A DNA stretch of 64,000 nt from Phyllobates terribilis. Its lineage: Eukaryota. Shown here piece by piece: positions 1-64,000 of the stretch; positions within the stretch are counted from its first letter, which is position 1, and each line of letters begins with the position of its first letter. Made by a program: the position numbers and the translations under genes. The stretch lies in contig NW_027362773.1 in NCBI RefSeq assembly GCF_046119375.1, positions 115,382,001 through 115,446,000 of the forward strand. The letters run 5' to 3'. The notes beneath the pieces were generated by a model, which was not told where the DNA came from, did not search any database, and saw only the letters and a list, made by a program, of their open reading frames with translations.

Positions 1-80
1 CAAACACATGCTCAGTTAGGCCTAATATACAAGCATTTTTCATGGGGGTTAGTGGGAGGACATCTTGGTGTCAGCTTCTT

Positions 81-539
81 AAAGCACCACAACGGTGTTT
101 TTTTTTTTTTTTTATATTAGCACCACTAATACTCGTTCCCTACCTGTAGTAAAATACTTACCGTTACCAGCCACCATCTTCTTCTGTTCTCAGTACCACT
201 CCAGTCACCTTCTGTTATTTGCGACCTGCCGCATCGTTCCAGCGTTGCTGGACAGACCGGAAGTCACTTCTCAATGCAGGCCTATGAGAGCCAGAACGAG
301 GTCCTCAGACTTACGTTGAGAGCTTCTGACCGTTACCTCTGACATTTGGTCAGTCAGGTGCTGCGGTCAAAATATGGCAGAACGGGACTGGAGTGGCACT
401 GGGAAGAGCAGAAGGCTGCGAGACTGGGAAGAGCAGAAGACAGCAGCTGGTAAGTATATTACTAGGGGCAAGGAACAGACATTAGAGATACCACTCTGGC
501 GGTAAAATAATTAAAAAAAAAACGCTGGAGTTCTGCTTT
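81..539. mobile_element. T2/Kolobok-type MITE (TTAA target)
   Basis: TTAA on both sides. Termini aagcaccac... and ...gttctgctt. Degenerate inverted arms (tacttacc...ccagtc vs gactgg...ggtaagta). Confidence 0.6.
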
Positions 540-1961
540 AAAGTGAAGATAAGTTATGATACAATTGACGTTTCATTCATTCTCTAAAGAATGGACAGCT
601 GGAAAAAGCCAAGTAAAGAGCTCGCCAACCTCACAGAACAGTGATCAGGCACGTGCAATGCTGTTCCAATCTAACATAGGTAAAAGTACACTGTTTTGCT
701 GATCGATGCAGGTCTCAGTGGTTGGACAGCAACTGATATATAATTTATATATGGACAACCCCTTAAAATTCTCCTTGGTGCCTCTTTTGGAGGGAGAGTC
801 TAGAGGCCCCTCTTTTTGGAAGAGATCCAACTTTCCAGTAGTGCTAAATCTAATGTAGAAGCCATATGCAAATCAGGTTGGAAGTGCATTAGGGTAGTGT
901 CAATGCACTTGGAAACAGCAGTTTAAATGCACCAACACTCCCCCATTGCACTTCTACATTAAATTTCTCCAGACTAGCACATCTAAGCTCTATCAACACA
1001 GGTATAAATTTTTAATGGGGGCACAAGCACATACACAGTTATACCTCTATTCTAAACATTCAAAAACGTTCCCATACGTTCCTTGTAAAGCTGTCAAGGG
1101 GCATTGGCATTGTAAAAACAAGGAGCTGCAGAATAACTGCAAAAAAAAAAATCACATAGCCAGTGGTCAGATGTCTGGTGAGATAGTGAAAAGAGAATGC
1201 ATAGTTCATCTTTTGGTATTCTCCATATCCAGCGGTCAGCAAGCACTGTGTACACAACGGACGAAGACGTCCAACGAGGCAGCTGTCGTGTCACAAAACT
1301 GTCTGATTGTGACTCCTATTATCTGCTCCATTTCACCCATAATGGCCCCACCGCAAGGTCAGTCACAGAGAGATAAGCAAGGTAAAAAGAATTAACTAAA
1401 GGAACCTTTAAAAATAAGTTTTCAAGTGTTTAAATAGGGAATGATGAATGTGATCGCATCAGATTCAGCAGTGCAATATTATCACTTGTACACCTGCAAC
1501 TATGAGATTAACATTTATTAAAATCACATTAAACATTTCCTCCCTTAAAGGTTTTTTCTCATTTTCTTCAGGACAGTAGTCCTCGCTTGCCTCCTAGCTT
1601 CCCAGAGAGAATTGACAGGGGGACGATGACATGGCCCAACTGTGCGCTCTCCCTTGATGTGAGCAGAGGCAGCTTTGTCTCTGCAGCATTTGAGAAGGGC
1701 AGGGACACTGAATCTAGTCACTTCAGAGCAGACTTGCTGCCTAAGAAACCAACCACCTCTAACAAACACAGACGGTTTCCGGTAACCTAGACAATGAGCA
1801 GTACACTATAAAATTAGAAGCCAAATTACAAATTTGCTTGATTTTACCCAAATTATGAAAAAAAAAAAACATTTAAAAAAAGAGAATGAAAAGGGAGCAA
1901 TCAGCTCACCTGTCCAGGTGCACAGGAAAATACTCCAGTAAGAGCAACAGTCCAAACGATA

Positions 1962-2275
1962 GCACTCACATCTTCTTAAAAGAATTGCTTTATTGATCCA
2001 ATAGTATAAAAAGCACAAAAAAATTGTTGAACACAACAGCACAAAAGTTAAAAAGGCAGAAAAGAAATATTCGCTGCGCTCCCAGCCAACACGTTTCAGA
2101 CCTACAGTACATGTCAAGCCTTGACAAAGGACCATGTAGGTGTGAAACACGTTTCCTGGGAGCGCAGCGGATATTTCTTTTCTGACTTTTTAATTTTTGT
2201 GCTGCTGTGTTCAACCATTTTTTGCACCTTTTATACTACTGGATCAATAAAATTATTATTTTAAGATGTGAGTGC
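1962..2275. repeat. Foldback (long inverted repeat) element, possibly from Penelope-like terminal repeats
   Basis: ~145-bp arms (gcactcacatc...cgctgcgctcccag vs ctgggagcgcagcg...gatgtgagtgc) around a short spacer. The Penelope origin is inference. Confidence 0.7.
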
Positions 2276-2290
2276 CGGACTGTTCCCTTT

Positions 2291-2592
2291 AAAAGGGGTT
2301 CTATATGTCCAAAGGCCGTCAGATTTATAATATACACTGAGCTTTTACTCATCTCCCCTGGGTCCGGTGATGAGCTCTGCCCCTGCTCCCGTCACCAGTG
2401 CTCATAACCACTGCAGCCAATCACTGGGCTCCGAAGAGTATGCAGTCTACATTTGCAGTTAGACAAGGCATCACCGCTACTGCCAATCAATAATGAGGGG
2501 AGCAGCGGTGAAGAAACATCACTGGAGCTGGGTAGGGTTTTATTAACAGCTCTAAATCTGACAGCCTATGTACAAAACAGGAACACCACTTT
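2291..2592. mobile_element. T2/Kolobok-type MITE
   Basis: ttaa-aaggggttct ... gaacaccact-ttaa: TTAA target with short imperfect TIRs. Confidence 0.55.
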
Positions 2593-2658
2593 AAGCTCCT
2601 ATCACCGTGGAGTCTTTACGGGTCACCACAACATAATCGTCCGATACCACATCCAATG

Positions 2659-2925
2659 CCTCAGCCTCTTGGCACCAGGTCCCCCGGTGTCCGGTCCCCC
2701 ATACCTCAGCCTCTTGGCACCAGGTCCCCCATACCTCAGCCTCTTGGCACCAGGTCCCCCATACCTCAGCCTCTTGGCACCAGGTCCCCCATACCTCAGC
2801 CTCTTGGCACCAGGTCCCCCATACCTCAGCCTCTTGGCACCATGTCCCCAGGTGTCCGGTCCCCCATACCTCAGCCTCTTGGCAACAGGTCCCCTGGTGT
2901 CCAGTACCCAATACCTCAGCACCAG
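2659..2925. repeat. Minisatellite, 30-bp core with 45-bp variants, 8 copies
   Basis: cctcagcctcttggcaccaggtccccatac starts at 2659, 2704, 2734, 2764, 2794, 2824, 2869, 2914. Confidence 0.95.
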
Positions 2926-3140
2926 CCCCTGAGATAACACAATTGTGGGCTCCTGAGGGGATTCTTTAACAACGCAAACCACAATCTCAGATTTCGCTTC
3001 TCATCGGCTTCTGATACAAGAGCGGTCGCCCCACACCAGTCACAGGAACAGAAGTGTGACCAGACATCCACTGCCCACTAGGACCACCACTGACGCCATC
3101 ACAGGCACCTTGGTAACTCCGGCCTGACGACCCCTTCTAA

Positions 3141-3430
3141 TGACGTCATCAAAATAAACTACGATAACTGCCGGCGCCTGTGAGCAGAGTGATGGCGCCA
3201 TTCTTACAGCAGAGCTCTGTGTACGGCTCACCCCGCCCGCACCGGCAGCACTTACGTTTCTTTTCTCCGTCTGTTTCACCGGTCACCGCCGCTTACAGGC
3301 TCTGTCTGTGCCGGGGGTTTCGTTGACGTCAGCGCCACGTACTCACACGTCACTGGTTCCTGTGCAACTCACGGCGCAAGCTGATGACGTAGTGGGAAAA
3401 GAGGCGGGGACATGTGTGAACCCGGAAGTG
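3141..3430. promoter_or_regulatory. CpG-rich housekeeping-type promoter region
   Basis: CRE TGACGTCA at 3141 and 3324, YY1-like ATGGCGCCAT at ~3192, ETS CCGGAAGTG at 3422, high CpG density. Confidence 0.7.
3256..3340 (-). other. Putative non-coding first exon of a minus-strand gene continuing left of the window
   Basis: Donor AAC|GTAAGT at 3256/3255 within the promoter region. No matching coding exon was recognised downstream. The 5' boundary is approximate. Confidence 0.4.
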
Positions 3431-3990
3431 GAGGGAGTGAGGCGTCCAAGCGCAGCTGATAGCTGATAGCGGAATGCTGCTCACTGGTGGGTGACCATGG
3501 CGGTCAGGGAGTTCGGAGGCTTCAGGACGGCGCTTATAAACAGCCTGTATAATGGAGGCCCTGCTGCTGGCTTCTCTGACTTCAACTAGGACTATAGTAA
3601 AATGTATCACCAGAGATGTAGGTCGGGCTCACACGTGACCCATGAATAAGGACTAGTGTCAATCCCAAACGCGTCAGCGTCATACACACCTTCAGTTTTT
3701 ATGACTTTTTTTTTATTTAATAAATTTGTTTTTTTGACTTACTGAGGATTTTCTGTTAGGTGCTGGACTTTGGTTTTTCCGGTTTCTCTGTTGCCTCCGT
3801 CGGGGGTCACACATTTCGCGGTCCGTGTACAGATCGCACAGCCTTCTAGACGTATATGAGGCGTTACGTTCGGATCGGGAGACCTGCGCTTAGTATACAG
3901 ACCGGGAAATGCGATCCTGGCCTTAGACTGGTTTCAGATGTCCGTGTTTCATAGCCGAGTACCCAGGCAATGATGCATGGACCGACCGCT

Positions 3991-6900
3991 GGTGTCCTGA
4001 CCCAGGCTCGGCAGTCTCATGGCCTTGGGTCTCCTGACCCAGGCTCTGCAATCTCATGGCCTGGGTCTCCTGACCCAGGATCGGCAGTCTCATGGCCGTG
4101 GGTCTCCTGACCCAGGCTCGGCAGTCTCATGGCCGCGGGTCTCCTGACCCAGGCACAGCAGTCTCATGGCCGTGGGTCTCCTGACCCAGTCTCGGCAGTC
4201 TCATGACCGCGGGTCTCCTGAGCCAGGCTCGGCAGTCTCATGACCGCGGGTCTCCTGAGCCAGGCTCGGCAATCTCATGGCCCTGGGTCTCCTGACCCAG
4301 GCTCTGCAATCTCATGGCCGTGGGTCTCCTGACCCAGGCTCTGCAGTCTCATGACCGCGGGTCTCCTGACCCAGGCTCAGCAGTCCCATCGCCGCGGGTC
4401 TCCTGACCCAGGCTCGGCAGCCCCATGGCCGCGGGTCTCCTGACACAAGCTCTGCATTCCCATGGCCACGGGTCTGCTGACCCAAGCCCTGAAGTCCCAT
4501 GGTCGCGGGTCTCCTGACCCAGGCTTGGCAGTCTCATGGCCGTGGGTCTCCTGACCCAGGCTCGGCAGTCTCATGGCCGTGGGTCTCCTGACCCATGCTC
4601 GGCAGTCTCATGGCCGCGGGTCTCCTGACCCAGGCTCGGCAGTCCCATGGCCGCGGGTCTCCTGACCCAGGCTCGGCAGTTCCATGGCCGCGGGTCTCCT
4701 GACCCAGGCTCGGCAGTCCCATGACCGCGGGTCTCCTGACCCAAACTCGGCAGTCCCATGGCCGCGGGTCTCGTGACCCATGCTCGGCAGTCTCATGGCC
4801 CCGGGTCTCCTGACCCAGGCTCGGCAGTCTCGTGGCCGCGGGTCTCCTGACCCAGGCTCAGCAGTCTCATGGCCGCGGGTCTCCTGACCCAGGCTCAGCA
4901 GTCTCATGGCCGCTGGTCTCCTGACCTAGGCTTGGCAATCCAATTGCCGCAGGTCTCCTGACCCAGGCTCGGCAGTCCCATGGTCGCGGGTCTCCTGACA
5001 CAAGCTCTACATTCCCATGGCCACGGGTCTGCTGACCCAAGCTCTGAAGTCCCATGGTCGCTGGTCTTCTGACCCATGCTCGGCAATCTCATGGTCGCGG
5101 GATTCCTGACCTTTGCTTGGCAATCCCATGGCCACGGGTCTGCTGACCCAAGCTCTGAAGTCCCATGGTCGCGGGTGTTCTGACCCAAGCTTGGCAGTCC
5201 CATGGCCACGGATCTCCTGACCCAGGCTCGGCAATCCCATGGTCGTGGGACTCCTGACCCATGCTCGGCAGGCCCATGGTCGCAGGTCTTCTGACCCAGG
5301 CTTGGCAGTCCTATGGTCGCGGGTCTCCTGACCCAGGCTCGGCAGTCCCATGGTCGCGAGTCTTCTGACCCAGGCTCGGCAGTCTCATGGCCGTGGGTCT
5401 CCTGACCCAGGCTCGGCAGTCTCATGGCCGTGGGTCTCCTGACTCAGGCTCGGCAGTCTCATGGCCGCGGGTCTCCTGACCCAAGCTCGGCAGTCTCATG
5501 GCCCCGGGTCTCCTGACCCAGGCTCGGCAGTCTCATGGCCGCGGGTCTCCTGACCCAGGCTCAGCAGTCTCATGGCTGCTGGTCTCCTGACCCAGGCTCG
5601 GCAATCCAATTGCCGCAGGTCTCCTGACCCAGGCTCGGCAGTCCCATGGTCGTGGGTCTCCTGACACAAGCTCTGCATTCCCATGGCCACGGGTCTGCTG
5701 ACCCAAGCTCTGAAGTCCCATGGTCGCGGGTCTCCTGACCCAGGCTCAGCAGTCTCATGGCCGCGGGTCTCCTGACCCAAGCTCGGCAGTCTCATGGCCC
5801 CGGGTCTCCTGACCCAGGCTCGGCAGTCTCATGGCCGCGGGTCTCCTGACCCAGGCTCAGCAGTCTCATGGCCGCTGGTCTCCTGACCTAGGCTTGGCAA
5901 TCCAATTGCCGCAGGTCTCCTGACCCAGGCTCGGCAGTCCCATGGTCGCGGGTCTCCTGACACAAGCTCTACATTCCCATGGCCACGGGTCTGCTGACCC
6001 AAGCTCTGAAGTCCCATGGTCGCTGGTCTTCTGACCCATGCTCGGCAATCTCATGGTCGCGGGATTCCTGACCTTTGCTTGGCAGTCCCATGGCCACGGG
6101 TCTGCTGACCCAAGCTCTGAAGTCCCATGGTCGCGGGTGTTCTGACCCAAGCTTGGCAGTCCCATGGCCACGGATCTCCTGACCCAGGCTCGGCAATCCC
6201 ATGGTCGTGGGACTCCTGACCCATGCTCGGCAGGCCCATGGTCGCAGGTCTTCTGACCCAGGCTTGGCAGTCCTATGGTCGCGGGTCTCCTGACCCAGGC
6301 TCGGCAGTCCCATGGTCGCGAGTCTTCTGACCCAGGCTCGGCAGTCTCATGGCCGTGGGTCTCCTGACCCAGGCTCGGCAGTCTCATGGCCCCGGGTCTC
6401 CTGACCCAGGCTCGGCAGTCTCATGGCCGCGGGTCTCCTGACCCAAGCTCGGCAGTCTCATGGCCGCGGGTCTCCTGACCCAGGCTCAGCAGTCTCATGG
6501 CCGCTGGTCTCCTGACCCAGGCTCGGCAATCCAATTGCCGCAGGTCTCCTGACCCAGGCTCGGCAATCCAATTGCCGCAGGTCTCCTGACCCAGGCTCGG
6601 CAGTCCCATGGTCGTGGGTCTCCTGACACAAGCTCTGCATTCCCATGGCCACGGGTCTGCTGACCCAAGCTCTGAAGTCCCATGGTCGCGGGTCTCCTGA
6701 CCCAGGCTTGGCAGTCTCATGGCCCCGGGTCTCCTGACCCAGGCTCGGCAGTCTCATGGCCGCGAGTCTCCTGACCCAGGCTCAGCAGTCTCATGGCCGC
6801 GGGTCTCCTGACCCAAGCTCGGCAGTCTCATGGCCCTGGGTCTCCTGACCCAGGCTCGGCAGTCTCTTGGCCGCGGGTCTCCTGACCCAGGCTCAGCAGT

Positions 6901-9900
6901 CTCATGGCCGCTGGTCTCCTGAGCCAGGCTCGGCAATCCAATTGCCGCAGGTCTCCTGACCCAGGCTCGGCAGTCCCATGGTCGTGGGTCTCCTGACACA
7001 AGCTCTGCATTCCCATGGCCACGGGTCTGCTGACCCAAGCTCTGAAGTCCCATGGTCGCAGGTCTCCTGACCCAGGCTTGGCAGTCTCATGGCCATGGGT
7101 CTCCTGACCCAGGCTCGGCAGTCTCATGGCCGTGGGTCTCCTGACCCAGGCTCGGCAGTCTCATGGCCGCGGGTCTCCTGACCCAGGCTCAGCAGTCTCA
7201 TGGCCGCAGGTCTCCTGACCCAGGCTCAGCAGTCTCATGGCCGCTGGTCTCCTGACCCAGGCTTGGCAATCCAATTGCCGCAGGTCTCCTGACCCAGGCT
7301 CGGCAGTCCCATGGTCGCGGGTCTCCTGACACAAGCTCTGCATTCCCATGGCCACGTGTCTGCTGACCCAAGCTCTGAAGTCCCATGGTCGCGGGTCTTC
7401 TGACCCAGGCTCGGCAATCTCATGGTCGCTGGATTCCTGACCTATGCTTGGCAGTCCCATGGCCACGGGTCTGCTGATCCAAGCTCTGAAGTCCCATGGT
7501 CGCGGGTGTTCTGACCCAAGCTTGGCAGTCCCATGGCCACGGATCTCCTGACCCAGGCTCGGCAATCCCATGGTCGTGGGACTCCTGACCCATGCTCGGC
7601 AGGCCCATGGTTGCAGGTCTTCTGACCCAGGCTTGGCAGTCCTATGGTCACGGGTCTCCTGACCCAGGCTCGGCAGTCCCATGGTCGCGGGTCTTCTGAC
7701 CCAGGCTCGGCAGTCTCATGGCCGTGGGTCTCCTGACCCAGGCTCGGCAGTCTCATGGCCCCGGGTCTCCTGACCCAGGCTCGGCAGTCTCATGGCCGCG
7801 GGTCTCCTGACCCAGGCTCAGCAGTCTCATGGCCGCGGGTCTCCTGACCCAGGCTCAGCAGTCTCATGGCCGCTGGTCTCCTGACCCAGGCTCGGCAATC
7901 CAATTGCCGCAGGTCTCCTGACCCAGGCTCGGCAATCCAATTGCCGCAGGTCTCCTGACCCAGGCTCGGCAGTCCCATGGTCGTGGGTCTCCTGACACAA
8001 GCTCTGCATTCCCATGGCCACGGGTCTGCTGACCCAAGCTCTGAAGTCCCATGGTCGCGGGTCTCCTGACCCAGGCTCTGCAGTCTCATGGCCGCTGGTC
8101 TCCTGACCCAGGCTCGGCAATCCAATTGCCGCAGGTCTCCTGACCCAGGCTCGGCAGTCCCATGGTCGTGGGTCTCCTGACACAAGCTCTGCATTCCCAT
8201 GGCCACGGGTCTGCTGACCCAAGCTCTGAAGTCCCATGGTCGCAGGTCTCCTGACCCAGGCTTGGCAGTCTCATGGCCATGGGTCTCCTGACCCAGGCTC
8301 GGCAGTCTCATGGCCGTGGGTCTCCTGACCCAGGCTCGGCAGTCTCATGGCCGCGGGTCTCCTGACCCAGGCTCAGCAGTCTCATGGCCGCGGGTCTCCT
8401 GACCCAGGCTCAGCAGTCTCATGGCCGCTGGTCTCCTGACCCAGGCTTGGCAATCCAATTGCCGCAGGTCTCCTGACCCAGGCTCGGCAGTCCCATGGTC
8501 GCGGGTCTCCTGACACAAGCTCTGCATTCCCATGGCCACGTGTCTGCTGACCCAAGCTCTGAAGTCCCATGGTCGCGGGTCTTCTGACCCAGGCTCGGCA
8601 ATCTCATGGTCGCGGGATTCCTGACCTATGCTTGGCAGTCCCATGGCCACGGGTCTGCTGACCCAAGCTCTGAAGTCCCATGGTCGCGGGTGTTCTGACC
8701 CAAGCTTGGCAGTCCCATGGCCACGGATCTCCTGACCCAGGCTCGGCAATCCCATGGTCGTGGGACTCCTGACCCATGCTCGGCAGGCCCATGGTTGCAG
8801 GTCTTCTGACCCAGGCTTGGCAGTCCTATGGTCACGGGTCTTCTGACCCAGGCTCGGCAGTCCCATGGCCGTGGGTCTCCTGACCCAGGCTCGGCAGTCT
8901 CATGGCCCCGGGTCTCCTGACCCAGGCTCGGCAGTCTCATGGCCGCGGGTCTCCTGACCCAGGCTCAGCAGTCTCATGGCCGCGGGTCTCCTGACCCAGG
9001 CTCAGCAGTCTCATGGCCGCTGGTCTCCTGACCCAGGCTCGGCAATCCAATTGCCGCAGGTCTCCTGACCCAGGCTCGGCAATCCAATTGCCGCAGGTCT
9101 CCTGACCCAGGCTCGGCAGTCCCATGGTCGTGGGTCTCCTGACACAAGCTCTGCATTCCCATGGCCACGGGTCTGCTGACCCAAGCTCTGAAGTCCCATG
9201 GTCGCGGGTCTCCTGACCCAGGCTCTGCAGTCTCATGGCCGCTGGTCTCCTGACCCAGGCTCGGCAATCCAATTGCCGCAGGTCTCCTGACCCAGGCTCG
9301 GCAGTCCCATGGTCGTGGGTCTCCTGACACAAGCTCTGCATTCCCATGGCCACGGGTCTGCTGACCCAAGCTCTGAAGTCCCATGGTCGCAGGTCTCCTG
9401 ACCCAGGCTTGGCAGTCTCATGGCCATGGGTCTCCTGACCCAGGCTCGGCAGTCTCATGGCCGTGGGTCTCCTGACCCAGGCTCGGCAGTCTCATGGCCG
9501 CGGGTCTCCTGACCCAGGCTCAGCAGTCTCATGGCCGCGGGTCTCCTGACCCAGGCTCAGCAGTCTCATGGCCGCTGGTCTCCTGACCCAGGCTTGGCAA
9601 TCCAATTGCCGCAGGTCTCCTGACCCAGGCTCGGCAGTCCCATGGTCGCGGGTCTCCTGACACAAGCTCTGCATTCCCATGGCCACGTGTCTGCTGACCC
9701 AAGCTCTGAAGTCCCATGGTCGCGGGTCTTCTGACCCAGGCTCGGCAATCTCATGGTCGCGGGATTCCTGACCTATGCTTGGCAGTCCCATGGCCACGGG
9801 TCTGCTGACCCAAGCTCTGAAGTCCCATGGTCGTGGGTGTTCTGACCCAAGCTTGGCAGTCCCATGGCCACGGATCTCCTGACCCAGGCTCGGCAATCCC

Positions 9901-12900
9901 ATGGTCGTGGGACTCCTGACCCATGCTCGGCAGGCCCATGGTTGCAGGTCTTCTGACCCAGGCTTGGCAGTCCTATGGTCACGGGTCTCCTGACCCAGGC
10001 TCGGCAGTCCCATGGTCGCGGGTCTTCTGACCCAGGCTCGGCAGTCTCATGGCCGTGGGTCTCCTGACCCAGGCTCGGCAGTCTCATGGCCCCGGGTCTC
10101 CTGACCCAGGCTCGGCAGTCTCATGGCCGCGGGTCTCCTGACCCAGGCTCAGCAGTCTCATGGCCGCGGGTCTCCTGACCCAGGCTCAGCAGTCTCATGG
10201 CCGCTGGTCTCCTGACCCAGGCTCGGCAATCCAATTGCCGCAGGTCTCCTGACCCAGGCTCGGCAATCCAATTGCCGCAGGTCTCCTGACCCAGGCTCGG
10301 CAGTCCCATGGTCGTGGGTCTCCTGACACAAGCTCTGCATTCCCATGGCCACGGGTCTGCTGACCCAAGCTCTGAAGTCCCATGGTCGCGGGTCTCCTGA
10401 CCCAGGCTCTGCAGTCTCATGGCCGCTGGTCTCCTGACCCAGGCTCGGCAATCCAATTGCCGCAGGTCTCCTGACCCAGGCTCGGCAGTCCCATGGTCGT
10501 GGGTCTCCTGACACAAGCTCTGCATTCCCATGGCCACGGGTCTGCTGACCCAAGCTCTGAAGTCCCATGGTCGCAGGTCTCCTGACCCAGGCTTGGCAGT
10601 CTCATGGCCATGGGTCTCCTGACCCAGGCTCGGCAGTCTCATGGCCGTGGGTCTCCTGACCCAGGCTCGGCAGTCTCATGGCCGCGGGTCTCCTGACCCA
10701 GGCTCAGCAGTCTCATGGCCGCGGGTCTCCTGACCCAGGCTCAGCAGTCTCATGGCCGCTGGTCTCCTGACCCAGGCTTGGCAATCCAATTGCCGCAGGT
10801 CTCCTGACCCAGGCTCGGCAGTCCCATGGTCGCGGGTCTCCTGACACAAGCTCTGCATTCCCATGGCCACTTGTCTGCTGACCCAAGCTCTGAAGTCCCA
10901 TGGTCGCGGGTCTTCTGACCCAGGCTCGGCAATCTCATGGTCGCGGGATTCCTGACCTATGCTTGGCAGTCCCATGGCCACGGGTCTGCTGACCCAAGCT
11001 CTGAAGTCCCATGGTCGTGGGTGTTCTGACCCAAGCTTGGCAGTCCCATGGCCACGGATCTCCTGACCCAGGCTCGGCAATCCCATGGTCGTGGGACTCC
11101 TGACCCATGCTCGGCAGGCCCATGGTTGCAGGTCTTCTGACCCAGGCTTGGCAGTCCTATGGTCACGGGTCTCCTGACCCAGGCTCGGCAGTCCCATGGT
11201 CGCGGGTCTTCTGACCCAGGCTCGGCAGTCTCATGGCCGTGGGTCTCCTGACCCAGGCTCGGCAGTCTCATGGCCCCGGGTCTCCTGACCCAGGCTCGGC
11301 AGTCTCATGGCCGCGGGTCTCCTGACCCAGGCTCAGCAGTCTCATGGCCGCGGGTCTCCTGACCCAGGCTCAGCAGTCTCATGGCCGCTGGTCTCCTGAC
11401 CCAGGCTCGGCAATCCAATTGCCGCAGGTCTCCTGACCCAGGCTCGGCAGTCCCATGGTCGTGGGTCTCCTGACACAAGCTCTGCATTCCCATGGCCACG
11501 GGTCTGCTGACCCAAGCTCTGAAGTCCCATGGTCGCGGGTCTCCTGACCCAGGCTTGGCAGTCTCATGGCCATGGGTCTCCTGACCCAGGCTCGACAGTC
11601 TCATGGCCGTGGGTCTCCTGACCCAGGCTCGGCAGTCTCATGGCCGTTGGTCTCCTGACCCAGGCTCGGCAGTCTCATTGCCGCGGGTCTCCTGACCCAG
11701 GCTCGGCAGTCCCATGGCCGCGGGTCTCCTGACCCAGGCTCGGCAGTCCCATGGCCGCGGGTCTCCTGACTCAAGCTCGGCAGTCCCATGGCCGCGGGTC
11801 TCCTGACCCAAGCTCGGCAGTCTCATGGCCCCGGGTCTCCTGACCCAGGCTCGGCAGTCTCATGGCCGCGGGTCTCCTGACCCAGGCTCGGCAGTCTCAT
11901 GGCCGCGGGTCTCCTGACCCAGGCTCAGCAGTCACATGGCCGCTGGTCTCCTGACCCAGGCTCGGCAATCCAATTGCCGCAGGTCTCCTGACCCAGGCTC
12001 GGCAGTCCCATGGTCGCGGGTCTCCTGACACAAGCTCTGCATTCCCATGGCCACGGGTCTGCTGACCCAAGCTCTGAAGTCCCATGGTCGCGGGTCTTCT
12101 GACCCAGGCTCGGCAATCTCATGGTCGCAGGATTCCTGACCAATGCTTGGCAGTCCAATGGCCACGGGTCTGCTGACCCAAGCTCTGAAGTCCCATGGTC
12201 GCGGGTGTTCTGACCCAAGCTTGGCAGTCCCATGGCCACGGATCTCCTGACCCAGGCTCGGCAATCCCATGGTCGTGGGACTCCTGACCCATGCTCGGCA
12301 GGCCCATGGTCGCAGGTCTTCTGACCCAGGCTTGGCAGTCCTATGGTCACGGGTCTCCTGACCCAGGCTTGGCAGTCCCATGGTCACGGGTCTTCTGACC
12401 CAGGCTCGGCAGTCTCATGACCGTGGGTCTCCTGACCCAGGCTCGGCAGTCCCATGGCCGCGGGTCTCCTGACCCAAGCTCGGCAGTCCCATGGCCGCGG
12501 GTCTCGTGACCCATGCTCGGCAGTCTCATGGCCCCGGGTCTCCTGACCCAGGCTCGGCAGTCTCATGGCCGCGGGTCTCCTGACCCAGGCTCAGCAGTCT
12601 CATGGCCGCGGGTCTCCTGACCCAGGCTCAGCAGTCTCATGGCCGCTGGTCTCCTGACCCAGGCTTGGCAATCCAATTGCCGCAGGTCTCCTGACCCAGG
12701 CTCGGCAGTCCCATGGTCGCGGGTCTCCTGACACAAGCTCTGCATTCCCATGGCCACGGGTCTGCTGACCCAAGCTCTGAAGTCCCATGGTCGCGGGTCT
12801 TCTGACCCATGCTCGGCAATCTCATGGTCGCGGGATTCCTGACCTTTGCTTGGCAGTCCCATGGCCACGGGTCTGCTGACCCAAGCTCTGAAGTCCCATG

Positions 12901-15900
12901 GTCGCGGGTGTTCTGACCCAAGCTTGGCAGTCCCATGGCCACGGATCTCCTGACCCAGGCTCGGCAATCCCATGGTCGTGGGACTCCTGACCCATGCTCG
13001 GCAGGCCCATGGTCGCAGGTCTTCTGACCCAGGCTTGGCAGTCCTATGGTCGCGGGTCTCCTGACCCAGGCTCGGCAGTCCCATGGTCGCGGGTCTTCTG
13101 ACCCAGGCTCGGCAGTCTCATGGCCGTGGGTCTCCTGAACCAGGCTCGGCAGTCTCATGGCCGTGGGTCTCCTGACCCAGGCTCGGCAGTCTCATGGCCG
13201 CGGGTCTCCTGACCCAAGCTCGGCAGTCTCATGGCCCCGGGTCTCCTGACCCAGGCTCGGCAGTCTCATGGCCGCGGGTCTCCTGACCCAGGCTCAGCAG
13301 TCTCATGGCCGCGGGTCTCCTGACCCAGGCTCAGCAGTCTCATGGCCGCTGGTCTCCTGACACAGGCTCGGCAATCCAATTGCCGCAGGTCTCCTGACCC
13401 AGGCTCAGCAGTCCCATGGTCGTGGGTCTCCTGACACAAGCTCTGCATTCGCATGGCCACGGGTCTGCTGACCCAAGCTCTGAAGTCCCATGGTCGTGGG
13501 TCTCCTGACCCAGGCTTGGCAGTCTCATGGCCATGGGTCTCCTGACCCAGGCTCGGCAGTCTCATGGCCGTGGGTCTCCTGACCCAGGCTCGGCAGTCTC
13601 ATGGCCGCGGGTCTCCTGACCGAGGCTCAGCAGTCTCATGGCCGCGGGTCTCCTGACCCAGGCTCAGCAGTCTCATGGCCGCTGGTCTCCTGACCCAGGC
13701 TTGGCAATCAAATTACCGCAGGTCTCCTGACCCAGGCTCGGCAGTCCCATGGTCGTGGGTCTCCTGACACAAGCTCTGCATTCCCATGGCCATGGGTCTG
13801 CTGACCCAAGCTCTGAAGTCCCATGGTCGCGGGTCTCCTGACCCAGGCTCAGCAGTCTCATGGCCGCTGGTCTCCTGACTCAGGCTCGGCAATCCAATTG
13901 CCGCAGGTCTCCTGACCCAGGCTCGGCAGTCCCATGGTCGTGGGTCTCCTGACACAAGCTCTGCATTCCCATGGCCACGGGTCTGCTGACCCAAGCTCTG
14001 AAGTCCCATGGTCGCAGGTCTCCTGAACCAGGCTTGGCAGTCTCATGGCCATGGGTCTCCTGACCCAGGCTCGGCAGTCTCATGGCCGCGGGTCTCCTGA
14101 CCCAGGCTCAGCAGTCTCATGGCCGCGGGTCTCCTGACCCAGGCTCAGCAGTCTCATGGCCGCTGGTCTCCTGACCCAGGCTCGGCAATCCAATTGCCGC
14201 AGGTCTCCTGACCCAGGCTCGGCAATCCAATTGCCGCAGGTCTCCTGACCCAGGCTCGGCAGTCCCATGGTCGTGGGTCTCCTGACACAAGCTCTGCATT
14301 CCCATGGCCACGGGTCTGCTGACCCAAGCTCTGAAGTCCCATGGTCGCGGGTCTCCTGACCCAGGCTCTGCAGTCTCATGGCCGCTGGTCTCCTGACCCA
14401 GGCTCGGCAATCCAATTGCCGCAGGTCTCCTGACCCAGGCTCGGCAGTCCCATGGTCGTGGGTCTCCTGACACAAGCTCTGCATTCCCATGGCCACGGGT
14501 CTGCTGACCCAAGCTCTGAAGTCCCATGGTCGCAGGTCTCCTGACCCAGGCTTGGCAGTCTCATGGCCATGGGTCTCCTGACCCAGGCTCGGCAGTCTCA
14601 TGGCCGTGGGTCTCCTGACCCAGGCTCGGCAGTCTCATGGCCGCGGGTCTCCTGACCCAGGCTCAGCAGTCTCATGGCCGCGGGTCTCCTGACCCAGGCT
14701 CAGCAGTCTCATGGCCGCGGGTCTCCTGACCCAGGCTCAGCAGTCTCATGGCCGCGGGTCTCCTGACCCAGGCTTGGCAATCCAATTGCCGCAGGTCTCC
14801 TGACCCAGGCTCGGCAGTCCCATGGTCGCGGGTCTCCTGACACAAGCTCTGCATTCCCATGGCCACGTGTCTGCTGACCCAAGCTCTGAAGTCCCATGGT
14901 CGCGGGTCTTCTGACCCAGGCTCGGCAATCTCATGGTCGCGGGATTCCTGACCTATGCTTGGCAGTCCCATGGCCACGGGTCTGCTGACCCAAGCTCTGA
15001 AGTCCCATGGTCGCGGGTGTTCTGACCCAAGCTTGGCAGTCCCATGGCCACGGATCTCCTGACCCAGGCTCGGCAATCCCATGGTCGTGGGACTCCTGAC
15101 CCATGCTCGGCAGGCCCATGGTTGCAGGTCTTCTGACCCAGGCTTGGCAGTCCTATGGTCACGGGTCTCCTGACCCAGGCTCGGCAGTCCCATGGTCGCG
15201 GGTCTTCTGACCCAGGCTCGGCAGTCTCATGGCCGTGGGTCTCCTGACCCAGGCTCGGCAGTCTCATGGCCCCGGGTCTCCTGACCCAGGCTCGGCAGTC
15301 TCATGGCCGCGGGTCTCCTGACCCAGGCTCAGCAGTCTCATGGCCGCGGGTCTCCTGACCCAGGCTCAGCAGTCTCATGGCCGCTGGTCTCCTGACCCAG
15401 GCTCGGCAATCCAATTGCCGCAGGTCTCCTGACCCAGGCTCGGCAATCCAATTGCCGCAGGTCTCCTGACCCAGGCTTGGCAGTCCCATGGTCGTGGGTC
15501 TCCTGACACAAGCTCTGCATTCCCATGGCCACGGGTCTGCTGACCCAAGCTCTGAAGTCCCATGGTCGCGGGTCTCCTGACCCAGGCTCTGCAGTCTCAT
15601 GGCCGCTGGTCTCCTGACCCAGGCTCGGCAATCCAATTGCCGCAGGTCTCCTGACCCAGGCTCGGCAGTCCCATGGTCGTGGGTCTCCTGACACAAGCTC
15701 TGCATTCCCATGGCCACGGGTCTGCTGACCCAAGCTCTGAAGTCCCATGGTCGCAGGTCTCCTGACCCAGGCTTGGCAGTCTCATGGCCATGGGTCTCCT
15801 GACCCAGGCTCGGCAGTCTCATGGCCGTGGGTCTCCTGACCCAGGCTCGGCAGTCTCATGGCCGCGGGTCTCCTGACCCAGGCTCAGCAGTCTCATGGCC

Positions 15901-18900
15901 GCGGGTCTCCTGACCCAGGCTCAGCAGTCTCATGGCCGCTGGTCTCCTGACCCAGGCTTGGCAATCCAATTGCCGCAGGTCTCCTGACCCAGGCTCGGCA
16001 GTCCCATGGTCGCGGGTCTCCTGACACAAGCTCTGCATTCCCATGGCCACGTGTCTGCTGACCCAAGCTCTGAAGTCCCATGGTCGCGGGTCTTCTGACC
16101 CAGGCTCGGCAATCTCATGGTCGCGGGATTCCTGACCTATGCTTGGCAGTCCCATGGCCACGGGTCTGCTGACCCAAGCTCTGAAGTCCCATGGTCGTGG
16201 GTGTTCTGACCCAAGCTTGGCAGTCCCATGGCCACGGATCTCCTGACCCAGGCTCGGCAATCCCATGGTCGTGGGACTCCTGACCCATGCTCGGCAGGCC
16301 CATGGTTGCAGGTCTTCTGACCCAGGCTTGGCAGTCCTATGGTCACGGGTCTCCTGACCCAGGCTCGGCAGTCCCATGGTCGCGGGTCTTCTGACCCAGA
16401 CTCGGCAGTCTCATGGCCGTGGGTCTCCTGACCCAGGCTCGGCAGTCTCATGGCCCCGGGTCTCCTGACCCAGGCTCGGCAGTCTCATGGCCGCGGGTCT
16501 CCTGACCCAGGCTCAGCAGTCTCATGGCCGCGGGTCTCCTGACCCAGGCTCAGCAGTCTCATGGCCGCTGGTCTCCTGACCCAGGCTCGGCAATCCAATT
16601 GCCGCAGGTCTCCTGACCCAGGCTCGGCAATCCAATTGCCGCAGGTCTCCTGACCCAGGCTCGGCAGTCCCATGGTCGTGGGTCTCCTGACACAAGCTCT
16701 GCATTTCCATGGCCACGGGTCTGCTGACCCAAGCTCTGAAGTCCCATGGTCGCGGGTCTCCTGACCCAGGCTTGGCAGTCTCATGGCCATGGGTCTCCTG
16801 ACCCAGGCTCGACAGTCTCATGGCCGTGGGTCTCCTGACCCAGGCTCGGCAGTCTCATGGCCGTGGGTCTCCTGACCCAGGCTCGGCAGTCTCATTGCCG
16901 CGGGTCTCCTGACCCAGGCTCGGCAGTCCCATGGCCGCGGGTCTCCTGACCCAGGCTCGGCAGTCCCATGGCCGCGGGTCTCCTGACTCAAGCTCGGCAG
17001 TCCCATGGCCGCGGGTCTCCTGACCCAAGCTCGGCAGTCTCATGGCCCCGGGTCTCCTGACCCAGGCTCGGCAGTCTCATGGCCGCGGGTCTCCTGACCC
17101 AGGCTCGGCAGTCTCATGGCCGCGGGTCTCCTGACCCAGGCTCAGCAGTCACATGGCCGCTGGTCTCCTGACCCAGGCTTGGCAATCCAATTGCCGCAGG
17201 TCTCCTGACCCAGGCTCGGCAGTCCCATGGTCGCGGGTCTCCTGACACAAGCTCTGCATTCCCATGGCCACGGGTCTGCTGACCCAAGCTCTGAAGTCCC
17301 ATGGTCGCGGGTCTTCTGACCCATGCTCGGCAATCTCATGGTCGCAGGATTCCTGACCTTTGCTTGGCAGTCCCATGGCCACGGGTCTGCTGACCCAAGC
17401 TCTGAAGTCCCATGGTCGCGGGTGTTCTGACCCAAGCTTGGCAGTCCCATGGCCACGGATCTCCTGACCCAGGCTCGGCAATCCCATGGTCGTGGGACTC
17501 CTGACCCATGCTCGGCAGGCCCATGGTCGCAGGTCTTCTGACCCAGGCTTGGCAGTCCTATGGTCGCGGGTCTCCTGACCCAGGCTCGGCAGTCCCATGG
17601 TCGCGGGTCTTCTGACCCAGGCTCGGCAGTCTCATGGCCGTGGGTCTCCTGAACCAGGCTCGGCAGTCTCATGGCCGTGGGTCTCCTGACCCAGGCTCGG
17701 CAGTCTCATGGCCGCGGGTCTCCTGACCCAAGCTCGGCAGTCTCATGGCCCCGGGTCTCCTGACCCAGGCTCGGCAGTCTCATGGCCGCGGGTCTCCTGA
17801 CCCAGGCTCAGCAGTCTCATGGCCGCGGGTCTCCTGACCCAGGCTCAGCAGTCTCATGGCCGCGGGTCTCCTGACCCAGGCTCAGCAGTCTCATGGCCGC
17901 TGGTCTCCTGACCCAGGCTCGGCAATCCAATTGCCGCAGGTCTCCTGACCCAGGCTCAGCAGTCCCATGGTCGTGGGTCTCCTGACACAAGCTCTGCATT
18001 CGCATGGCCACGGGTCTGCTGACCCAAGCTCTGAAGTCCCATGGTCGTGGGTCTCCTGACCCAGGCTTGGCAGTCTCATGGCCATGGGTCTCCTGACCCA
18101 GGCTCGGCAGTCTCATGGCCGTGGGTCTCCTGACCCAGGCTCGGCAGTCTCATGGCCGCGGGTCTCCTGACCCAGGCTCAGCAGTCTCATGGCCGCGGGT
18201 CTCCTGACCCAGGCTCAGCAGTCTCATGGCCGCTGGTCTCCTGACCCAGGCTTGGCAATCAAATTACCGCAGGTCTCCTGACCCAGGCTCGGCAGTCCCA
18301 TGGTCGTGGGTCTCCTGACACAAGCTCTGCATTCCCATGGCCACGGGTCTGCTGACCCAAGCTCTGAAGTCCCATGGTCGCGGGTCTCCTGACCCAGGCT
18401 CAGCAGTCTCATGGCCGCTGGTCTCCTGACTCAGGCTCGGCAATCCAATTGCCGCAGGTCTCCTGACCCAGGCTCGGCAGTCCCATGGTCGTGGGTCTCC
18501 TGACACAAGCTCTGCATTCCCATGGCCACGGGTCTGCTGACCCAAGCTCTGAAGTCCCATGGTCGCAGGTCTCCTGACCCAGGCTTGGCAGTCTCATGGC
18601 CATGGGTCTCCTGACCCAGGCTCGGCAGTCTCATGGCCGTGGGTCTCCTGACCCAGGCTCGGCAGCCTCATGGCCGCGGGTCTCCTGACCCAGGCTCAGC
18701 AGTCTCATGGCCGCGGGTCTCCTGACCCAGGCTCAGCAGTCTCATGGCCGCTGGTCTCCTGACCCAGGCTTGGCAATCCAATTGCCGCAGGTCTCCTGAC
18801 CCAGGCTCGGCAGTCCCATGGTCGCGGGTCTCCTGACACAAGCTCTGCATTTCCATGGCCACGGGTCTGCTGACCCAAGCTCTGAAGTCCCATGGTCGCG

Positions 18901-21900
18901 GGTCTTCTGACCCAGGCTCGGCAATCTCATGGTCGCGGGATTCCTGACCTATGCTTGGCAGTCCCATGGCCACGGGTCTGCTGACCCAAGCTCTGAAGTC
19001 CCATGGTCGCGGGTGTTCTGACCCAAGCTTGGCAGTCCCATGGCCACGGATCTCCTGACCCAGGCTCGGCAATCCCATGGTCGTGGGACTCCTGACCCAT
19101 GCTTGGCAGGCCCATGGTTGCAGGTCTTCTGACCCAGGCTTGGCAGTCCTATGGTCACGGGTCTCCTGACCCAGGCTCGGCAGTCCCATGGTCGCGGGTC
19201 TTCTGACCCAGGCTCGGCAGTCTCATGGCCGTGGGTCTCCTGACCCAGGCTCGGCAGTCTCATGGCCCCGGGTCTCCTGACCCAGGCTCGGCAGTCTCAT
19301 GGCCGCGGGTCTCCTGACCCAGGCTCAGCAGTCTCATGGCCGCGGGTCTCCTGACCCAGGCTCAGCAGTCTCATGGCCGCTGGTCTCCTGACCCAGGCTC
19401 GGCAATCCAATTGCCGCAGGTCTCCTGACCCAGGCTCGGCAATCCAATTGCCGCAGGTCTCCTGACCCAGGCTCGGCAGTCCCATGGTCGTGGGTCTCCT
19501 GACACAAGCTCTGCATTCCCATGGCCACGGGTCTGCTGACCCAAGCTCTGAAGTCCCATGGTCGCGGGTCTCCTGACCCAGGCTTGGCAGTCTCATGGCC
19601 ATGGGTCTCCTGACCCAGGCTCGACAGTCTCATGGCCGTGGGTCTCCTGACCCAGGCTCGGCAGTCTCATGGCCGTGGGTCTCCTGACCCAGGCTCGGCA
19701 GTCTCATTGCCGCGGGTCTCCTGACCCAGGCTCGGCAGTCCCATGGCCGCGGGTCTCCTGACCCAGGCTCGGCAGTCCCATGGCCGCGGGTCTCCTGACT
19801 CAAGCTCGGCAGTCCCATGGCCGCGGGTCTCCTGACCCAAGCTCGGCAGTCTCATGGCCCCGGGTCTCCTGACCCAGGCTCGGCAGTCTCATGGCCGCGG
19901 GTCTCCTGACCCAGGCTCGGCAGTCTCATGGCCGCGGGTCTCCTGACCCAGGCTCAGCAGTCACATGGCCGCTGGTCTCCTGACCCAGGCTCGGCAATCC
20001 AATTGCCGCAGGTCTCCTGACCCAGGCTCGGCAGTCCCATGGTCGCGGGTCTCCTGACACAAGCTCTGCATTCCCATGGCCACGGGTCTGCTGACCCAAG
20101 CTCTGAAGTCCCATGGTCGCGGGTCTTCTGACCCAGGCTCGGCAATCTCATGGTCGCAGGATTCCTGACCAATGCTTGGCAGTCCAATGGCCACGGGTCT
20201 GCTGACCCAAGCTCTGAAGTCCCATGGTCGCGGGTGTTCTGACCCAAGCTTGGCAGTCCCATGGCCACGGATCTCCTGACCCAGGCTCGGCAATCCCATG
20301 GTCGTGGGACTCCTGACCCATGCTCGGCAGGCCCATGGTCGCAGGTCTTCTGACCCAGGCTTGGCAGTCCTATGGTCACGGGTCTCCTGACCCAGGCTCG
20401 GCAGTCCCATGGTCACGGGTCTTCTGACCCAGGCTCGGCAGTCTCATGACCGTGGGTCTCCTGACCCAGGCTCGGCAGTCCCATGGCCGCGGGTCTCCTG
20501 ACCCAAGCTCGGCAGTCCCATGGCCGCGGGTCTCGTGACCCATGCTCGGCAGTCTCATGGCCCCGGGTCTCCTGACCCAGGCTCGGCAGTCTCATGGCCG
20601 CGGGTCTCCTGACCCAGGCTCAGCAGTCTCATGGCCGCGGGTCTCCTGACCCAGGCTCAGCAGTCTCATGGCCGCTGGTCTCCTGACCCAGGCTTGGCAA
20701 TCCAATTGCCGCAGGTCTCCTGACCCAGGCTCGGCAGTCCCATGGTCGCGGGTCTCCTGACACAAGCTCTGCATTCCCATGGCCACGGGTCTGCTGACCC
20801 AAGCTCTGAAGTCCCATGGTCGCGGGTCTTCTGACCCATGCTCGGCAATCTCATGGTCGCGGGATTCCTGACCTTTGCTTGGCAGTCCCATGGCCACGGG
20901 TCTGCTGACCCAAGCTCTGAAGTCCCATGGTCGCGGGTGTTCTGACCCAAGCTTGGCAGTCCCATGGCCACGGATCTCCTGACCCAGGCTCGGCAATCCC
21001 ATGGTCGTGGGACTCCTGACCCATGCTCGGCAGGCCCATGGTCGCAGGTCTTCTGACCCAGGCTTGGCAGTCCTATGGTCGCGGGTCTCCTGACCCAGGC
21101 TCGGCAGTCCCATGGTCGCGGGTCTTCTGACCCAGGCTCGGCAGTCTCATGGCCGTGGGTCTCCTGAACCAGGCTCGGCAGTCTCATGGCCGTGGGTCTC
21201 CTGACCCAGGCTCGGCAGTCTCATGGCCGCGGGTCTCCTGACCCAAGCTCGGCAGTCTCATGGCCCCGGGTCTCCTGACCCAGGCTCGGCAGTCTCATGG
21301 CCGCGGGTCTCCTGACCCAGGCTCAGCAGTCTCATGGCCGCGGGTCTCCTGACCCAGGCTCAGCAGTCTCATGGCCGCGGGTCTCCTGACCCAGGCTCAG
21401 CAGTCTCATGGCCGCTGGTCTCCTGACCCAGGCTCGGCAATCCAATTGCCGCAGGTCTCCTGACCCAGGCTCAGCAGTCCCATGGTCGTGGGTCTCCTGA
21501 CACAAGCTCTGCATTCGCATGGCCACGGGTCTGCTGACCCAAGCTCTGAAGTCCCATGGTCGTGGGTGTCCTGACCCAGGCTTGGCAGTCTCATGGCCAT
21601 GGGTCTCCTGACCCAGGCTCGGCAGTCTCATGGCCGTGGGTCTCCTGACCCAGGCTCGGCAGTCTCATGGCCGCGGGTCTCCTGACCCAGGCTCAGCAGT
21701 CTCATGGCCGCGGGTCTCCTGACCCAGGCTCAGCAGTCTCATGGCCGCTGGTCTCCTGACCCAGGCTTGGCAATCAAATTACCGCAGGTCTCCTGACCCA
21801 GGCTCGGCAGTCCCATGGTCGTGGGTCTCCTGACACAAGCTCTGCATTCCCATGGCCACGGGTCTGCTGACCCAAGCTCTGAAGTCCCATGGTCGCGGGT

Positions 21901-24900
21901 CTCCTGACCCAGGCTCAGCAGTCTCATGGCCGCTGGTCTCCTGACTCAGGCTCGGCAATCCAATTGCCGCAGGTCTCCTGACCCAGGCTCGGCAGTCCCA
22001 TGGTCGTGGGTCTCCTGACACAAGCTCTGCATTCCCATGGCCACGGGTCTGCTGACCCAAGCTCTGAAGTCCCATGGTCGCATGTCTCCTGACCCAGGCT
22101 TGGCAGTCTCATGGCCATGGGTCTCCTGACCCAGGCTCGGCAGTCTCATGGCCGTGGGTCTCCTGACCCAGGCTCGGCAGTCTCATGGCCGCGGGTCTCC
22201 TGACCCAGGCTCAGCAGTCTCATGGCCGCGGGTCTCCTGACCCAGGCTCAGCAGTCTCATGGCCGCTGGTCTCCTGACCCAGGCTTGGCAATCCAATTGC
22301 CGCAGGTCTCCTGACCCAGGCTCGGCAGTCCCATGGTCGCGGGTCTCCTGACACAAGCTCTGCATTCCCATGGCCACGTGTCTGCTGACCCAAGCTCTGA
22401 AGTCCCATGGTCGCGGGTCTTCTGACCCAGGCTCGGCAATCTCATGGTCGCGGGATTCCTGACCTATGCTTGGCAGTCCCATGGCCACGGGTCTGCTGAC
22501 CCAAGCTCTGAAGTCCCATGGTCGCGGGTGTTCTGACCCAAGCTTGGCAGTCCCATAGCCACGGATCTCCTGACCCAGGCTCGGCAATCCCATGGTCGTG
22601 GGACTCCTGACCCATGCTTGGCAGGCCCATGGTTGCAGGTCTTCTGACCCAGGCTTGGCAGTCCTATGGTCACGGGTCTCCTGACCCAGGCTCGGCAGTC
22701 CCATGGTCGCGGGTCTTCTGACCCAGGCTCGGCAGTCTCATGGCCGTGGGTCTCCTGACCCAGGCTCGGCAGTCTCATGGCCCCGGGTCTCCTGACCCAG
22801 GCTCGGCAGTCTCATGGCCGCGGGTCTCCTGCCCCAGGCTCAGCAGTCTCATGGCCGCGGGTCTCCTGACCCAGGCTCAGCAGTCTCATGGCCGCTGGTC
22901 TCCTGACCCAGGCTCGGCAATCCAATTGCCGCAGGTCTCCTGACCCAGGCTCGGCAATCCAATTGCCGCAGGTCTCCTGACCCAGGCTCGGCAGTCCCAT
23001 GGTCGTGGGTCTCCTGACACAAGCTCTGCATTCCCATGGCCACGGGTCTGCTGACCCAAGCTCTGAAGTCCCATGGTCGCGGGTCTCCTGACCCAGGCTT
23101 GGCAGTCTCATGGCCATGGGTCTCCTGACCCAGGCTCGACAGTCTCATGGCCGTGGGTCTCCTGACCCAGGCTCGGCAGTCTCATGGCCGTGGGTCTCCT
23201 GACCCAGGCTCGGCAGTCTCATGGCCGCGGGTCTCCTGACCCAGGCTCGGCAGTCCCATGGCCGCGGGTCTCCTGACCCAGGCTCGGCAGTCCCATGGCC
23301 GCGGGTCTCCTGACTCAAGCTCGGCAGTCCCATGGCCGCGGGTCTCCTGACCCAAGCTCGGCAGTCTCATGGCCCCGGGTCTCCTGACCCAGGCTCGGCA
23401 GTCTCATGGCCGCGGGTCTCCTGACCCAGGCTCGGCAGTCTCATGGCCGCGGGTCTCCTGACCAAGGCTCAGCAGTCACATGGCCGCTGGTCTCCTGACC
23501 CAGGCTCGGCAATCCAATTGCCGCAGGTCTCCTGACCCAGTCTCGGCAGTCCCATGGTCGCGGGTCTCCTGACACAAGCTCTGCATTCCCATGGCCACGG
23601 GTCTGCTGACCCAAGCTCTGAAGTCCCATGGTCGCGGGTCTTCTGACCCAGGCTCGGCAATCTCATGGTCGCAGGATTCCTGACCAATGCTTGGCAGTCC
23701 AATGGCCACGGGTCTGCTGACCCAAGCTCTGAAGTCCCATGGTCGCGGGTGTTCTGACCCAAGCTTGGCAGTCCCATGGCCACGGATCTCCTGACCCAGG
23801 CTCGGCAATCCTATGGTCGTGGGACTCCTGACCCATGCTCGGCAGGCCCATGGTCGCAGGTTTTCTGACCCAGGCTTGGCAGTCCTATGGTCACGGGTCT
23901 CCTGACCCAGGCTCGGCAGTCCCATGGTCACGGGTCTTCTGACCCAGGCTCGGCAGTCTCATGACCGTGGGTCTCCTGACCCAGGCTCGGCAGTCCCATG
24001 GCCGCGGGTCTCCTGACCCAAGCTCGGCAGTCCCATGGCCGCGGGTCTCGTGACCCATGCTCGGCAGTCTCATGGCCCCGGGTCTCCTGACCCAGGCTCG
24101 GCAGTCTCATGGCCGCGGGTCTCCTGACCCAGGCTCAGCAGTCTCATGGCCGCGGGTCTCCTGACCCAGGCTCAGCAGTCTCATGGCCGCTGGTCTCCTG
24201 ACCCAGGCTTGGCAATCCAATTGCCTCAGGTCTCCTGACCCAGGCTCGGCAGTCCCATGGTCGCGGGTCTCCTGACACAAGCTCTGCATTCCCATGGCCA
24301 CGGGTCTGCTGACCCAAGCTCTGAAGTCCCATGGTCGCGGGTCTTCTGACCCATGCTCGGCAATCTCATGGTCGCGGGATTCCTGACCTTTGCTTGGCAG
24401 TCCCATGGCCACGGGTCTGCTGACCCAAGCTCTGAAGTCCCATGGTCGCGGGTGTTCTGACCCAAGCTTGGCAGTCCCATGGCCACGGATCTCCTGACCC
24501 AGGCTCGGCAATCCCATGGTCGTGGGACTCCTGACCCATGCTCGGCAGGCCCATGGTCGCAGGTCTTCTGACCCAGGCTTGGCAGTCCTATGGTCGCGGG
24601 TCTCCTGACCCAGGCTCGGCAGTCCCATGGTCGCGGGTCTTCTGACCCAGGCTTGGCAGTCTCATGGCCGTGGGTCTCCTGAACCAGGCTCGGCAGTCTC
24701 ATGGCCGTGGGTCTCCTGACCCAGGCTCTGCAGTCTCATGGCCGCGGGTCTCCTGACCCAAGCTCGGCAGTCTCATGGCCCCGGGTCTCCTGACCCAGGC
24801 TCGGCAGTCTCATGGCCGCGGGTCTCCTGACCCAGGCTCAGCAGTCTCATGGCCGCGGGTCTCCTGACCCAGGCTCAGCAGTCTCATGGCCGCTGGTCTC

Positions 24901-27900
24901 CTGACCCAGGCTCGGCAATCCAATTGCCGCAGGTCTCCTGACCCAGGCTCAGCAGTCCCATGGTCGTGGGTCTCCTGACACAAGCTCTGCATTCGCATGG
25001 CCACGGGTCTGCTGACCCAAGCTCTGAAGTCCCATGATCGTGGGTCTCCTGACCCAGGCTTGGCAGTCTCATGGCCATGGGTCTCCTGACCCAGGCTCGG
25101 CAGTCTCATGGCCGTGGGTCTCCTGACCCAGGCTCGGCAGTCTCATGGCCGCGGGTCTCCTGACCCAGGCTCAGCAGTCTCATGGCCGCGGGTCTCCTGA
25201 CCCAGGCTCAGCAGTCTCATGGCCGCTGGTCTCCTGACCCAGGCTTGGCAATCAAATTACCGCAGGTCTCCTGACCCAGGCTCGGCAGTCCCATGGTCGC
25301 GGGTCTCCTGACACAAGCTCTGCATTCCCATGGCCACGTGTCTGCTGACCCAAGCTCTGAAGTCCCATGGTCGCAGGTCTTCTGACCCAGGCTCGGCAAT
25401 CTCATGGTCGCGGGATTCCTGACCTATGCTTGGCAGTCCCATGGCCACGGGTCTGCTGACCCAAGCTCTGAAGTCCCATAGTCGCGGGTGTTCTGACCCA
25501 AGCTTGGCAGTCCCATGGCCACGGATCTCCTGACCCAGGCTCGGCAATCCCATGGTCGTGGGACTCCTGACCCATGCTCGGCAGGCCCATGGTCGCAGGT
25601 CTTCTGACCCAGGCTTGGCAGTCCTATGGTCACGGGTCTCCTGACCCAGGCTCGGCAGTCTCATGGCCGTGGGTCTCCTGACCCAGGCTCGGCAGTCTCA
25701 TGGCCCCGGGTCTCCTGACCCAGGCTCGGCAGTCTCATGGCCGCGGGTCTCCTGACCCAGGCTCAGCAGTCTCATGGCCGCGGGTCTCCTGACCCAGGCT
25801 CAGCAGTCTCATGGCCGCTGGTCTCCTGACCCAGGCTCGGCAATCCAATTGCCGCAGGTCTCCTGACCCAGGCTCGGCAATCCAATTGCCGCAGGTCTCC
25901 TGACCCAGGCTCGGCAGTCCCATGGTCGTGGGTCTCCTGACACAAGCTCTGCATTCCCATGGCCACGGGTCTGCTGACCCAAGCTCTGAAGTCCCATGGT
26001 CGCGGGTCTCCTGACCCAGGCTTGGCAGTCTCATGGCCATGGGTCTCCTGACCCAGGCTCGGCAGTCTCATGGCCGTGGGTCTCCTGACCCAGGTTCGGC
26101 AGTCTCATGGCCGTGGGTCTCCTGACCCAGGCTCGGCAGTCTCTTGGCCGCGGGTCTCCTGACCCAGGCTCGGCAGTCCCATGGCCGCGGGTCTCCTGAC
26201 CCAGGCTCGGCAGTCCCATGGCCGCGGGTCTCCTGACCCAAGCTCGGCAGTCTCATGGCCCCGGGTCTCCTGACCCAGGCTCGGCAGTCTCATGGCCGCG
26301 GGTCTCCTGACCCAGGCTCGGCAGTCTCATGGCCGCGGGTCTCCTGACCCAGGCTCAGCAGTCACATGGCCGCTGGTCTCCTGACCCAGGCTCGGCAATC
26401 CAATTGCCGCAGGTCTCCTGACCCAGGCTTGGCAGTCCCATGGTCGCGGGTCTCCTGACACAAGCTCTGCATTCCCATGGCCACGGATCTGCTGACCCAA
26501 GCTCTGAAGTCCCATGGTCGCGGGTCTTCTGACCCAGGCTCGGCAATCTCATGGTCGCAGGATTCCTGACCAATGCTTGGCAGTCCAATGGCCACGGGTC
26601 TGCTAACCCAAGCTCTGAAGTCCCATGGTCGCGGGTGTTCTGACCTAAGCTTGGCAGTCCCATGGCCACGGATCTCCTGACCCAGGCTCGGCAATCCCAT
26701 GGTCGTGGGACTCCTGACCCATGCTCGGCAGGCCCATGGTCGCAGGTCTTCTGACCCAGGCTTGGCAGTCCTATGGTCACGGGTCTCCTGACCCAGGCTC
26801 GGCAGTCCCATGACCGTGGGTCTCCTGACCCAGTCTCGGCAGTCTCATGGCCGTGGGTCTCCTGACCCAGGCTTGGCAGTCTCATGGCCGCGGGTCTCCT
26901 GACCCAGGCTCGGCAGTCCCATGGCCTCGGGTCTCCTGACCCAGGCTCGGCAGTCCCATGGCCGCGGGTCTCCTGACCCAAGCTCGGCAGTCCCATGGCC
27001 ACGGGTTTCCTGACCCAAGCTCGGCAGTCTCATGGCCCCGGGTCTCCTGACCCAGGCTCGGCAGTCTCATGGCCCCGGGTCTCTTGACCCAGGCTCAGCA
27101 GTCCCATGGTCGCGGGTCTCCTGACACAAGCTCAGCATTCCCATGGCCACGGGTCTGCTGACCCAAGCTCTGAAGTCCCATGGTCGCGGGTCTTCTGACC
27201 CAGGCTCGGCAGTCCCATGGTCGCGGGTCTTCTGACCCAGGCTCGGCAGTCTCATGGCCGTGGGTCTCCTGACCCAGGCTCGGCAGTCTCATGGCCGTGG
27301 GTCTCCTGACCCAGGCTCGGCAGTCTCATGGCCGTGGGTCTCCTGACCGCGGGTCTCATGGCCGCGGGTCTCCTGACCCAAGCTCGGCAGTCTCATGGCC
27401 CCGGGTCTCCTGACCCAGGCTCGGCAGTCTCATGGCCGCGGGTCTCCTGACCCAGGCTCAGCAGTCTCATGGCCGCGGGTCTCCTGACTCAGGCTCGGCA
27501 ATCCAATTGCCGCAGGTCTCCTGACCCAAGCTCGGCAGTCCCATGGTCGCGGGTCTCCTGACACAAGCTCTGCATTCCCATGGCCACGGGTCTGCTGACC
27601 CAAGCTCTGAAGTCCCATGGTCGCGGGTCTTCTGACCCAGGCTCGGCAGTCCCATGGCCGCGGGTCTCCTGACCCAGGCTCGGCAGTCTCATGGCCGCGG
27701 GTCTCCTGACCCAGGCTCGGCAATCCAATTGCCGCAGGTCTCCTGACCCAGGCTCGGCAGTCCCATGGCTGCGGGTCTCCTGACCCAAGCTCGGCAGTCT
27801 CATGGCCCCGGGTCTCCTGACCCAGGCTTGGCAGTCTCATGGTCGCGGGTCTCCTGACCCAGGCTCAGCAGTCTCATGGCCGCGGGTCTCCTGACCCAGG

Positions 27901-28652
27901 CTCAGCAGTCTCATGGCCGCTGGTCTCCTGACCCAGGCTCTGCAATCCAATTGCCGCAGGTCTCCTGACCCAGGCTCGGCAGTCCCATGGTCGCGGGTCT
28001 CCTGACCCAGGCTCAGCAGTTCCATGGCCGCAGGTCTCCTGACCCAGGCTCAGCAGTCTCATGGCCGCTGGTCTCCTGACCCAGGCTCGGCAATCCAATT
28101 GCCGCAGGTCTTCTGACCCAGGCTTGGCAGTCCTATGGTCACGGGTCTCCTGACCCAGGCTCGGCAGTCACATGGTCGCGGGTCTTCTGACCCAAGCTCG
28201 GCCGTCCCACGGCCACGGGTCTCCTGACCCAGGCTTGGCAGTCTTATGACCGCGGGTCAGCTCACCCAAGCTCTGCATTTCCATGGTCGCGGGTCTCCTG
28301 ACCCAAGCTCTGCATTCCCATGGTCGCGGGTCTCCTGACACAAGCTCTGCATTCCCATGGTCGCAGGTCTCCTGACACAAGCTCTGCATCCCCATGGCCG
28401 CGGGTCTGCTGACCCAAGCTCTGAAGTCCCATGGTCGCGGGTCTTCTGACCCAGGCTCGGCAGTCCCATGGTCGCGGGTCTTCTGACCCAGGCTCGGCAG
28501 TCCCATGGTCGCGGGTCTTCTGACCCAGGCTTGGCAGTCCCATGGCCTCGGGTCTCCTGACCCAAGCTCGGCAGTCCCATGGCGCGAGTGTCCTGACCCA
28601 GGCTCGGCTGTCCTATGGCCACAGGTCTCCTGATCGGAGCTAGCCAGTCTCA
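3991..28652. repeat. 37-bp GC-rich satellite array (~666 copies) with higher-order repeats
   Basis: Consensus ggtctcctgacccaggctcggcagtctcatggccgcg. Recurrent pseudo-ORFs are offset by exact multiples of 37 (962, 1147, 1184, 2812, 3515, 5217, 8029). Confidence 0.99.
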
Positions 28653-29339
28653 TATATACATACTGTATAAGACTGCCACGTTTGGGTCAGGACGAGTACA
28701 GACCACAAAACACGGGGGTGCGAAACTGACCTATTATTCACTGAATAGGTGATCACTCGGGTCTGACCAGTCGGACAATGTGTGGATAGGACCGTAGTAC
28801 ACGTGTGATCACCACTCTATTCACTGTCCATGGATCTGATAACACAGATTCCTCATAAATCCCATAGACGTGAATAAAGGTGATTAGACTAATGATATTG
28901 TGGCATGGTCACTACCACGTACTGCTGCTTAGTGTCTATTCATTTTAGTAGAAGCTAAGGGGACGATTTTCTCGCTTGTCTTGAGGGGACTTGTTGGAGT
29001 GGAAGCTTCTGATTCATTAAGAGAAAAACGCCTCTTAATGAATTAGGCGAGGTGCGTAGTGGCCTCTGCCAGTCATAAATCTAAGGTATAGCGGACGCAG
29101 TTCGTCCCTTTAAAGGGACTCTGTCAGCACCGAATGACTGTTCAAACCAAGTACAGGCGCTCGGTGCTTCATGGCAAGACCAATCGTTTGCATACACCTT
29201 CTCACCTGCTTGGAACATTGTAGCTTCAGACTGAAGGCAGCAATACCATGAAGGAACACATGGAAACAAGGAGTAAAGAGATATGTGTGAAACAAACCGG
29301 AGTATATGTTAAGCCTTAGATTCCTCAAAGTACCCCCTT

Positions 29340-30255
29340 TTTATTCTGATGACAGCTTTACACCTCCTTGGTATTCTATCATCACCGGTGATGGCTTCCA
29401 ACAGTCTTGAAGACTTCAGAGAGGTGCTGAGTACTTATTGGTTGTTTTGCCTTCACTCTACGATCCAACTCATTCCAAACCATTTTACATGGGTTAAGAT
29501 TGTGGAAGCCATGTTGGGATGGTATGTCTTTACAGAGTACTGTAATCTCCATGTTGGGCAAATGTGTTTTGAATTTGGAAATTTGGAATAAATCACCAAC
29601 AGTGTCACCAGCAAACATCCTCACACCTCTATGCTTCACGGTGGCCGCCACACACACAGAAGCCATTCGCTTATCTTTTCTGCGTCTCACAAAGACATGT
29701 TGGTTGGTATTAAACATCTCAAATTTTTATTCATCAGACCACAGTACAAAGTTACACTGATATAAAAAACATAGGGACCCATTGAGAGGTTTGCAGTGAC
29801 GTGGCAGAGGGCTTCATACAGTCTGATCAGAATGTTAAACTAAGAACCTCATGTTCAGCTTTGTAACTTTTTGCCTAGCGGCAGTAGATCAACATATGAT
29901 TTTTGGATGTATGGTCGATGTCTTTTTTTCTACAATCCAGCACACTCAACCATAAAGGCCCACTTCTAGCAGTCTTCTTCTGGACAGTTGCTTTTGAGAT
30001 GTCTGCTACTTGATATTTTTGCATCATTTATGAAGGTTGTTATCTGAGGTGCTGTCAGTTTGCGGTTTTACTGGTAACTCTAATGAACTTATCCTATGCT
30101 GCAGTCTTAATTCTTTGTCTTTCTTTCCTGGGGTGGTCTTCTTGAAAGCCAGTTTCATCATAGCAATTTGTGTTTTTTATGACTAAACTTGAGGATACCT
30201 TCAGTAATTTTTTTGGATTGACGGACCATCATGTCTTAAAGTAATGATAGACTCG
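29340..30255 (-). mobile_element. Degraded Tc1/mariner transposase fragment related to the 38.5-kb element
   Basis: Translations HVFVRRRK..VKH..FAGDTVGDL and ELDRRVKAKQP parallel the transposase at 38.7-39.7 kb. Many stops and deletions. Confidence 0.85.
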
Positions 30256-31936
30256 CCCGTCAAGACTTAGTGGAGAAAGGATGTGTGGTCTAAGAGAGCA
30301 ACACCATGTGCCAAAATATTGGCGAAAATTTGTACCATAAAGTAAGCCAACTTATAGGTGGCGTGAAGACGTCGAACAGTACGTGCCACAGTGAAATATT
30401 TCATTTTCACAGGCAGCCTGAATCAGACGCTGGCTTTCGTTATTGCAGCCATGTACGAGTGTCTTAAGTCTCCTTCAAACGTCCATTTTTCTTGTACCAG
30501 TTCTATGTGTGTTTTTCACATATCATAGTCTATGGAGCTGTTCACATGCCCGTCTATTTTTGCAGACTGAGAGGACCAAACAAAATCACTGACATATGTC
30601 CGATTTTGATCCAAACTTGCCAATGCAAGTCTATGGGGTCTTGAAAAATAAAATCAGACAGCACTCAGATGCCGTACATGTAGTGTCCGTTTTTCACTGA
30701 CTGTTTGATAGAAGCTTGAAAACCTCCATGGTTTTTTTTGTTCATACAAGAAAAACTAAATTAAATTGATGGAGAAACTGACCAAACTTTCACTTTGGGC
30801 TCACTGATCTATCCGATTTTCACGTACAAGTGCCATCTCTCGTACCTATGATAGTTTTTGGGGCCATTCACATGTCTGAGATTTTTTGCAGACCAACTAG
30901 TCAGCGGAAAATCACACAGATCCGAAGGTTGGATCAAAATCAACAATGCAAGTCAACCGCTTCTGTGAAAGAAAAAAAATGCACTCAGATGACATTCAAG
31001 TGCAGCCTGATTTTCACAGTCTGTCATAATGAGGAATGTATAGGAACTTCTTTCTTTTTTTTAAATTTCTCCACATATGAGAAAAACGGATGACCTTGAA
31101 CCACACTCTAATCAGAATAATGGGTCGATTTTTCTCAAACGTGGAAAAATCAGCCCTTTCTCTGACTTTCTGTGTGTGAGAAAAATCACAGGATGTCTCA
31201 ACAAGCCCTTACTCTGAAATGGTGTTTCAAAAATAAAAAACAATTTTGAAAGCTGGCTGGAGACTATACATTTTGGATGACTAGTCCAAAAGGCAAATCT
31301 CCGGAGGCTTCATCCCACCCCGCTCTCCTAGACTGACAGGGGACTCCTGAGGTGTGTGTCTCAGAGCGAAACATAAATGGCTGCAAAAATGCTCCGATTC
31401 ATGCTAAGTCTTCAGAGTTTTTATACATAAATAGTTATAAAGACATACTATTATAGATACATAGAATTTATAATATTACAAAGGGACGTTTATGGTTTCT
31501 ATATTGATTCGTCCTGTACAAATAAACCATATGACATGAAAGCTGGTAATCGCTTCTTTCCATCACACATCGTCAATTATTCATCAGTTTATAAGCCTCC
31601 ATACGATGCCTGCTTTCATGGAACAGCAGCAGACAGGCAACAATCCAGTTCTATAAATACATATACACACAATAGTGCTTATCGCAGTGATGTAACCATC
31701 ATCAGATTAGGAAGAGGTGCTTATTCAGCAAGTATTTAATTCTCTGCCACCTGTTCACACACATCAGCCTGTTATCAAGGTATACCACTAAGAGATTCCG
31801 AAATAATACAAGATAATGCAGGATGAGATACAAGAGAACGGCATAGTGTAAGACGAAAAAGGAAACGCATGAAAGGGTTTTTATGGTTGTAAAGATTAGT
31901 CACACTATTAATAAAAGTTCTGTACTTTCCCATATA

Positions 31937-34397
31937 AAGGAGCTTCTCACTAAATTAGAATATCATCAAAAAGTAAATTTATTTCAGTTCTACAATGTAG
32001 CATCGGCGTCTCTGCCTCCTGCCGGGCAGAGACGCCGTTCCCCTCACCGCCGTGGTCCTGGTCCGGCGTCTTCCTGCTCTCTAGCTGCTGTGGCGCGCAC
32101 CGCGCGCAGCTTCCCAGGCACTGTGGTTAGGGCGTGCGCGGGCTCCCTCCTTCTTAAAGGGGCCACGCGCGCCATCCTATAGAGTCCCCGGCCAATGGCC
32201 GGAGGACTTCTCTTATACAAGGCACCTCCTCCAAAATGGAATTGCCTGTGCAAGGTTGTTGTTCCGTGTGCTAACACTCGCTTCAGGCCTCAGGTCCCGC
32301 TGCCTATCAGTCCAGCCCACCAGTCTAACAGTCCCTGCCCGCCTGTCTACAGTTCAGCCCGCCAGCCTGTCTGTTACCTGTTGTGCCCGCAAACCAGCCT
32401 ACCTGGAGCACCTGCCTGTAACCTGTCATGCTCACCAGCCTGTCTTCCCGGAGCACTTGCCAGTTATCTGCCGTGCCCTCCTGCTTCCCTACCTGGAGCA
32501 CCTGTCTCTGCCAGTTACCTGCCATGCCCACCTGCTTCCCTACCCGGAGCACGTGTCTCTGCCAGTTACCTGCGGTGCCCGCCTGCTTGCCTACCCGGAG
32601 CACCCTTCTGGCTATCTGCCGTCCCAGCCTGCTTATCTACCCGGACCACCCGTCAACCTTCCTGCCATGCTCATCCGCTGTACCGGTCAGCTCCTGTCAT
32701 CTAACCCGTGGGAGTCACCTGCTCTCACACAAGGTTGGTCCCAGAGTGGCACCTGGTTCACCTGCCCGGTCCCTCCCTGGTTCACGGAGTCGACTGAGCC
32801 GCCGTGTGACCTGGGTCAGTCCGAGTAGGCACTTAATTACGCCCCTCTGGTCCCTCCTTGCACCGCAGCACAGGGGTTCCACCACCTGGCCCCGTAACAT
32901 ACAATGCAAAAAGTGAAACTAATATTATATAGAGTCATTACAAACAGAGTGATCTATTTCAAGTGTTTATTTCTGTTAATGTTGATGATAACTTACAGCC
33001 AATGAAAACACAAAAGTCATTATCTCAGTAAATTAGAATAATTAACAAAAAACACCTGCAAAGGCTTCCGAAGCGTTTTAAAAGGTTCTTTAGTCTGTTT
33101 CAGTAGGCTCCACAATCATGGGGAAGACTGCTGACTTGACAGATGTCCAGAAGGCAGTCATTGACACACTCCGCAAGGAGGGTAAGCCACAAAAGGTCAT
33201 TGCTAAAGAATCTGTCTGTTCACAGTGCTGTATAAAAGCATATTAATGGAAAGTGGAGTGGAAGGAAAAAGTGTGTTAGAAAAAGGTGCACAAGCAACCG
33301 GGATAACCGCAGCCTTGGAAGGATTGTTAAGAAAAGGCCATTCAAAAATTTGGGGGAGATTCACAAGGAGTGGACTGCTGCTGGAGTCATTGCTTCAAGA
33401 GCCACCACACAGACGTATCCAGGACATGGGCTACAAGTGTCGCATTCCTTGTGTCAAGCCACTCATGACCAACAGACAACGCCAGAAGAGTCTTATCTGG
33501 GGCAAGGAGACCCGGACTGTTTGCTCAGTGGCCCAAGGTACTGTTTTCAGATGAAAGTAAATTTTGCATTTCATTTGGAAATCAAGGTCCCAGAGTCTGG
33601 AGGAAGAGTGGAGAGGCCACAATCCAAGCTGCTGGAGGTCTAGTGTGAAGTTTCCACCATCAGTGATGGTTTGGGGAGCCATGTCATCTGCTGGTGGAGG
33701 TCCACTGTGTTTTATCAAGACCAAAGTCAGCGCAGCCGTCTACCAGGACATTTTACAGCACTCCATGCTTCCCTCTGCCGACAAGCTTTCTGGAGATGGA
33801 AATGTCATTCTCCAGCAGGACTTGGCCCCTGTCCACACTGCCAAAAGTACCAATACCTGGTTTACACACAACAGTATCACTGTGCTTGATTGGCAGCAAA
33901 CTCGCCTGACCTTAACCCCATAGAGAATCTATTATAGAGAATCTATGGGGTATTGTCAAGAGGAAGATGAGACACCAAACTCAACAATGCAGACGAGCTG
34001 AAGGCTGCTATCAAAGCCACCTGGGCTTCCATAACCCCTCAGCAGTGCCACAGGCTGATCGCCTCCATGCCACATTGCCGCATTGATGCAGTAATTGATG
34101 CAAAAGGAGCCCGACCAAGTATTGAGGGCATTTACTAAACATACATTTCAGTAGGACAACTTTTCAGATTTTAAAATCATTTTTCAAGCTGTTGTTATAA
34201 ATTATTCTAATTTACTGAGATAACGACTTTTGTGTTTTCATTGGCTGTAATCCATAATCATCAACATTAACAGAAATAAACACTTGAAATAGATCACTCT
34301 GTTTGTAATGACTCTATATATGAGTTTCACTTTTTGTATCGAAGAACTGAAATAAATAAACTTTTTGAGGATATTCTAATTTAGTGAGATGCACTTG
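31937..34397 (+). mobile_element. Tc1 (DD34E) transposon, decayed, with a solo LTR inserted in its left TIR
   Basis: TA flanks. ~200-bp TIRs (..ctcactaaattagaatatc..). Frameshifted transposase with VMVWGAMS, QQDLAPVH and DLNPIE motifs. About 1.55 kb without the insert. Confidence 0.92.
31996..32899. mobile_element. Solo LTR (904 bp)
   Basis: TGTAGCA...CGTAACA termini. 5-bp TSD TACAA at 31991-31995 and 32900-32904. Removing it restores the Tc1 TIR. Internal ~45-51 bp tandem units. Confidence 0.85.
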
Positions 34398-36723
34398 TAC
34401 TTTGGGGCCAATTCTTCAAGCATTTAACAACGGTCTTCTGGCATTATAGAGTCTCAAATTTTTTTTTGGTATAACCCGCATTTGCACAAAAATGTTGCGC
34501 GTTGCCAGCCTTGCCAACATCTTGAAGCACGTTCAGCCATCAGTTCTCATGTTTGTTTTTAACCCTTTCATTACCAGCCTATTTTCAATTTTTGTGCTCC
34601 CTCCACCCTTGACAGAACTGTACGATGTTTTTTTATTTTTATCGTCCCAGAATGTTTTGTACTTTTGAATGTCAGTCGCTTTACAATATAATTTACTGAA
34701 AAATGGGGGAGGGGGAAATTCCACCATTTTTTGGGGGGATTTTACAGTATTCATTGTGCAGTAAAAATGATTTGACAATATGATTTTGCAGGTCAGTAAG
34801 CTGTGTGAGGATTTTGTGCGCAGTGCACAGATGTTTTAATTGCCACCATTTTGGGTTACATACAAACATTTTACTGCAATATCTGTCGAGGAGGGTGGGG
34901 AATGCTTCAATTTATTTTTTACTTTGCATTTAACTTCGTTTAATTTTATATTTTCATAAATTAGGGCTTTCTTTTTGCTTAAACCATTATTTTTAATTAT
35001 GGGGCATCTACTTTTTTTTTTTTCTACAAAGGAAACTGTTCACATAGTGTATAGAATGAGACAAGACTCCAGAAGCAAACTAGCAATATCGCAGCACTTG
35101 CAGGATGTGATTCTGCAGAATAGTCAGACACAGGAGGGACCCATTTACACTCTGCCTTTAGTACTTTAAAGACCCTATTCATGCAATAGGTCCCCCTGAG
35201 GAATCCATTAGGGAAGAAACATGACGGGAAAGTGCAGAGCCTCCACATTAGGGATAGTTGTGGACGGCCCTTGTCAGGGCGGGAGCTTTTGCGGTTTCAG
35301 TCTAGTAAAGTTGCTATAGGGACCTATAGGGCTAGACTGCACCCCTTTTTCCTGGATCACCTCTACCAGGATGACGTATACCTGCAGCAACGAACATCGA
35401 ATAGGTGAGAACGTTCTTATCTCTCCTCCTGTACCAGTCGGTAACTCATTATTTTTAAAGATTATTGTAATTGTGTTTTTTTTGCTATGTATACACCTAT
35501 TCAAATGTAAAGCACCATGTAATAATTGGTACTATAATAATAAATATTGGTACCTAACCTACTGTGTGTTCTGATATACACCAGGGACTATGTACTGGTT
35601 ACAACTCTAGTAAAATCCCTGTCTGACGGTCCACCAATGTCCTTCTGGTGTCTCATTTGATCCACGACACAATACCTTGGATGATCTTGACCTAGACGTC
35701 CTCACTGTAGGGTGGTCTTGATCATTTCTTTTTTGTTGTACTTTGTTTCCCTTATATTACAATCATCCATCCATTAAAAAAAAGGTTACTTAGACCCTGG
35801 GTGGGGAATCCGTCCTCTTTTTAGGCAGCACTTCGACTCTCTTGAATATATTAAAAGTTAAGTTCTATTATACTCTCACAAATTGCTGTTCCCTATTGAT
35901 ACAGTGAGGTGTTTATGAATGTGAGTGGGTAATTTATTCCCAGTAATATTTGCTTTTTTTCCCTCATGTTCTAGTTATGCAAGAATCAGCACTACGACAA
36001 CTTTGGACTGTGGTTTTGGCACACAAGCCTGCCATGTATTCTGCATGTTAATCTCTGGTCTTTCTGGTTCTTGTTGTACAGAGCGACAGTAAAAGTCTCA
36101 CACAGACATCATTAGATTAACCCGAGCTACACGAGCAGATAACTGGTTATTATGGATTTATATAAAACATCAAAGTAGCGACCATATGACAACAGTTTGA
36201 GCTAGGTTGTTATCCCAGTCTTAAAAGCATCTCCATTACAGCAGACCTGTAAAGGGTTAATTCCAAATTATTACATTATCCCATATTTATAGTATAGGGT
36301 ATGACTTACTGATTACTGAGAGTCCCCAACAATTCTGAGTACAGCCTGTGGAAGACAGGAATGGCGTTATCTACAGAGCCCCTTATTTACTGGAGTAAGG
36401 TGCCCACGCTCAACCTTCACTCCATTTATTGACTGACTGCCAGAAAAAGCCGATTGCTATACTCTGCTTTTTCTATCAGTTCCCTCAAGAATAAAACGTA
36501 GGGCTATACATGTGCATTTCTGCTCCATTCAGGATCTCCGGACGTCCGAGTGGTGTGAGCCCCAGAAATCAGACAGTTATCCCTTATCTTATGGATTTGG
36601 CATAACTTATTATTGCGGATTTATATATAAATAATTAGTATCGTGTCTAGAACAAGGGGCAAAGTCCTGTTGCGTTGGGCACCGCTTATCAGCGAAGTAT
36701 AAAAAGACAAAGTCAAATAAAAA

Positions 36724-39700
36724 TTAAACGGCCTTCTTCTTTCTCTTCTTCTTTGTGGTGTTTTCTGTTGATTCAGCCACACTTGGCTCCTGTGCATCTT
36801 TTCTCTTTTTGGAACTGGTTTTGTCCATGACCGTGTCCATGTTGTACCAGACCTCATCCTCTTCTTCCTCTTTTACATCTTCTGCTTCAGCTGGGGTCAA
36901 TTCTTCATCCTGAAGAGAAGTGAAATTAATGTTACCAGGATATATTTCTAATACATATGTGTTTCAGCTGTAAATGCAAGTGCCTAGATTTGCTTATATC
37001 CTATAGGTACATTCCACAGGGATAGTAGAGATGTTAGTTATGTCTGGTTTTGTGCCGTTTTTTATTTTGAATGGACAAAAATGGATCTGTCGAATTACTG
37101 ATGCAAATAGGAGAGTGACCCCACTGATTATTATTATGGGGGTCTGTATGGATTCTGTTGTGTCCTATTTTTAGAACACAGAAAGAAGATGCACTTTGTT
37201 CCATTCTAAAAACCAGACACATAACAGTACCCTGACAGACCCCATAACAACTAATGCAGTCCCTCTGTGTCCGTTGTGCAATAGATCCTAATTTGGACAT
37301 TAATTTGATTACTCTGCTCCGAACGCCAGTGTGAACTGAGCCCAATCTCTATTGATCACGGTGTCCGTCAAATTGTGCAAACTGAAAAGCTTACCTCCCA
37401 CTTGTCTCGTGACGTTAGCAGTAGGCAGTTCAGCCGTGACTTTAGATACACCTGAAGAAGGCAAACAGATGACTAAGTAATGCAAGGCTGCAAAATAAAC
37501 TGCTGAGCAAACATCCAGGATGCAAACCCCCCCCCCCCCCCCCTCCTTATAACCAGTTCAACGGTCATGAAAATTTTATAGTGCGAATTGAAAGCCATTT
37601 AGGCTATGTGCCCACCATGCAGAAATGCTGCATATTTTTTCCGCTTCTCCCTGGCAGGAAAAACGCATGCAGATTGTACATGCGGAAGTGAAGCGTTCTT
37701 CACATGCATTTCCGCATGCTGGTTGACAAACGCCTTCCAAGCGATTTTAGCATCACTTGGAAAGTGCTTGACAACTTGGTCACACTATATAAATCCATGC
37801 AACCGGCATGGATTTATATAGTGTGACCAAGTATAAGTTAAAAAAAAAGAAAAAAAAAAAAAGAATGGTGAAAAAAAAAAAAAAATAAATAAAATAATAC
37901 AGATTATACTTACCTTACGATGGCCCCCGGTCTCCTCCTCCGCTCCGTTCGGTCTCCTCGGTGTCTCGCGGTGGTGTGAAGGACCTGCGATGACGTCATT
38001 GATTCATGTGACAGGTCACGCAACTGCCGACGTCAGCGATCGCGTGACCTGTCACAAGACTCAATGACGTCATGTCAAGTCCTCACACCACCACAAGCCG
38101 CCCAACACATCGCTGAGGAGGCCGAGGGACATCGGAAGGCAAGTATAATCTTTATTTAATTTTAAATTCCTTTTTTTACAGGTTCTATAGTACCCAGGTC
38201 TGGATGAGAGTCTCCTCTCCTCCAGACCTGGGTTCCATCCGCACATTGAATCGCATAATATCCGCGTGTGCAAATGTAGTGATGTGGATATGAAACGTTT
38301 CAATGCAAGTCAATGGCGGCAATTACGCTGCGTGTCCGCAAAATTAATGGACATGCTGCGTATTTTTCCGCAATGATAATCCGCAGCGGAAATTTCCGCA
38401 GCACATGCGGATTATCATTGGGGACCATGGGGCATGTATTATCAAGCGTTTTCGCTGTGGAAATTCCACGGCAAAAACACATAGTGGGCACACAGCCTTA
38501 TAAGTAGAAAAAAAAAACAGCTCTAAATATCGATCTATCCACATACACACACACCAAAAGTTTGGACACACCTTCTCATTTAAAGATTTTTCTGTATTTT
38601 CATGACTATGAAAATTGTACATTCACACTGAAGGCATCAAAACTATGAATTAACACATGTGGAATTATATACTTAACAAAAAAGTGTGAAACAACTGAAA
38701 ATATGTCTTATATTCTAGGTTCTTCAAAGTAGCCACCTTTTGCTTTGATGACTGCTTTGCACACTCTTGGCATTCTCTTGATGAGCTTCAAGAGGTAGTC
38801 ACCGGAAATGGTCTTCCAACAATCTTGAAGGAGTTCCCAGAGATGCTTAGCACTTGTTGGCCCTTTTGCCTTCACTCTGCGGTCCAGCTCACCCCAAACC
38901 ATCTCGATTGGGTTCAGGTCTGGTGACTGTGGAGGCCAGGTCATCTGGCGTAGCACCCCATCACTCTCCTTCTTGGTCAAATAGCCCTTACACAGCCTGG
39001 AGGTGTTTGGGGTCATTGTCCTGTTGAAAAATAAATGATGGTCCAACTAAATGCAAACTGGATGGAATAGCATGCCGCTGCAAGATGCTGTGGTAGCCAT
39101 GCTGGTTCAGTATGCCTTCAATTTTGAATAAATCCCCAGCAGTGTCACCAGCAAAGCACCCCCACACCATCACACCTCCTCCTCCATGCTTCACGATGGG
39201 AACCAGGCATGTAGAGTCCATCCGTTCACATTTTCTGCGTCGCACAAAGACATGGTGGTTGGAACCAAAGATCTCAAATTTGGACTCATCAGACCAAAGC
39301 ACAGATTTCCACTGGTCTAATGTCCATTCCTTGTGTTCTTTAGCCCAAACAAGTCTCTTCTGCTTGTTGCCTGTCCTTAGCAGTGGTTTCCTAGCAGCTA
39401 TTTTACCATGAAGGCCTGCTGCACAAAGTCTCCTCTTAACAGTTGTTGAAGAGATGTGTCTGCTGCTAGAACTCTGTGTGGCATTGACCTGGTCTCTAAT
39501 CTGAGCTGCTGTTAACCTGCGATTTCTGAGGCTGGTGACTCTGATAAACTTATCCTCAGAAGCAGAGGTGACTCTTGGTCTTCCTTTCCTGGGGCGGTCC
39601 TCATGTGAGCCAGTTTCTTTGTAGCGCTTGATGGTTTTTGCAATTGCACTTGGGGACACTTTCAAAGTTTTCCCAATTTTTCGCACTGACTGACCTTCAT

Positions 39701-42700
39701 TTCTTAAAGTAATGATGGCCACTCGTTTTTCTTTACTTAGAATTTGTATTATGGCAAGAAAAAAGCAGCTAACAGTCTATTCAGTAGGACTATCAGCTGT
39801 GTATCCACCAGACTTCTGCACAACACAACTGATGGTCCCAACCCCATTTATAAGGCAAGAACTCCCACTTATTAAACCTGACAGGGCACACCTGTGAAGT
39901 GAAAACCATTTCCGGTGACTACCTCTTGAAGCTCATCAAGAGAATGCCAAGAGTGTGCAAAGCAGTCATCAAAGCAAAAGGTGGCTACTTTGAAGAACCT
40001 AGAATATAAGACATATTTTCAGTTGTTTCACACTTTTTTGTTAAGTATATAATTCCATATGTGTTAATTCATAGTTTTGATGCCTTCAGTGTGAATGTAC
40101 AATTTTCATAGTCATGAAAATACAGAAAAATCTTTAAAAGAGAAGGTGTGTCCAAACTTTTGGTTTGTACTGTATACATTTATTTTTTTTTGGAAAGGGC
40201 TACACTGCGTTCATTTTATTATAGAATACTTTTATCTTAGCGTCTGAATATACGCTGTGCACTGTATAATAGGAATCCATGTGAAATGTTCCACCATTGG
40301 GGTGGATATCATTAGTAGTAATTGGTTATTTCTGAGAACAGAAAAAACTACTGCAATATAAAAAAAAAAAAAAAAAAAAAAAGAATACAGATTAGAGGAT
40401 TGTTGCTTCATATTAAAAAGGAACCAGTTTCTCTCATTTCTGTTCGGTTTCACCCATCTATAGACTGGAGTTGTAGTCATGAAACAAACCCCTTTAAAAA
40501 GAAACTCTATAGTAGGGGTTAAGTAAGTAATAACTACACAATCATATTGACTTGCTCGTACAGTTGTGTGTTCAACTAAGGATAATTATATTGAGAGTCC
40601 TATTGGGGAAAGGGACTTCTGGATACTGACAGCACTGCAGAATAGGCGGCTGATATACATTTAGCAGAAATAATACTGAACCACAAACCTTATGCAATAG
40701 CTTCTTGTCATTTAAGCTATGAAGTCTCATGAATCTGTCCAAACCGCAGGAAGCCACAACAGGCATAGACTTGTGACACTGGATGGATCGCACAGAGCCT
40801 GCATTTCCCTTAAGCGCACACAGCAGACGACCTGAAAATATAAAAGGATTAAAAATTAAGCAACAAATAAATAAAAACATACAAGATTCAATAGGTTACA
40901 ATGACTGAAGTACAACTTGCCTTTCCTCAGATCAATCACACCCATGTGACCATGAGAGTTTCCAACCACTACAGACCTGTATCGGGAAGGAAATGGATAC
41001 GGTTATTTTACTGTACACAAGTCCTACAATAGCGAGTAACCAAGGGAAATAAATCAAAAAGGTAATGAGCAAATGTACAAGAATTAATTAGGCAAATAAT
41101 ATTACAAGACAGCATTGCACTGAATCCAAACTGATGCTCGGCCCAACCGCAGGTCTACGGACCCAAACATACAGCTTCATATAGATATATAGCCAATATA
41201 TAGGCCAGGAGTCCAGCGGTTGGTCTGGGTATTGTGGGTCTTGAAATACAGATGTCTGAATCTAGCCCATGTTAGCAAGGCTGTATTTCATGGTCCATAT
41301 ATGCACTGCAACGCACAAGAACGTACCGTGGGTCTCCCGACCCAAACTTACAGCCTAATAGGCATATACGTGGGTTTGGTTAGGGAGACCTGTGGTCAGT
41401 CTGTGCACTGTGGTCCATACACAGACTGAAATACAGCCATCTGAACCCGTCCGTGAAAACGTAGGTAGAAATCTGCTGGGTATCGCACCTGTGCAAACAT
41501 ACTCTCAGCAGTCAGATGTTACAGAGCGGTGGATATAAACCGGTTTTGTTACTGTACCACTGCTCTTTAGCCAAATGTGCACACGTTGTCTGACCACAAG
41601 ATTACCTGCCATCTGGAGTGATACTCAAAGCAGTCAACGGATCTTCTCTAAAAAGAACCTCCAGAACAGGGCGTCTCTGTGTGGCGCTGGGATCATATAT
41701 TCTAACCTGCCAAGAGTAAATTAAATCAGTTATCACTCCACACTTTAAAATTAAGAATTTTTAATTAATGCTAAAAAGCACATTTTACAGAATTTTGTAC
41801 TAAGCCTATTCATAGAGACAGCAAAAACTTCACACTCACCTGATGATGACTTGTGCACGTCACTATTTTATCTGACTCTGGAATAAAATCCAGGTCACGA
41901 ATCCAAATAGGCACCCGGAGATCTAACCAGTCATTCCTGACCTGAAGGAAGAGGCATGTTACATGATGCAATACTGAATTTAATATATGCAAAAAAAAAA
42001 GGAAGATCATGACAAACTATAAATCCTGGACACGATAAATGCAGAATGGTGCAGTAACTGCTAATCTCAGAGACTGCAGCAGAGGGATAATATAAACCAT
42101 TACATTTTGTGAAGCCCAGTTATAGAATGATTTGGTGGAGAATTCCTTTTCTATCACCTACTTATCCTGGATCAAGCTTCTACAATGTTTAAGAGATGAT
42201 TAAAAAGTACATTTAACAAAACAAAAAAAAGAAAAAAGGTAGATGCTAGCACTACAAACACTATGTAATACACTAGATAGATAGATAGATAGATACAAAT
42301 GCTGCCTGGCAAGTCTACTATAATTTACACCAGAAAGTTAGTGCGAATCAATATGCATGACCCGCTCCATAGGCCACATCCCGCTGGACGGGAGCCCTAG
42401 TAACTGACCCCGACCTCCCATTATCCGAGGTTCTGTTGATTAGCCGGTCTGGCGCGATATCACATGGGCGTCAAGCTGCCGGATAATTAAAAGCCACAGA
42501 TGCTGTCAGGTGAAATCGGTCCTCGGGGCTCCCGTCCAGCTACCACAGATTACTGACATGGCAGGTGAAGCAGGTCCTGCTCATTGATTCACATTGATTG
42601 TTGTAAATTAAAGCAGAAATCCAGACCAGGTGACGTAGATTTGCTCATAGCTGGCACAGATTTAATTTATTGGCGCGTGAATGGGTGCCACATTGTTAGG

Positions 42701-45700
42701 AATTGTGCATCTGTTTGTAGTTAAACTATCAGCTTTTTGTTCAAGCCTGGGAACATAATGTCCATTTGATAAATTTATCCTACTGTGTGGGAATATTAGC
42801 TACAAACCAACAGGGGAAGCAAGAAGATTTCAGACACTTAAATGGACGAGTCTGCAGCTGGTATTCATAGACAAGCATGCTGCCCAAAGCAGTTTCGGCA
42901 ATTGACAATGTCCCTTAGGCTACGGCCCCACTATCAGTATTTGGTCAGTATTTTTTCTCAGGAGTGGGAGCCAAAACCAGGTGAGGAACAATCAGAGAAA
43001 AGGTATAACAGACAAGTGCACCAATTCTGCATTTATCACCCACTCCTGGTTTTGGCTCCCACTCCTGAGAAAAAATACTGATAGTGGGGCCATGGCCTTA
43101 CTTTCCATCTCAGACTCTCGACTTAAGTGGTATTCCTATTTTTGAATGAAATACCCCTTTAATCCATTCATACTTTTAAAATATCCAAAAAAGTCCCTTA
43201 CAACTTACATTTTTGGCTCTGAAGATTGGCTCTTCTGGTCTTTGCAGATCCCAGATTTTTAGGTCATTCTCTTTGCCTCCAGTTCCTACTTTGTGACGCT
43301 GAGTATCACACAGACGCATTTTCTCTACCGCAGCACCAACTTGCACTTCCAGCTGGAGAACATGTTTAAATGCACAAATATTATATAGATTATTCCATGT
43401 CAGCCTGCAATACTGTTATATCTGCTTTGTACATTAATTCCGGGGTCCCACTAGCATATGGCATCAGATGCGATATGCTAATGACACACTGCTCCTGCTC
43501 TGCTGCAAGAGGGAGCTGAATGTTCGTGCTCCGTTCCTCTCGCACGGAGAAGATCGCAGCACAGCTGCGGAGGGGACGGAGAAATCAATTTCTCCATCTC
43601 CTCTGCAGCTGACATCGGGTGATATCCGAGCGCAGTGCGATGTTTCACACACACCCATAGATTATATAGGTGCGTGCGATCCGAATGCAGCCAGCAATCT
43701 CAACATGCTGCAATCGGGGGGAGGGGGAAATCGCAATCTGATCGGCGCTGGAAAAAAAACACGCCACTGAGCACACACTCATGGGATTAAATTGGTCCGA
43801 ATGCAATCTGATTTTTTTATTGGATTGCATTCGTCCGATTTAATGACAAGTCAGGGCGAGCCCTAATACAGCCAATCACCTGCAAAACAACCAATTTTGG
43901 CAACCTTGCTAGACTAGGAACCCTAATCCTATTCTGCCCTGATCACTTCTGCATAGAAAAACAAGTGGGGCCAGTGACGTGATCCCTTGTTTATCGATGT
44001 CTGCAGGGTCGCATGCACGATTGACAGGTATCAGTAGATGTGATGAGCTTCCCACGTGAAAGTGAGAAAAGCAGGACTAACTTCAATGTAACATTTTCTT
44101 TCAGATAGGGAACTTTATTTGCAGACAACACTGTTACACTGCACCAAAATATACAAAAATGCAATACTAACAAACCATATTATACAAGGAAAAGAACCCG
44201 GAAAATCAAGTACTTTATTAGAGGCTCAACTCACATTTTCATTTGATCCTTCTTTCCACACCTTTAGCAGTCCTGACTCCACACAGGTTACAAGAGCACT
44301 GAAAAAGAACAGAACGCAGTGTTTCACAGTACAAGCAAAGTGAATGAGATTTTTTTCTTTAAACATATAAGGTTTCCATAAGACCACAGGCATGAGTGAT
44401 AACAGATGATCGGTGGGGTTGCTGGGTGTCGGACCACCACTGCTCTGATATTGATTAATGAGCAGAACGATTAAAACACATTCCCACTGCACTAACCATG
44501 TAAACCTTCCTGCATTACTACAAAAACCCTATTTCCTCACCTAATAAGTGACTATGTACAGAAGTTACTCACTTGTCCAGCACACCAAGACCCCGAAATA
44601 CTCCCTCCCCTCCTCTGCATTCATGAAATTCAGTAAATTTTGATTTTTCAGTGTTGAAGACTCGTACAGTCCCATCTCGGCAGCCCAGCAGCACCTGAAT
44701 AGATATGGACGTGAAACAAGCGTCAGTGCAAATATAAAAAGAGGAGAATGGATCATAGCAGCGCAGCTAAAACAGCTCCAAAAATGACCACTATCTTGCT
44801 GTGATAGACCAATTTGCCATTCATGAGTATTAGGCAGTGATGCATCCTCAGACTGTACTGCTGCATAACTAGATCATTCTGACAAACTGGTACCCCACTT
44901 TACTGATTATGTATTGCAGCCACAACAGAACACACACATTATCCCAGAAGCAACTAAAGTTACTCTACAGGCCAGGGACTGCCCTTGTGTACGTACGGTG
45001 CCAGAGCACGCCGCCAAGGACCGCCCTTGCGTACGTACGGCGCCAGAGCGCACCCCCAGAGGCCAAGGACCGCCTTTGCGTACGTAAGGCGCCAGAGCGC
45101 GCCCCCACAGGCCAAGGACCGCCCTTGCGTACGTAAGGCGCCAGAGCGCGCCCCCACAGGCCAAGGACCGCCCTTGCGTACGTAAGGCGCCAGAGCGCGC
45201 CCCCACAGGCCAAGGACCGCCCTTGCGTACGTAAGGCGCCAGAGCGCGCCCCCACAGGCCAAGGACCGCCCTTGCGTACGTAAGGCGCCAGAGCGCGCCC
45301 CCACAGGCCAAGGACCGCCCTTGCGTACGTAAGGCGCCAGAGCGCGTCCCCACAGGCCAAGGACCGCCCTTGCGTACGTAAGGCGCCAGAGCGCGTCCCC
45401 ACAGGCCAAGGACCGCCCTTGCGTACGTAAGGCGCCAGAGCGCGCCCCCACAGGCCAAGGTCCGCCCTTGCGTACGTAAGGCGCCAGAGCGCGCCCCCAC
45501 AGGCCAAGGACCGCCCTTGCGTACGTAAGGCGCCAGAGCGCGCCCCCACAGGCCAAGGTCCGCCCTTGCGTACGTAAGGCGCCAGAGCACGTCCCCACAG
45601 GCCAAGGTCCGCCCTTGCGTACGTAAGGCGCCAGAGCGCGCCCCCACAGGCCAAGGACCGCCCTTGCGTACGTAAGGCGCCAGAGCGCGCCCCCACAGGC

Positions 45701-46092
45701 CAAGGACCGCCCTTGCGTACGTAAGGCGCCAGAGCGCGCCCCCACAGGCCAAGGACCACCCTTGCATACGTACAGCGCCAGAGTGCGCCCCCACACAGAG
45801 CATAGCCCCTCTCACCTCACACTCCTGGGGGTCGCCATAGCACATGGCGCTGATCTCCTGACTGCGGTCCAGTGAGGAGACCTCCGTGTAGTTGGCCGCC
45901 TGCTTCTTCACCAGGTTGATGCCTGTGGGTGTGAACAGTAAAGCATGACCACAGAGGACGGGCACCTCTGCGGTGTCTGCCGCCCCTCACACACAGACAT
46001 ACGGGGGCTCACAGCACAACGCTCAACTCCTCACCCTTAAGGATCCCGGTTTCGGTACCAACCCACACGTGGTTCTGTGCAGGCGCCGCCAT
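36724..46092 (-). CDS. WDR74: WD repeat-containing protein 74 (NSA1 homologue, 60S biogenesis), 11 coding exons, 379 aa
   Basis: Exons 46092-46035, 45922-45816, 44694-44573, 44298-44235, 43352-43209, 41941-41840, 41706-41606, 40976-40921, 40831-40689, 37451-37395, 36909-36724 join in frame (1140 nt). Motifs HVWVGTETGILKG, TGGKENDLKIWDL, VRNDWLDLRVPIW, ASCGLDRF, VYLKSRLNCLLL. Confidence 0.97.
37602..38497. mobile_element. PIF/Harbinger-type non-autonomous element in WDR74 intron 9
   Basis: TTA TSD on both sides. TIRs ggctatgtgcccac / gtgggcacacagcc. Internal hairpin at ~37990-38075. Confidence 0.8.
38546..40172 (-). mobile_element. Tc1/mariner DD38E (Intruder-type) transposon, near full length, in WDR74 intron 9
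   Basis: ~270-bp near-identical TIRs. HTH N-terminus, GRPR, WSDESKF, then QQDND...SPDLNPIE with 38 residues between D and E once a 2-nt deletion at ~39005 is restored. Confidence 0.93.
42276..42295. repeat. (TAGA)n microsatellite
   Basis: tagatagatagatagataga. Confidence 0.85.
42918..43097. mobile_element. Harbinger-type MITE (family copy 1)
   Basis: TTA TSD. TIR ggctacggccccactatcagtattt / aaatactgatagtggggccatggcc. Confidence 0.88.
44968..45795. repeat. 49-bp GC-rich minisatellite (~17 copies) in WDR74 intron 2
   Basis: Unit gccagagcgcgcccccacaggccaaggaccgcccttgcgtacgtaaggc at exact 49-bp spacing from 45042 to 45777. Confidence 0.97.
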
Positions 46093-46114
46093 GTTTACTA
46101 ATCAGGTAACGTCG

Positions 46115-46168
46115 ACTTCCGCCTTGCGACTTCCTGTCGCGCCGAGGTGGCTGATGGGAAATGTAGTC
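46115..46168 (-). promoter_or_regulatory. WDR74 promoter motifs
   Basis: ETS cores (acttccg, acttcctg) and a ZNF143/THAP11-type ACTACATTTCCCA motif at 46155-46167, just upstream of the ATG. Confidence 0.75.
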
Positions 46169-47344
46169 TGCGCTGTCTGTAGATTTCATTGTTTACAATT
46201 CAGTGGCTGAAATCCGCATGAGTTTTATTTCGGTGCTGGGGTGTGATGGCCGGTTGTCCTTTCTGTAGTGCACATCCATTAATCCGCTGCCATTCTGGCT
46301 CTGATGAGGTTTCACGATTCAGTACAGGCAGTGTTCACACATAGAGGCAAGACGCATGCAGTTTTCTCCAAATTGAGGCCATAGGGACTGAGTCATTGCA
46401 ATGCGCTTTTTTGTCCAGTTTTCTGCCTTTTATTTGCACCATATTCATTTTTTTTATATGCTCCTATTTTAAAGTCACTTTTTTATGTGTTCACCTGTTT
46501 TGTTTTTTTTACACCATTTTGGACAGGGGGGGGGGGGGGGGGTTAGGCTTTTCCATCTAATTCATCACTTGCAGCTTTTCAAAAAGTTGCAACATTTTTG
46601 CACAATGTACTCCAATCCCCCTCCATCCCCCCAGAGTCATTTTATGCACATGGTGGATTTTTTTGCTCAGTTTTTGCAAAACATCTGACTTTTTTTTTAA
46701 AGCTAAGGAGTTGCAAATAAAGTTCAAGACAGAAATAAAAAAACATTTTTGATTTTGCGCAAATTTTATGAACCGTGCACGCTATTTAGATGGATTTGAC
46801 GCAGAAAAACAGCAACTAATACCACAAAACAAAAACATTACTTTAAAAAAAAAAAGGTAAATGATGAATGGGGATCATAACATGTGAAGTGCCTCATCTG
46901 TAAGGCCTCATTCACAGAAAAACGGACGGACAATTTGATCAGAGTTTGGTCCGTTTTTTTCATACATGGAGAAAAAAAAAAAAAAAAAGTTTTTCCACCT
47001 TCTCCAATATGACAGACTGTGAAAATCAGTCAGATGTCATCTTAGTGCTGTGAGGTTTCTTTCACGGACCCATTGACTTGCATTGCTGGTTTTTATCTGA
47101 CACTTGTATCAATACCGGACGCGTCTCTCTGATTTTGCACGGACCACTCGGTCCACAGAATATCACAGACATGTGAATGGCCCCATAGAGTGTGCCTCAG
47201 TTTGTTCCATGCCTACAAAGAAAATGTTTCCAGCTTTGACAACCCCTATAATCAAAGATGTCTGGATATACCCCAAAGAACAATCTGCAGCACGGCACAA
47301 TAATTACAACAACCAACAGGAGTTTCCCTTCAAGGCTACACAGG

Positions 47345-49895
47345 AGCAAAAAAGGCAAACACAGTCCTGGGATGTATGAAGAGAAGCATTCAGTCTAGAT
47401 CACGTGATAAGCTGGAACAATGGACAGCGACAAATAGATGGTATTTAACAGAGAGAACTGCAAGATTCGACATCTGGGCAAGAAAAATGAAAATTACATC
47501 TACAGAATGGGAGGAATAGAACTAAGCAACAGCACGTGTGAAAAAGACTTGGGTATACTAATAGATCACTGAGTGAACATGAGTCGACAGTGTGATGCAG
47601 CAGCAAAAAAGGCAAACACGGTTCTGGGATGTATTAAGAGAAGCATAGAGTCTACAACCCCTGGCAAAAATTATGGAATCACCGGGCTCGGAGGATGTTC
47701 ATTCAGTTGTTTAATGTTGTTGAAAAAAGCAGATCACAGACATGGCACAAAACTAAAGTCATTTCAAATGGCAACTTTAGGGCTTTAAGAAACACTAAAA
47801 GAAATCAAGATTAAAAATGTGGTACTCAGTAAGGGTAATTTTTTCAGACCAAGCAGAGGGAAAAAATTATGGAATCACTCAATTCTGAGGAAAAAATTAT
47901 GGAATCATGAAAAACAAACACAAAAGAACACTCCAATACATCACTAGTATTTTGTTGCACCACCTCTGGCTTTAATAACAGCTTGCAGTCTCTGAGGCAT
48001 GGACTTACTGAGTGACAAACAGTACTCTTCATCAATCTGGCTCCAACTTTCTCTGATTGCTGTTGCCAGATCAGCTTTGCAGGTTGGAGCCTTGTCATGG
48101 ACCATTTTCTTCAACTTCCACCAAATATTTTCAGTTGGATTGAGATCTAGACTATTTGCAGGCCATGACATTGACCTTGTGTGTCTTCTTTCAAGGAATG
48201 TTTTCACAGTTTTTGCTCTATGGCAGGATGCATTATCATCTTGAAAAATGGTGTCATCATCCCCAAACATCCTTTCAATTGATGGGATAAGAAAACTGTC
48301 CAAAATATCAATGTAAACTTGGGCATTTATTGAAGATGTAATTACAGCCATCTCCCCAGTGCCTTTACCTGACATGCAGCCCCATATCATCAATGACTGT
48401 GGAAATTTGCATGTTCTCTTCATGCAGTCATCTTTATAAATCTTATTGGAACGGCACCAAACAAAAGTTCCAGCATCATTATCTTGCCCAATGCAGATTC
48501 GCAATTCATCACTGAATATGACTTTCATCCAGTCATCCACAGTCCACGATTGCTTTTCCTTAGCCCATTGTAACCTTGTTTTTTTCTGTTTAGGTGTTAA
48601 TGATGGCTTATGTTTAGCTTTCTGTATGTAAATCCCATTTCCTTTAGGCGGTTTCTTACAGTTCGGTCACAGACATTAACTCCAGTTTCCTCCCATTCAT
48701 TCATTTGTTTTGTTGTGCATTTCCTGTTTTGGAGACATATTGCTTTAAGTTTCCGGTCTTGAGGCTTTGATGTCTTCCTTGGTCTACCAGTATGTTTGCC
48801 TTTAACAACCTTCCCATGTTGTTTGTATTTGGTCCACATTTTAGACACAGCTGACTGTGAACAACCAACATCTTTTGCAACATTGCGTGATGATTTACCT
48901 TCTTTTAAGAGTTTGATAATCCTCTCCTTTATTTCAATTGACATCTCTCGTGTTGGAGCCATGATTCATGTCAGTCCACTTGGTGCAACAGCTCTCCAAG
49001 GTGTGATCACTCCTTTTTAGATGCAGACTAACGAGCAGATCTAATTTGATGCAGGTGTTAGTTTTGGAAATTAAAATTTACAGGGTGATTCCATATTTTT
49101 TTCCTCAGAATTGAGTGATTCCATAATTTTTTCCCTCTGCTTGGTCTGAAAAAAATTACCCTTACTGAGTACCACATTTTTAATCTTGATTTCTTTTAGT
49201 GTTTCTTAAAGCCCTAAAGTTGCCATTTAAAATGACTTTAGTTTTGTGCCATGTCTGTGATCTGCTTTTTTTCAACAACCTTAAACAACTGCATGAACAT
49301 CCTCCGAGCCCGGTGATTCCATAATTTTTGCCAGGGGTTGTAGATCACGTGAAGTCATTATCCCCCTCTACTCCTCTTTGGTCAGACCTCATCTGGAATA
49401 CTGTTTCCAGTTCTGGGCACCACATTTTAAAAAAGATTGAAAAACTGGAGCAAGTTCAGAGAAGAGCAACCAAGATAGTGAGCGGACTGCAAACAATGTC
49501 CTACGAGGAACGGTTAAAGGATCTGGGAATGTTTAGCTTGCAAAAAAGAAAACTGAGAGGAGACTTAATAGCTGTCTACAAATATCTGAAGGGATGTCAC
49601 AGTGTAAAGGAATCATCCTTATTCTCATTTGCACATGGAAAAACAAGAAGCAATGGGATGAAACTGAATGGGAGAAGATACAGATTAGATATTAGAAAAA
49701 ACTTTTTGACAGTGAGGGTGATTAATGAGCGGAACAGGCGGCCACGAAAGGTGGTGAGTTCTCCTTCAATGGACGTCTTCAAACAGAGGCTGGACAGATA
49801 TCTGTCTGAGATGGTTTAGTGAATCCTGCATTGAGCAGGGGGTTTGACATGATGACCCTGGAGGTCCCCTCCAACTCTAACATTCTATGACTATG
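47345..49895 (+). mobile_element. 5'-truncated CR1 LINE (RT C-terminus and 3' tail), split by a Tc1 insertion
   Basis: LEQVQRRATK..YEERLKDLGMFSLQKRKLRGDLIAVYKYLKG..RKNFLTVRV. Tail attctatgactatga. Halves join at gtcTAgatc. Confidence 0.92.
47655..49340 (-). mobile_element. Tc1 (DD34E) transposon with IR/DR-type TIRs
   Basis: TA TSD. ~245-bp TIRs with repeated aaaaattatggaatc. ORFs 48962-48597 (HTH) and 48540-47944 (IFSDE, QDDNASCH, DLNPTE; D-34-E). Confidence 0.94.
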
Positions 49896-51674
49896 AATTC
49901 TGATGCGGATGCTGCAGCAAAATTGGCAGCGGTACTTATTTCCTTGTTTTTTGATGCAGAAATGGTGCTGTTAGGCCACACATTCCACCCTCTCCATATC
50001 AAAGGGTGACATCTGGAATGCCACTGGGAGCAGAAATTGACATGCTGAGAATTTGAAAAATGCAGCACAAGTATTCTCTGCAGCATATGCATGAGAAAAA
50101 TTGCACACAGAATGCTGCTACTGTTAAATACTGAGGATATTCTGTCTGGAAAGAAAATCTGCTGCGTATCTGCCCTGAGTGTACATTCCCTAAGACTGGA
50201 GCTCTATGGCAGCTTACTGCATGTAGTCTGATGTCATGTCCCCAAAATCGAAGGTTAGAGGCGATAATGCACAATATGCATTCTAACATTATCACAGCAT
50301 ATAAATGATATTCTGCTTTGCCAAACAGAATATGGGAATAATGACTCAGGGTTATTCATGGCCATTATTTACTGGGCTGCAATAATCTGATTTTTACCCA
50401 GGGACATGTATGTTTGCATGTAGTAGATTTTGTATATATGTTATAAAAAAAAAAACTTTATTATACCTCAATAAACTGCCTAGCCAAACCAAATTTCTAA
50501 GTCTTTGGATCCCAGTTTACATTGCAAGACTCCACCACCCACCATGGCAGCTGCTAGCGCCAAAACACGAGAACTTGCGTTCATTTATCAGATCTTGTGC
50601 TCTGACTAACCAAAGAGTCTTTACAGAACCTGCCGATCAGCAACCAAAAGTAAAATAGGCCTGTGTGCTTTTGAAATCCGAAAAAACATCGGATCGCACT
50701 CGGACCAATGTTATTCTATGGGGTTGTGCAAATTCAGATTTTTTTATCGGACTGAGCCGGTCTGAGGAAAAATCGCTGAATGGGCATATTTGATCCAATG
50801 TTTGGATCGCACTCGGCCATGCAAGTCAGTGAGTCCATGGACTAACACAATGGAGAAGATGGATACATTTTTTTCTCCATCTTCTCGTCCGAGAGAATCA
50901 GATCCCACTATGCTCACACTCTGGTCAGAGTCTGATTTTGATAATCGACCCTATTCTCTTGGATGAGGGAATACATGGTTGTCTGCACCGAGCCTAGGAT
51001 GTCTTTACAAGCAGGTTTTTGTTAATGAAAAACTAATATGCAGCCATTTTAGTTAGAAGTCAATATGTAAATATGAAACACAACATATCGAAGGCATTTT
51101 CATTGCATTTGTGCATTTCTACCATTTCTGGAGTTTTGTTTGTAAAAAAAATGCATATCAAAAATGTGTTTACAAGAAACTGCACAAAATCTACTTAAAA
51201 CTTGAAATTCAATGTTTATTTAAAGAATGAAAAAAAGGTGATGTCATTACTTCTGATGCTTGTGCAGGCCATGGAGACGTCTGTGCTGAATCTATGAGGG
51301 ATGGAGGGGTGACAACAGATGAGTATGGGAAAGTTTGTGAACAGTTTCATCAGTTTTTCTCAGATGAGAAACAAAAAAAAAGTTTTTCTACCTTCTCCTA
51401 TCAAACAGTCCATGAAAAAGAGAGCACTCGTATGGCATCACGGGTCCATAGACTTGAATTGCCAATTTTTAGCTGACGCTCAGATCAATATTGGACATGT
51501 CACCAAAATTTTGAGCAGAACGCTCAGTGCGCAGCACACAAAAACAGGTTTGTGAACAACCCCATAGACTATCATCTGTGTGTTATCTTTGAAATACACG
51601 GCTAGCACTTGTACGCAAGAAAACGGTCGTATCACTAAGTTCTTAGGGTGAGAAGCCAAACCAGAAACTCCATT

Positions 51675-51715
51675 TGCAGAAACGTGTTTCAGGGTGTTTA
51701 CCCTTCATCAGTGCA
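51675..51715 (-). ncRNA. Minimal type I hammerhead-ribozyme-like motif (degenerate stem III)
   Basis: Minus strand TGCA-CTGATGA-AGGG TAAACA CCCT-GAAA-CACGT-TTC-TGCA: core, stem II and stem I are present. Confidence 0.45.
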
Positions 51716-51756
51716 GAGCAGGAAAGCTTGTTTGGCCGGATGAAAGTGCTGTGTAA

Positions 51757-51942
51757 GGCCACATTCAGTGCTTGGTCAGTATTTTACATCAGTATTTATA
51801 AGCCAAAATCAGGAGTGGAACAATCAGAGGAAAAATATAATAGAAACAAGTCACCACTTCTGTATTTATCACCCACTCCTGGTTTTGGCTTACAAATACT
51901 GATGTAAAATACTGACCAAATACTGATAGTGGGGCCGTGGCC
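51757..51942. mobile_element. Harbinger-type MITE (family copy 2)
   Basis: TAA TSD. Same body as 42918 (gccaaaa-caggagtgg...cccactcctggttttggc). Confidence 0.85.
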
Positions 51943-52350
51943 TAAAACAGTGAACTTGTATGCAAAAATTGATGTGTGAATGAGGCCTTGGCGTTAAAAG
52001 ATATATGTATGGGTGTCTGGATCTATTTCTCTAGCTACCACCATTCATGTTCTGGAGGACTGTAAATAGGGTCACTTTTTGCTTACAGCACCATTAATTG
52101 GGGTGATTTCTTGCCTGGATCATTTTCCCCGGCTCTCTGGCACTGTATATATACAATGATGGAGGAAGCACAGCTATGGTTGCTGTCAGGGCTGATGTGG
52201 AAGCTATCATCTCGTTTAGTGTGTCCCTGTAACCTCTCCTCGTTCACTTTGCACAGACCACCGACCAGTAATCAAATCCCACCTCTCATTCAGTAAGAAC
52301 TGAAGAGGAGCTCAGAACGAGCATCTCCTCTTGGCCCACACTCCAGGGTG

Positions 52351-52430
52351 ACGCCATCTTTGTACTCTCGGCCTCAGTTACGCTTCTGCGCACGCGCTAG
52401 AAGTGATCCCGCCCACGTGGAGACGTCATC
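52351..52430 (+). promoter_or_regulatory. TMEM223 promoter motifs
   Basis: YY1 (cgccatctt, 52352), NRF1-like tgcgcacgcgc (52387), E-box CACGTG (52414), CRE-like gacgtca (52422). Confidence 0.7.
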
Positions 52431-52487
52431 ACTTCGCGCCTCCAGGGTCAGCGTTTATCAGGGAGGGGGTGGGATACTAGAATTGGC

Positions 52488-53638
52488 ATGGGTCTCCTGC
52501 GGTTGCTAGGAGACGTTCGATCGTTCTTGGTGCACAGGCCCCGAGCTGTTCTCCTCACCCGTTATTTCCAAGCAGACCCGGTGCCCCGAGACGTGCTGCT
52601 GTTCCAGCACCAGAGGCCGCGCTTCTTCCCGCTGCTGGGCGCTTTCTGTGCGGCTCAGGCCGGCTTCTGGGCATACTTGGCTCATTTCGGGTACACATCA
52701 TTGCGGGACATAAAACCGAATGACCTCGGAGAGGAGAAGGAAGTGAGAGGAGGAAGGAACATGGGCTCCCCCTTGTGGAGGACGATATTCACCGTCGGCT
52801 GCTTGTCTGTGGGTAGGTGTGCTGTGACCTCCAGGGAGAGCTGCAGCCCCCAGAGCCTGGGGAGGAGAGTCCTGCCTGTCATCTGAGGCTGTGCCGCACA
52901 GGGGTCCCCTAGTGACAAAACAAAGTGAGCTCTACTCATCTTCCCCTGGTCCAGTGCTGCTCCCGGTGTCTGTTATTGTCTGCAGAGCTGAGGTCATGTT
53001 GACAGCGCTGCAGCCAGTCACTGAGCTCATCAGCTTTTGCCATCAACTCAAGCAAAGTTGCTGAGTTCAGTTATTATCATCAACATGACCTCAGCCCTGG
53101 ACACAATAACAGACACTGGACCAGGGGAGGGTGACTAAAGTCAACTTTTTTAATTTTCTTTTTTAAAACCAAAAAATTGCAGCATTGGTGGAGGAAAGGG
53201 GTTAACCCCAAAACCCTTTAAATTGTGGTTTCTCATAGCAAAGCAGCAGATTTGAATTTTTTTTGGGAGCCACAGCATTATTGATAATAATTTGATGTGT
53301 CTTTTTTTCAATACAAACTTGCCAGAAACATCCATCTAGGTCTCTTCTCACGTGTCCGTTCCTAAAACAGAATCAGAGTTTGGTTCGAGCTTCATCAGTT
53401 TTTCTGATATGAGAAACTTTAGTTTCTTTTCCCAGTGAATTGATGACATCTGAGTGCGGTACAATTTTTTTTTTTTTTTCACTGACCTATAGACTTGCAT
53501 TGTCATTTTGATCTGACACTCAGATAAACATCAGACATGTCTTTGCAATTTGTGAAAAACCACATACACGTGAGCAGCCCCATTCACTATTATAGATACG
53601 ATAGCTATCACTGAAAAACATGGATGTAACTCGTACTC

Positions 53639-53669
<31 letters not shown>

Positions 53670-54938
53670 AATGAGCCCTAACAGTGAATGTTTCAGTTTA
53701 CATCATTAATGCATCCGATTACTCATTGCAAAATACATAAATGGAAAATCCGATCTGACACCTGACCAGAACCTTATCCAGACTCCTAAGCTGAATTTAT
53801 AAGTTCTAGAATACAAGATAGGCCTCATTAAGACAATATTTTTCACATACGAAAAATAGGAACAATTATTCTGATCAGAGTGTGGTCCAAGTGTCATCAG
53901 ATTGCCTCATATGTGGAGAAATTTAAAAAAGGTTCTCCATTCTGACAGTCTGTGAAAATAGGACCACACTGGGATGGCATCAAAATGCAGTCAAGTTTTT
54001 ATTTTTTTTCCCCACAGACCCCTTGACTTTCATTGCTGATTTTGATCCGACGTCTCCCAATATGTTCTGCGGACCACTCAGTTCAAGTGAGAAGAGAAAA
54101 AAAAAAAATCGGACATGTGAACAGCTCCATAGACTATCCTAGATCCAAGTGCTATCCAAGAAAATCACAGATGGCACTTGGATGCAAAATTGGACATCTG
54201 AATGAGGCCGTACCTAGAATATTTTCCCACAAAACTATATCAGTCTGCTGAGATCTTCCTACTTTATGGCCACACGCCTGCAGATCACAGTGTTAAATGA
54301 GAATCAGACTGAGGCCATGGCCCCACTATCAGTATTTGGTCAGTATTTTTTCTCAGGAGTGGGAGCCAAAACCAGGTGAGGAACAATCAGAGAAAAGGTG
54401 TAATAGAAACAAGTCACCAATTCTGCATTTATCACCCACTCCTGGTTTTGGCTCCCACTCCTGAGAAAAAATACTGACCGTATACTGATAATGGGGCCGT
54501 GGCCTGAGGTTAAGAGTAGGGTTTTTGAATGCATAAAATACAACTTGGAATGGACTTTCTCCCATAAAACTATCTATCTGCTCCTTGACATTGCCTGTGG
54601 GTTTGGCTGCTTTGGTAGTAACTTTGGTTTATTTCTCTTTGCTAGGTTCCCTTGTAGTAACTGCCGGGCTGCTGTTCTCCCGCCGATCTGTGAATGCTGT
54701 GACTCTACATGCCGGAGGAAACAGAGTGACCATTGCCACCGCAGGAGTGTTTGGCCTTGGCTCGTCCTTCAACATCCCCTTGAGGCACGTGTCTTGCATG
54801 GCTCACCGCTCCGAGGTTCCAGCTATGATACCCTTGAAGGTTAAAGGTCGACCTCTGTACTACTTGTTAGACAAGCAAGGACAGGTTTCCAACGCCAAGT
54901 TGTTTGATCTCACCGTGGGAGCTTATCGTACACTATGA
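52488..54938 (+). CDS. TMEM223: Transmembrane protein 223 (mitochondrial), 2 exons, 205 aa
   Basis: Exons 52488-52812 and 54646-54938 join in phase 1. Motifs RDVLLFQHQRPRFF..FWAYLAH, RRSV..VTL, PLKVKGRPLYYLLDKQG, LFDLTVGAYRTL. Confidence 0.93.
54313..54504. mobile_element. Harbinger-type MITE (family copy 3) in the TMEM223 intron
   Basis: TGA TSD. Nearly identical to the 42918 copy. Confidence 0.88.
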
Positions 54939-54967
54939 CCTTCATCCATCTCATGTATATATGTATA

Positions 54968-54973
54968 AATAAA
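54968..54973 (+). terminator. TMEM223 polyadenylation signal
   Basis: AATAAA 30 nt after the stop codon, followed by a GT-rich tract. Confidence 0.75.
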
Positions 54974-55044
54974 CTTGCTATACCCCAGTGTTGTCTTTGT
55001 GTGTGTGCAGAATGAGGAGCAACAATTACAGCATTAACGCTCAT

Positions 55045-55050
55045 TTTATT
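55045..55050 (-). terminator. Probable TAF6L polyadenylation signal
   Basis: First minus-strand AATAAA found downstream of the stop at 55705. Confidence 0.55.
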
Positions 55051-55704
55051 AATCAAACCCTAGTGCAAACGTGATAACATTTACATTGTCTGACAAACCA
55101 AATATTCCGATTAATTTGGAAAAAGGCATCACCGTGGTGTCATTTCACGTCATTAGCATAAATCAGCATTGGATACACATTCAGGTAATAGGAGCTGATG
55201 TGAAGCAGCAGTCACTATCCAGGTGACAGGGATGTGATGTCCCACTCCCTCACACTGTAAGAGCTGATGGGTGGGGGTGCTGGGTGTTAAACTCCTACCG
55301 ATCTGATATCGATGACTTGTCCTAAGGTATATGGCATAAATGTGGCTCTCAAATGCTGGTACTGCCACCTCTCTCGAGAATCGCGCTTGCAAATTCTCAC
55401 AACCATACAGGTGAATAAAGAAAGCTTTGCATGCCTATCATGGCTTCTTTTCAGCATAGATGTGGGAACAGCGTCCGTCAGACATTTATGGTGTATCCTG
55501 TGGGTAGGCTACAAATGTCCAACCTCTTTAAGATCATGTGTTTTAGTATTCATTCCAACACACCACCTATACAACCAACTGTAGTCTATTATTGCAGGCA
55601 GTGACAATCACTCAGGCAAGAAGAATGTGCTCAGGAGGACTCTGGTCTTCAAACTAGTAAGTTACTGCAGTGTTTAATGCGAAGGTCCACAAGTCCGACC
55701 TCCA

Positions 55705-58700
55705 TCACAATGGTAAATAAAGTGAAAGTTCTGCTTGCGCCCCCCTCCGTCCAGGCTTTGTCATTCTTCCAATCATTGGCAACTTTTGGGCATAGCGACT
55801 AGCTGTAGCTGTTGGGCCAGTGTGCAGCTGGAAGACACTCTGAAACCTCCGGCCATTGCCCCCACGACCTGCTTGTCTACCTCCAATAAGGAAGGTGAAG
55901 CGTGGAGACCCACGTGGTGCGAGTCTACTCCTCTGAAATGCTTCTCTCACTCCCTGTCCCCTCTGTCCCTGTCGAGAAGCTCCGCGAGGGCGTGATGAGG
56001 AGGATGCTGTTGCTAGAGGAATCTGGGGAGGACGTTGAAGCGGTCTGCCTGTGTTTGTCACTTCTTCCTCTCCATGAGCCGTTAGTTGCGGCATTTTCCG
56101 TGCCCCCTCCACTGAACACTCCTTTTTAGGCTCTTGTTGGCCTCTAGAAATCGTTCCTGGTTGCGAAGGAGTTCCTGCAGTCCCAAAGCGAACAGCTAAA
56201 CTGTCTCCGAAAAAACAATACAGCTCATTGTACATCTCGAGCAGAGACACGGTGGGGGCAGGAGGCAATGTAGAATACGAGTCGTGGGGTGAAGGACCTG
56301 CATCTTTCTCACAGTATTTCGCTTTCATTTTCAAAAGGCGTTCCACAGCCACCTAGGGGAAAAAAAAATATCGCAAAAAGTCATTATTATTCCATACCAA
56401 TATATGTGACCCCTGCTGCTCTCAGTCAAACTTGCAAGGCTATGTTTCCATCCCGTTAATGGCTTGCGTTTTATGTATATGGTTGGAAAAGCACCCAATT
56501 TAACAAACAGGTGTCATGGCTGCTCAATAGTGGATTCTGTTTATCAGATACATCATCTGAAATATACTTAACCAAATGCAATTGTATCCGATAGTGTCCC
56601 TCATCGCCTATTAAACATCCATGTCTTATAGGTATCTGTTTAATATGTCAAATTTTTTTTGAAAAGTTTACAATGTATTCATTAAGCAGATACTATACCC
56701 ATAAAATCATATAGTATCCATTTAATACTTAATTCTCAGATATATTAACATACTGGGCCAACAAAGGGCGAAATTATATAGTCCCTGGCTGGAGGTCTTG
56801 CAGACCCCCAAAGACATTTAGGTTATTAGACTAGATATTGGGGTGATAATGGCCCATCTTATCATTCGTTCAGTAGAAAAAATGCCATCAGACTGTCCAA
56901 AGGTGACAGAGCACTCATATTTTGCCTTACTGGTAAGTTGGGTGATAGCATGAAGAAAAGTTCCTTTAGTTCACTTTTGTCCACTTACCAGAATGGCTCC
57001 ATAGACCTTATGGCCGTCTGCCTTCACCTGAGCATTGGACATGGAGTGATCATCAAGCACAGTTTGCAATCCAGCCCAGTAAGTTGGGAGCAAAGGATAC
57101 AACACCTGTTCCACTGCCTGGAATAAAAAAAAAATTAACTAGTTGAAGTCCTGACTGGTTTGTAAAATATGGTTCCATCCTGATAATAGGAAGAATTCAC
57201 TAAACATCTGAAAACGTACCTTCCAGCCTAAGGCATGGAGACCAACCACCGCTCCATAATGGGAGCACAGAGGGCGGACAGGGTCTCCCAAAACTTTTTG
57301 TAGAGATTGCAAAACCTGGGTATACAGTGACCCTTCCAAATCCCGATGTGTCCTGAAAAACAAAGAATAAATCAGCAAAGTAGTCATGAATTCTCTACAG
57401 TCTAAGAGTCTATTCACACTGGGCTTACAGTGTCCACCGAAGGTATATGTGTAAAGGATTTCCTGATTTACAGTCATGGCCAAAAGTGTTGGCGACTTGA
57501 AATTGTTCCAGAAAACAAAGTATTTCTCCTAGTAACTTATTGCAGTTATACACGTTTATTTCCTTTGTGTGTATTGGAACAACACAAAAAAACGGCAAAT
57601 TGGACATAATTTTACACAAAACCCCAAAAATGGGTCAGACAAAATTATTGTCACTCTCAACTTATTATTTGGTTGCACACCCTTTGGAATTAATAACTGC
57701 AATCAATCGCTTCCTATAACCATGAACAAGCTTCTTACACCTCTCAGCTGGAATTTTGGACGACTCTTTTGAAAACTTCTTCAGGTTTCTCATATTTGAA
57801 GGTGTCTTCCCCCAACAGCAATTGTAAGATCTCTCCACAGGTGTCCAATGGGATTTAGATCCGGACTCATTGCTACAACTTCATTACTCTGCAGCACTTT
57901 GTTTCCATCCATGTCTGGGTGCTTCTTGAAGTATGTTTGGGTGATTGTTCTGCTGGAAGACCCATGACCTAAGACGCAAACCCATTTACATTTACTGCCT
58001 TTTAAGGATAGCTGCCGTTGTATGACCATGCCAGTCAATGTGCAGAACGATAAATGAAATGATCTTGTTATTATTGTATTTTCTTAGACTTTTGCTGACG
58101 TTTTCGCTTCTCCTTCCAACGTTAATATATANNNNNNNNNNNNNNNNNNNNNNNNNNNNNNNNNNNNNNNNNNNNNNNNNNNNNNNNNNNNNNNNNNNNN
58201 NNNNNNNNNNNNNNNNNNNNNNNNNNNNNNNNNNNNNNNNNNNNNNNNNNNNNNNNNNNNNNNNNNNNNNNNNNNNNNNNNNNNNNNNNNNNNNNNNNNN
58301 NNNNGGAACCAATTTTTATCTGTTGTTTTTCGTCAAGAGTCATCCGTTTTTCCGTTTTTGTTGTGTGTGAATAAAACTGATACAAGTTTACAAGATTCAT
58401 CGAAAAACAGATGCGCACAAACGGGCGAGTTTGATCTACAAAAGTTTTGAATCTTTTTTTATGTGCAGACCATGGATCAGGAAGAAAAAAAAAACAAAAC
58501 ATGTGAACAGCATCCTAGAAAATAATTTGACAGTGAAAAACTTTTCCAGCGCAGATGCGACAAAAGACGACGTGTAAATGATACGAACTGCAAATTCCAA
58601 AGGAAACACATAGGAGACAATGGAGACAGAATGCATCCAAACCTATGCTGGGTATCTGGAGTAATCAGATGCTTTGTGCCCTGTGAGCTTGCACTCATTT

Positions 58701-61700
58701 ACAGCAGCCAGCGCTGTAGTATAGAAAAATAATGGGAAAGCCTGGGCCTTGGAGGAGATCAAAGGTTGGTTAATATGTGCTCAGATTCTCAATAGACAGT
58801 GCACCGAACTCAGATTTTTGCCCAGAAAATACGACTTGGATTTAACACCAAGGATGAATGAAAGCGCACTGGAGAAGTGCAGGGTCACTGAAGATGGCCG
58901 TCTCCAAGAATCTTGCCAGATTCAAGCAAATTTGGAAACTGGCCATCTCTGATAGATTGCAAAAGTGGCCGGTAACCTAGGCAACGAGCGTTAAACAATA
59001 GAATTAAAAACGCCCTTTGTTCTTGAGAATAGTGAGCATTTTTTAGTAAAAGATCAATTGCAAAGTTGATTCTTTTTAACAAGGACTTTGTAATTTCACC
59101 CATTTATGATGCTGAGACGCATTCACTTATATATCATTTTTCAGGATCATGACAAGTACTGATCAATTTCTTGTAAAACAAACAACAAAAATAAAAAAGG
59201 TTAATTATTTCTCTTCTTCTTCCGTCCTACCATATGCAAGTGAGTAATCCTGCTCCATAATCTCGCAGAGTCCAGTGATCATTGAGGGGGTTTATGGAGG
59301 CGGCGAGCGGCTCGGTCACACAGTACAATACGCTCTGCATGAGGCTGCATCCGTAGCTGCCCAGATACAAGTAAGGATTGGACAGGAGAGACCGGACTAA
59401 TTGTAACAAGCGACTCAACTGCTCCAGATCATGACTCACTGACTTCACCTAGAAATAAAAAAGTAAAGAAGGGAAGAAAAGGTGTAAGATGGTGGAATAG
59501 AAGAGGTTAAGGTGACCGGTCACAAAGCTTGTGGTTTATCTCGGAAAATAACACACTTCCTATAATCACTGCCCCCGGATCCAGTGCAGGTCACTAGTCA
59601 CAGGCCGCTGTAGTCTATGATTGGCGGCAGTGGTCAGGTGACTTGATTAGTATCTGATCACATGCTATTCAAGTCAACAGGTCGCTGCTGCCAATCACAG
59701 GCCGCAGCAGTCCTGTGACAGGTGAACAGTGACATCACCACTACTAGTGCCATTGTAGACCACAGAGCGTCCTCTAGATCCACGGGGGTGAAAGCAAGTG
59801 AGTGTAGGAGAGTTTGTCGAATCTGGGCAACATTGTATTTAGTGCGGACAACCCCTTTAATACGAGCAGCACCTCTCATCTCTGGAAATCTGATATATAC
59901 CATTCAGACCCTGATTTATTATGTCATCATCTAAACCAGGCCAATACAATACAGTATTAGGGTCTGTACACACTAAGTATTTGCAACAGTAATTTCTGCA
60001 CCAGTTCTGCATCTGTTGGCAGGAAAACCGCTGCTTAAAGTAGGTGCGTTTTTTAATGCATTTTTTACATGTGTTTTTTGGTGCAGATTTTTCACCATTC
60101 ATTAGTTTGGGTGAAATCTTCAGCAAAAAATTGTCATGCTGCAGGTTTAAATCTGCAAGGAAAAATAAGCAACAGGTGCATGAGACTTCTCACTCTGCTG
60201 GCACTAGGAAATCCTTCAGGTTTTGTGACAAATCTGTGCATAAATAAATGCAAATCTGCAATGTGTGCACAGACCCTTAAACTGCTGTACATTTTGTAAG
60301 TCATTTAATCTGAATGATATAAACAAGACATGAAATGACTGCCAAGATTCTCCATTTAAATGTGTAAAGTTTCCTTTTTTTCACATTTTGTTTTTAGCAT
60401 GCTTGAAAAAAACCCAAAAAACTGTACAATAAAAGATATGTGCACATAGGTCAAAACTGCAAAAGATTTTATGGATAGAAAGTCAACAATAAAGCAGAAG
60501 GAGGTTTACAAAGAGTCATCCACGTGCTGCAAATGGGAGCAAAGCGCTAGAAGAAAAACAAGTCCGACACCGGGAACAACGAGAAGGTCCTCATTCACAT
60601 TAGATTGTCATTGGGTCCCGTTAACATCAGTTGAAAATGATCTAATGTGTATAACCAGAAGGATGACATTGGTAATGATATACTCACCCCACTCACAACG
60701 TACACAAAATATGGCAACAACGCTCCAATCTTTGAATTGGTCTGTAAATCTTGAAGTGCCACCTAGAAAAAATTAGGATAACAAAAAAAAGTAAATTCCT
60801 AATATACTGATGTGTTGGGTTGGGGGTGTTGGGTACATGGTAAAGAGACCTTCATAAGGTGCAGGTCATCTCCTAGCACTGCCCTGGTCACACGCTGGTA
60901 ATATTTCAGCAGGTCATCTGTTAGCATCGAGACTGCGGCCGGAACTGGAAGAAGAATATATGAAAAAAATCAACATCCGAAAAAGTTTATGGAGAGTGAT
61001 CAGTATGTAACATGTGAACACCTACCAGTCCCCTGTGGCTCCAGGTTTCCTTTACTGTCCAGATAAGATACATGAACTGGAGGAAGCAAAGATAATTTAG
61101 CAAAATCCGGCAACAAACAAAACTTTGCTGAAGCAGGAGAAGTCGGCCTCTTACCTCTTACGGCGGTCTCCGCGGTTCCTTTGGGAATGTTCGTGGCTAA
61201 CGCCAGTTCCACCAAATTTATTTCACGGTCTTCGGCGCAATGACAGTCGCTATCTCGAACACTGCGGAACGAAACTGGGTCTGGGGATCCGTGACCATAT
61301 ATCGGCTAAAAGTTAAAAGCGACATCCTGCATAGTCTCAAAATCATCAGATGAGTCCAGCATTGTCTTTCATGATTGTGACCAAGCCGACATCCTGATCA
61401 CCCATATATCAGACAGATCGCAATATAGCCAACAATAATAAATGGCAGTATGCAGGAAAAAGGAAACACAAAATAACCCTCTAACAGCAAAAATAAAATC
61501 AAACTCTTCCCAAACAAGCAATTTTTTTATTTTTTTGGTCTCTCGTTTTTTTCTTGTAAGAGCCATAACTTTCTTATTTTTCCGTCAAGATCGCTGTATG
61601 AGCGTTTGCTCATTGCGCAACAAGAAGAAGTTTTTACAACAACATTATTGTGATCTGGAACTTATTTGTTTTTTCTATCGATTGACCTGTATGATGACTT

Positions 61701-63479
61701 ATTTTACCTGGACAGCTGACATTTTTATTGATGCCGTTTTGGGGTAAATACAGCAACCGAAAAACTGCATTTTTTTTACAGCTTTTACCATACAGGTTCA
61801 CTCATTTTATATTTTCATAGATCGGACTGTTACGGACGCGTCAACCACCAAATATGTTTATTCACTAAAATTTTTGAATTGGGGAAAACCTTTACATTTT
61901 CTTTTTAACATTTTTTCCTTCATTTTACATTAATTTTTTTATCCCTTTTGGAGGACTTGAATTGCAATCGTTTGATCACTTGCGCCTGATACTGCAGTAA
62001 CTCAGTATAACAATATATAGAAGAAATGACCCATATAGCCAAGCCTATTAAGTAAAAAGATGGCAGCGATGAGGGCATTTCCCGGCTGCCACGCAGTCCA
62101 ACTGCACACCTCAGGCGCCGGAACAGTCGCATGATGCGATCACTCCAATTAAATTCTGCTGTCAGAGAATGACAGCGGCACTTACGTAATTAACAGCAGT
62201 GATCAGAACTAGCTCCAATCACTGCTGTTAGAAGCAGATGTTGGCTGTGTAACACAGCTGTCAACCTCTATGCATGTAAAGGGCTCTGCTTCTACAGCTT
62301 CACGCACTCGCCAGTGGCTCCTAAGGCTCCATGCACCCGCCTGGCGGAATAACCCCTTTTAGTCTGTAAAGAAGATCTAATTGATTTCCAATACACTGCA
62401 TTATTGCATTACCTCCACATTGTTCCAGCGCAGTGCTCGGTTGAAGTCCTCTACTGTAAGTCTTCGCCTCCGAGAGTGTCTGAGGCACTGNNNNNNNNNN
62501 NNNNNNNNNNNNNNNNNNNNNNNNNNNNNNNNNNNNNNNNNNNNNNNNNNNNNNNNNNNNNNNNNNNNNNNNNNNNNNNNNNNNNNNNNNNNNNNNNNNN
62601 NNNNNNNNNNNNNNNNNNNNNNNNNNNNNNNNNNNNNNNNNNNNNNNNNNNNNGAGGCAGAGTATACAGATAAGAGCTTGTGAAGACAAGTGTATAACTC
62701 GGACGTGTGCAATCCGTCCTTCTGACCTAATAGGCAATATAAAGATGGCAGACACAGAGACCCCAATTAGGGTATATGCACACTTTTGTCAGTTTTTTTC
62801 TGCACAGTTTTGTCTCAAAACCTGAAGGGTTTCCTGATTCCAGCAAAGTGAATGAGATTCTTGAAGTCTCATGCACATGGTGCTCATTTTTTCCTTGCAG
62901 ATTTTACCTCTACTAATTACCAGGGGAAAATATGCACCAAAAACGCATGTAAAAAACATAGCAACAATGCGCCTATTTTATTCAGAATTGCCAACACAGC
63001 ACTGCAAATCCTGAATGTGTGCACATACCCTTAAGCTCATGGCAGCAGTCCCAATCCATTGGCAACCAGCAATTGCGTCACGGTGGTGCCGATGGGGTAA
63101 CAAAGGAAGCCCCATCCCAATTTTAAACTCCTTAAATTCTGCAGTCACTATTAACGGTGGCATCTCAGCAGTGGNNNNNNNNNNNNNNNNNNNNNNNNNN
63201 NNNNNNNNNNNNNNNNNNNNNNNNNNNNNNNNNNNNNNNNNNNNNNNNNNNNNNNNNNNNNNNNNNNNNNNNNNNNNNNNNNNNNNNNNNNNNNNNNNNN
63301 NNNNNNNNNAATAAAGCAGACATGATAAATACCTGTGTGATTTCTCTGAGCCGGTAACACACGTCCTCGGCCAGCAGAGCGGCGACCTCATCAGTGATCT
63401 CAAACCCCACACTTTCTGCACTCAGACGGACTGAATCCTGACACAGCTCCACATAGCGCCGATCCTCGGTGTGAGACAT
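55705..63479 (-). CDS. TAF6L: TAF6-like, SAGA/PCAF complex subunit, 10 coding exons, ~577 aa
   Basis: Exons 63479-63333, [gap]62490-62413, 61305-61155, 61076-61026, 60944-60850, 60762-60688, 59448-59231, 57352-57220, 57117-56989, 56352-55705. Motifs DEVAALLAEDVCYRLRE, LTVEDFNRALRW, LALATNIPKG, LAASINPLNDHWTLRD, QKLPMIGR, SLYLPL. Confidence 0.96.
57471..57985 (-). mobile_element. Truncated Tc1 element (3' end) in TAF6L intron 7
   Basis: TA-cagtcatggccaaaag terminus. SPDLNPIGHLWRDL motif on the minus strand. Confidence 0.8.
58132..58304. other. N gap (173 nt)
   Basis: Run of N. Confidence 1.
62491..62653. other. N gap (163 nt) covering the TAF6L exon 2 acceptor
   Basis: Run of N abutting coding sequence. 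Confidence 1.
63175..63309. other. N gap (135 nt)
   Basis: Run of N. Confidence 1.
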
Positions 63480-63720
63480 CCTGACACTGCATGCTGCAAA
63501 AGAGGATGGCGGGTTTTTTTTTGCTTTACATTTTAACCCTTTGAAAAGGTTATCTGATTTAAAGCATCCCATCTCTCTGCTGCTCCTGTACGTTCTCAGT
63601 TTTACAGGGCTGCAGTGATGGGGTCTTAATTGTAACAATCATTGTCCGCTCAGCAGTGTTGTGTTAATGATGAACCCAGTGATTGCCTGCAGTGGTCACG
63701 ACTTGAAGACAAGACTCTTA

Positions 63721-63891
63721 GGCTATGTTCACATGTTCAGTATTTGTAAGCCAAAACCTGGAGAGGAACGATCAGAGGAAAAGTATAATAGAAACACGTC
63801 ACCAATTCTGCATTTATCACCCACTCCTGGTTTTGGCTTACAGATACTGAGGTAAAAACTCAAATCAAATACTCAATGTGTGCACATGGCT
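63721..63891. mobile_element. Harbinger-type MITE (family copy 4)
   Basis: TTA TSD. Same internal body as the other copies, with diverged TIRs. Confidence 0.8.
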
Positions 63892-63897
63892 TTAGAC

Positions 63898-64000
63898 CAG
63901 GGGTCTCAAACACGCGGCCCGCGGGCCGCATGCGGCCCCTGAGGCTGCTTTATGCGGCCCGCAGGCACAGACCCCTTGATGATCCCGACCAGGTCCAGTA
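63898..64000. mobile_element. Start of a hAT-type non-autonomous element
   Basis: CAGGGGTCTCAAAC terminus followed by cggcccgcgggccgcatgcggccc. Runs off the window. Confidence 0.7.

What the first reader, a model, noticed from the sequence alone, without database searches (positions are those of the whole stretch)
3853..28735. Satellite appears to have grown from one arm of a MITE hairpin: inverted monomers on both flanks
Right flank: the last unit (..gccagtctcata) is followed by an AT spacer and an inverted copy at 28666-28692, whose reverse complement tcctgacccaaacgtggcagtcttata matches the monomer at 21/26. A MITE-like end (cacgggggtgcgaaactgacc) follows. Left flank: 3853-3888 reverse-complements to cgcaggtctcccgatccgaacgtaacgcctcata. 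The same motif occurs dispersed in WDR74 intron 7. Inference: a transposon-seeded satellite captured with both its source element and its flanks visible.
Basis: partly seen in the sequence, partly recalled or inferred. Interest (0 to 1): 0.8.

Follow-up and report, generated by a model that had tools for sequence, protein, structure and literature searches.

The report
Tandem array grown from hairpin-repeat arm
A 24.6-kb block of 667 copies of a 37-base unit in a frog-like genome grew from the inner half of one arm of an old hairpin-shaped repeat whose other parts still flank it; transposon-like repeats seeding tandem arrays is already known, in frogs too.

Summary
Window 3986-28655 is a very regular array of 667 units of 37 bp. 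Ten bases after its last unit lies an inverted unit-like copy (28666-28692, 21/27 matches; next best in 78,556 positions is 17).

The main inference is largely right. A profile built only from four hairpin arms in the WDR74 region (41097-41455) matches the array's left flank running into the first unit (3924-4004, E 2e-8 to 2e-9). So the 37-bp unit is the innermost stretch of one arm of a palindromic repeat. Loop, opposite arm and both outer arms are still in place. Flanks plus one consensus unit fold into a 184-nt hairpin (z -4.8).

Two corrections:
- The left "inverted monomer" (3853-3888) belongs to a second, neighbouring hairpin copy, not to the source element.
- "MITE" is unproven. I found no target-site duplication. 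The right arm is single-copy at 80% likeness in reads of three samples. Only two loci are known, both in this window.

Read depth suggests hundreds of units genome-wide, so this looks like a private large minisatellite, not a major satellite. Contigs of two samples confirm the right junction.

It is a new member of a known kind (Xenopus Xstir/miDNA4, Rana FEDoR, Drosophila Tetris). Unchecked notes of this scan report similar MITE-seeded arrays elsewhere in this genome.

The parts
3787..3925 (.). Hairpin copy A: a decayed, complete neighbouring copy of the palindromic repeat.
   Evidence: E-only profile hits 3913-3854(-) E 7e-4 and 3894-3854(-) E 3e-3. Profile with A included hits 3791-3865(+). 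blastn 3853-3891 vs 41183-41145 E 4e-5. The fold shows outer stems but z is only +0.4.
3925..3985 (+). Outer left arm of the source element B. It runs without a break into the first unit of the array.
   Evidence: A profile built only from the four WDR74-region arms aligns 3925-4004 collinearly to profile positions 3-81: 33.3 bits, E 1.6e-9; the maximum in 40 simulated windows is 9.5 bits. Rebuilt from an E-only alignment: E 2.4e-8.
3986..28655 (+). Array of 667 units of 37 bp, consensus CCGCGGGTCTCCTGACCCAGGCTCGGCAGTC(C/T)CATGG. It equals the innermost 37 positions of the arm. The last unit 28619-28655 is diverged and abuts the loop.
   Evidence: 663/666 spacings exactly 37 bp; 142 distinct unit variants; block duplications at lags of 31/32, 76, 95 and 217 units with runs of up to 26 identical units. 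GC 0.645, CpG o/e 0.49.
28656..28665 (.). AT-rich loop of the hairpin (ATACATACTG).
   Evidence: Read directly. Family copies also have AT-rich centres.
28666..28692 (-). Opposite inner arm of element B (inverted, unit-like).
   Evidence: 21/27 to the unit, the unique best of 78,556 positions. It keeps the family state CCCAAAC where the array has CCCAGGC. Contigs of samples S1 and S2 span array, loop, arm and flank.
28693..28741 (-).
   Evidence: The family outer motif matches 14/18 at 28698(-), 6 nt outside the inner arm; only 4 non-training hits that good in 78.5k positions. In the fold of the reconstituted element it pairs with 3931-3948. Not significant on its own by the E-only profile or by arm-to-arm alignment.
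41097..41272 (.). Hairpin copy E1 (WDR74 region): unexpanded, one unit-equivalent per arm.
   Evidence: 100-bp self-complementary stretch 41134-41232 at 64%; alignment of half-elements.
41262..41455 (.). Hairpin copy E2, directly abutting E1; the best preserved copy.
   Evidence: 160-bp palindrome 41279-41438, 68% self-complementary, E 3e-14. Fold z -3.8 / -4.5.

Best explanation
An old, roughly 190-bp palindromic (foldback, MITE-like) repeat sat here next to a second copy of itself. The same pairing is seen in the unexpanded pair E1-E2, 37 kb away. In one copy (B) the innermost 37 bp of the left arm, from CCGC up to the edge of the AT-rich loop, was duplicated in tandem. This probably happened by slippage or template switching at the hairpin, perhaps helped by the short CAT(GG) repeat that bounds the segment. 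The array then grew to about 667 units by unequal exchange, which moved blocks of tens of units. Shown: the collinearity of left flank plus first unit with the family arm; the loop and inverted arm at the right edge; the block duplications; the right junction in two samples. Inferred: the direction (arm to array), the initiating mechanism, and that the repeat family is or was mobile. No function is indicated. CpG decay in the array equals that of the flanks, so it looks like neutral DNA.
For: A profile built only from the WDR74-region arms hits 3924/3925-4004 across the flank/array boundary (E 1.6e-9; alignment and simulated-window control; E 2.4e-8 with an independent alignment). The inverted arm is 10 nt after the last unit, 21/27, unique in the window. 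It carries the family state AAAC, not the array state AGGC; only 1 of 667 units has AAC there. So it is not a recently flipped array unit. The outer motif lies next to it in the right orientation. Flanks plus one consensus unit fold as a 184-nt hairpin, z -4.8, like the intact copy E2 at z -4.5. Units differ from each other by about 15%, while family copies differ by 40-50%, so the array is younger than the family. Summed depth of array units is about 200-370 times single-copy depth, the order expected from this one array. Runs of 18-26 identical units at fixed lags show unequal exchange.
Against: The right outer arm is not independently significant (E about 8 with the E-only profile; arm-to-arm alignment p 0.04-0.08). 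With the real last unit the hairpin is weak (z -1.55 for the core; z -2.7 for the whole). No target-site duplication or sharp termini were found. The right arm has no relatives at >=80% in three samples. Only two loci of the family are known, both in this window, so mobility is unproven. The left junction and the array length rest on the assembly alone. No orthologous site was examined.
Confidence: 0.7

Rival explanations
1. The source repeat is not a transposon. A palindromic piece of about 360 bp (two abutting hairpins) was copied once within this region by an ancient local duplication, and one arm later expanded. The array's origin from the arm stands; only the 'MITE' label falls.
For: Both known loci lie in one 64-kb window and both are pairs of abutting hairpins. 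No TSD was found. The right arm is single-copy at >=80%. There is no similarity to the Tc1-like TIRs or the other palindromic repeats of the window.
Against: The four hairpins differ by independent deletions and are only 40-60% alike. That fits an old multi-copy family, which reads at >=80% could not detect. The window, and by unchecked notes the genome, is full of palindromic MITEs.
Confidence: 0.2
2. The direction is reversed. A tandem repeat came first and the hairpin family's arms were built from, or captured, one of its units, as proposed for miDNA4 in Xenopus. This array would then be a remnant or re-expansion of the older repeat.
For: Every family arm holds exactly one unit-equivalent. 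The review PMC12628747 describes this capture model.
Against: Units are much more alike (about 85%) than the family arms are (40-60%). Depth gives no sign of other arrays. The unit is collinear with the arm and shares its boundary with the loop.
Confidence: 0.07
3. The array is unrelated to any hairpin element. Its terminal unit was flipped by a local inversion or snap-back repair, and the other resemblances are chance.
For: The junction hairpin is weak (z -1.55). The outer arms are not significantly complementary.
Against: The non-array left flank 3925-3985 matches the independent E profile. The inverted arm has family-specific states that the array lacks. The outer motif lies beside it.
Confidence: 0.03

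Closest known systems
Xenopus Xstir / miDNA4 (Hikosaka & Kawahara 2004; Scalvenzi & Pollet 2014; as summarised in PMC12628747, and PMC12054243)
   Same: A frog MITE-like element whose internal sequence exists as one unit in most copies and as long tandem arrays in some. Composite element-plus-array structures occur. Two elements in close proximity, and short microhomologies, are invoked as triggers.
   Different: There the repeat lies between the terminal inverted repeats and the element is a proven Tc1/mariner MITE with many copies. Here the unit is the inner part of the inverted arm itself, mobility is unproven, and the array seems private to one locus. Sequence relatedness could not be tested because no reference sequences were available.
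FEDoR of Rana temporaria (PMC12054243)
   Same: The layout [inverted repeat fwd - rev - (TR)n - fwd - rev] matches this locus: hairpin A, array, then last unit / loop / inverted arm. Short GC-neutral units; a frog genome.
   Different: FEDoR is a conserved 3.5-kb dispersed unit with four internal repeat blocks, a 22-bp monomer and target-site duplications. Here the composite is not known to be dispersed, and the array is seven times longer than a whole FEDoR.
Tetris foldback transposon and its satellite in Drosophila virilis (Dias et al. 2014, cited in PMC12628747)
   Same: A foldback element whose arm sequence supplied the building block of a tandem array.
   Different: Tetris arms already consist of tandem subrepeats in both arms and the satellite is multi-locus. 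Here only one arm expanded, at one locus.
DTC84 tandem-repeat-containing MITE of the clam Donax trunculus (PMC3879986)
   Same: A MITE with a variable number of internal tandem units, linked to a satellite.
   Different: Up to a few units per element, many copies, invertebrate; the repeat is central, not an arm.

Membership tests
MITE | Short (<800 bp) and non-coding | tested here: met
   Hairpin copies are 140-195 bp and pairs about 320-360 bp. No Pfam or Rfam signal there.
MITE | Terminal inverted repeats | tested here: met
   E2 is a 160-bp palindrome at 68%. Reconstituted B folds with z -4.8. A and E1 are decayed.
MITE | Target-site duplication at defined termini | tested here: inconclusive
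   I inspected the ends of A-B and E1-E2. No duplication was recognisable; the copies are too old and too few to define termini.
MITE | Many dispersed copies in the genome | tested here: inconclusive
   Two loci (four hairpins) in the 39 kb of non-array sequence. But 28666-28745 is single-copy at >=80% likeness in three samples. Copies 40-60% alike could not be seen that way.
MITE | Ends related to an autonomous DNA transposon | tested here: not met
   No similarity above shuffled controls to the TIRs of the two Tc1-like elements or to three other palindromic repeats of the window. Only window elements could be tested.
Transposon-derived tandem array (Xstir/miDNA4-like) | The unit is homologous to an internal part of a dispersed element that elsewhere carries a single unit | tested here: met
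   The E-only profile is collinear across the flank/array boundary. A, E1 and E2 carry one unit-equivalent per arm.
Transposon-derived tandem array (Xstir/miDNA4-like) | Remains of the element flank the array on both sides | tested here: met
   Left outer arm 3925-3985; loop, inverted arm and outer motif 28656-28741.
Transposon-derived tandem array (Xstir/miDNA4-like) | Sequence homology to Xstir/miDNA4 or FEDoR themselves | not testable with these tools
   No reference sequences were available. Sequence words of the unit were not found in the paper library.
Foldback element with repetitive arms (FB/Tetris type) | Both arms made of tandem subrepeats | tested here: not met
   Only the left arm of B is expanded. 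The right arm and all other copies hold one unit.
Classical satellite DNA | Very abundant, at many loci or in heterochromatin | tested here: not met
   Summed depth of array units is only about 200-370 times single-copy depth in four runs, the order of this one array (the tool warns that depth is not a copy number). By unit and array size it is a large minisatellite.

The most novel reading that the evidence does not exclude
In this frog genome, hairpin (foldback) repeats may recurrently seed long arrays by one specific mechanism that duplicates exactly the inner arm up to the loop edge when two hairpins abut. With both breakpoints, the partner arm and a neighbouring hairpin preserved, this locus would give that mechanism's footprint. 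It could then be tested across the other MITE-linked arrays that the scan has noted in the same genome.
Probability: 0.2. Interest if true: 0.55.

Novelty: new member of a known kind. Interest (0 to 1): 0.35.

Why it matters
How tandem arrays are born is usually inferred from consensus comparisons, after the seed has been lost. Here a 24.6-kb array still sits inside its seed. The outer arm, loop and opposite arm are in place, and unexpanded relatives lie 37 kb away, so the duplicated segment and its two breakpoints can be read to the base. That makes the locus a useful worked example for hairpin-driven array birth in large, transposon-rich frog genomes, and a candidate length-polymorphic marker next to a promoter-like CpG island. 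It does not change the known picture: transposon-to-satellite transitions are well documented, also in frogs.

Tried and rejected
- Protein-database search with a 173-aa ORF read through the array, to find other arrays or species: no hit.
- Exact-pattern scans of metagenome contigs with the unit and with the family core: nothing.
- Rfam over the whole window at gathering thresholds: nothing, so the hairpins are not a known structured RNA or microRNA family.
- Unit and family words in the paper library: nothing. The Rana temporaria tandem-repeat paper holds no matching sequence and no supplements as text.
- Similarity of the hairpin arms to the long TIRs of the two Tc1-like elements and to other palindromic repeats of the window: not above shuffled controls.
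- Large inverted or direct repeats joining the wider left and right flanks (a bigger composite element): none at word size 11.
- Complementarity of the two outer arms of B taken alone: not significant.
- Target-site duplications: none recognisable.
- A gradient of units towards the family state at the array edges: none. Only the very last unit is diverged.
- Earlier-findings look-up by sequence: blank.
- The idea that the array is a CpG island: rejected, since its CpG o/e of 0.49 equals that of the flanks.
Full report
**1. What is there**

TRF reports one array at 3986-28633 with period 37, 666 copies and 86% matches. The array has GC 0.64, against 0.38-0.50 around it.

My own segmentation gives 667 units up to 28655. 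Of 666 spacings, 663 are exactly 37 bp; the exceptions are 36, 30 and 36 bp.

- There are 142 distinct unit variants.
- Any two units are on average 85% alike.
- Identity peaks at lags of 31/32, 76, 95 and 217 units, with runs of up to 26 identical units. This is the signature of unequal exchange moving blocks of units.
- The most variable positions include the CpG sites of the unit.
- CpG o/e in the array is 0.49, the same as in the flanks. The array therefore behaves like ordinary methylated, neutrally decaying DNA.

The first unit (3986) is 3 mismatches from the consensus. The last unit (28619-28655) is 11 mismatches away.

**2.

*Right flank.* After the last unit comes ATACATACTG (28656-28665). 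Then comes 28666-28692, whose reverse complement matches the unit at 21 of 27 positions. Among 78,556 non-array positions on both strands this is the only match above 17/27. It is also the top hit of a unit profile. Its position, ten bases from the array end, cannot be chance.

*Left flank.* The quoted sequence at 3853-3888 is there. As a copy of the unit it is not significant (E 31). It is significantly related to the copies in the WDR74 region.

**3. A family of palindromic repeats**

The WDR74-region motif belongs to two abutting hairpins:

- E1: 41097-41272, with a 100-bp self-complementary core.
- E2: 41262-41455, a 160-bp palindrome, 68% self-complementary, E 3e-14. It folds well (z -3.8 to -4.5).

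I cut all hairpins at their centres and aligned the eight half-elements. They share one architecture:

- an outer motif, roughly TTCAGA..CTGTATTTCA.GGTC;
- a variable middle;
- an inner arm ACCGCAGGTCTCC.GACCCAAAC.TACAGC.T.ATAT that ends at an AT-rich centre.

**4. The decisive test**

I built a profile from the four E half-elements only, so it holds nothing from the array locus. Searched over the window, it hits 3925-4004 on the + strand with 33.3 bits and E 1.6e-9.

- The alignment is collinear from profile position 3 to 81. It runs from the outer motif (3933-3956) through ...GCATGGACCGA and straight into CCGCTGGTGTCCTGACCCA, the first unit of the array.
- In 40 simulated windows the best score was 9.5 bits.
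- Rebuilding the profile from an alignment of the four E halves alone gave E 2.4e-8.

So the sequence left of the array is the outer part of a family arm. The 37-bp unit occupies the last 37 positions of that arm, up to the loop.

The same profile hits 3913-3854 on the minus strand (E 7e-4 and 3e-3). It is the right arm of a separate hairpin copy A (3787-3925), which directly abuts the source element B, just as E1 abuts E2.

**5. The right side of element B**

The inverted inner arm carries CCCAAAC. That is the state of the family arms. The array consensus has CCCAGGC, and only one of 667 units reads AAC at those columns. It shares TCCTGA and GGCAGTCT with the array. This is the pattern expected of the partner arm of the very copy that expanded. 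It is not expected of an array unit that was recently flipped.

Six bases further out, the family's outer motif matches at 14/18 in the right orientation (28698). Only four non-training matches that good exist in 78.5k positions.

An internal deletion of about 30 bp separates the two pieces. This explains why a local profile search does not pick up the right arm as a whole (E about 8).

Taken alone, the two outer arms of B are not significantly complementary (p 0.04-0.08).

**6. Reconstitution**

I joined 3925-3985, one consensus unit and 28654-28741 into a 184-nt sequence.

- It folds as one long hairpin with DNA parameters: -37.3 kcal/mol against -22.3 +/- 3.1 for shuffles (z -4.8). The intact copy E2 gives z -4.5.
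- The fold includes short outer stems: CCGTGTTT with AAACACGG, and GTTTC with GAAAC.
- With the real, diverged last unit the value is z -2.7. The core hairpin alone gives z -1.55.

The target-site duplication part of that test is not.

**7. Reads**

Logan contigs of four runs from three samples were laid on 28546-29145 at >=80% likeness.

- Single contigs span array, loop, inverted arm and flank in sample S1 (no differences; this may be the assembly's own source) and in sample S2 (3 differences). A contig of S3 starts at 28664. The right junction is real.
- Single-copy depth is 8-13. The inverted arm and outer arm (28666-28745) have depth 8-16. They have no relatives at >=80% elsewhere in the genome, so this is not a young high-copy MITE.
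- The array bins sum to about 1,000-3,000, which is 200-370 times single-copy depth. That is the order expected from this one array. The tool warns that depth is not a copy number, so I read it only as "hundreds, not tens of thousands".

By unit size, array size and apparent single locus, this is a large minisatellite rather than a genome-wide satellite.

**8. Mechanism**

Shown:

- the position of the array inside the arm;
- the preserved partner parts;
- block duplications within the array.

Inferred:

- A first tandem duplication of the inner arm, most likely by slippage or template switching at a hairpin during replication.
- The segment is bounded on the left by GCATGG|ACCGA|CCGC and on the right by CTCAT|AT. 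The unit junction reads CATGG|CCGC. A short CAT(GG) microhomology may therefore have set the breakpoints, with loss of ACCGA. This detail is speculative.
- Growth then proceeded by unequal exchange.
- The presence of two abutting hairpins at both loci recalls the Hikosaka-Kawahara model for Xstir, in which two neighbouring elements form the structure that starts the repeat (PMC12628747).

**9. What it is not shown to be**

"MITE" remains a label of resemblance.

- Features met: size, lack of coding capacity, and inverted arms.
- Target-site duplication and termini could not be defined.
- Dispersal beyond this window is untested.
- No autonomous relative was found among the window's Tc1-like elements.
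- An ancient local duplication of a palindromic piece is a live alternative for the identity of the source. It does not affect the arm-to-array conclusion.

**10. Comparison and novelty**

Arrays that grow from MITE or foldback sequences are documented in:

- Xenopus (Xstir, miDNA4);
- Rana temporaria (FEDoR, whose layout of inverted-repeat pair, array, inverted-repeat pair is the same as here; PMC12054243);
- Donax (DTC84);
- Drosophila virilis (Tetris).

This is a new member of that kind, with one unusual point: the unit is the inner arm itself and only one arm expanded.

An unchecked note of this scan calls the genome the golden poison frog. Other unchecked notes list several MITE-seeded arrays on other pieces of it. 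I did not test any of these.

**11. Limits**

- The left junction and the array length rest on the assembly.
- The orthologous site in other species could not be reached.
- Family copy number is unknown.

Noticed in passing
window 29110 onwards: A repeat begins with TTAAAGGGACTCTGTCAGC. Summed contig depth is 45,000-135,000 against 8-13 for single copy. Hundreds of contigs break off at 29108-29110 into AT-rich, mutually unlike sequence. This is the end of a very high-copy element, TTAA/T2-MITE-like by my recollection of Xenopus TIRs.
   Followed up: partly
window 28982-29062: An 80-bp stretch has summed depth of about 750-3,900, and many contigs leave it at 29009 and at 29043/29047. This is a moderately abundant short dispersed repeat, partly palindromic (29009-29046).
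   Followed up: no
window 28574 joined to 29122: One contig each in three runs joins 24 letters of array-like sequence directly to the high-copy repeat, skipping 547 bases. The side is only 24 letters, so this may be another locus or a chance likeness.
   Followed up: no
window 38543-40175 and 47651-49344: Two Tc1/mariner-like elements with long, young terminal inverted repeats (275 bp at 97.8% and 259 bp at 97.7%). Their ORF pieces match HTH_Tnp_Tc3_2, Sleeping Beauty HTH and DDE_3. An older relative lies at 29382-30156.
   Followed up: partly
window 1962-2275, 37878-38177, 42913-43081 (copies at 51754-51945, 54309-54509, 63737-63860): Further palindromic MITE-like repeats, unrelated to the hairpin family studied here. 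They include a 314-bp palindrome at 83% and a family with at least four copies in the window.
   Followed up: no
window 45013-45795: A 49-bp tandem repeat, 16 copies, 97% matches, GC-rich.
   Followed up: no
window 2693-2920 and 32296-32666: Small minisatellites: 30/45-bp units left of the array, and 21-, 46- and 51-bp units to its right.
   Followed up: no
window 3100-3500: A CpG-island-like stretch (GC 0.58, CpG o/e 0.89) with TGACGTCA and CCGGAAGT motifs and a GTAAGT donor on the minus strand near 3254. This is probably a promoter and first exon about 300-700 bp left of hairpin A and the array.
   Followed up: no
window 52488-52886: An ORF matches the TMEM70/TMEM186/TMEM223 family (E 8e-13). 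From memory, a TMEM223-like gene lies near WDR74 in human.
   Followed up: no
window 27323-27378: Inside the array there is a short run of 15-bp units (GTCTCATGACCGCGG), made by deletion between the two GTCTC(C/A)TGnCC half-repeats of the 37-bp unit. The unit itself reads as a 22+15 bp imperfect internal repeat and holds a GGGTC-TCCT-GACCC mini-palindrome.
   Followed up: partly

What the first reader, a model, noticed from the sequence alone, without database searches (positions are those of the whole stretch)
3991..28652. 24.7-kb, ~666-copy 37-bp satellite embedded in a housekeeping gene cluster
A macro-array of this size sits ~560 bp from a CpG promoter and ~8 kb from the WDR74 3' end, in a region that is gene-dense in other vertebrates. 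It is GC- and CpG-rich (CCGCGG in many units), so it could nucleate methylation next to a promoter. I do not recognise the monomer as a described satellite, but I cannot search.
Basis: partly seen in the sequence, partly recalled or inferred. Interest (0 to 1): 0.8.

Follow-up and report, generated by a model that had tools for sequence, protein, structure and literature searches.

The report
Young 37-bp satellite beside WDR74
A real 24.7-kb block of about 666 head-to-tail copies of a 37-base unit lies between a CpG-rich, promoter-like island and the WDR74 gene of a frog. It looks like ordinary, recently expanded, non-coding satellite DNA, not a working device.

Summary
TRF finds one array at 3986-28633: 37 bp, 666 copies, 86% identity between neighbouring units, and only three units of odd length. 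WDR74 (minus strand, 3' end about 36.72 kb) and a TMEM223-like exon confirm the gene context. A roughly 1-kb CpG island-like stretch (3001-4000) abuts the array.

The array has higher-order structure. Blocks of 31/32 units and superblocks of 76-141 units are 96-99.9% alike in the centre, and the edges are older and full of one-off variants. Word depth in DNA runs of two individuals corresponds to about 30 and 52 kb of this repeat, so the array is not inflated by assembly and is probably confined to one or a few loci. A second species label also holds it.

The array is GC-rich (64.5%) but not a CpG island (o/e 0.485, like the flanks), and its CpG sites decay three times faster than other sites. 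RNA support is near nil. The monomer is related to a ~40-nt hairpin motif, present as inverted single copies in both flanks and three times in a WDR74 intron.

Best reading: a locus-restricted satellite born in place and grown by unequal exchange, neutral and probably methylated. No paper held prints the monomer. The scan has noted many other satellites in this genome, but not this one.

The parts
3986..28656 (.). 37-bp satellite array, 666 units, all in one orientation (consensus CGCGGGTCTCCTGACCCAGGCTCGGCAGTCCCATGGC on the + strand)
3986..7500 (.). Older left zone: 40% one-off variants in the first 50 units, and only partial higher-order patterns
7501..11500 (.). About 3.3 copies of a 31/32-unit (1.15-1.18 kb) higher-order repeat. 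It contains the longest exact internal repeat, 1036 bp (7504 and 9835).
11539..26200 (.). Superblocks starting at about 11539, 16756, 19568, 23083 and 25969 (spacing 141, 76, 95 and 78 units). Their first 20 units are 96.2-99.9% alike, and the best 40-unit windows are 99.3-99.9% alike.
26200..28656 (.). Older right zone: 36-75% one-off variants. It includes a short 15-bp sub-array at 27323-27378 and the 30-bp unit at 27333.
3851..3891 (-). Single inverted ~40-nt unit in the left flank. It matches the intron unit at 41145-41183 in 30 of 39 positions.
   Evidence: It is not significant against the array HMM itself (E=10).
28663..28703 (-). Single inverted unit just right of the last array unit. 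Together the two form a hairpin.
   Evidence: 27-nt arms, 78% complementary; z = -2.89; nhmmer E = 0.0087
41146..41397 (.). Three related units in a WDR74 intron: 41146-41185 (+), 41324-41364 (+) and 41370-41397 (-). The last two form a unit/inverted-unit hairpin.
   Evidence: (E = 0.0063)
3001..3985 (.). CpG island-like, single-copy promoter-like region (CpG o/e 0.6-1.13) with TGACGTCA, CCGGAAGT and GGGCGG motifs. The gene it would serve was not identified.
   Evidence: Single-copy depth.
36724..45965 (-). WDR74 coding exons, with the 3' end at the left, facing the array
   Evidence: PDB 8fkp_NQ WDR74, residues 172-209 and 258-308, E = 6e-14 and 8e-13
52488..52886 (+). TMEM70/TMEM186/TMEM223-family exon. 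Calling it TMEM223 is an inference from synteny.
   Evidence: E = 7.6e-13

Best explanation
This is a locus-restricted, GC-rich 37-bp satellite (a very long minisatellite) with no sequence-specific function. It arose in place at the edge of a CpG island from a pre-existing ~40-nt hairpin-associated motif. The monomer itself consists of two related 15-mers joined by a 7-nt linker. Replication slippage would have made the first copies. Repeated unequal exchange between misaligned sister chromatids or homologues then duplicated ever larger blocks: 31/32 units, then 76-141 units. That homogenised the centre and left old, diverged units at both edges. The array is non-coding and hardly or not at all transcribed. 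It was probably methylated in the germ line like bulk DNA, while the adjoining CpG island stayed protected. Shown here: the anatomy, the higher-order structure, the edge-to-centre gradient, the relatives of the monomer, the depth-based size, and the presence in several individuals and a second species label. Inferred: the exchange mechanism, the methylation state and neutrality.
For: Array and register. Nested higher-order repeats and near-identical blocks (99.3-99.9% over 40 units, against 86% between neighbouring units). One-off variants make up 40% and 36-75% of units at the edges and 2-10% in the centre. The 22+15 sub-periodicity and the 15-bp sub-array. Relatives of the unit in both flanks and in a WDR74 intron. 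Terminal hairpin. Transitions at CpG sites 14.3% against 4.7% at other sites, and CpG o/e 0.485, no higher than the flanks. The island next door keeps o/e 0.6-1.13. Depth in DNA runs X1 and X5 corresponds to about 30 and 52 kb of the repeat per single-copy depth, and an X1 contig of single-copy depth crosses the left junction (2855-4076). Array words are held by at least five samples of organism A and one of organism B, and RNA-labelled runs hold at most 0.06 of them. No Rfam family and no credible Pfam domain. Frog precedent for satellites expanded by unequal crossing over in GC-rich, recombining regions, many seeded by fragments of other sequence: PMC10794172.
Against: No direct evidence on methylation, chromatin, recombination or length polymorphism. 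The depth figures come from collapsed contigs, and the tool warns that they are not copy numbers. Counts of variant units are not independent events, because block duplication multiplies one mutation, so the threefold CpG excess is only indicative. The whole genome could not be searched, so 'one or a few loci' rests on depth alone. Run X29 (organism B, kind unknown) shows the array at depth 100-450 with unique flanks at 0. That could mean a much larger array there, or an RNA or enriched library.
Confidence: 0.7

Rival explanations
1. The array is the internal tandem-repeat region of a mobile element, such as a fold-back, MITE or Helitron-type element that carries the ~40-nt hairpin motif. On this reading it came with, or grew inside, an inserted copy, as in the hAT- and Helitron-borne arrays noted elsewhere in this genome.
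For: Inverted units bracket the array (3851-3891 and 28663-28703). The same unit/inverted-unit hairpin recurs 12.5 kb away in a WDR74 intron. Earlier notes report transposon-seeded satellites in this genome. PMC10794172 reports TE-derived frog satellites.
Against: The flanks beyond the units show no significant similarity to each other or to the intron element. No transposase, terminal repeats or target-site duplication were found. The left flank at 3601-4000 has single-copy depth in two DNA runs at 90% likeness or more. No further copies of the unit occur in the other 39 kb of the window.
Confidence: 0.15
2. The array is a regulatory or epigenetic element. It could be a block of methylated heterochromatin, a boundary, or a promoter-proximal repressor whose length tunes the adjoining CpG-island promoter or the 3' end of WDR74, in the manner of human MSR1 repeats at PRPF31 or of macrosatellites.
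For: It starts directly at the edge of a CpG island. It carries 5 CpG per 100 bp over 24.7 kb. Depth hints at different lengths in two individuals, 30 against 52 kb-equivalents. In the MSR1 precedent, 3 or 4 copies of a 36-38-bp minisatellite change PRPF31 transcription (PMC4725990).
Against: No position in the unit stands out as protected beyond what CpG decay explains. The unit has no special fold (z = -1.25 and -0.82). The island keeps its CpGs next to the array. The gene served by the island was not found, and the RNA run X10 shows almost nothing there. Such arrays are common in this genome.
Confidence: 0.08
3. The length is an assembly artefact: a short array over-expanded, or copies from elsewhere collapsed into this place.
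For: Tandem arrays are the classic place for such errors. No spanning read could be examined. X1 may be the very sample that was assembled, so it is not independent.
Against: The longest exact internal repeat is 1036 bp and every 1.2-kb window is unique, so reads of a few kb can order the array. The block order is aperiodic and has a natural edge-to-centre gradient. Depth corresponds to about 30 kb in X1 against 24.65 kb assembled, and to about 52 kb in another individual.
Confidence: 0.04
4. The array is expressed: either the stop-poor minus strand encodes a repetitive protein, or it is the source of a long non-coding or small RNA.
For: The minus-strand consensus has no stop codon, which gives dozens of ATG-initiated ORFs of 99-215 aa. 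The RNA run X10 yields one 164-nt contig at depth 3.6 inside the array.
Against: 37 is not a multiple of 3, and the ORFs are cut every 100-215 aa. Pfam returns only low-complexity matches with no significant stretch. RNA-labelled runs hold 0.00-0.06 of the array words. The X10 signal is no higher than in silent flank and may come from contaminating DNA.
Confidence: 0.03

Closest known systems
GC-rich satellite and minisatellite arrays of frog chromosome arms and extended subtelomeres (Xenopus tropicalis v10; PMC10794172)
   Same: Short-unit tandem arrays tens of kb long in GC-rich, gene-containing regions. Their growth is attributed to unequal crossing over, and they are often seeded by a fragment of another sequence. 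The unit carries the TGGG tetramer (1.5 per unit counting both strands), which that paper reports as enriched in such repeats.
   Different: The monomer is not among the sequences in that paper's supplementary files held here. The species is different. The chromosomal position of this window is unknown. AGGG and ACAG, the other tetramers reported as enriched, are absent.
Classical GC-rich hypervariable minisatellites, and MSR1 (36-38 bp, human chromosome 19; PMC4725990)
   Same: Unit length (37 bp), GC-richness, single orientation, a promoter-proximal position, and interspersed variant units suitable for variant-repeat mapping.
   Different: Roughly 666 copies and 24.7 kb with nested higher-order repeats, far longer than the 3-4-copy MSR1 cluster at PRPF31 (PMC4725990) and, from general knowledge, at the upper end for minisatellites. 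MSR1 arose after the bird-mammal split, so it cannot be homologous. No effect on transcription is shown here.
Euchromatic satellite DNAs in gene-rich regions (e.g. Tribolium castaneum Cast families; PMC4675708, PMC11610590)
   Same: Long satellite-type arrays sitting between ordinary genes, not in centromeric heterochromatin.
   Different: Those families have ~170-bp and similar units spread over many loci. By depth, this one appears confined to one or a few loci.
Satellites seeded by functional or mobile sequences in this same genome (earlier notes: arrays derived from the histone 3' signal, and hAT- and Helitron-borne arrays)
   Same: Units of 36-48 bp (the histone-signal arrays), arrays of 9-44 kb, origin from a short pre-existing local motif, and an apparently neutral nature.
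   Different: The seed here is a ~40-nt hairpin motif of unknown nature beside a CpG island, not a histone processing signal or a recognisable transposon. Those notes were not re-tested here.

Membership tests
Satellite DNA with higher-order repeats | Long head-to-tail array of one unit in one orientation | tested here: met
   666 units over 24.7 kb, all on the + strand and none inverted inside the array
Satellite DNA with higher-order repeats | Multi-unit blocks much more alike than neighbouring units | tested here: met
   Blocks 96-99.9% alike, against 86% between neighbouring units
Satellite DNA with higher-order repeats | High genomic abundance at many loci, or heterochromatic or centromeric location | tested here: not met
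   Depth corresponds to only about 30-52 kb per genome. This is a rough measure. Location and chromatin could not be tested.
Minisatellite (GC-rich, hypervariable type) | Unit of 10-100 bp, GC-rich, with interspersed variant units | tested here: met
   37 bp, 64.5% GC, 140 distinct unit variants
Minisatellite (GC-rich, hypervariable type) | Length polymorphism between individuals | tested here: inconclusive
   30 against 52 kb-equivalents in X1 and X5, taken from contig word depth, which the tool warns is not a copy number
CpG island | GC above 50% and CpG observed/expected above 0.6 | tested here: not met
   GC is 64.5% but o/e is 0.485 for the array, ranging 0.445-0.55 in 2.5-kb steps. The adjoining 3001-4000 stretch does meet the criterion.
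Transposon-derived satellite | Unit homologous to part of a recognisable mobile element (terminal repeats, target-site duplication or transposase; many dispersed copies) | tested here: inconclusive
   Related units occur at five other places in the window, but no element boundaries were found and the left flank is single-copy. The genome could not be searched.
RNA-gene-derived satellite (5S, tRNA/SINE, snRNA) | Match of the unit or its relatives to the RNA family model | tested here: not met
   No Rfam match at gathering score. At E up to 10 there are only chance-level miRNA and lncRNA rows. No tRNA.
Human MSR1 minisatellite family | Sequence homology to the MSR1 consensus; mammalian origin | not tested
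   No MSR1 sequence was available to compare. The paper dates MSR1 after the bird-mammal split, so homology is excluded on phylogenetic grounds. It is an analogy only.

The most novel reading that the evidence does not exclude
A young, essentially single-locus higher-order satellite was born from one arm of a short hairpin motif at the edge of a CpG island. It is shared with a sister species and variable in length between individuals. It acts as a length-dependent methylated block or recombination hotspot that modulates the adjoining housekeeping promoter or the 3' end of WDR74. That would make it a frog counterpart of promoter-proximal minisatellite modifiers such as MSR1.
Probability: 0.07. 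Interest if true: 0.55.

Novelty: new member of a known kind. Interest (0 to 1): 0.25.

Why it matters
The result is mainly a clean worked example. The array's seed motif still sits beside it as single inverted copies on both flanks. Its growth history can be read from the old edges inward through nested blocks. Its size is supported by independent depth data. That makes it a convenient locus for studying how long arrays arise in large frog genomes, whose satellite content is not discussed in the two poison-frog genome papers I checked. It also offers a marker for variation between individuals. It does not by itself open a long-standing question. Its position against a CpG island would matter only if array length turned out to affect methylation or expression.

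Tried and rejected
1. Origin from 5S rRNA, tRNA/SINE or snRNA. I saw a few shared 7-mers with 5S from memory, but Rfam gives nothing for the array, the right flank or the intron units, and there is no tRNA. Rejected.
2. Coding repeat on the stop-poor minus strand. Pfam gives only low-complexity hits with no significant stretch. Rejected.
3. The array as a 24-kb CpG island. The o/e of 0.485 fails the criterion.
4. A special fold of the unit. DNA folding gives z-scores of -1.25 and -0.82. Only the terminal unit/inverted-unit hairpin stands out (z = -2.89).
5. Flank-to-flank homology that would mark a transposon. The alignments do not exceed shuffles.
6. A single simple higher-order period. The lag scan shows no single dominant period. 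The structure is nested and aperiodic.
7. Literature. No paper prints any of six 16-mers of the unit. The '37-bp satellite Xenopus' search returned only an unrelated snake paper. The X. tropicalis supplements lack the unit. The two poison-frog genome papers do not mention satellites.
8. A metagenome scan for the 26-nt core gave 0 hits.
9. The scan's own notes, queried by sequence, were blank.
10. The gene served by the CpG island. ORFs on both strands at 1-3990 have no credible Pfam match (one sub-threshold repeat hit only) and RNA run X10 shows no exon there. Left open.
Full report
**Observation.** Tandem Repeats Finder reports a single array at 3986-28633 with period 37, 666.4 copies, 86% matches and score 32895.
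- Self-identity at lag 37 is 0.858, against 0.19-0.34 at lags 30-44.
- A 26-nt core with up to 3 mismatches matches 502 times, where shuffles give none.
- All core matches lie on the + strand inside the array. None lie elsewhere in the window at 6 or fewer substitutions.
- Re-registering the units gives 666 units from 3987 to about 28656, 140 of them distinct. Only three units have an odd length: 36 bp near 4061, 30 bp at 27333, and 36 bp near 28555.
- The window's N runs lie at 58-63 kb, far from the array, and were left alone.

**Internal anatomy.** The unit is compound. A 15-mer (GTCTCCTGACCCAGG), a 7-nt linker and a related 15-mer (GTCTCATGGCCGCGG) explain the 22- and 15-bp periods that TRF reports, and also the short pure 15-bp array at 27323-27378.

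Coding each distinct unit as a letter shows nested higher-order structure.
- A 31/32-unit block (1.15-1.18 kb) is repeated about 3.3 times at 7.5-11.5 kb and appears again at 14.5-16.6 kb.
- Superblocks beginning at about 11539, 16756, 19568, 23083 and 25969 are spaced 141, 76, 95 and 78 units apart.
- The first 20 units of these superblocks are 96.2-99.9% alike.
- The best 40-unit windows at offsets of 63-217 units are 99.3-99.9% alike. Neighbouring units are only 86% alike.
- One-off variants make up 40% of the first 50 units and 36-75% of the last 85, but only 2-10% in the centre.

This is the expected signature of an array homogenised in its middle by repeated unequal exchange of ever larger blocks, with old units stranded at the edges.

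**Is the length real?** The longest exact internal repeat is 1036 bp, and every 1.2-kb window of the array is unique. Reads of a few kb can therefore order it.

I laid the contigs of two DNA runs from different samples on 1-6000.
- Single-copy flank depth was about 12.5 in X1 and 11.8 in X5.
- Mean summed depth over the 2 kb of array offered was 190 and 309.
- If each collapsed contig is laid once, that corresponds to about 30 and 52 kb of this repeat per single-copy depth. The assembled length is 24.65 kb.

The tool warns that such depths are not copy numbers, so these are order-of-magnitude figures. Even so, they exclude a much shorter array. They also argue that the family is not a major genome-wide satellite, and that this locus holds most of it. 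An X1 contig of single-copy depth (9.48) crosses the left junction at 2855-4076. X1 may be the sample that was assembled.

Array words are held by at least five samples of organism A and by one run labelled as a second species, organism B. The organism B contigs of 60-127 nt differ at 0-4 positions.

**Composition and methylation.**
- The array is 64.5% GC with 4.98 CpG per 100 bp. Its CpG observed/expected ratio is 0.485, no higher than the flanks at 0.52-0.55. It is not a CpG island.
- Relative to the consensus, transitions at the three consensus CpG sites run at 14.3% and transitions elsewhere at 4.7%. This fits methyl-CpG decay. Block duplication multiplies single events, so the ratio is only indicative.
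- The single-copy stretch at 3001-4000 has o/e 0.6-1.13 in 200-bp steps, right up to the first unit. The array then falls to 0.38-0.56.
I could not identify the gene it serves.
- The retained CpGs beside the array argue against long-term spreading of germ-line methylation from the array into the island. This is an inference.

**Gene context.**
- Minus-strand ORFs at 41810-42010 and 40572-40880 match human WDR74 (PDB 8fkp_NQ) at residues 172-209 and 258-308, with E = 6e-14 and 8e-13.
- An acidic, lysine-rich ORF at 36724-36900 and an N-terminal-like ORF ending at 45965 read, by my own recall of the human protein and untested, like the two ends of WDR74.
- A TMEM70/186/223-family exon lies at 52488-52886.
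- Dead Tc1/mariner pieces lie at 33.2-33.9, 38.7-39.7 and 47.9-48.5 kb.

**Origin of the unit.** An HMM built from array dimers and run on the window with the array masked finds two relatives.
- A nearly full unit at 41327-41361 in a WDR74 intron (E = 0.0063).
- An inverted unit at 28668-28692, immediately right of the array (E = 0.0087).

Further alignment adds more.
- A second intron unit at 41146-41185.
- An inverted partial unit at 41370-41397, which forms a hairpin with its neighbour.
- An inverted unit in the left flank at 3851-3891. It matches the intron unit in 30 of 39 positions (score 33, against 21.1 ± 2.3 for shuffles). It is not significant against the array model itself (E = 10).

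The shared motif is about 40 nt: ACCGCAGGTCTCCyGACCCAAAC-TACAGcCTCATATA. A model built from the non-array units finds no further copies in the window.

The last array unit and the inverted unit behind it fold as a hairpin, with z = -2.89. The array therefore looks like one arm of a local hairpin motif that was amplified.

Units carrying CCCAAGC (A at position 19 in 163 units) are intermediate between the motif's CCCAAAC and the consensus CCCAGGC. Most differences between the motif and the consensus run from A/T to G/C, by my count on alignment A1. That is compatible with GC-biased conversion, but the count is small.

Whether the motif belongs to a mobile element is open. I found no element boundaries, and the left flank is single-copy.

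**Function.**
- No Rfam family matches the array or its relatives, and there is no tRNA.
- The stop-poor minus strand yields many ORFs of 99-215 aa. Pfam returns only low-complexity matches.
- RNA-labelled runs hold 0.00-0.06 of the array words.
- The RNA run laid here gives one 164-nt contig at depth 3.6, no more than in the silent flank.
- The unit has no unusual fold.

Nothing points to a sequence-specific role.

**Comparison with known systems.** The closest described kind is the GC-rich tandem repeats of frog chromosome arms and extended subtelomeres. Their growth is attributed to unequal crossing over, and many were seeded by fragments of other sequence. In X. tropicalis, 10.67% of the chromosomes lie in tandem arrays (PMC10794172).

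The unit carries TGGG 1.5 times per unit (counting both strands), one of the tetramers that paper found enriched, but not AGGG or ACAG. The paper's supplements do not contain the unit.

By unit length and composition it is a minisatellite. By length and higher-order structure it is a satellite. It fails the abundance criterion of classical satellites.

Human MSR1 (36-38 bp) beside the PRPF31 core promoter is a functional analogue worth keeping in mind, but it cannot be homologous (PMC4725990).

Earlier notes of this scan say the genome is that of a poison frog and list 167 satellite notes in 770 windows. These include 9-44-kb arrays of 36-48-bp units that grew from histone 3' signals, and satellite arrays borne by hAT and Helitron transposons. 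I did not re-test those notes. They lower the surprise of a 25-kb array here and suggested the search for a seed motif.

Most likely (about 0.7) this is a young, locus-restricted, neutral satellite that arose in place from a hairpin motif at the edge of a CpG island and grew by unequal exchange. The rivals are a transposon-internal array (0.15), a length-dependent regulatory or epigenetic element (0.08), assembly inflation (0.04) and an expressed repeat (0.03). It is a new member of a known kind, of modest interest.

Noticed in passing
window 2693-2920: A 30-bp tandem repeat (5-8 copies here, about twice single-copy depth in organism-A DNA runs) has summed contig depth of about 2517 in run X29 of a second species label, where the unique flanks read 0. 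It looks amplified into a satellite, or highly expressed, in the other species. One reading frame gives a weak, sub-threshold hit to Pfam 'Decapeptide repeat'.
   Followed up: no
window 45013-45795: A 49-bp CpG-rich array (16 copies, 97% alike) begins about 20 bp downstream, on the minus strand, of the apparent N-terminal coding exon of WDR74. That places it at the very start of an intron.
   Followed up: partly
window 41146-41397: Three copies of the ~40-nt hairpin motif related to the 37-mer lie inside a WDR74 intron. Two are direct copies 179 bp apart, and the third is an inverted partial copy that forms a 17-nt-arm hairpin.
   Followed up: yes
window 4001-6000 in runs X1 and X5: Array depth relative to flank differs about 1.7-fold between two individuals (30 against 52 kb-equivalents). 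This hints at length polymorphism or extra copies, but contig depth is a poor measure.
   Followed up: partly
window 32296-32666: A GC-rich patch contains 21-, 46- and 51-bp tandem repeats (up to 4 copies, 74-81% alike) between the array and WDR74.
   Followed up: no
window 201-600, 801-1000, 1601-2600: Interspersed repeats with summed depth in the thousands in DNA runs, against about 12 for single-copy DNA. These are young, high-copy transposon families left of the CpG island.
   Followed up: no
window 33225-33923, 38708-39722, 47944-48540: Dead Tc1/mariner transposase pieces (HTH_Tnp_Tc3_2 and DDE_3 domains) lie in the array-WDR74 spacer, in or beside WDR74, and upstream of it.
   Followed up: no

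What the first reader, a model, noticed from the sequence alone, without database searches (positions are those of the whole stretch)
4860..27000. Alphoid-like nested higher-order repeat code within the satellite
Diagnostic monomer variants recur in fixed order: caatccaattgccgcagg, gacacaagctctgcattcc, ggtctgctgacccaagctctgaag, ggattcctgacc, ggtgttctg, ggatctcctg, gggactcc..caggccc, cagtcctatgg. They form a short 4-5-mer block and a long ~12-mer block. These assemble into 26-mer (962), 31-mer (1147) and 32-mer (1184) units, with super-periods of 76, 95, 141 and 217 monomers (2812, 3515, 5217, 8029 bp). One variant has three alleles (acctttgc, acctatgc, accaatgc) that mark HOR subfamilies, so the duplication history is readable.
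Basis: seen in the sequence. Interest (0 to 1): 0.75.

Follow-up and report, generated by a model that had tools for sequence, protein, structure and literature searches.

The report
Nested higher-order repeats in frog minisatellite
A 24.7-kb single-locus array of a GC-rich 37-bp repeat in a frog genome really is built from ordered blocks nested in larger units, which is the ordinary footprint of repeated unequal recombination and not a centromere-like device or a code.

Summary
Window 3986-28655 holds 667 head-to-tail 37-bp monomers, and only 3 of them, all near the edges, differ in length. Every claimed period (26, 31, 32, 76, 95, 141, 217 monomers) is a long near-identical diagonal. The best is 117 monomers at lag 95, against at most 6 in shuffles and 28 in Markov chains.

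All blocks share a core (E-B-F-C) with tails of different length. They build a 32-mer repeat (about 3.5 copies) and five super-units of 141, 76, 95, 79 and 44 monomers. The "super-periods" are these lengths and their sums.

The TTT/TAT/AAT alleles mark three paralogous long-block subfamilies, in fixed order within each super-unit.

Block-sized differences join inside shared tracts of 3-8 monomers. The array edges are degenerate. CpG transitions dominate the variation. Contig depth in two other individuals fits this one locus.

It is best read as a locus-specific, GC-rich giant minisatellite next to a CpG island, shaped by in-register unequal exchange. "Alphoid-like" holds only as a formal analogy.

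The scan has noted other higher-order satellites in this genome, on different DNA (inside hAT transposons). It has no note of this repeat elsewhere.

The parts
3986..28655 (.). Whole 37-bp tandem array, 667 monomers. Consensus CCGCGGGTCTCCTGACCCAGGCTCGGCAGTCCCATGG, 64% GC, CpG o/e 0.49.
   Evidence: TRF; decomposition; composition
3986..4391 (.). Left degenerate edge (monomers 0-10), mostly singleton variants. Includes a 36-bp monomer at 4023.
   Evidence: 60% singletons in the first 30 monomers against 9% in the interior
4392..6907 (.). Zone with two TTT-type long blocks. The 26-monomer (962 bp) repeat is 4873-5427 against 5835-6389 (1 mismatch in 555 bp).
6908..11421 (.). Zone of the 31/32-monomer HOR. 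Each unit is a long TAT block (17-18 monomers), a 5-mer block and a 9-mer block; about 3.5 copies. The youngest pair, 8869-10237 against 10053-11421, has 1 mismatch in 1369 bp.
11422..16638 (.). Super-unit 1, 141 monomers. It contains extra 5-mer, 9-mer and long-TAT blocks.
16639..19450 (.). Super-unit 2, 76 monomers. It lacks the 19-monomer AAT long block. The junction lies in the shared 8-monomer tract H-A-A-E-B-F-C-G (monomers 353-360).
19451..22965 (.). Super-unit 3, 95 monomers. This is the full pattern: M15, Q19 (AAT), T20 (TTT), n'9, s5, n9, A18 (TAT).
22966..25888 (.). Super-unit 4, 79 monomers. It lacks the 5-mer and 9-mer blocks. The junction lies in the shared B-F-C core.
25889..27509 (.). 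Super-unit 5, 44 monomers; truncated and more diverged (2-3% from the others). Includes a 30-bp monomer at 27332.
27510..28655 (.). Right degenerate edge (monomers 636-666), 50-70% singleton variants.
28667..28693 (-). Diverged partial monomer in inverted orientation, 11 bp beyond the array end. It is 78% complementary to 28590-28616, so the junction is a foldback.
   Evidence: DNA fold of 28585-28700: -23.1 kcal/mol, z -3.5
2950..3985 (.). CpG-island-like, single-copy left flank (CpG o/e 0.8-1.1) with CRE- and ETS-like motifs. A degenerate proto-monomer lies at about 3955-3985.
   Evidence: single-copy depth in two other individuals

Best explanation
This is a locus-specific, GC-rich giant minisatellite (37 bp x 667 = 24.7 kb) in a frog genome. 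It starts about 0.4 kb from a CpG island. Its nested higher-order structure is the historical record of repeated in-register unequal homologous exchange between misaligned copies (unequal crossing-over, sister-chromatid exchange or gene conversion).

Inferred order of events:
1. An old 37-bp array diverged into about 16 monomer types, largely by CpG deamination.
2. Blocks sharing the E-B-F-C core acquired tails of different length (5, 9, 15 and 17-20 monomers).
3. The long block triplicated into AAT, TTT and TAT paralogues, which are 1-3% apart.
4. A super-unit of about 95 monomers (M, Q, T, n', s, n, A) amplified to five copies. These are 0.3-0.6% apart and differ by whole-block gains and losses whose junctions lie in shared tracts of 111-296 bp.
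5. The 32-mer (A, s, n) amplified most recently (0.07-0.4% apart).

The edges escaped homogenisation and decayed. No function is needed to explain the pattern, and I take the array to be neutral, fast-evolving DNA.

Shown here: the structure, the statistics, the homology at the junctions, the edge decay, the CpG bias and the single-locus depth. Inferred: the recombination mechanism, the order of events and the neutrality.
For: - Perfect 37-bp register: there are no length variants in the interior, so every rearrangement is a whole number of monomers.
- Hierarchy of identities: monomer types differ by about 15% (mean 5.6 of 37). Long-block paralogues differ by 1-3%. Super-units 1-4 differ by 0.3-0.6% in four of the six pairwise alignments; in a fifth (SU1-SU2, 0.64%) the monomer alignment is fragmented and in the sixth (SU2-SU4, 3.2%) it slipped register. 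The youngest 32-mers differ by 0.07%.
- Long-range order exceeds a local grammar: a diagonal of 117 monomers against a maximum of 28 in Markov chains.
- Three of three large block indels have junctions inside shared tracts. The 19-monomer Q block falls in H-A-A-E-B-F-C-G, where the lag-76 and lag-95 runs overlap at monomers 353-360. The 14-monomer indel falls in B-F-C. The 47-monomer insertion falls in B-F-C-A-E-B-F-C.
- Edge effect: singleton variants make up 60% of the first 30 monomers, 50% of monomers 630-659 and 71% of the last seven, against 9% in the interior.
- CpG sites carry three times more transitions than other sites. CpG o/e is 0.49 in the array and 0.8-1.1 in the adjacent island.
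- In two other individuals the flank is single-copy. Array depth is 0.5-0.6 times what this one array predicts, so there is no large family elsewhere.
- One 177-bp contig carries a base (T at 5172) at about 6-fold single-copy depth in individual X5. The reference has 8 copies with C and none with T. This is consistent with multi-copy turnover within the species.
- In frogs, which lack PRDM9, GC-rich tandem repeats correlate with recombination, and unequal crossing-over is the proposed driver of their expansion (PMC10794172).
Against: - The long-range arrangement rests on one assembly. Logan contigs are at most 177 bp inside the array, so they confirm local monomer order only.
- The recombination mechanism is inferred from sequence pattern and not observed. 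Replication slippage or break-induced replication could leave similar junctions.
- Neutrality is assumed. The near-invariant core T-CTGAC and the position beside a promoter-like island leave some room for a role.
- The chromosomal position (subtelomeric or not) is unknown.
Confidence: 0.82

Rival explanations
1. The array was born from a transposon-internal or hairpin-forming repeat, as in other satellites of this genome that sit inside hAT elements. It then grew by the same unequal exchange. This concerns the origin and is compatible with the main explanation.
For: - Earlier notes on this genome describe several HOR satellites inside hAT transposons.
- An inverted, diverged partial monomer lies 11 bp beyond the array end, so the right junction is a foldback.
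- Tc1 relics lie nearby.
Against: - No terminal inverted repeats or direct duplications bracket the array.
- The left flank is single-copy in two other individuals.
- The monomer matches nothing else in the 39 kb of flanks except the adjacent inverted copy.
- No transposase lies next to the array.
Confidence: 0.12
2. It is a functional centromere-type (alphoid-like) satellite whose HOR is maintained for kinetochore function.
For: Only the formal resemblance: diverged monomers arranged in highly identical multi-monomer units.
Against: - The monomer is 37 bp and the array only 24.7 kb. The units are irregular in length.
- The array is flanked within 0.4 kb by a CpG island, and within 12-25 kb by a WD40 exon and a TMEM70-family exon.
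- Contig depth fits a single locus.
- The centromeric tandem repeats of Xenopus tropicalis were identified by Cenp-a binding and lack the TGGG-type tetramers typical of the recombining subtelomeric repeats (PMC10794172).
Confidence: 0.02
3. The higher-order arrangement is partly an assembly artefact: mis-joined or duplicated near-identical blocks.
For: Super-units are 99.4-99.9% identical over 2-4 kb, which is hard to assemble. I could not lay long reads, because only contigs were served.
Against: - The structure is internally coherent. Paralogue-specific diagnostic sites recur in the same order in each super-unit, junctions lie in homologous tracts, and divergence is graded.
- There are no gaps or N in the array.
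- Local monomer order is confirmed in independent individuals.
Confidence: 0.05
4. The array is a regulatory device. It could be a tandem bank of binding sites, since each monomer has an imperfect palindrome GGGTC-TCCT-GACCC containing a GGGTCA-type half-site. Or it could be a methylated CpG-rich buffer that modulates the adjacent promoter.
For: - Positions 13-15 (TGA) are invariant in 665-667 of 667 monomers, and the core is retained in the inverted flank copy.
- The array abuts a CpG island.
- Earlier notes in this genome report motif-bearing minisatellites near promoters; these are leads only.
Against: - The invariance is expected when about 16 monomer types were amplified recently.
- The hairpin is no more stable than in shuffled sequence (z -1.3 to -1.6).
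- No RNA contig covers the array in the one putative RNA run that was laid.
- No binding data exist.
Confidence: 0.05

Closest known systems
GC-rich hypervariable minisatellites (VNTRs) with interspersed variant repeats, as mapped by MVR-PCR in human loci such as MS32 or CEB1 (from my own knowledge, not tested here)
   Same: The unit is in the 10-100 bp range and GC-rich. Arrays reach tens of kb. Variant repeats are interspersed in informative order. Change is by in-register unequal exchange or conversion. The repeat is locus-specific.
   Different: This array, at 667 units, is at the upper end of the size range. It shows three clear nested levels with units of up to 141 monomers. G-quadruplex potential is weak: there are two G3 runs per unit on the minus strand, 12 and 19 nt apart. 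Germline instability is not measured.
Recombination-associated GC-rich tandem repeats of frog extended subtelomeres (Xenopus tropicalis v10; PMC10794172)
   Same: It is a frog genome and a GC-rich tandem array. The monomer carries TGGG twice on the minus strand, one of the tetramers reported as enriched in those repeats. Unequal crossing-over is the proposed mode of expansion.
   Different: The chromosomal position of this window is unknown. The sequence is unrelated to any described repeat: no paper holds the monomer. Nested HOR structure was not the subject of that paper.
Primate alpha-satellite higher-order repeats
   Same: Diverged monomer types (about 15% apart here) are arranged in fixed order in units that are above 99% identical to each other. 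The array edges are more diverged than the core.
   Different: The monomer is 37 bp, not about 171 bp. The array is 24.7 kb, not megabases. Unit length is variable. It is a single non-centromeric-looking locus beside a CpG island. There is no CENP-B box or CENP-A evidence.
Transposon-born HOR satellites noted elsewhere in this genome (earlier notes s1-198884 and others)
   Same: Same genome, and a layered higher-order structure in a tandem array of tens of kb.
   Different: Those have roughly 113-203-bp units inside hAT elements. Here the unit is 37 bp, and no transposon frame was found around the array.

Membership tests
Alpha-satellite-type centromeric HOR array | Nucleosome-sized monomer (about 170 bp) | tested here: not met
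   The period is 37 bp throughout.
Alpha-satellite-type centromeric HOR array | Regular multi-monomer unit repeated in tandem at 95-100% identity | tested here: inconclusive
   The 32-mer has about 3.5 copies at above 99.5% identity. The five super-units are 99.4-99.7% identical but have unequal lengths of 141, 76, 95, 79 and 44 monomers.
Alpha-satellite-type centromeric HOR array | Megabase-scale, multi-locus or centromeric location with CENP-A or CENP-B association | tested here: not met
   The array is 24.7 kb, next to a CpG island and near genes. Depth in other individuals is no more than this one array predicts. CENP-A binding itself is not testable here.
GC-rich minisatellite / VNTR | Tandem unit of 10-100 bp, GC-rich, at a single locus | tested here: met
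   37 bp, 64% GC. The flank is single-copy and depth fits one locus.
GC-rich minisatellite / VNTR | Interspersed variant repeats whose order records in-register exchange | tested here: met
   There are 123 distinct monomers among the first 632, clustering into about 16 main types in ordered blocks. Indel junctions lie in shared tracts.
GC-rich minisatellite / VNTR | Length or structure polymorphism between individuals | tested here: inconclusive
   A multi-copy variant (5172 C>T) differs between individuals, and word shares are 0.41-0.65. Contigs cannot measure array length.
Transposon-derived satellite | Array lies inside a recognisable element (TIRs, TSD, transposase or multi-copy flanks) | tested here: not met
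   There is no TIR or direct repeat across the array, and the left flank is single-copy. The copy number of the right flank was not tested.

The most novel reading that the evidence does not exclude
The array could be a promoter-adjacent recombination hotspot minisatellite in a PRDM9-less vertebrate. On this reading, exchange is initiated at the neighbouring CpG island. The resulting nested HOR would differ array-wide between individuals and between sister species: the long-tail block types gave no contig in the related organism B. That would make it a natural, readable recorder of meiotic unequal exchange in frogs.
Probability: 0.15. Interest if true: 0.5.

Novelty: new member of a known kind. 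Interest (0 to 1): 0.3.

Why it matters
The array is an unusually clean example of tandem-array evolution. It has no indels and three nested levels, and the homology at each exchange junction can be identified. It shows the expected features in a short-unit, non-centromeric repeat of a giant frog genome: homogenised core, decayed edges, CpG decay and exchange within shared tracts. It could serve as a marker locus for measuring unequal exchange in a species without PRDM9. It does not reveal a new kind of element or a function.

Tried and rejected
- Coding: the 151-215-aa ORFs on the minus strand inside the array come from a stop-poor 37-bp unit whose frame rotates at every monomer. Rejected.
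- RNA families: there is no Rfam match anywhere in the window.
- Transposon frame: BLAST of left against right flank, and a dedicated search for inverted and direct matches of at least 8 bp within about 1 kb of each junction, gave only chance-level hits.
But no C2H2, TGEKP or KRAB signature occurs in any frame, so I could not connect the two.
- Transcription: the one putative RNA run that was laid has low-depth contigs at 2311-3111 only, and nothing real on the array. This is uninformative rather than negative.
- Secondary structure: the monomer hairpin is not significant.
- Literature: no paper holds the monomer sequence. The P. terribilis draft-genome paper does not mention tandem repeats or satellites.
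- Findings search by sequence was blank.
Full report
**What is there**

Tandem Repeats Finder reports one array at 3986-28633, with period 37, 666 copies, 86% matches and 0% indels. It is 64-65% GC, against about 40% in the flanks. My own walk along the consensus CCGCGGGTCTCCTGACCCAGGCTCGGCAGTCCCATGG gives 667 monomers from 3986 to 28655. Only three have an odd length: 36 bp at 4023, 30 bp at 27332 and 36 bp at 28546. All three lie in the outer parts of the array. The first 632 monomers hold 123 distinct sequences. Average-linkage clustering groups all monomers into about 16 main types, which I lettered A to Q.

**Check of the observation**

In all 19 long blocks the diagnostic variants lie at identical offsets from ggattcctgacc: +37, +74, +110, +147 and +206 bp.

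In monomer space, each claimed period is a long diagonal of monomers with at most 1 mismatch:

| Lag (monomers) | Regions compared | Length (monomers) | Mismatches |
|---|---|---|---|
| 26 | 4873-5427 vs 5835-6389 | 15 | 1 |
| 31 | 7722-8868 vs 8869-10015 | 31 | 2 |
| 32 | 8869-10237 vs 10053-11421 | 37 | 1 |
| 76 | 15455-17341 vs 18267-20153 | 51 | 12 |
| 95 | 17046-21374 vs 20561-24889 | 117 | 18 |
| 141 | 11385-12124 vs 16602-17341 | 20 | 5 |
| 217 | 11385-13345 vs 19414-21374 | 53 | 3 |

At base level, lag 3515 bp has the highest identity of all lags, above even lag 37. Shuffling the monomer order gives longest diagonals of 4.1 on average (maximum 6). A first-order Markov chain on exact monomers, which keeps local grammar, gives 17.5 (maximum 28). 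The observed value is 117.

**Anatomy**

The letter string, cut at each B-F-C core, shows 49 blocks of four kinds, all sharing the core E-B-F-C:

- s: B-F-C-A-E, 5 monomers.
- n and n': B-F-C-J-D-D-A-A-E or -S, 9-10 monomers.
- M: B-F-C-J-D-D-D-B-B-B-B-H-A-A-E, 14-15 monomers.
- Long blocks: B-F-C-G-(O/Q)-C-N-L-M-K-I..., mostly 17-20 monomers; the last of the 19, at the decayed right end, runs to 30.

From left to right the array reads:

1. A degenerate edge (monomers 0-10).
2. A zone with two TTT-type long blocks 26 monomers apart.
3. About 3.5 copies of a 31/32-mer (long TAT block, then s, then n) at 6908-11421.
4. Five super-units, each starting with an M block, at 11422, 16639, 19451, 22966 and 25889. 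Their lengths are 141, 76, 95, 79 and 44 monomers.
5. A degenerate edge (27510-28655).

The full super-unit pattern is M15, Q19 (AAT), T20 (TTT), n'9, s5, n9, A18 (TAT), which adds up to 95 monomers. They are not independent periodicities.

**The three alleles**

ACCTTTGC, ACCTATGC and ACCAATGC occur 6, 9 and 4 times in the array. Pairwise distances over 481 bp of the 19 long blocks cluster them by allele.

I then removed the allele-bearing monomer entirely. The within-group distance is 4.8 and the between-group distance 8.8 per 444 bp. None of 10000 label permutations reached that gap. At least seven other sites co-segregate with the allele.

So these are three real paralogous subfamilies. 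They occupy fixed successive positions (AAT, then TTT, then TAT) inside each super-unit. The triplication of the long block therefore predates the amplification of the super-unit.

**Mechanism**

The identities are graded:

- Monomer types are about 15% apart (mean 5.6 of 37).
- Long-block paralogues are 1-3% apart.
- Super-units 1-4 are 0.3-0.6% apart in four of the six pairwise alignments. In a fifth (SU1-SU2, 0.64%) the monomer alignment is fragmented, and in the sixth (SU2-SU4, 3.2%) it slipped register.
- The youngest 32-mers are 0.07% apart.

All rearrangements are whole numbers of monomers. The three large block differences all have their junctions inside shared tracts:

- The 19-monomer Q block missing from super-unit 2: the lag-76 and lag-95 diagonals overlap over monomers 353-360 (H-A-A-E-B-F-C-G, 296 bp).
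- The 14-monomer s+n loss in super-unit 4: the junction is in B-F-C (111 bp).
- The 47-monomer insertion in super-unit 1: the junction is in B-F-C-A-E-B-F-C.

This is the signature of homologous, in-register unequal exchange.

Singleton variants make up 60% of the first 30 monomers, 50% of monomers 630-659 and 71% of the last seven, but only 9% of the interior. This is the classical edge effect of arrays homogenised by unequal exchange.

CpG positions carry three times more transitions than other positions. CpG o/e is 0.49 in the array, against 0.8-1.1 in the 1 kb just upstream. The array therefore behaves as methylated DNA next to an unmethylated island, and much of the 'diagnostic' variation is CpG decay.

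**Context and copy number**

- Left of the array lie a 30-bp x 5 repeat (2693-2849) and a CpG-island-like stretch with CRE- and ETS-like motifs.
- To the right lie Tc1/mariner relics, a WD40-like exon (about 40.6-40.9 kb, minus strand) and a TMEM70/TMEM186/TMEM223-family exon at 52.4-52.9 kb.
- No Rfam family matches anywhere in the window.
- Earlier notes of the scan call the genome the golden poison frog. I could not verify the name, because run labels are coded.

Contigs of two other individuals of the same organism cover the left flank at single-copy depth, with a few SNPs. Over the array they reach only 0.5-0.6 times the depth predicted from the 31-mer multiplicity of this one array. So the repeat is essentially locus-specific and not a genome-wide or centromeric family.

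One 177-bp contig in individual X5 carries T at 5172 at about six times single-copy depth. The reference has eight copies with C and none with T. This hints at multi-copy turnover within the species.

A run of a second organism (B) holds contigs identical or nearly identical to the E-B-F-C core and the common types, but none over the G-O-C-N-L part of the long block. Contigs prove presence only, so this is a hint that the long block is younger.

The one putative RNA run that was laid shows nothing real on the array.

**Origin**

No terminal inverted repeats, target duplications or multi-copy flanks frame the array. A transposon origin, as noted for other satellites of this genome, is therefore not supported here, though the right flank's copy number was not tested.

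A diverged partial monomer lies in inverted orientation 11 bp past the array end (28667-28693), so the junction is a foldback (z -3.5). A degenerate proto-monomer precedes the first unit. The seed may have been a small inverted duplication. This remains open.

**Comparison and verdict**

Formally the organisation resembles alpha-satellite HORs: diverged monomers in units that are above 99% identical. But the monomer size, array size, irregular units, single locus and genic surroundings fail the defining features of that family.

The closest known kinds are two:

- GC-rich hypervariable minisatellites with interspersed variant repeats (from my own knowledge).
- The recombination-associated GC-rich tandem repeats of frogs, for which unequal crossing-over in PRDM9-less genomes has been proposed (PMC10794172).

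No paper holds the monomer sequence, and the published draft-genome paper does not discuss tandem repeats.

The finding is real and neatly readable, but it is a new member of a known kind. I score interest at 0.3.

The main caveat is that the long-range block order rests on a single assembly. I could lay only short contigs on it, not long reads.

Noticed in passing
window 2693-2849: A 30-bp x 5.2 tandem repeat, 99% identical. In individual X6 a contig joins 2685 to 2851 and skips the whole array, so copy number looks polymorphic. In the run of organism B the same stretch has a word depth of about 3300, so the motif is very abundant there.
   Followed up: partly
window 45013-45795: A 49-bp x 16 GC-rich tandem repeat, 97% identical, inside a 55% GC stretch. 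It may be another promoter-side minisatellite near the WD40-like gene on the minus strand.
   Followed up: no
window 32458-32654: A 51-bp x 4 tandem repeat (81% matches) in a GC-rich patch with long stop-free frames.
   Followed up: no
window 1894-2287: This stretch has 45-150 times single-copy depth in two individuals' contigs, so it is a high-copy interspersed repeat just upstream of the CpG island.
   Followed up: no
window 2311-3111: Low-depth contigs (3-7x) of a run guessed to be RNA tile this stretch up to the edge of the CpG island. This could be a leftward first exon or non-coding transcript, or DNA carry-over.
   Followed up: no
window 38711-39776 and 47947-48965 (minus strand): Two Tc1/mariner transposase relics with HTH_Tnp_Tc3_2 and DDE_3 hits. 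More fragments lie at 29385-29726 and 33236-33920.
   Followed up: partly
window 52407-52883 (+): An open frame with a TMEM70/TMEM186/TMEM223 family match (E 1.2e-12), probably an exon of a host gene.
   Followed up: no
window 58132-58304, 62491-62653, 63175-63309: Three runs of N.
   Followed up: no
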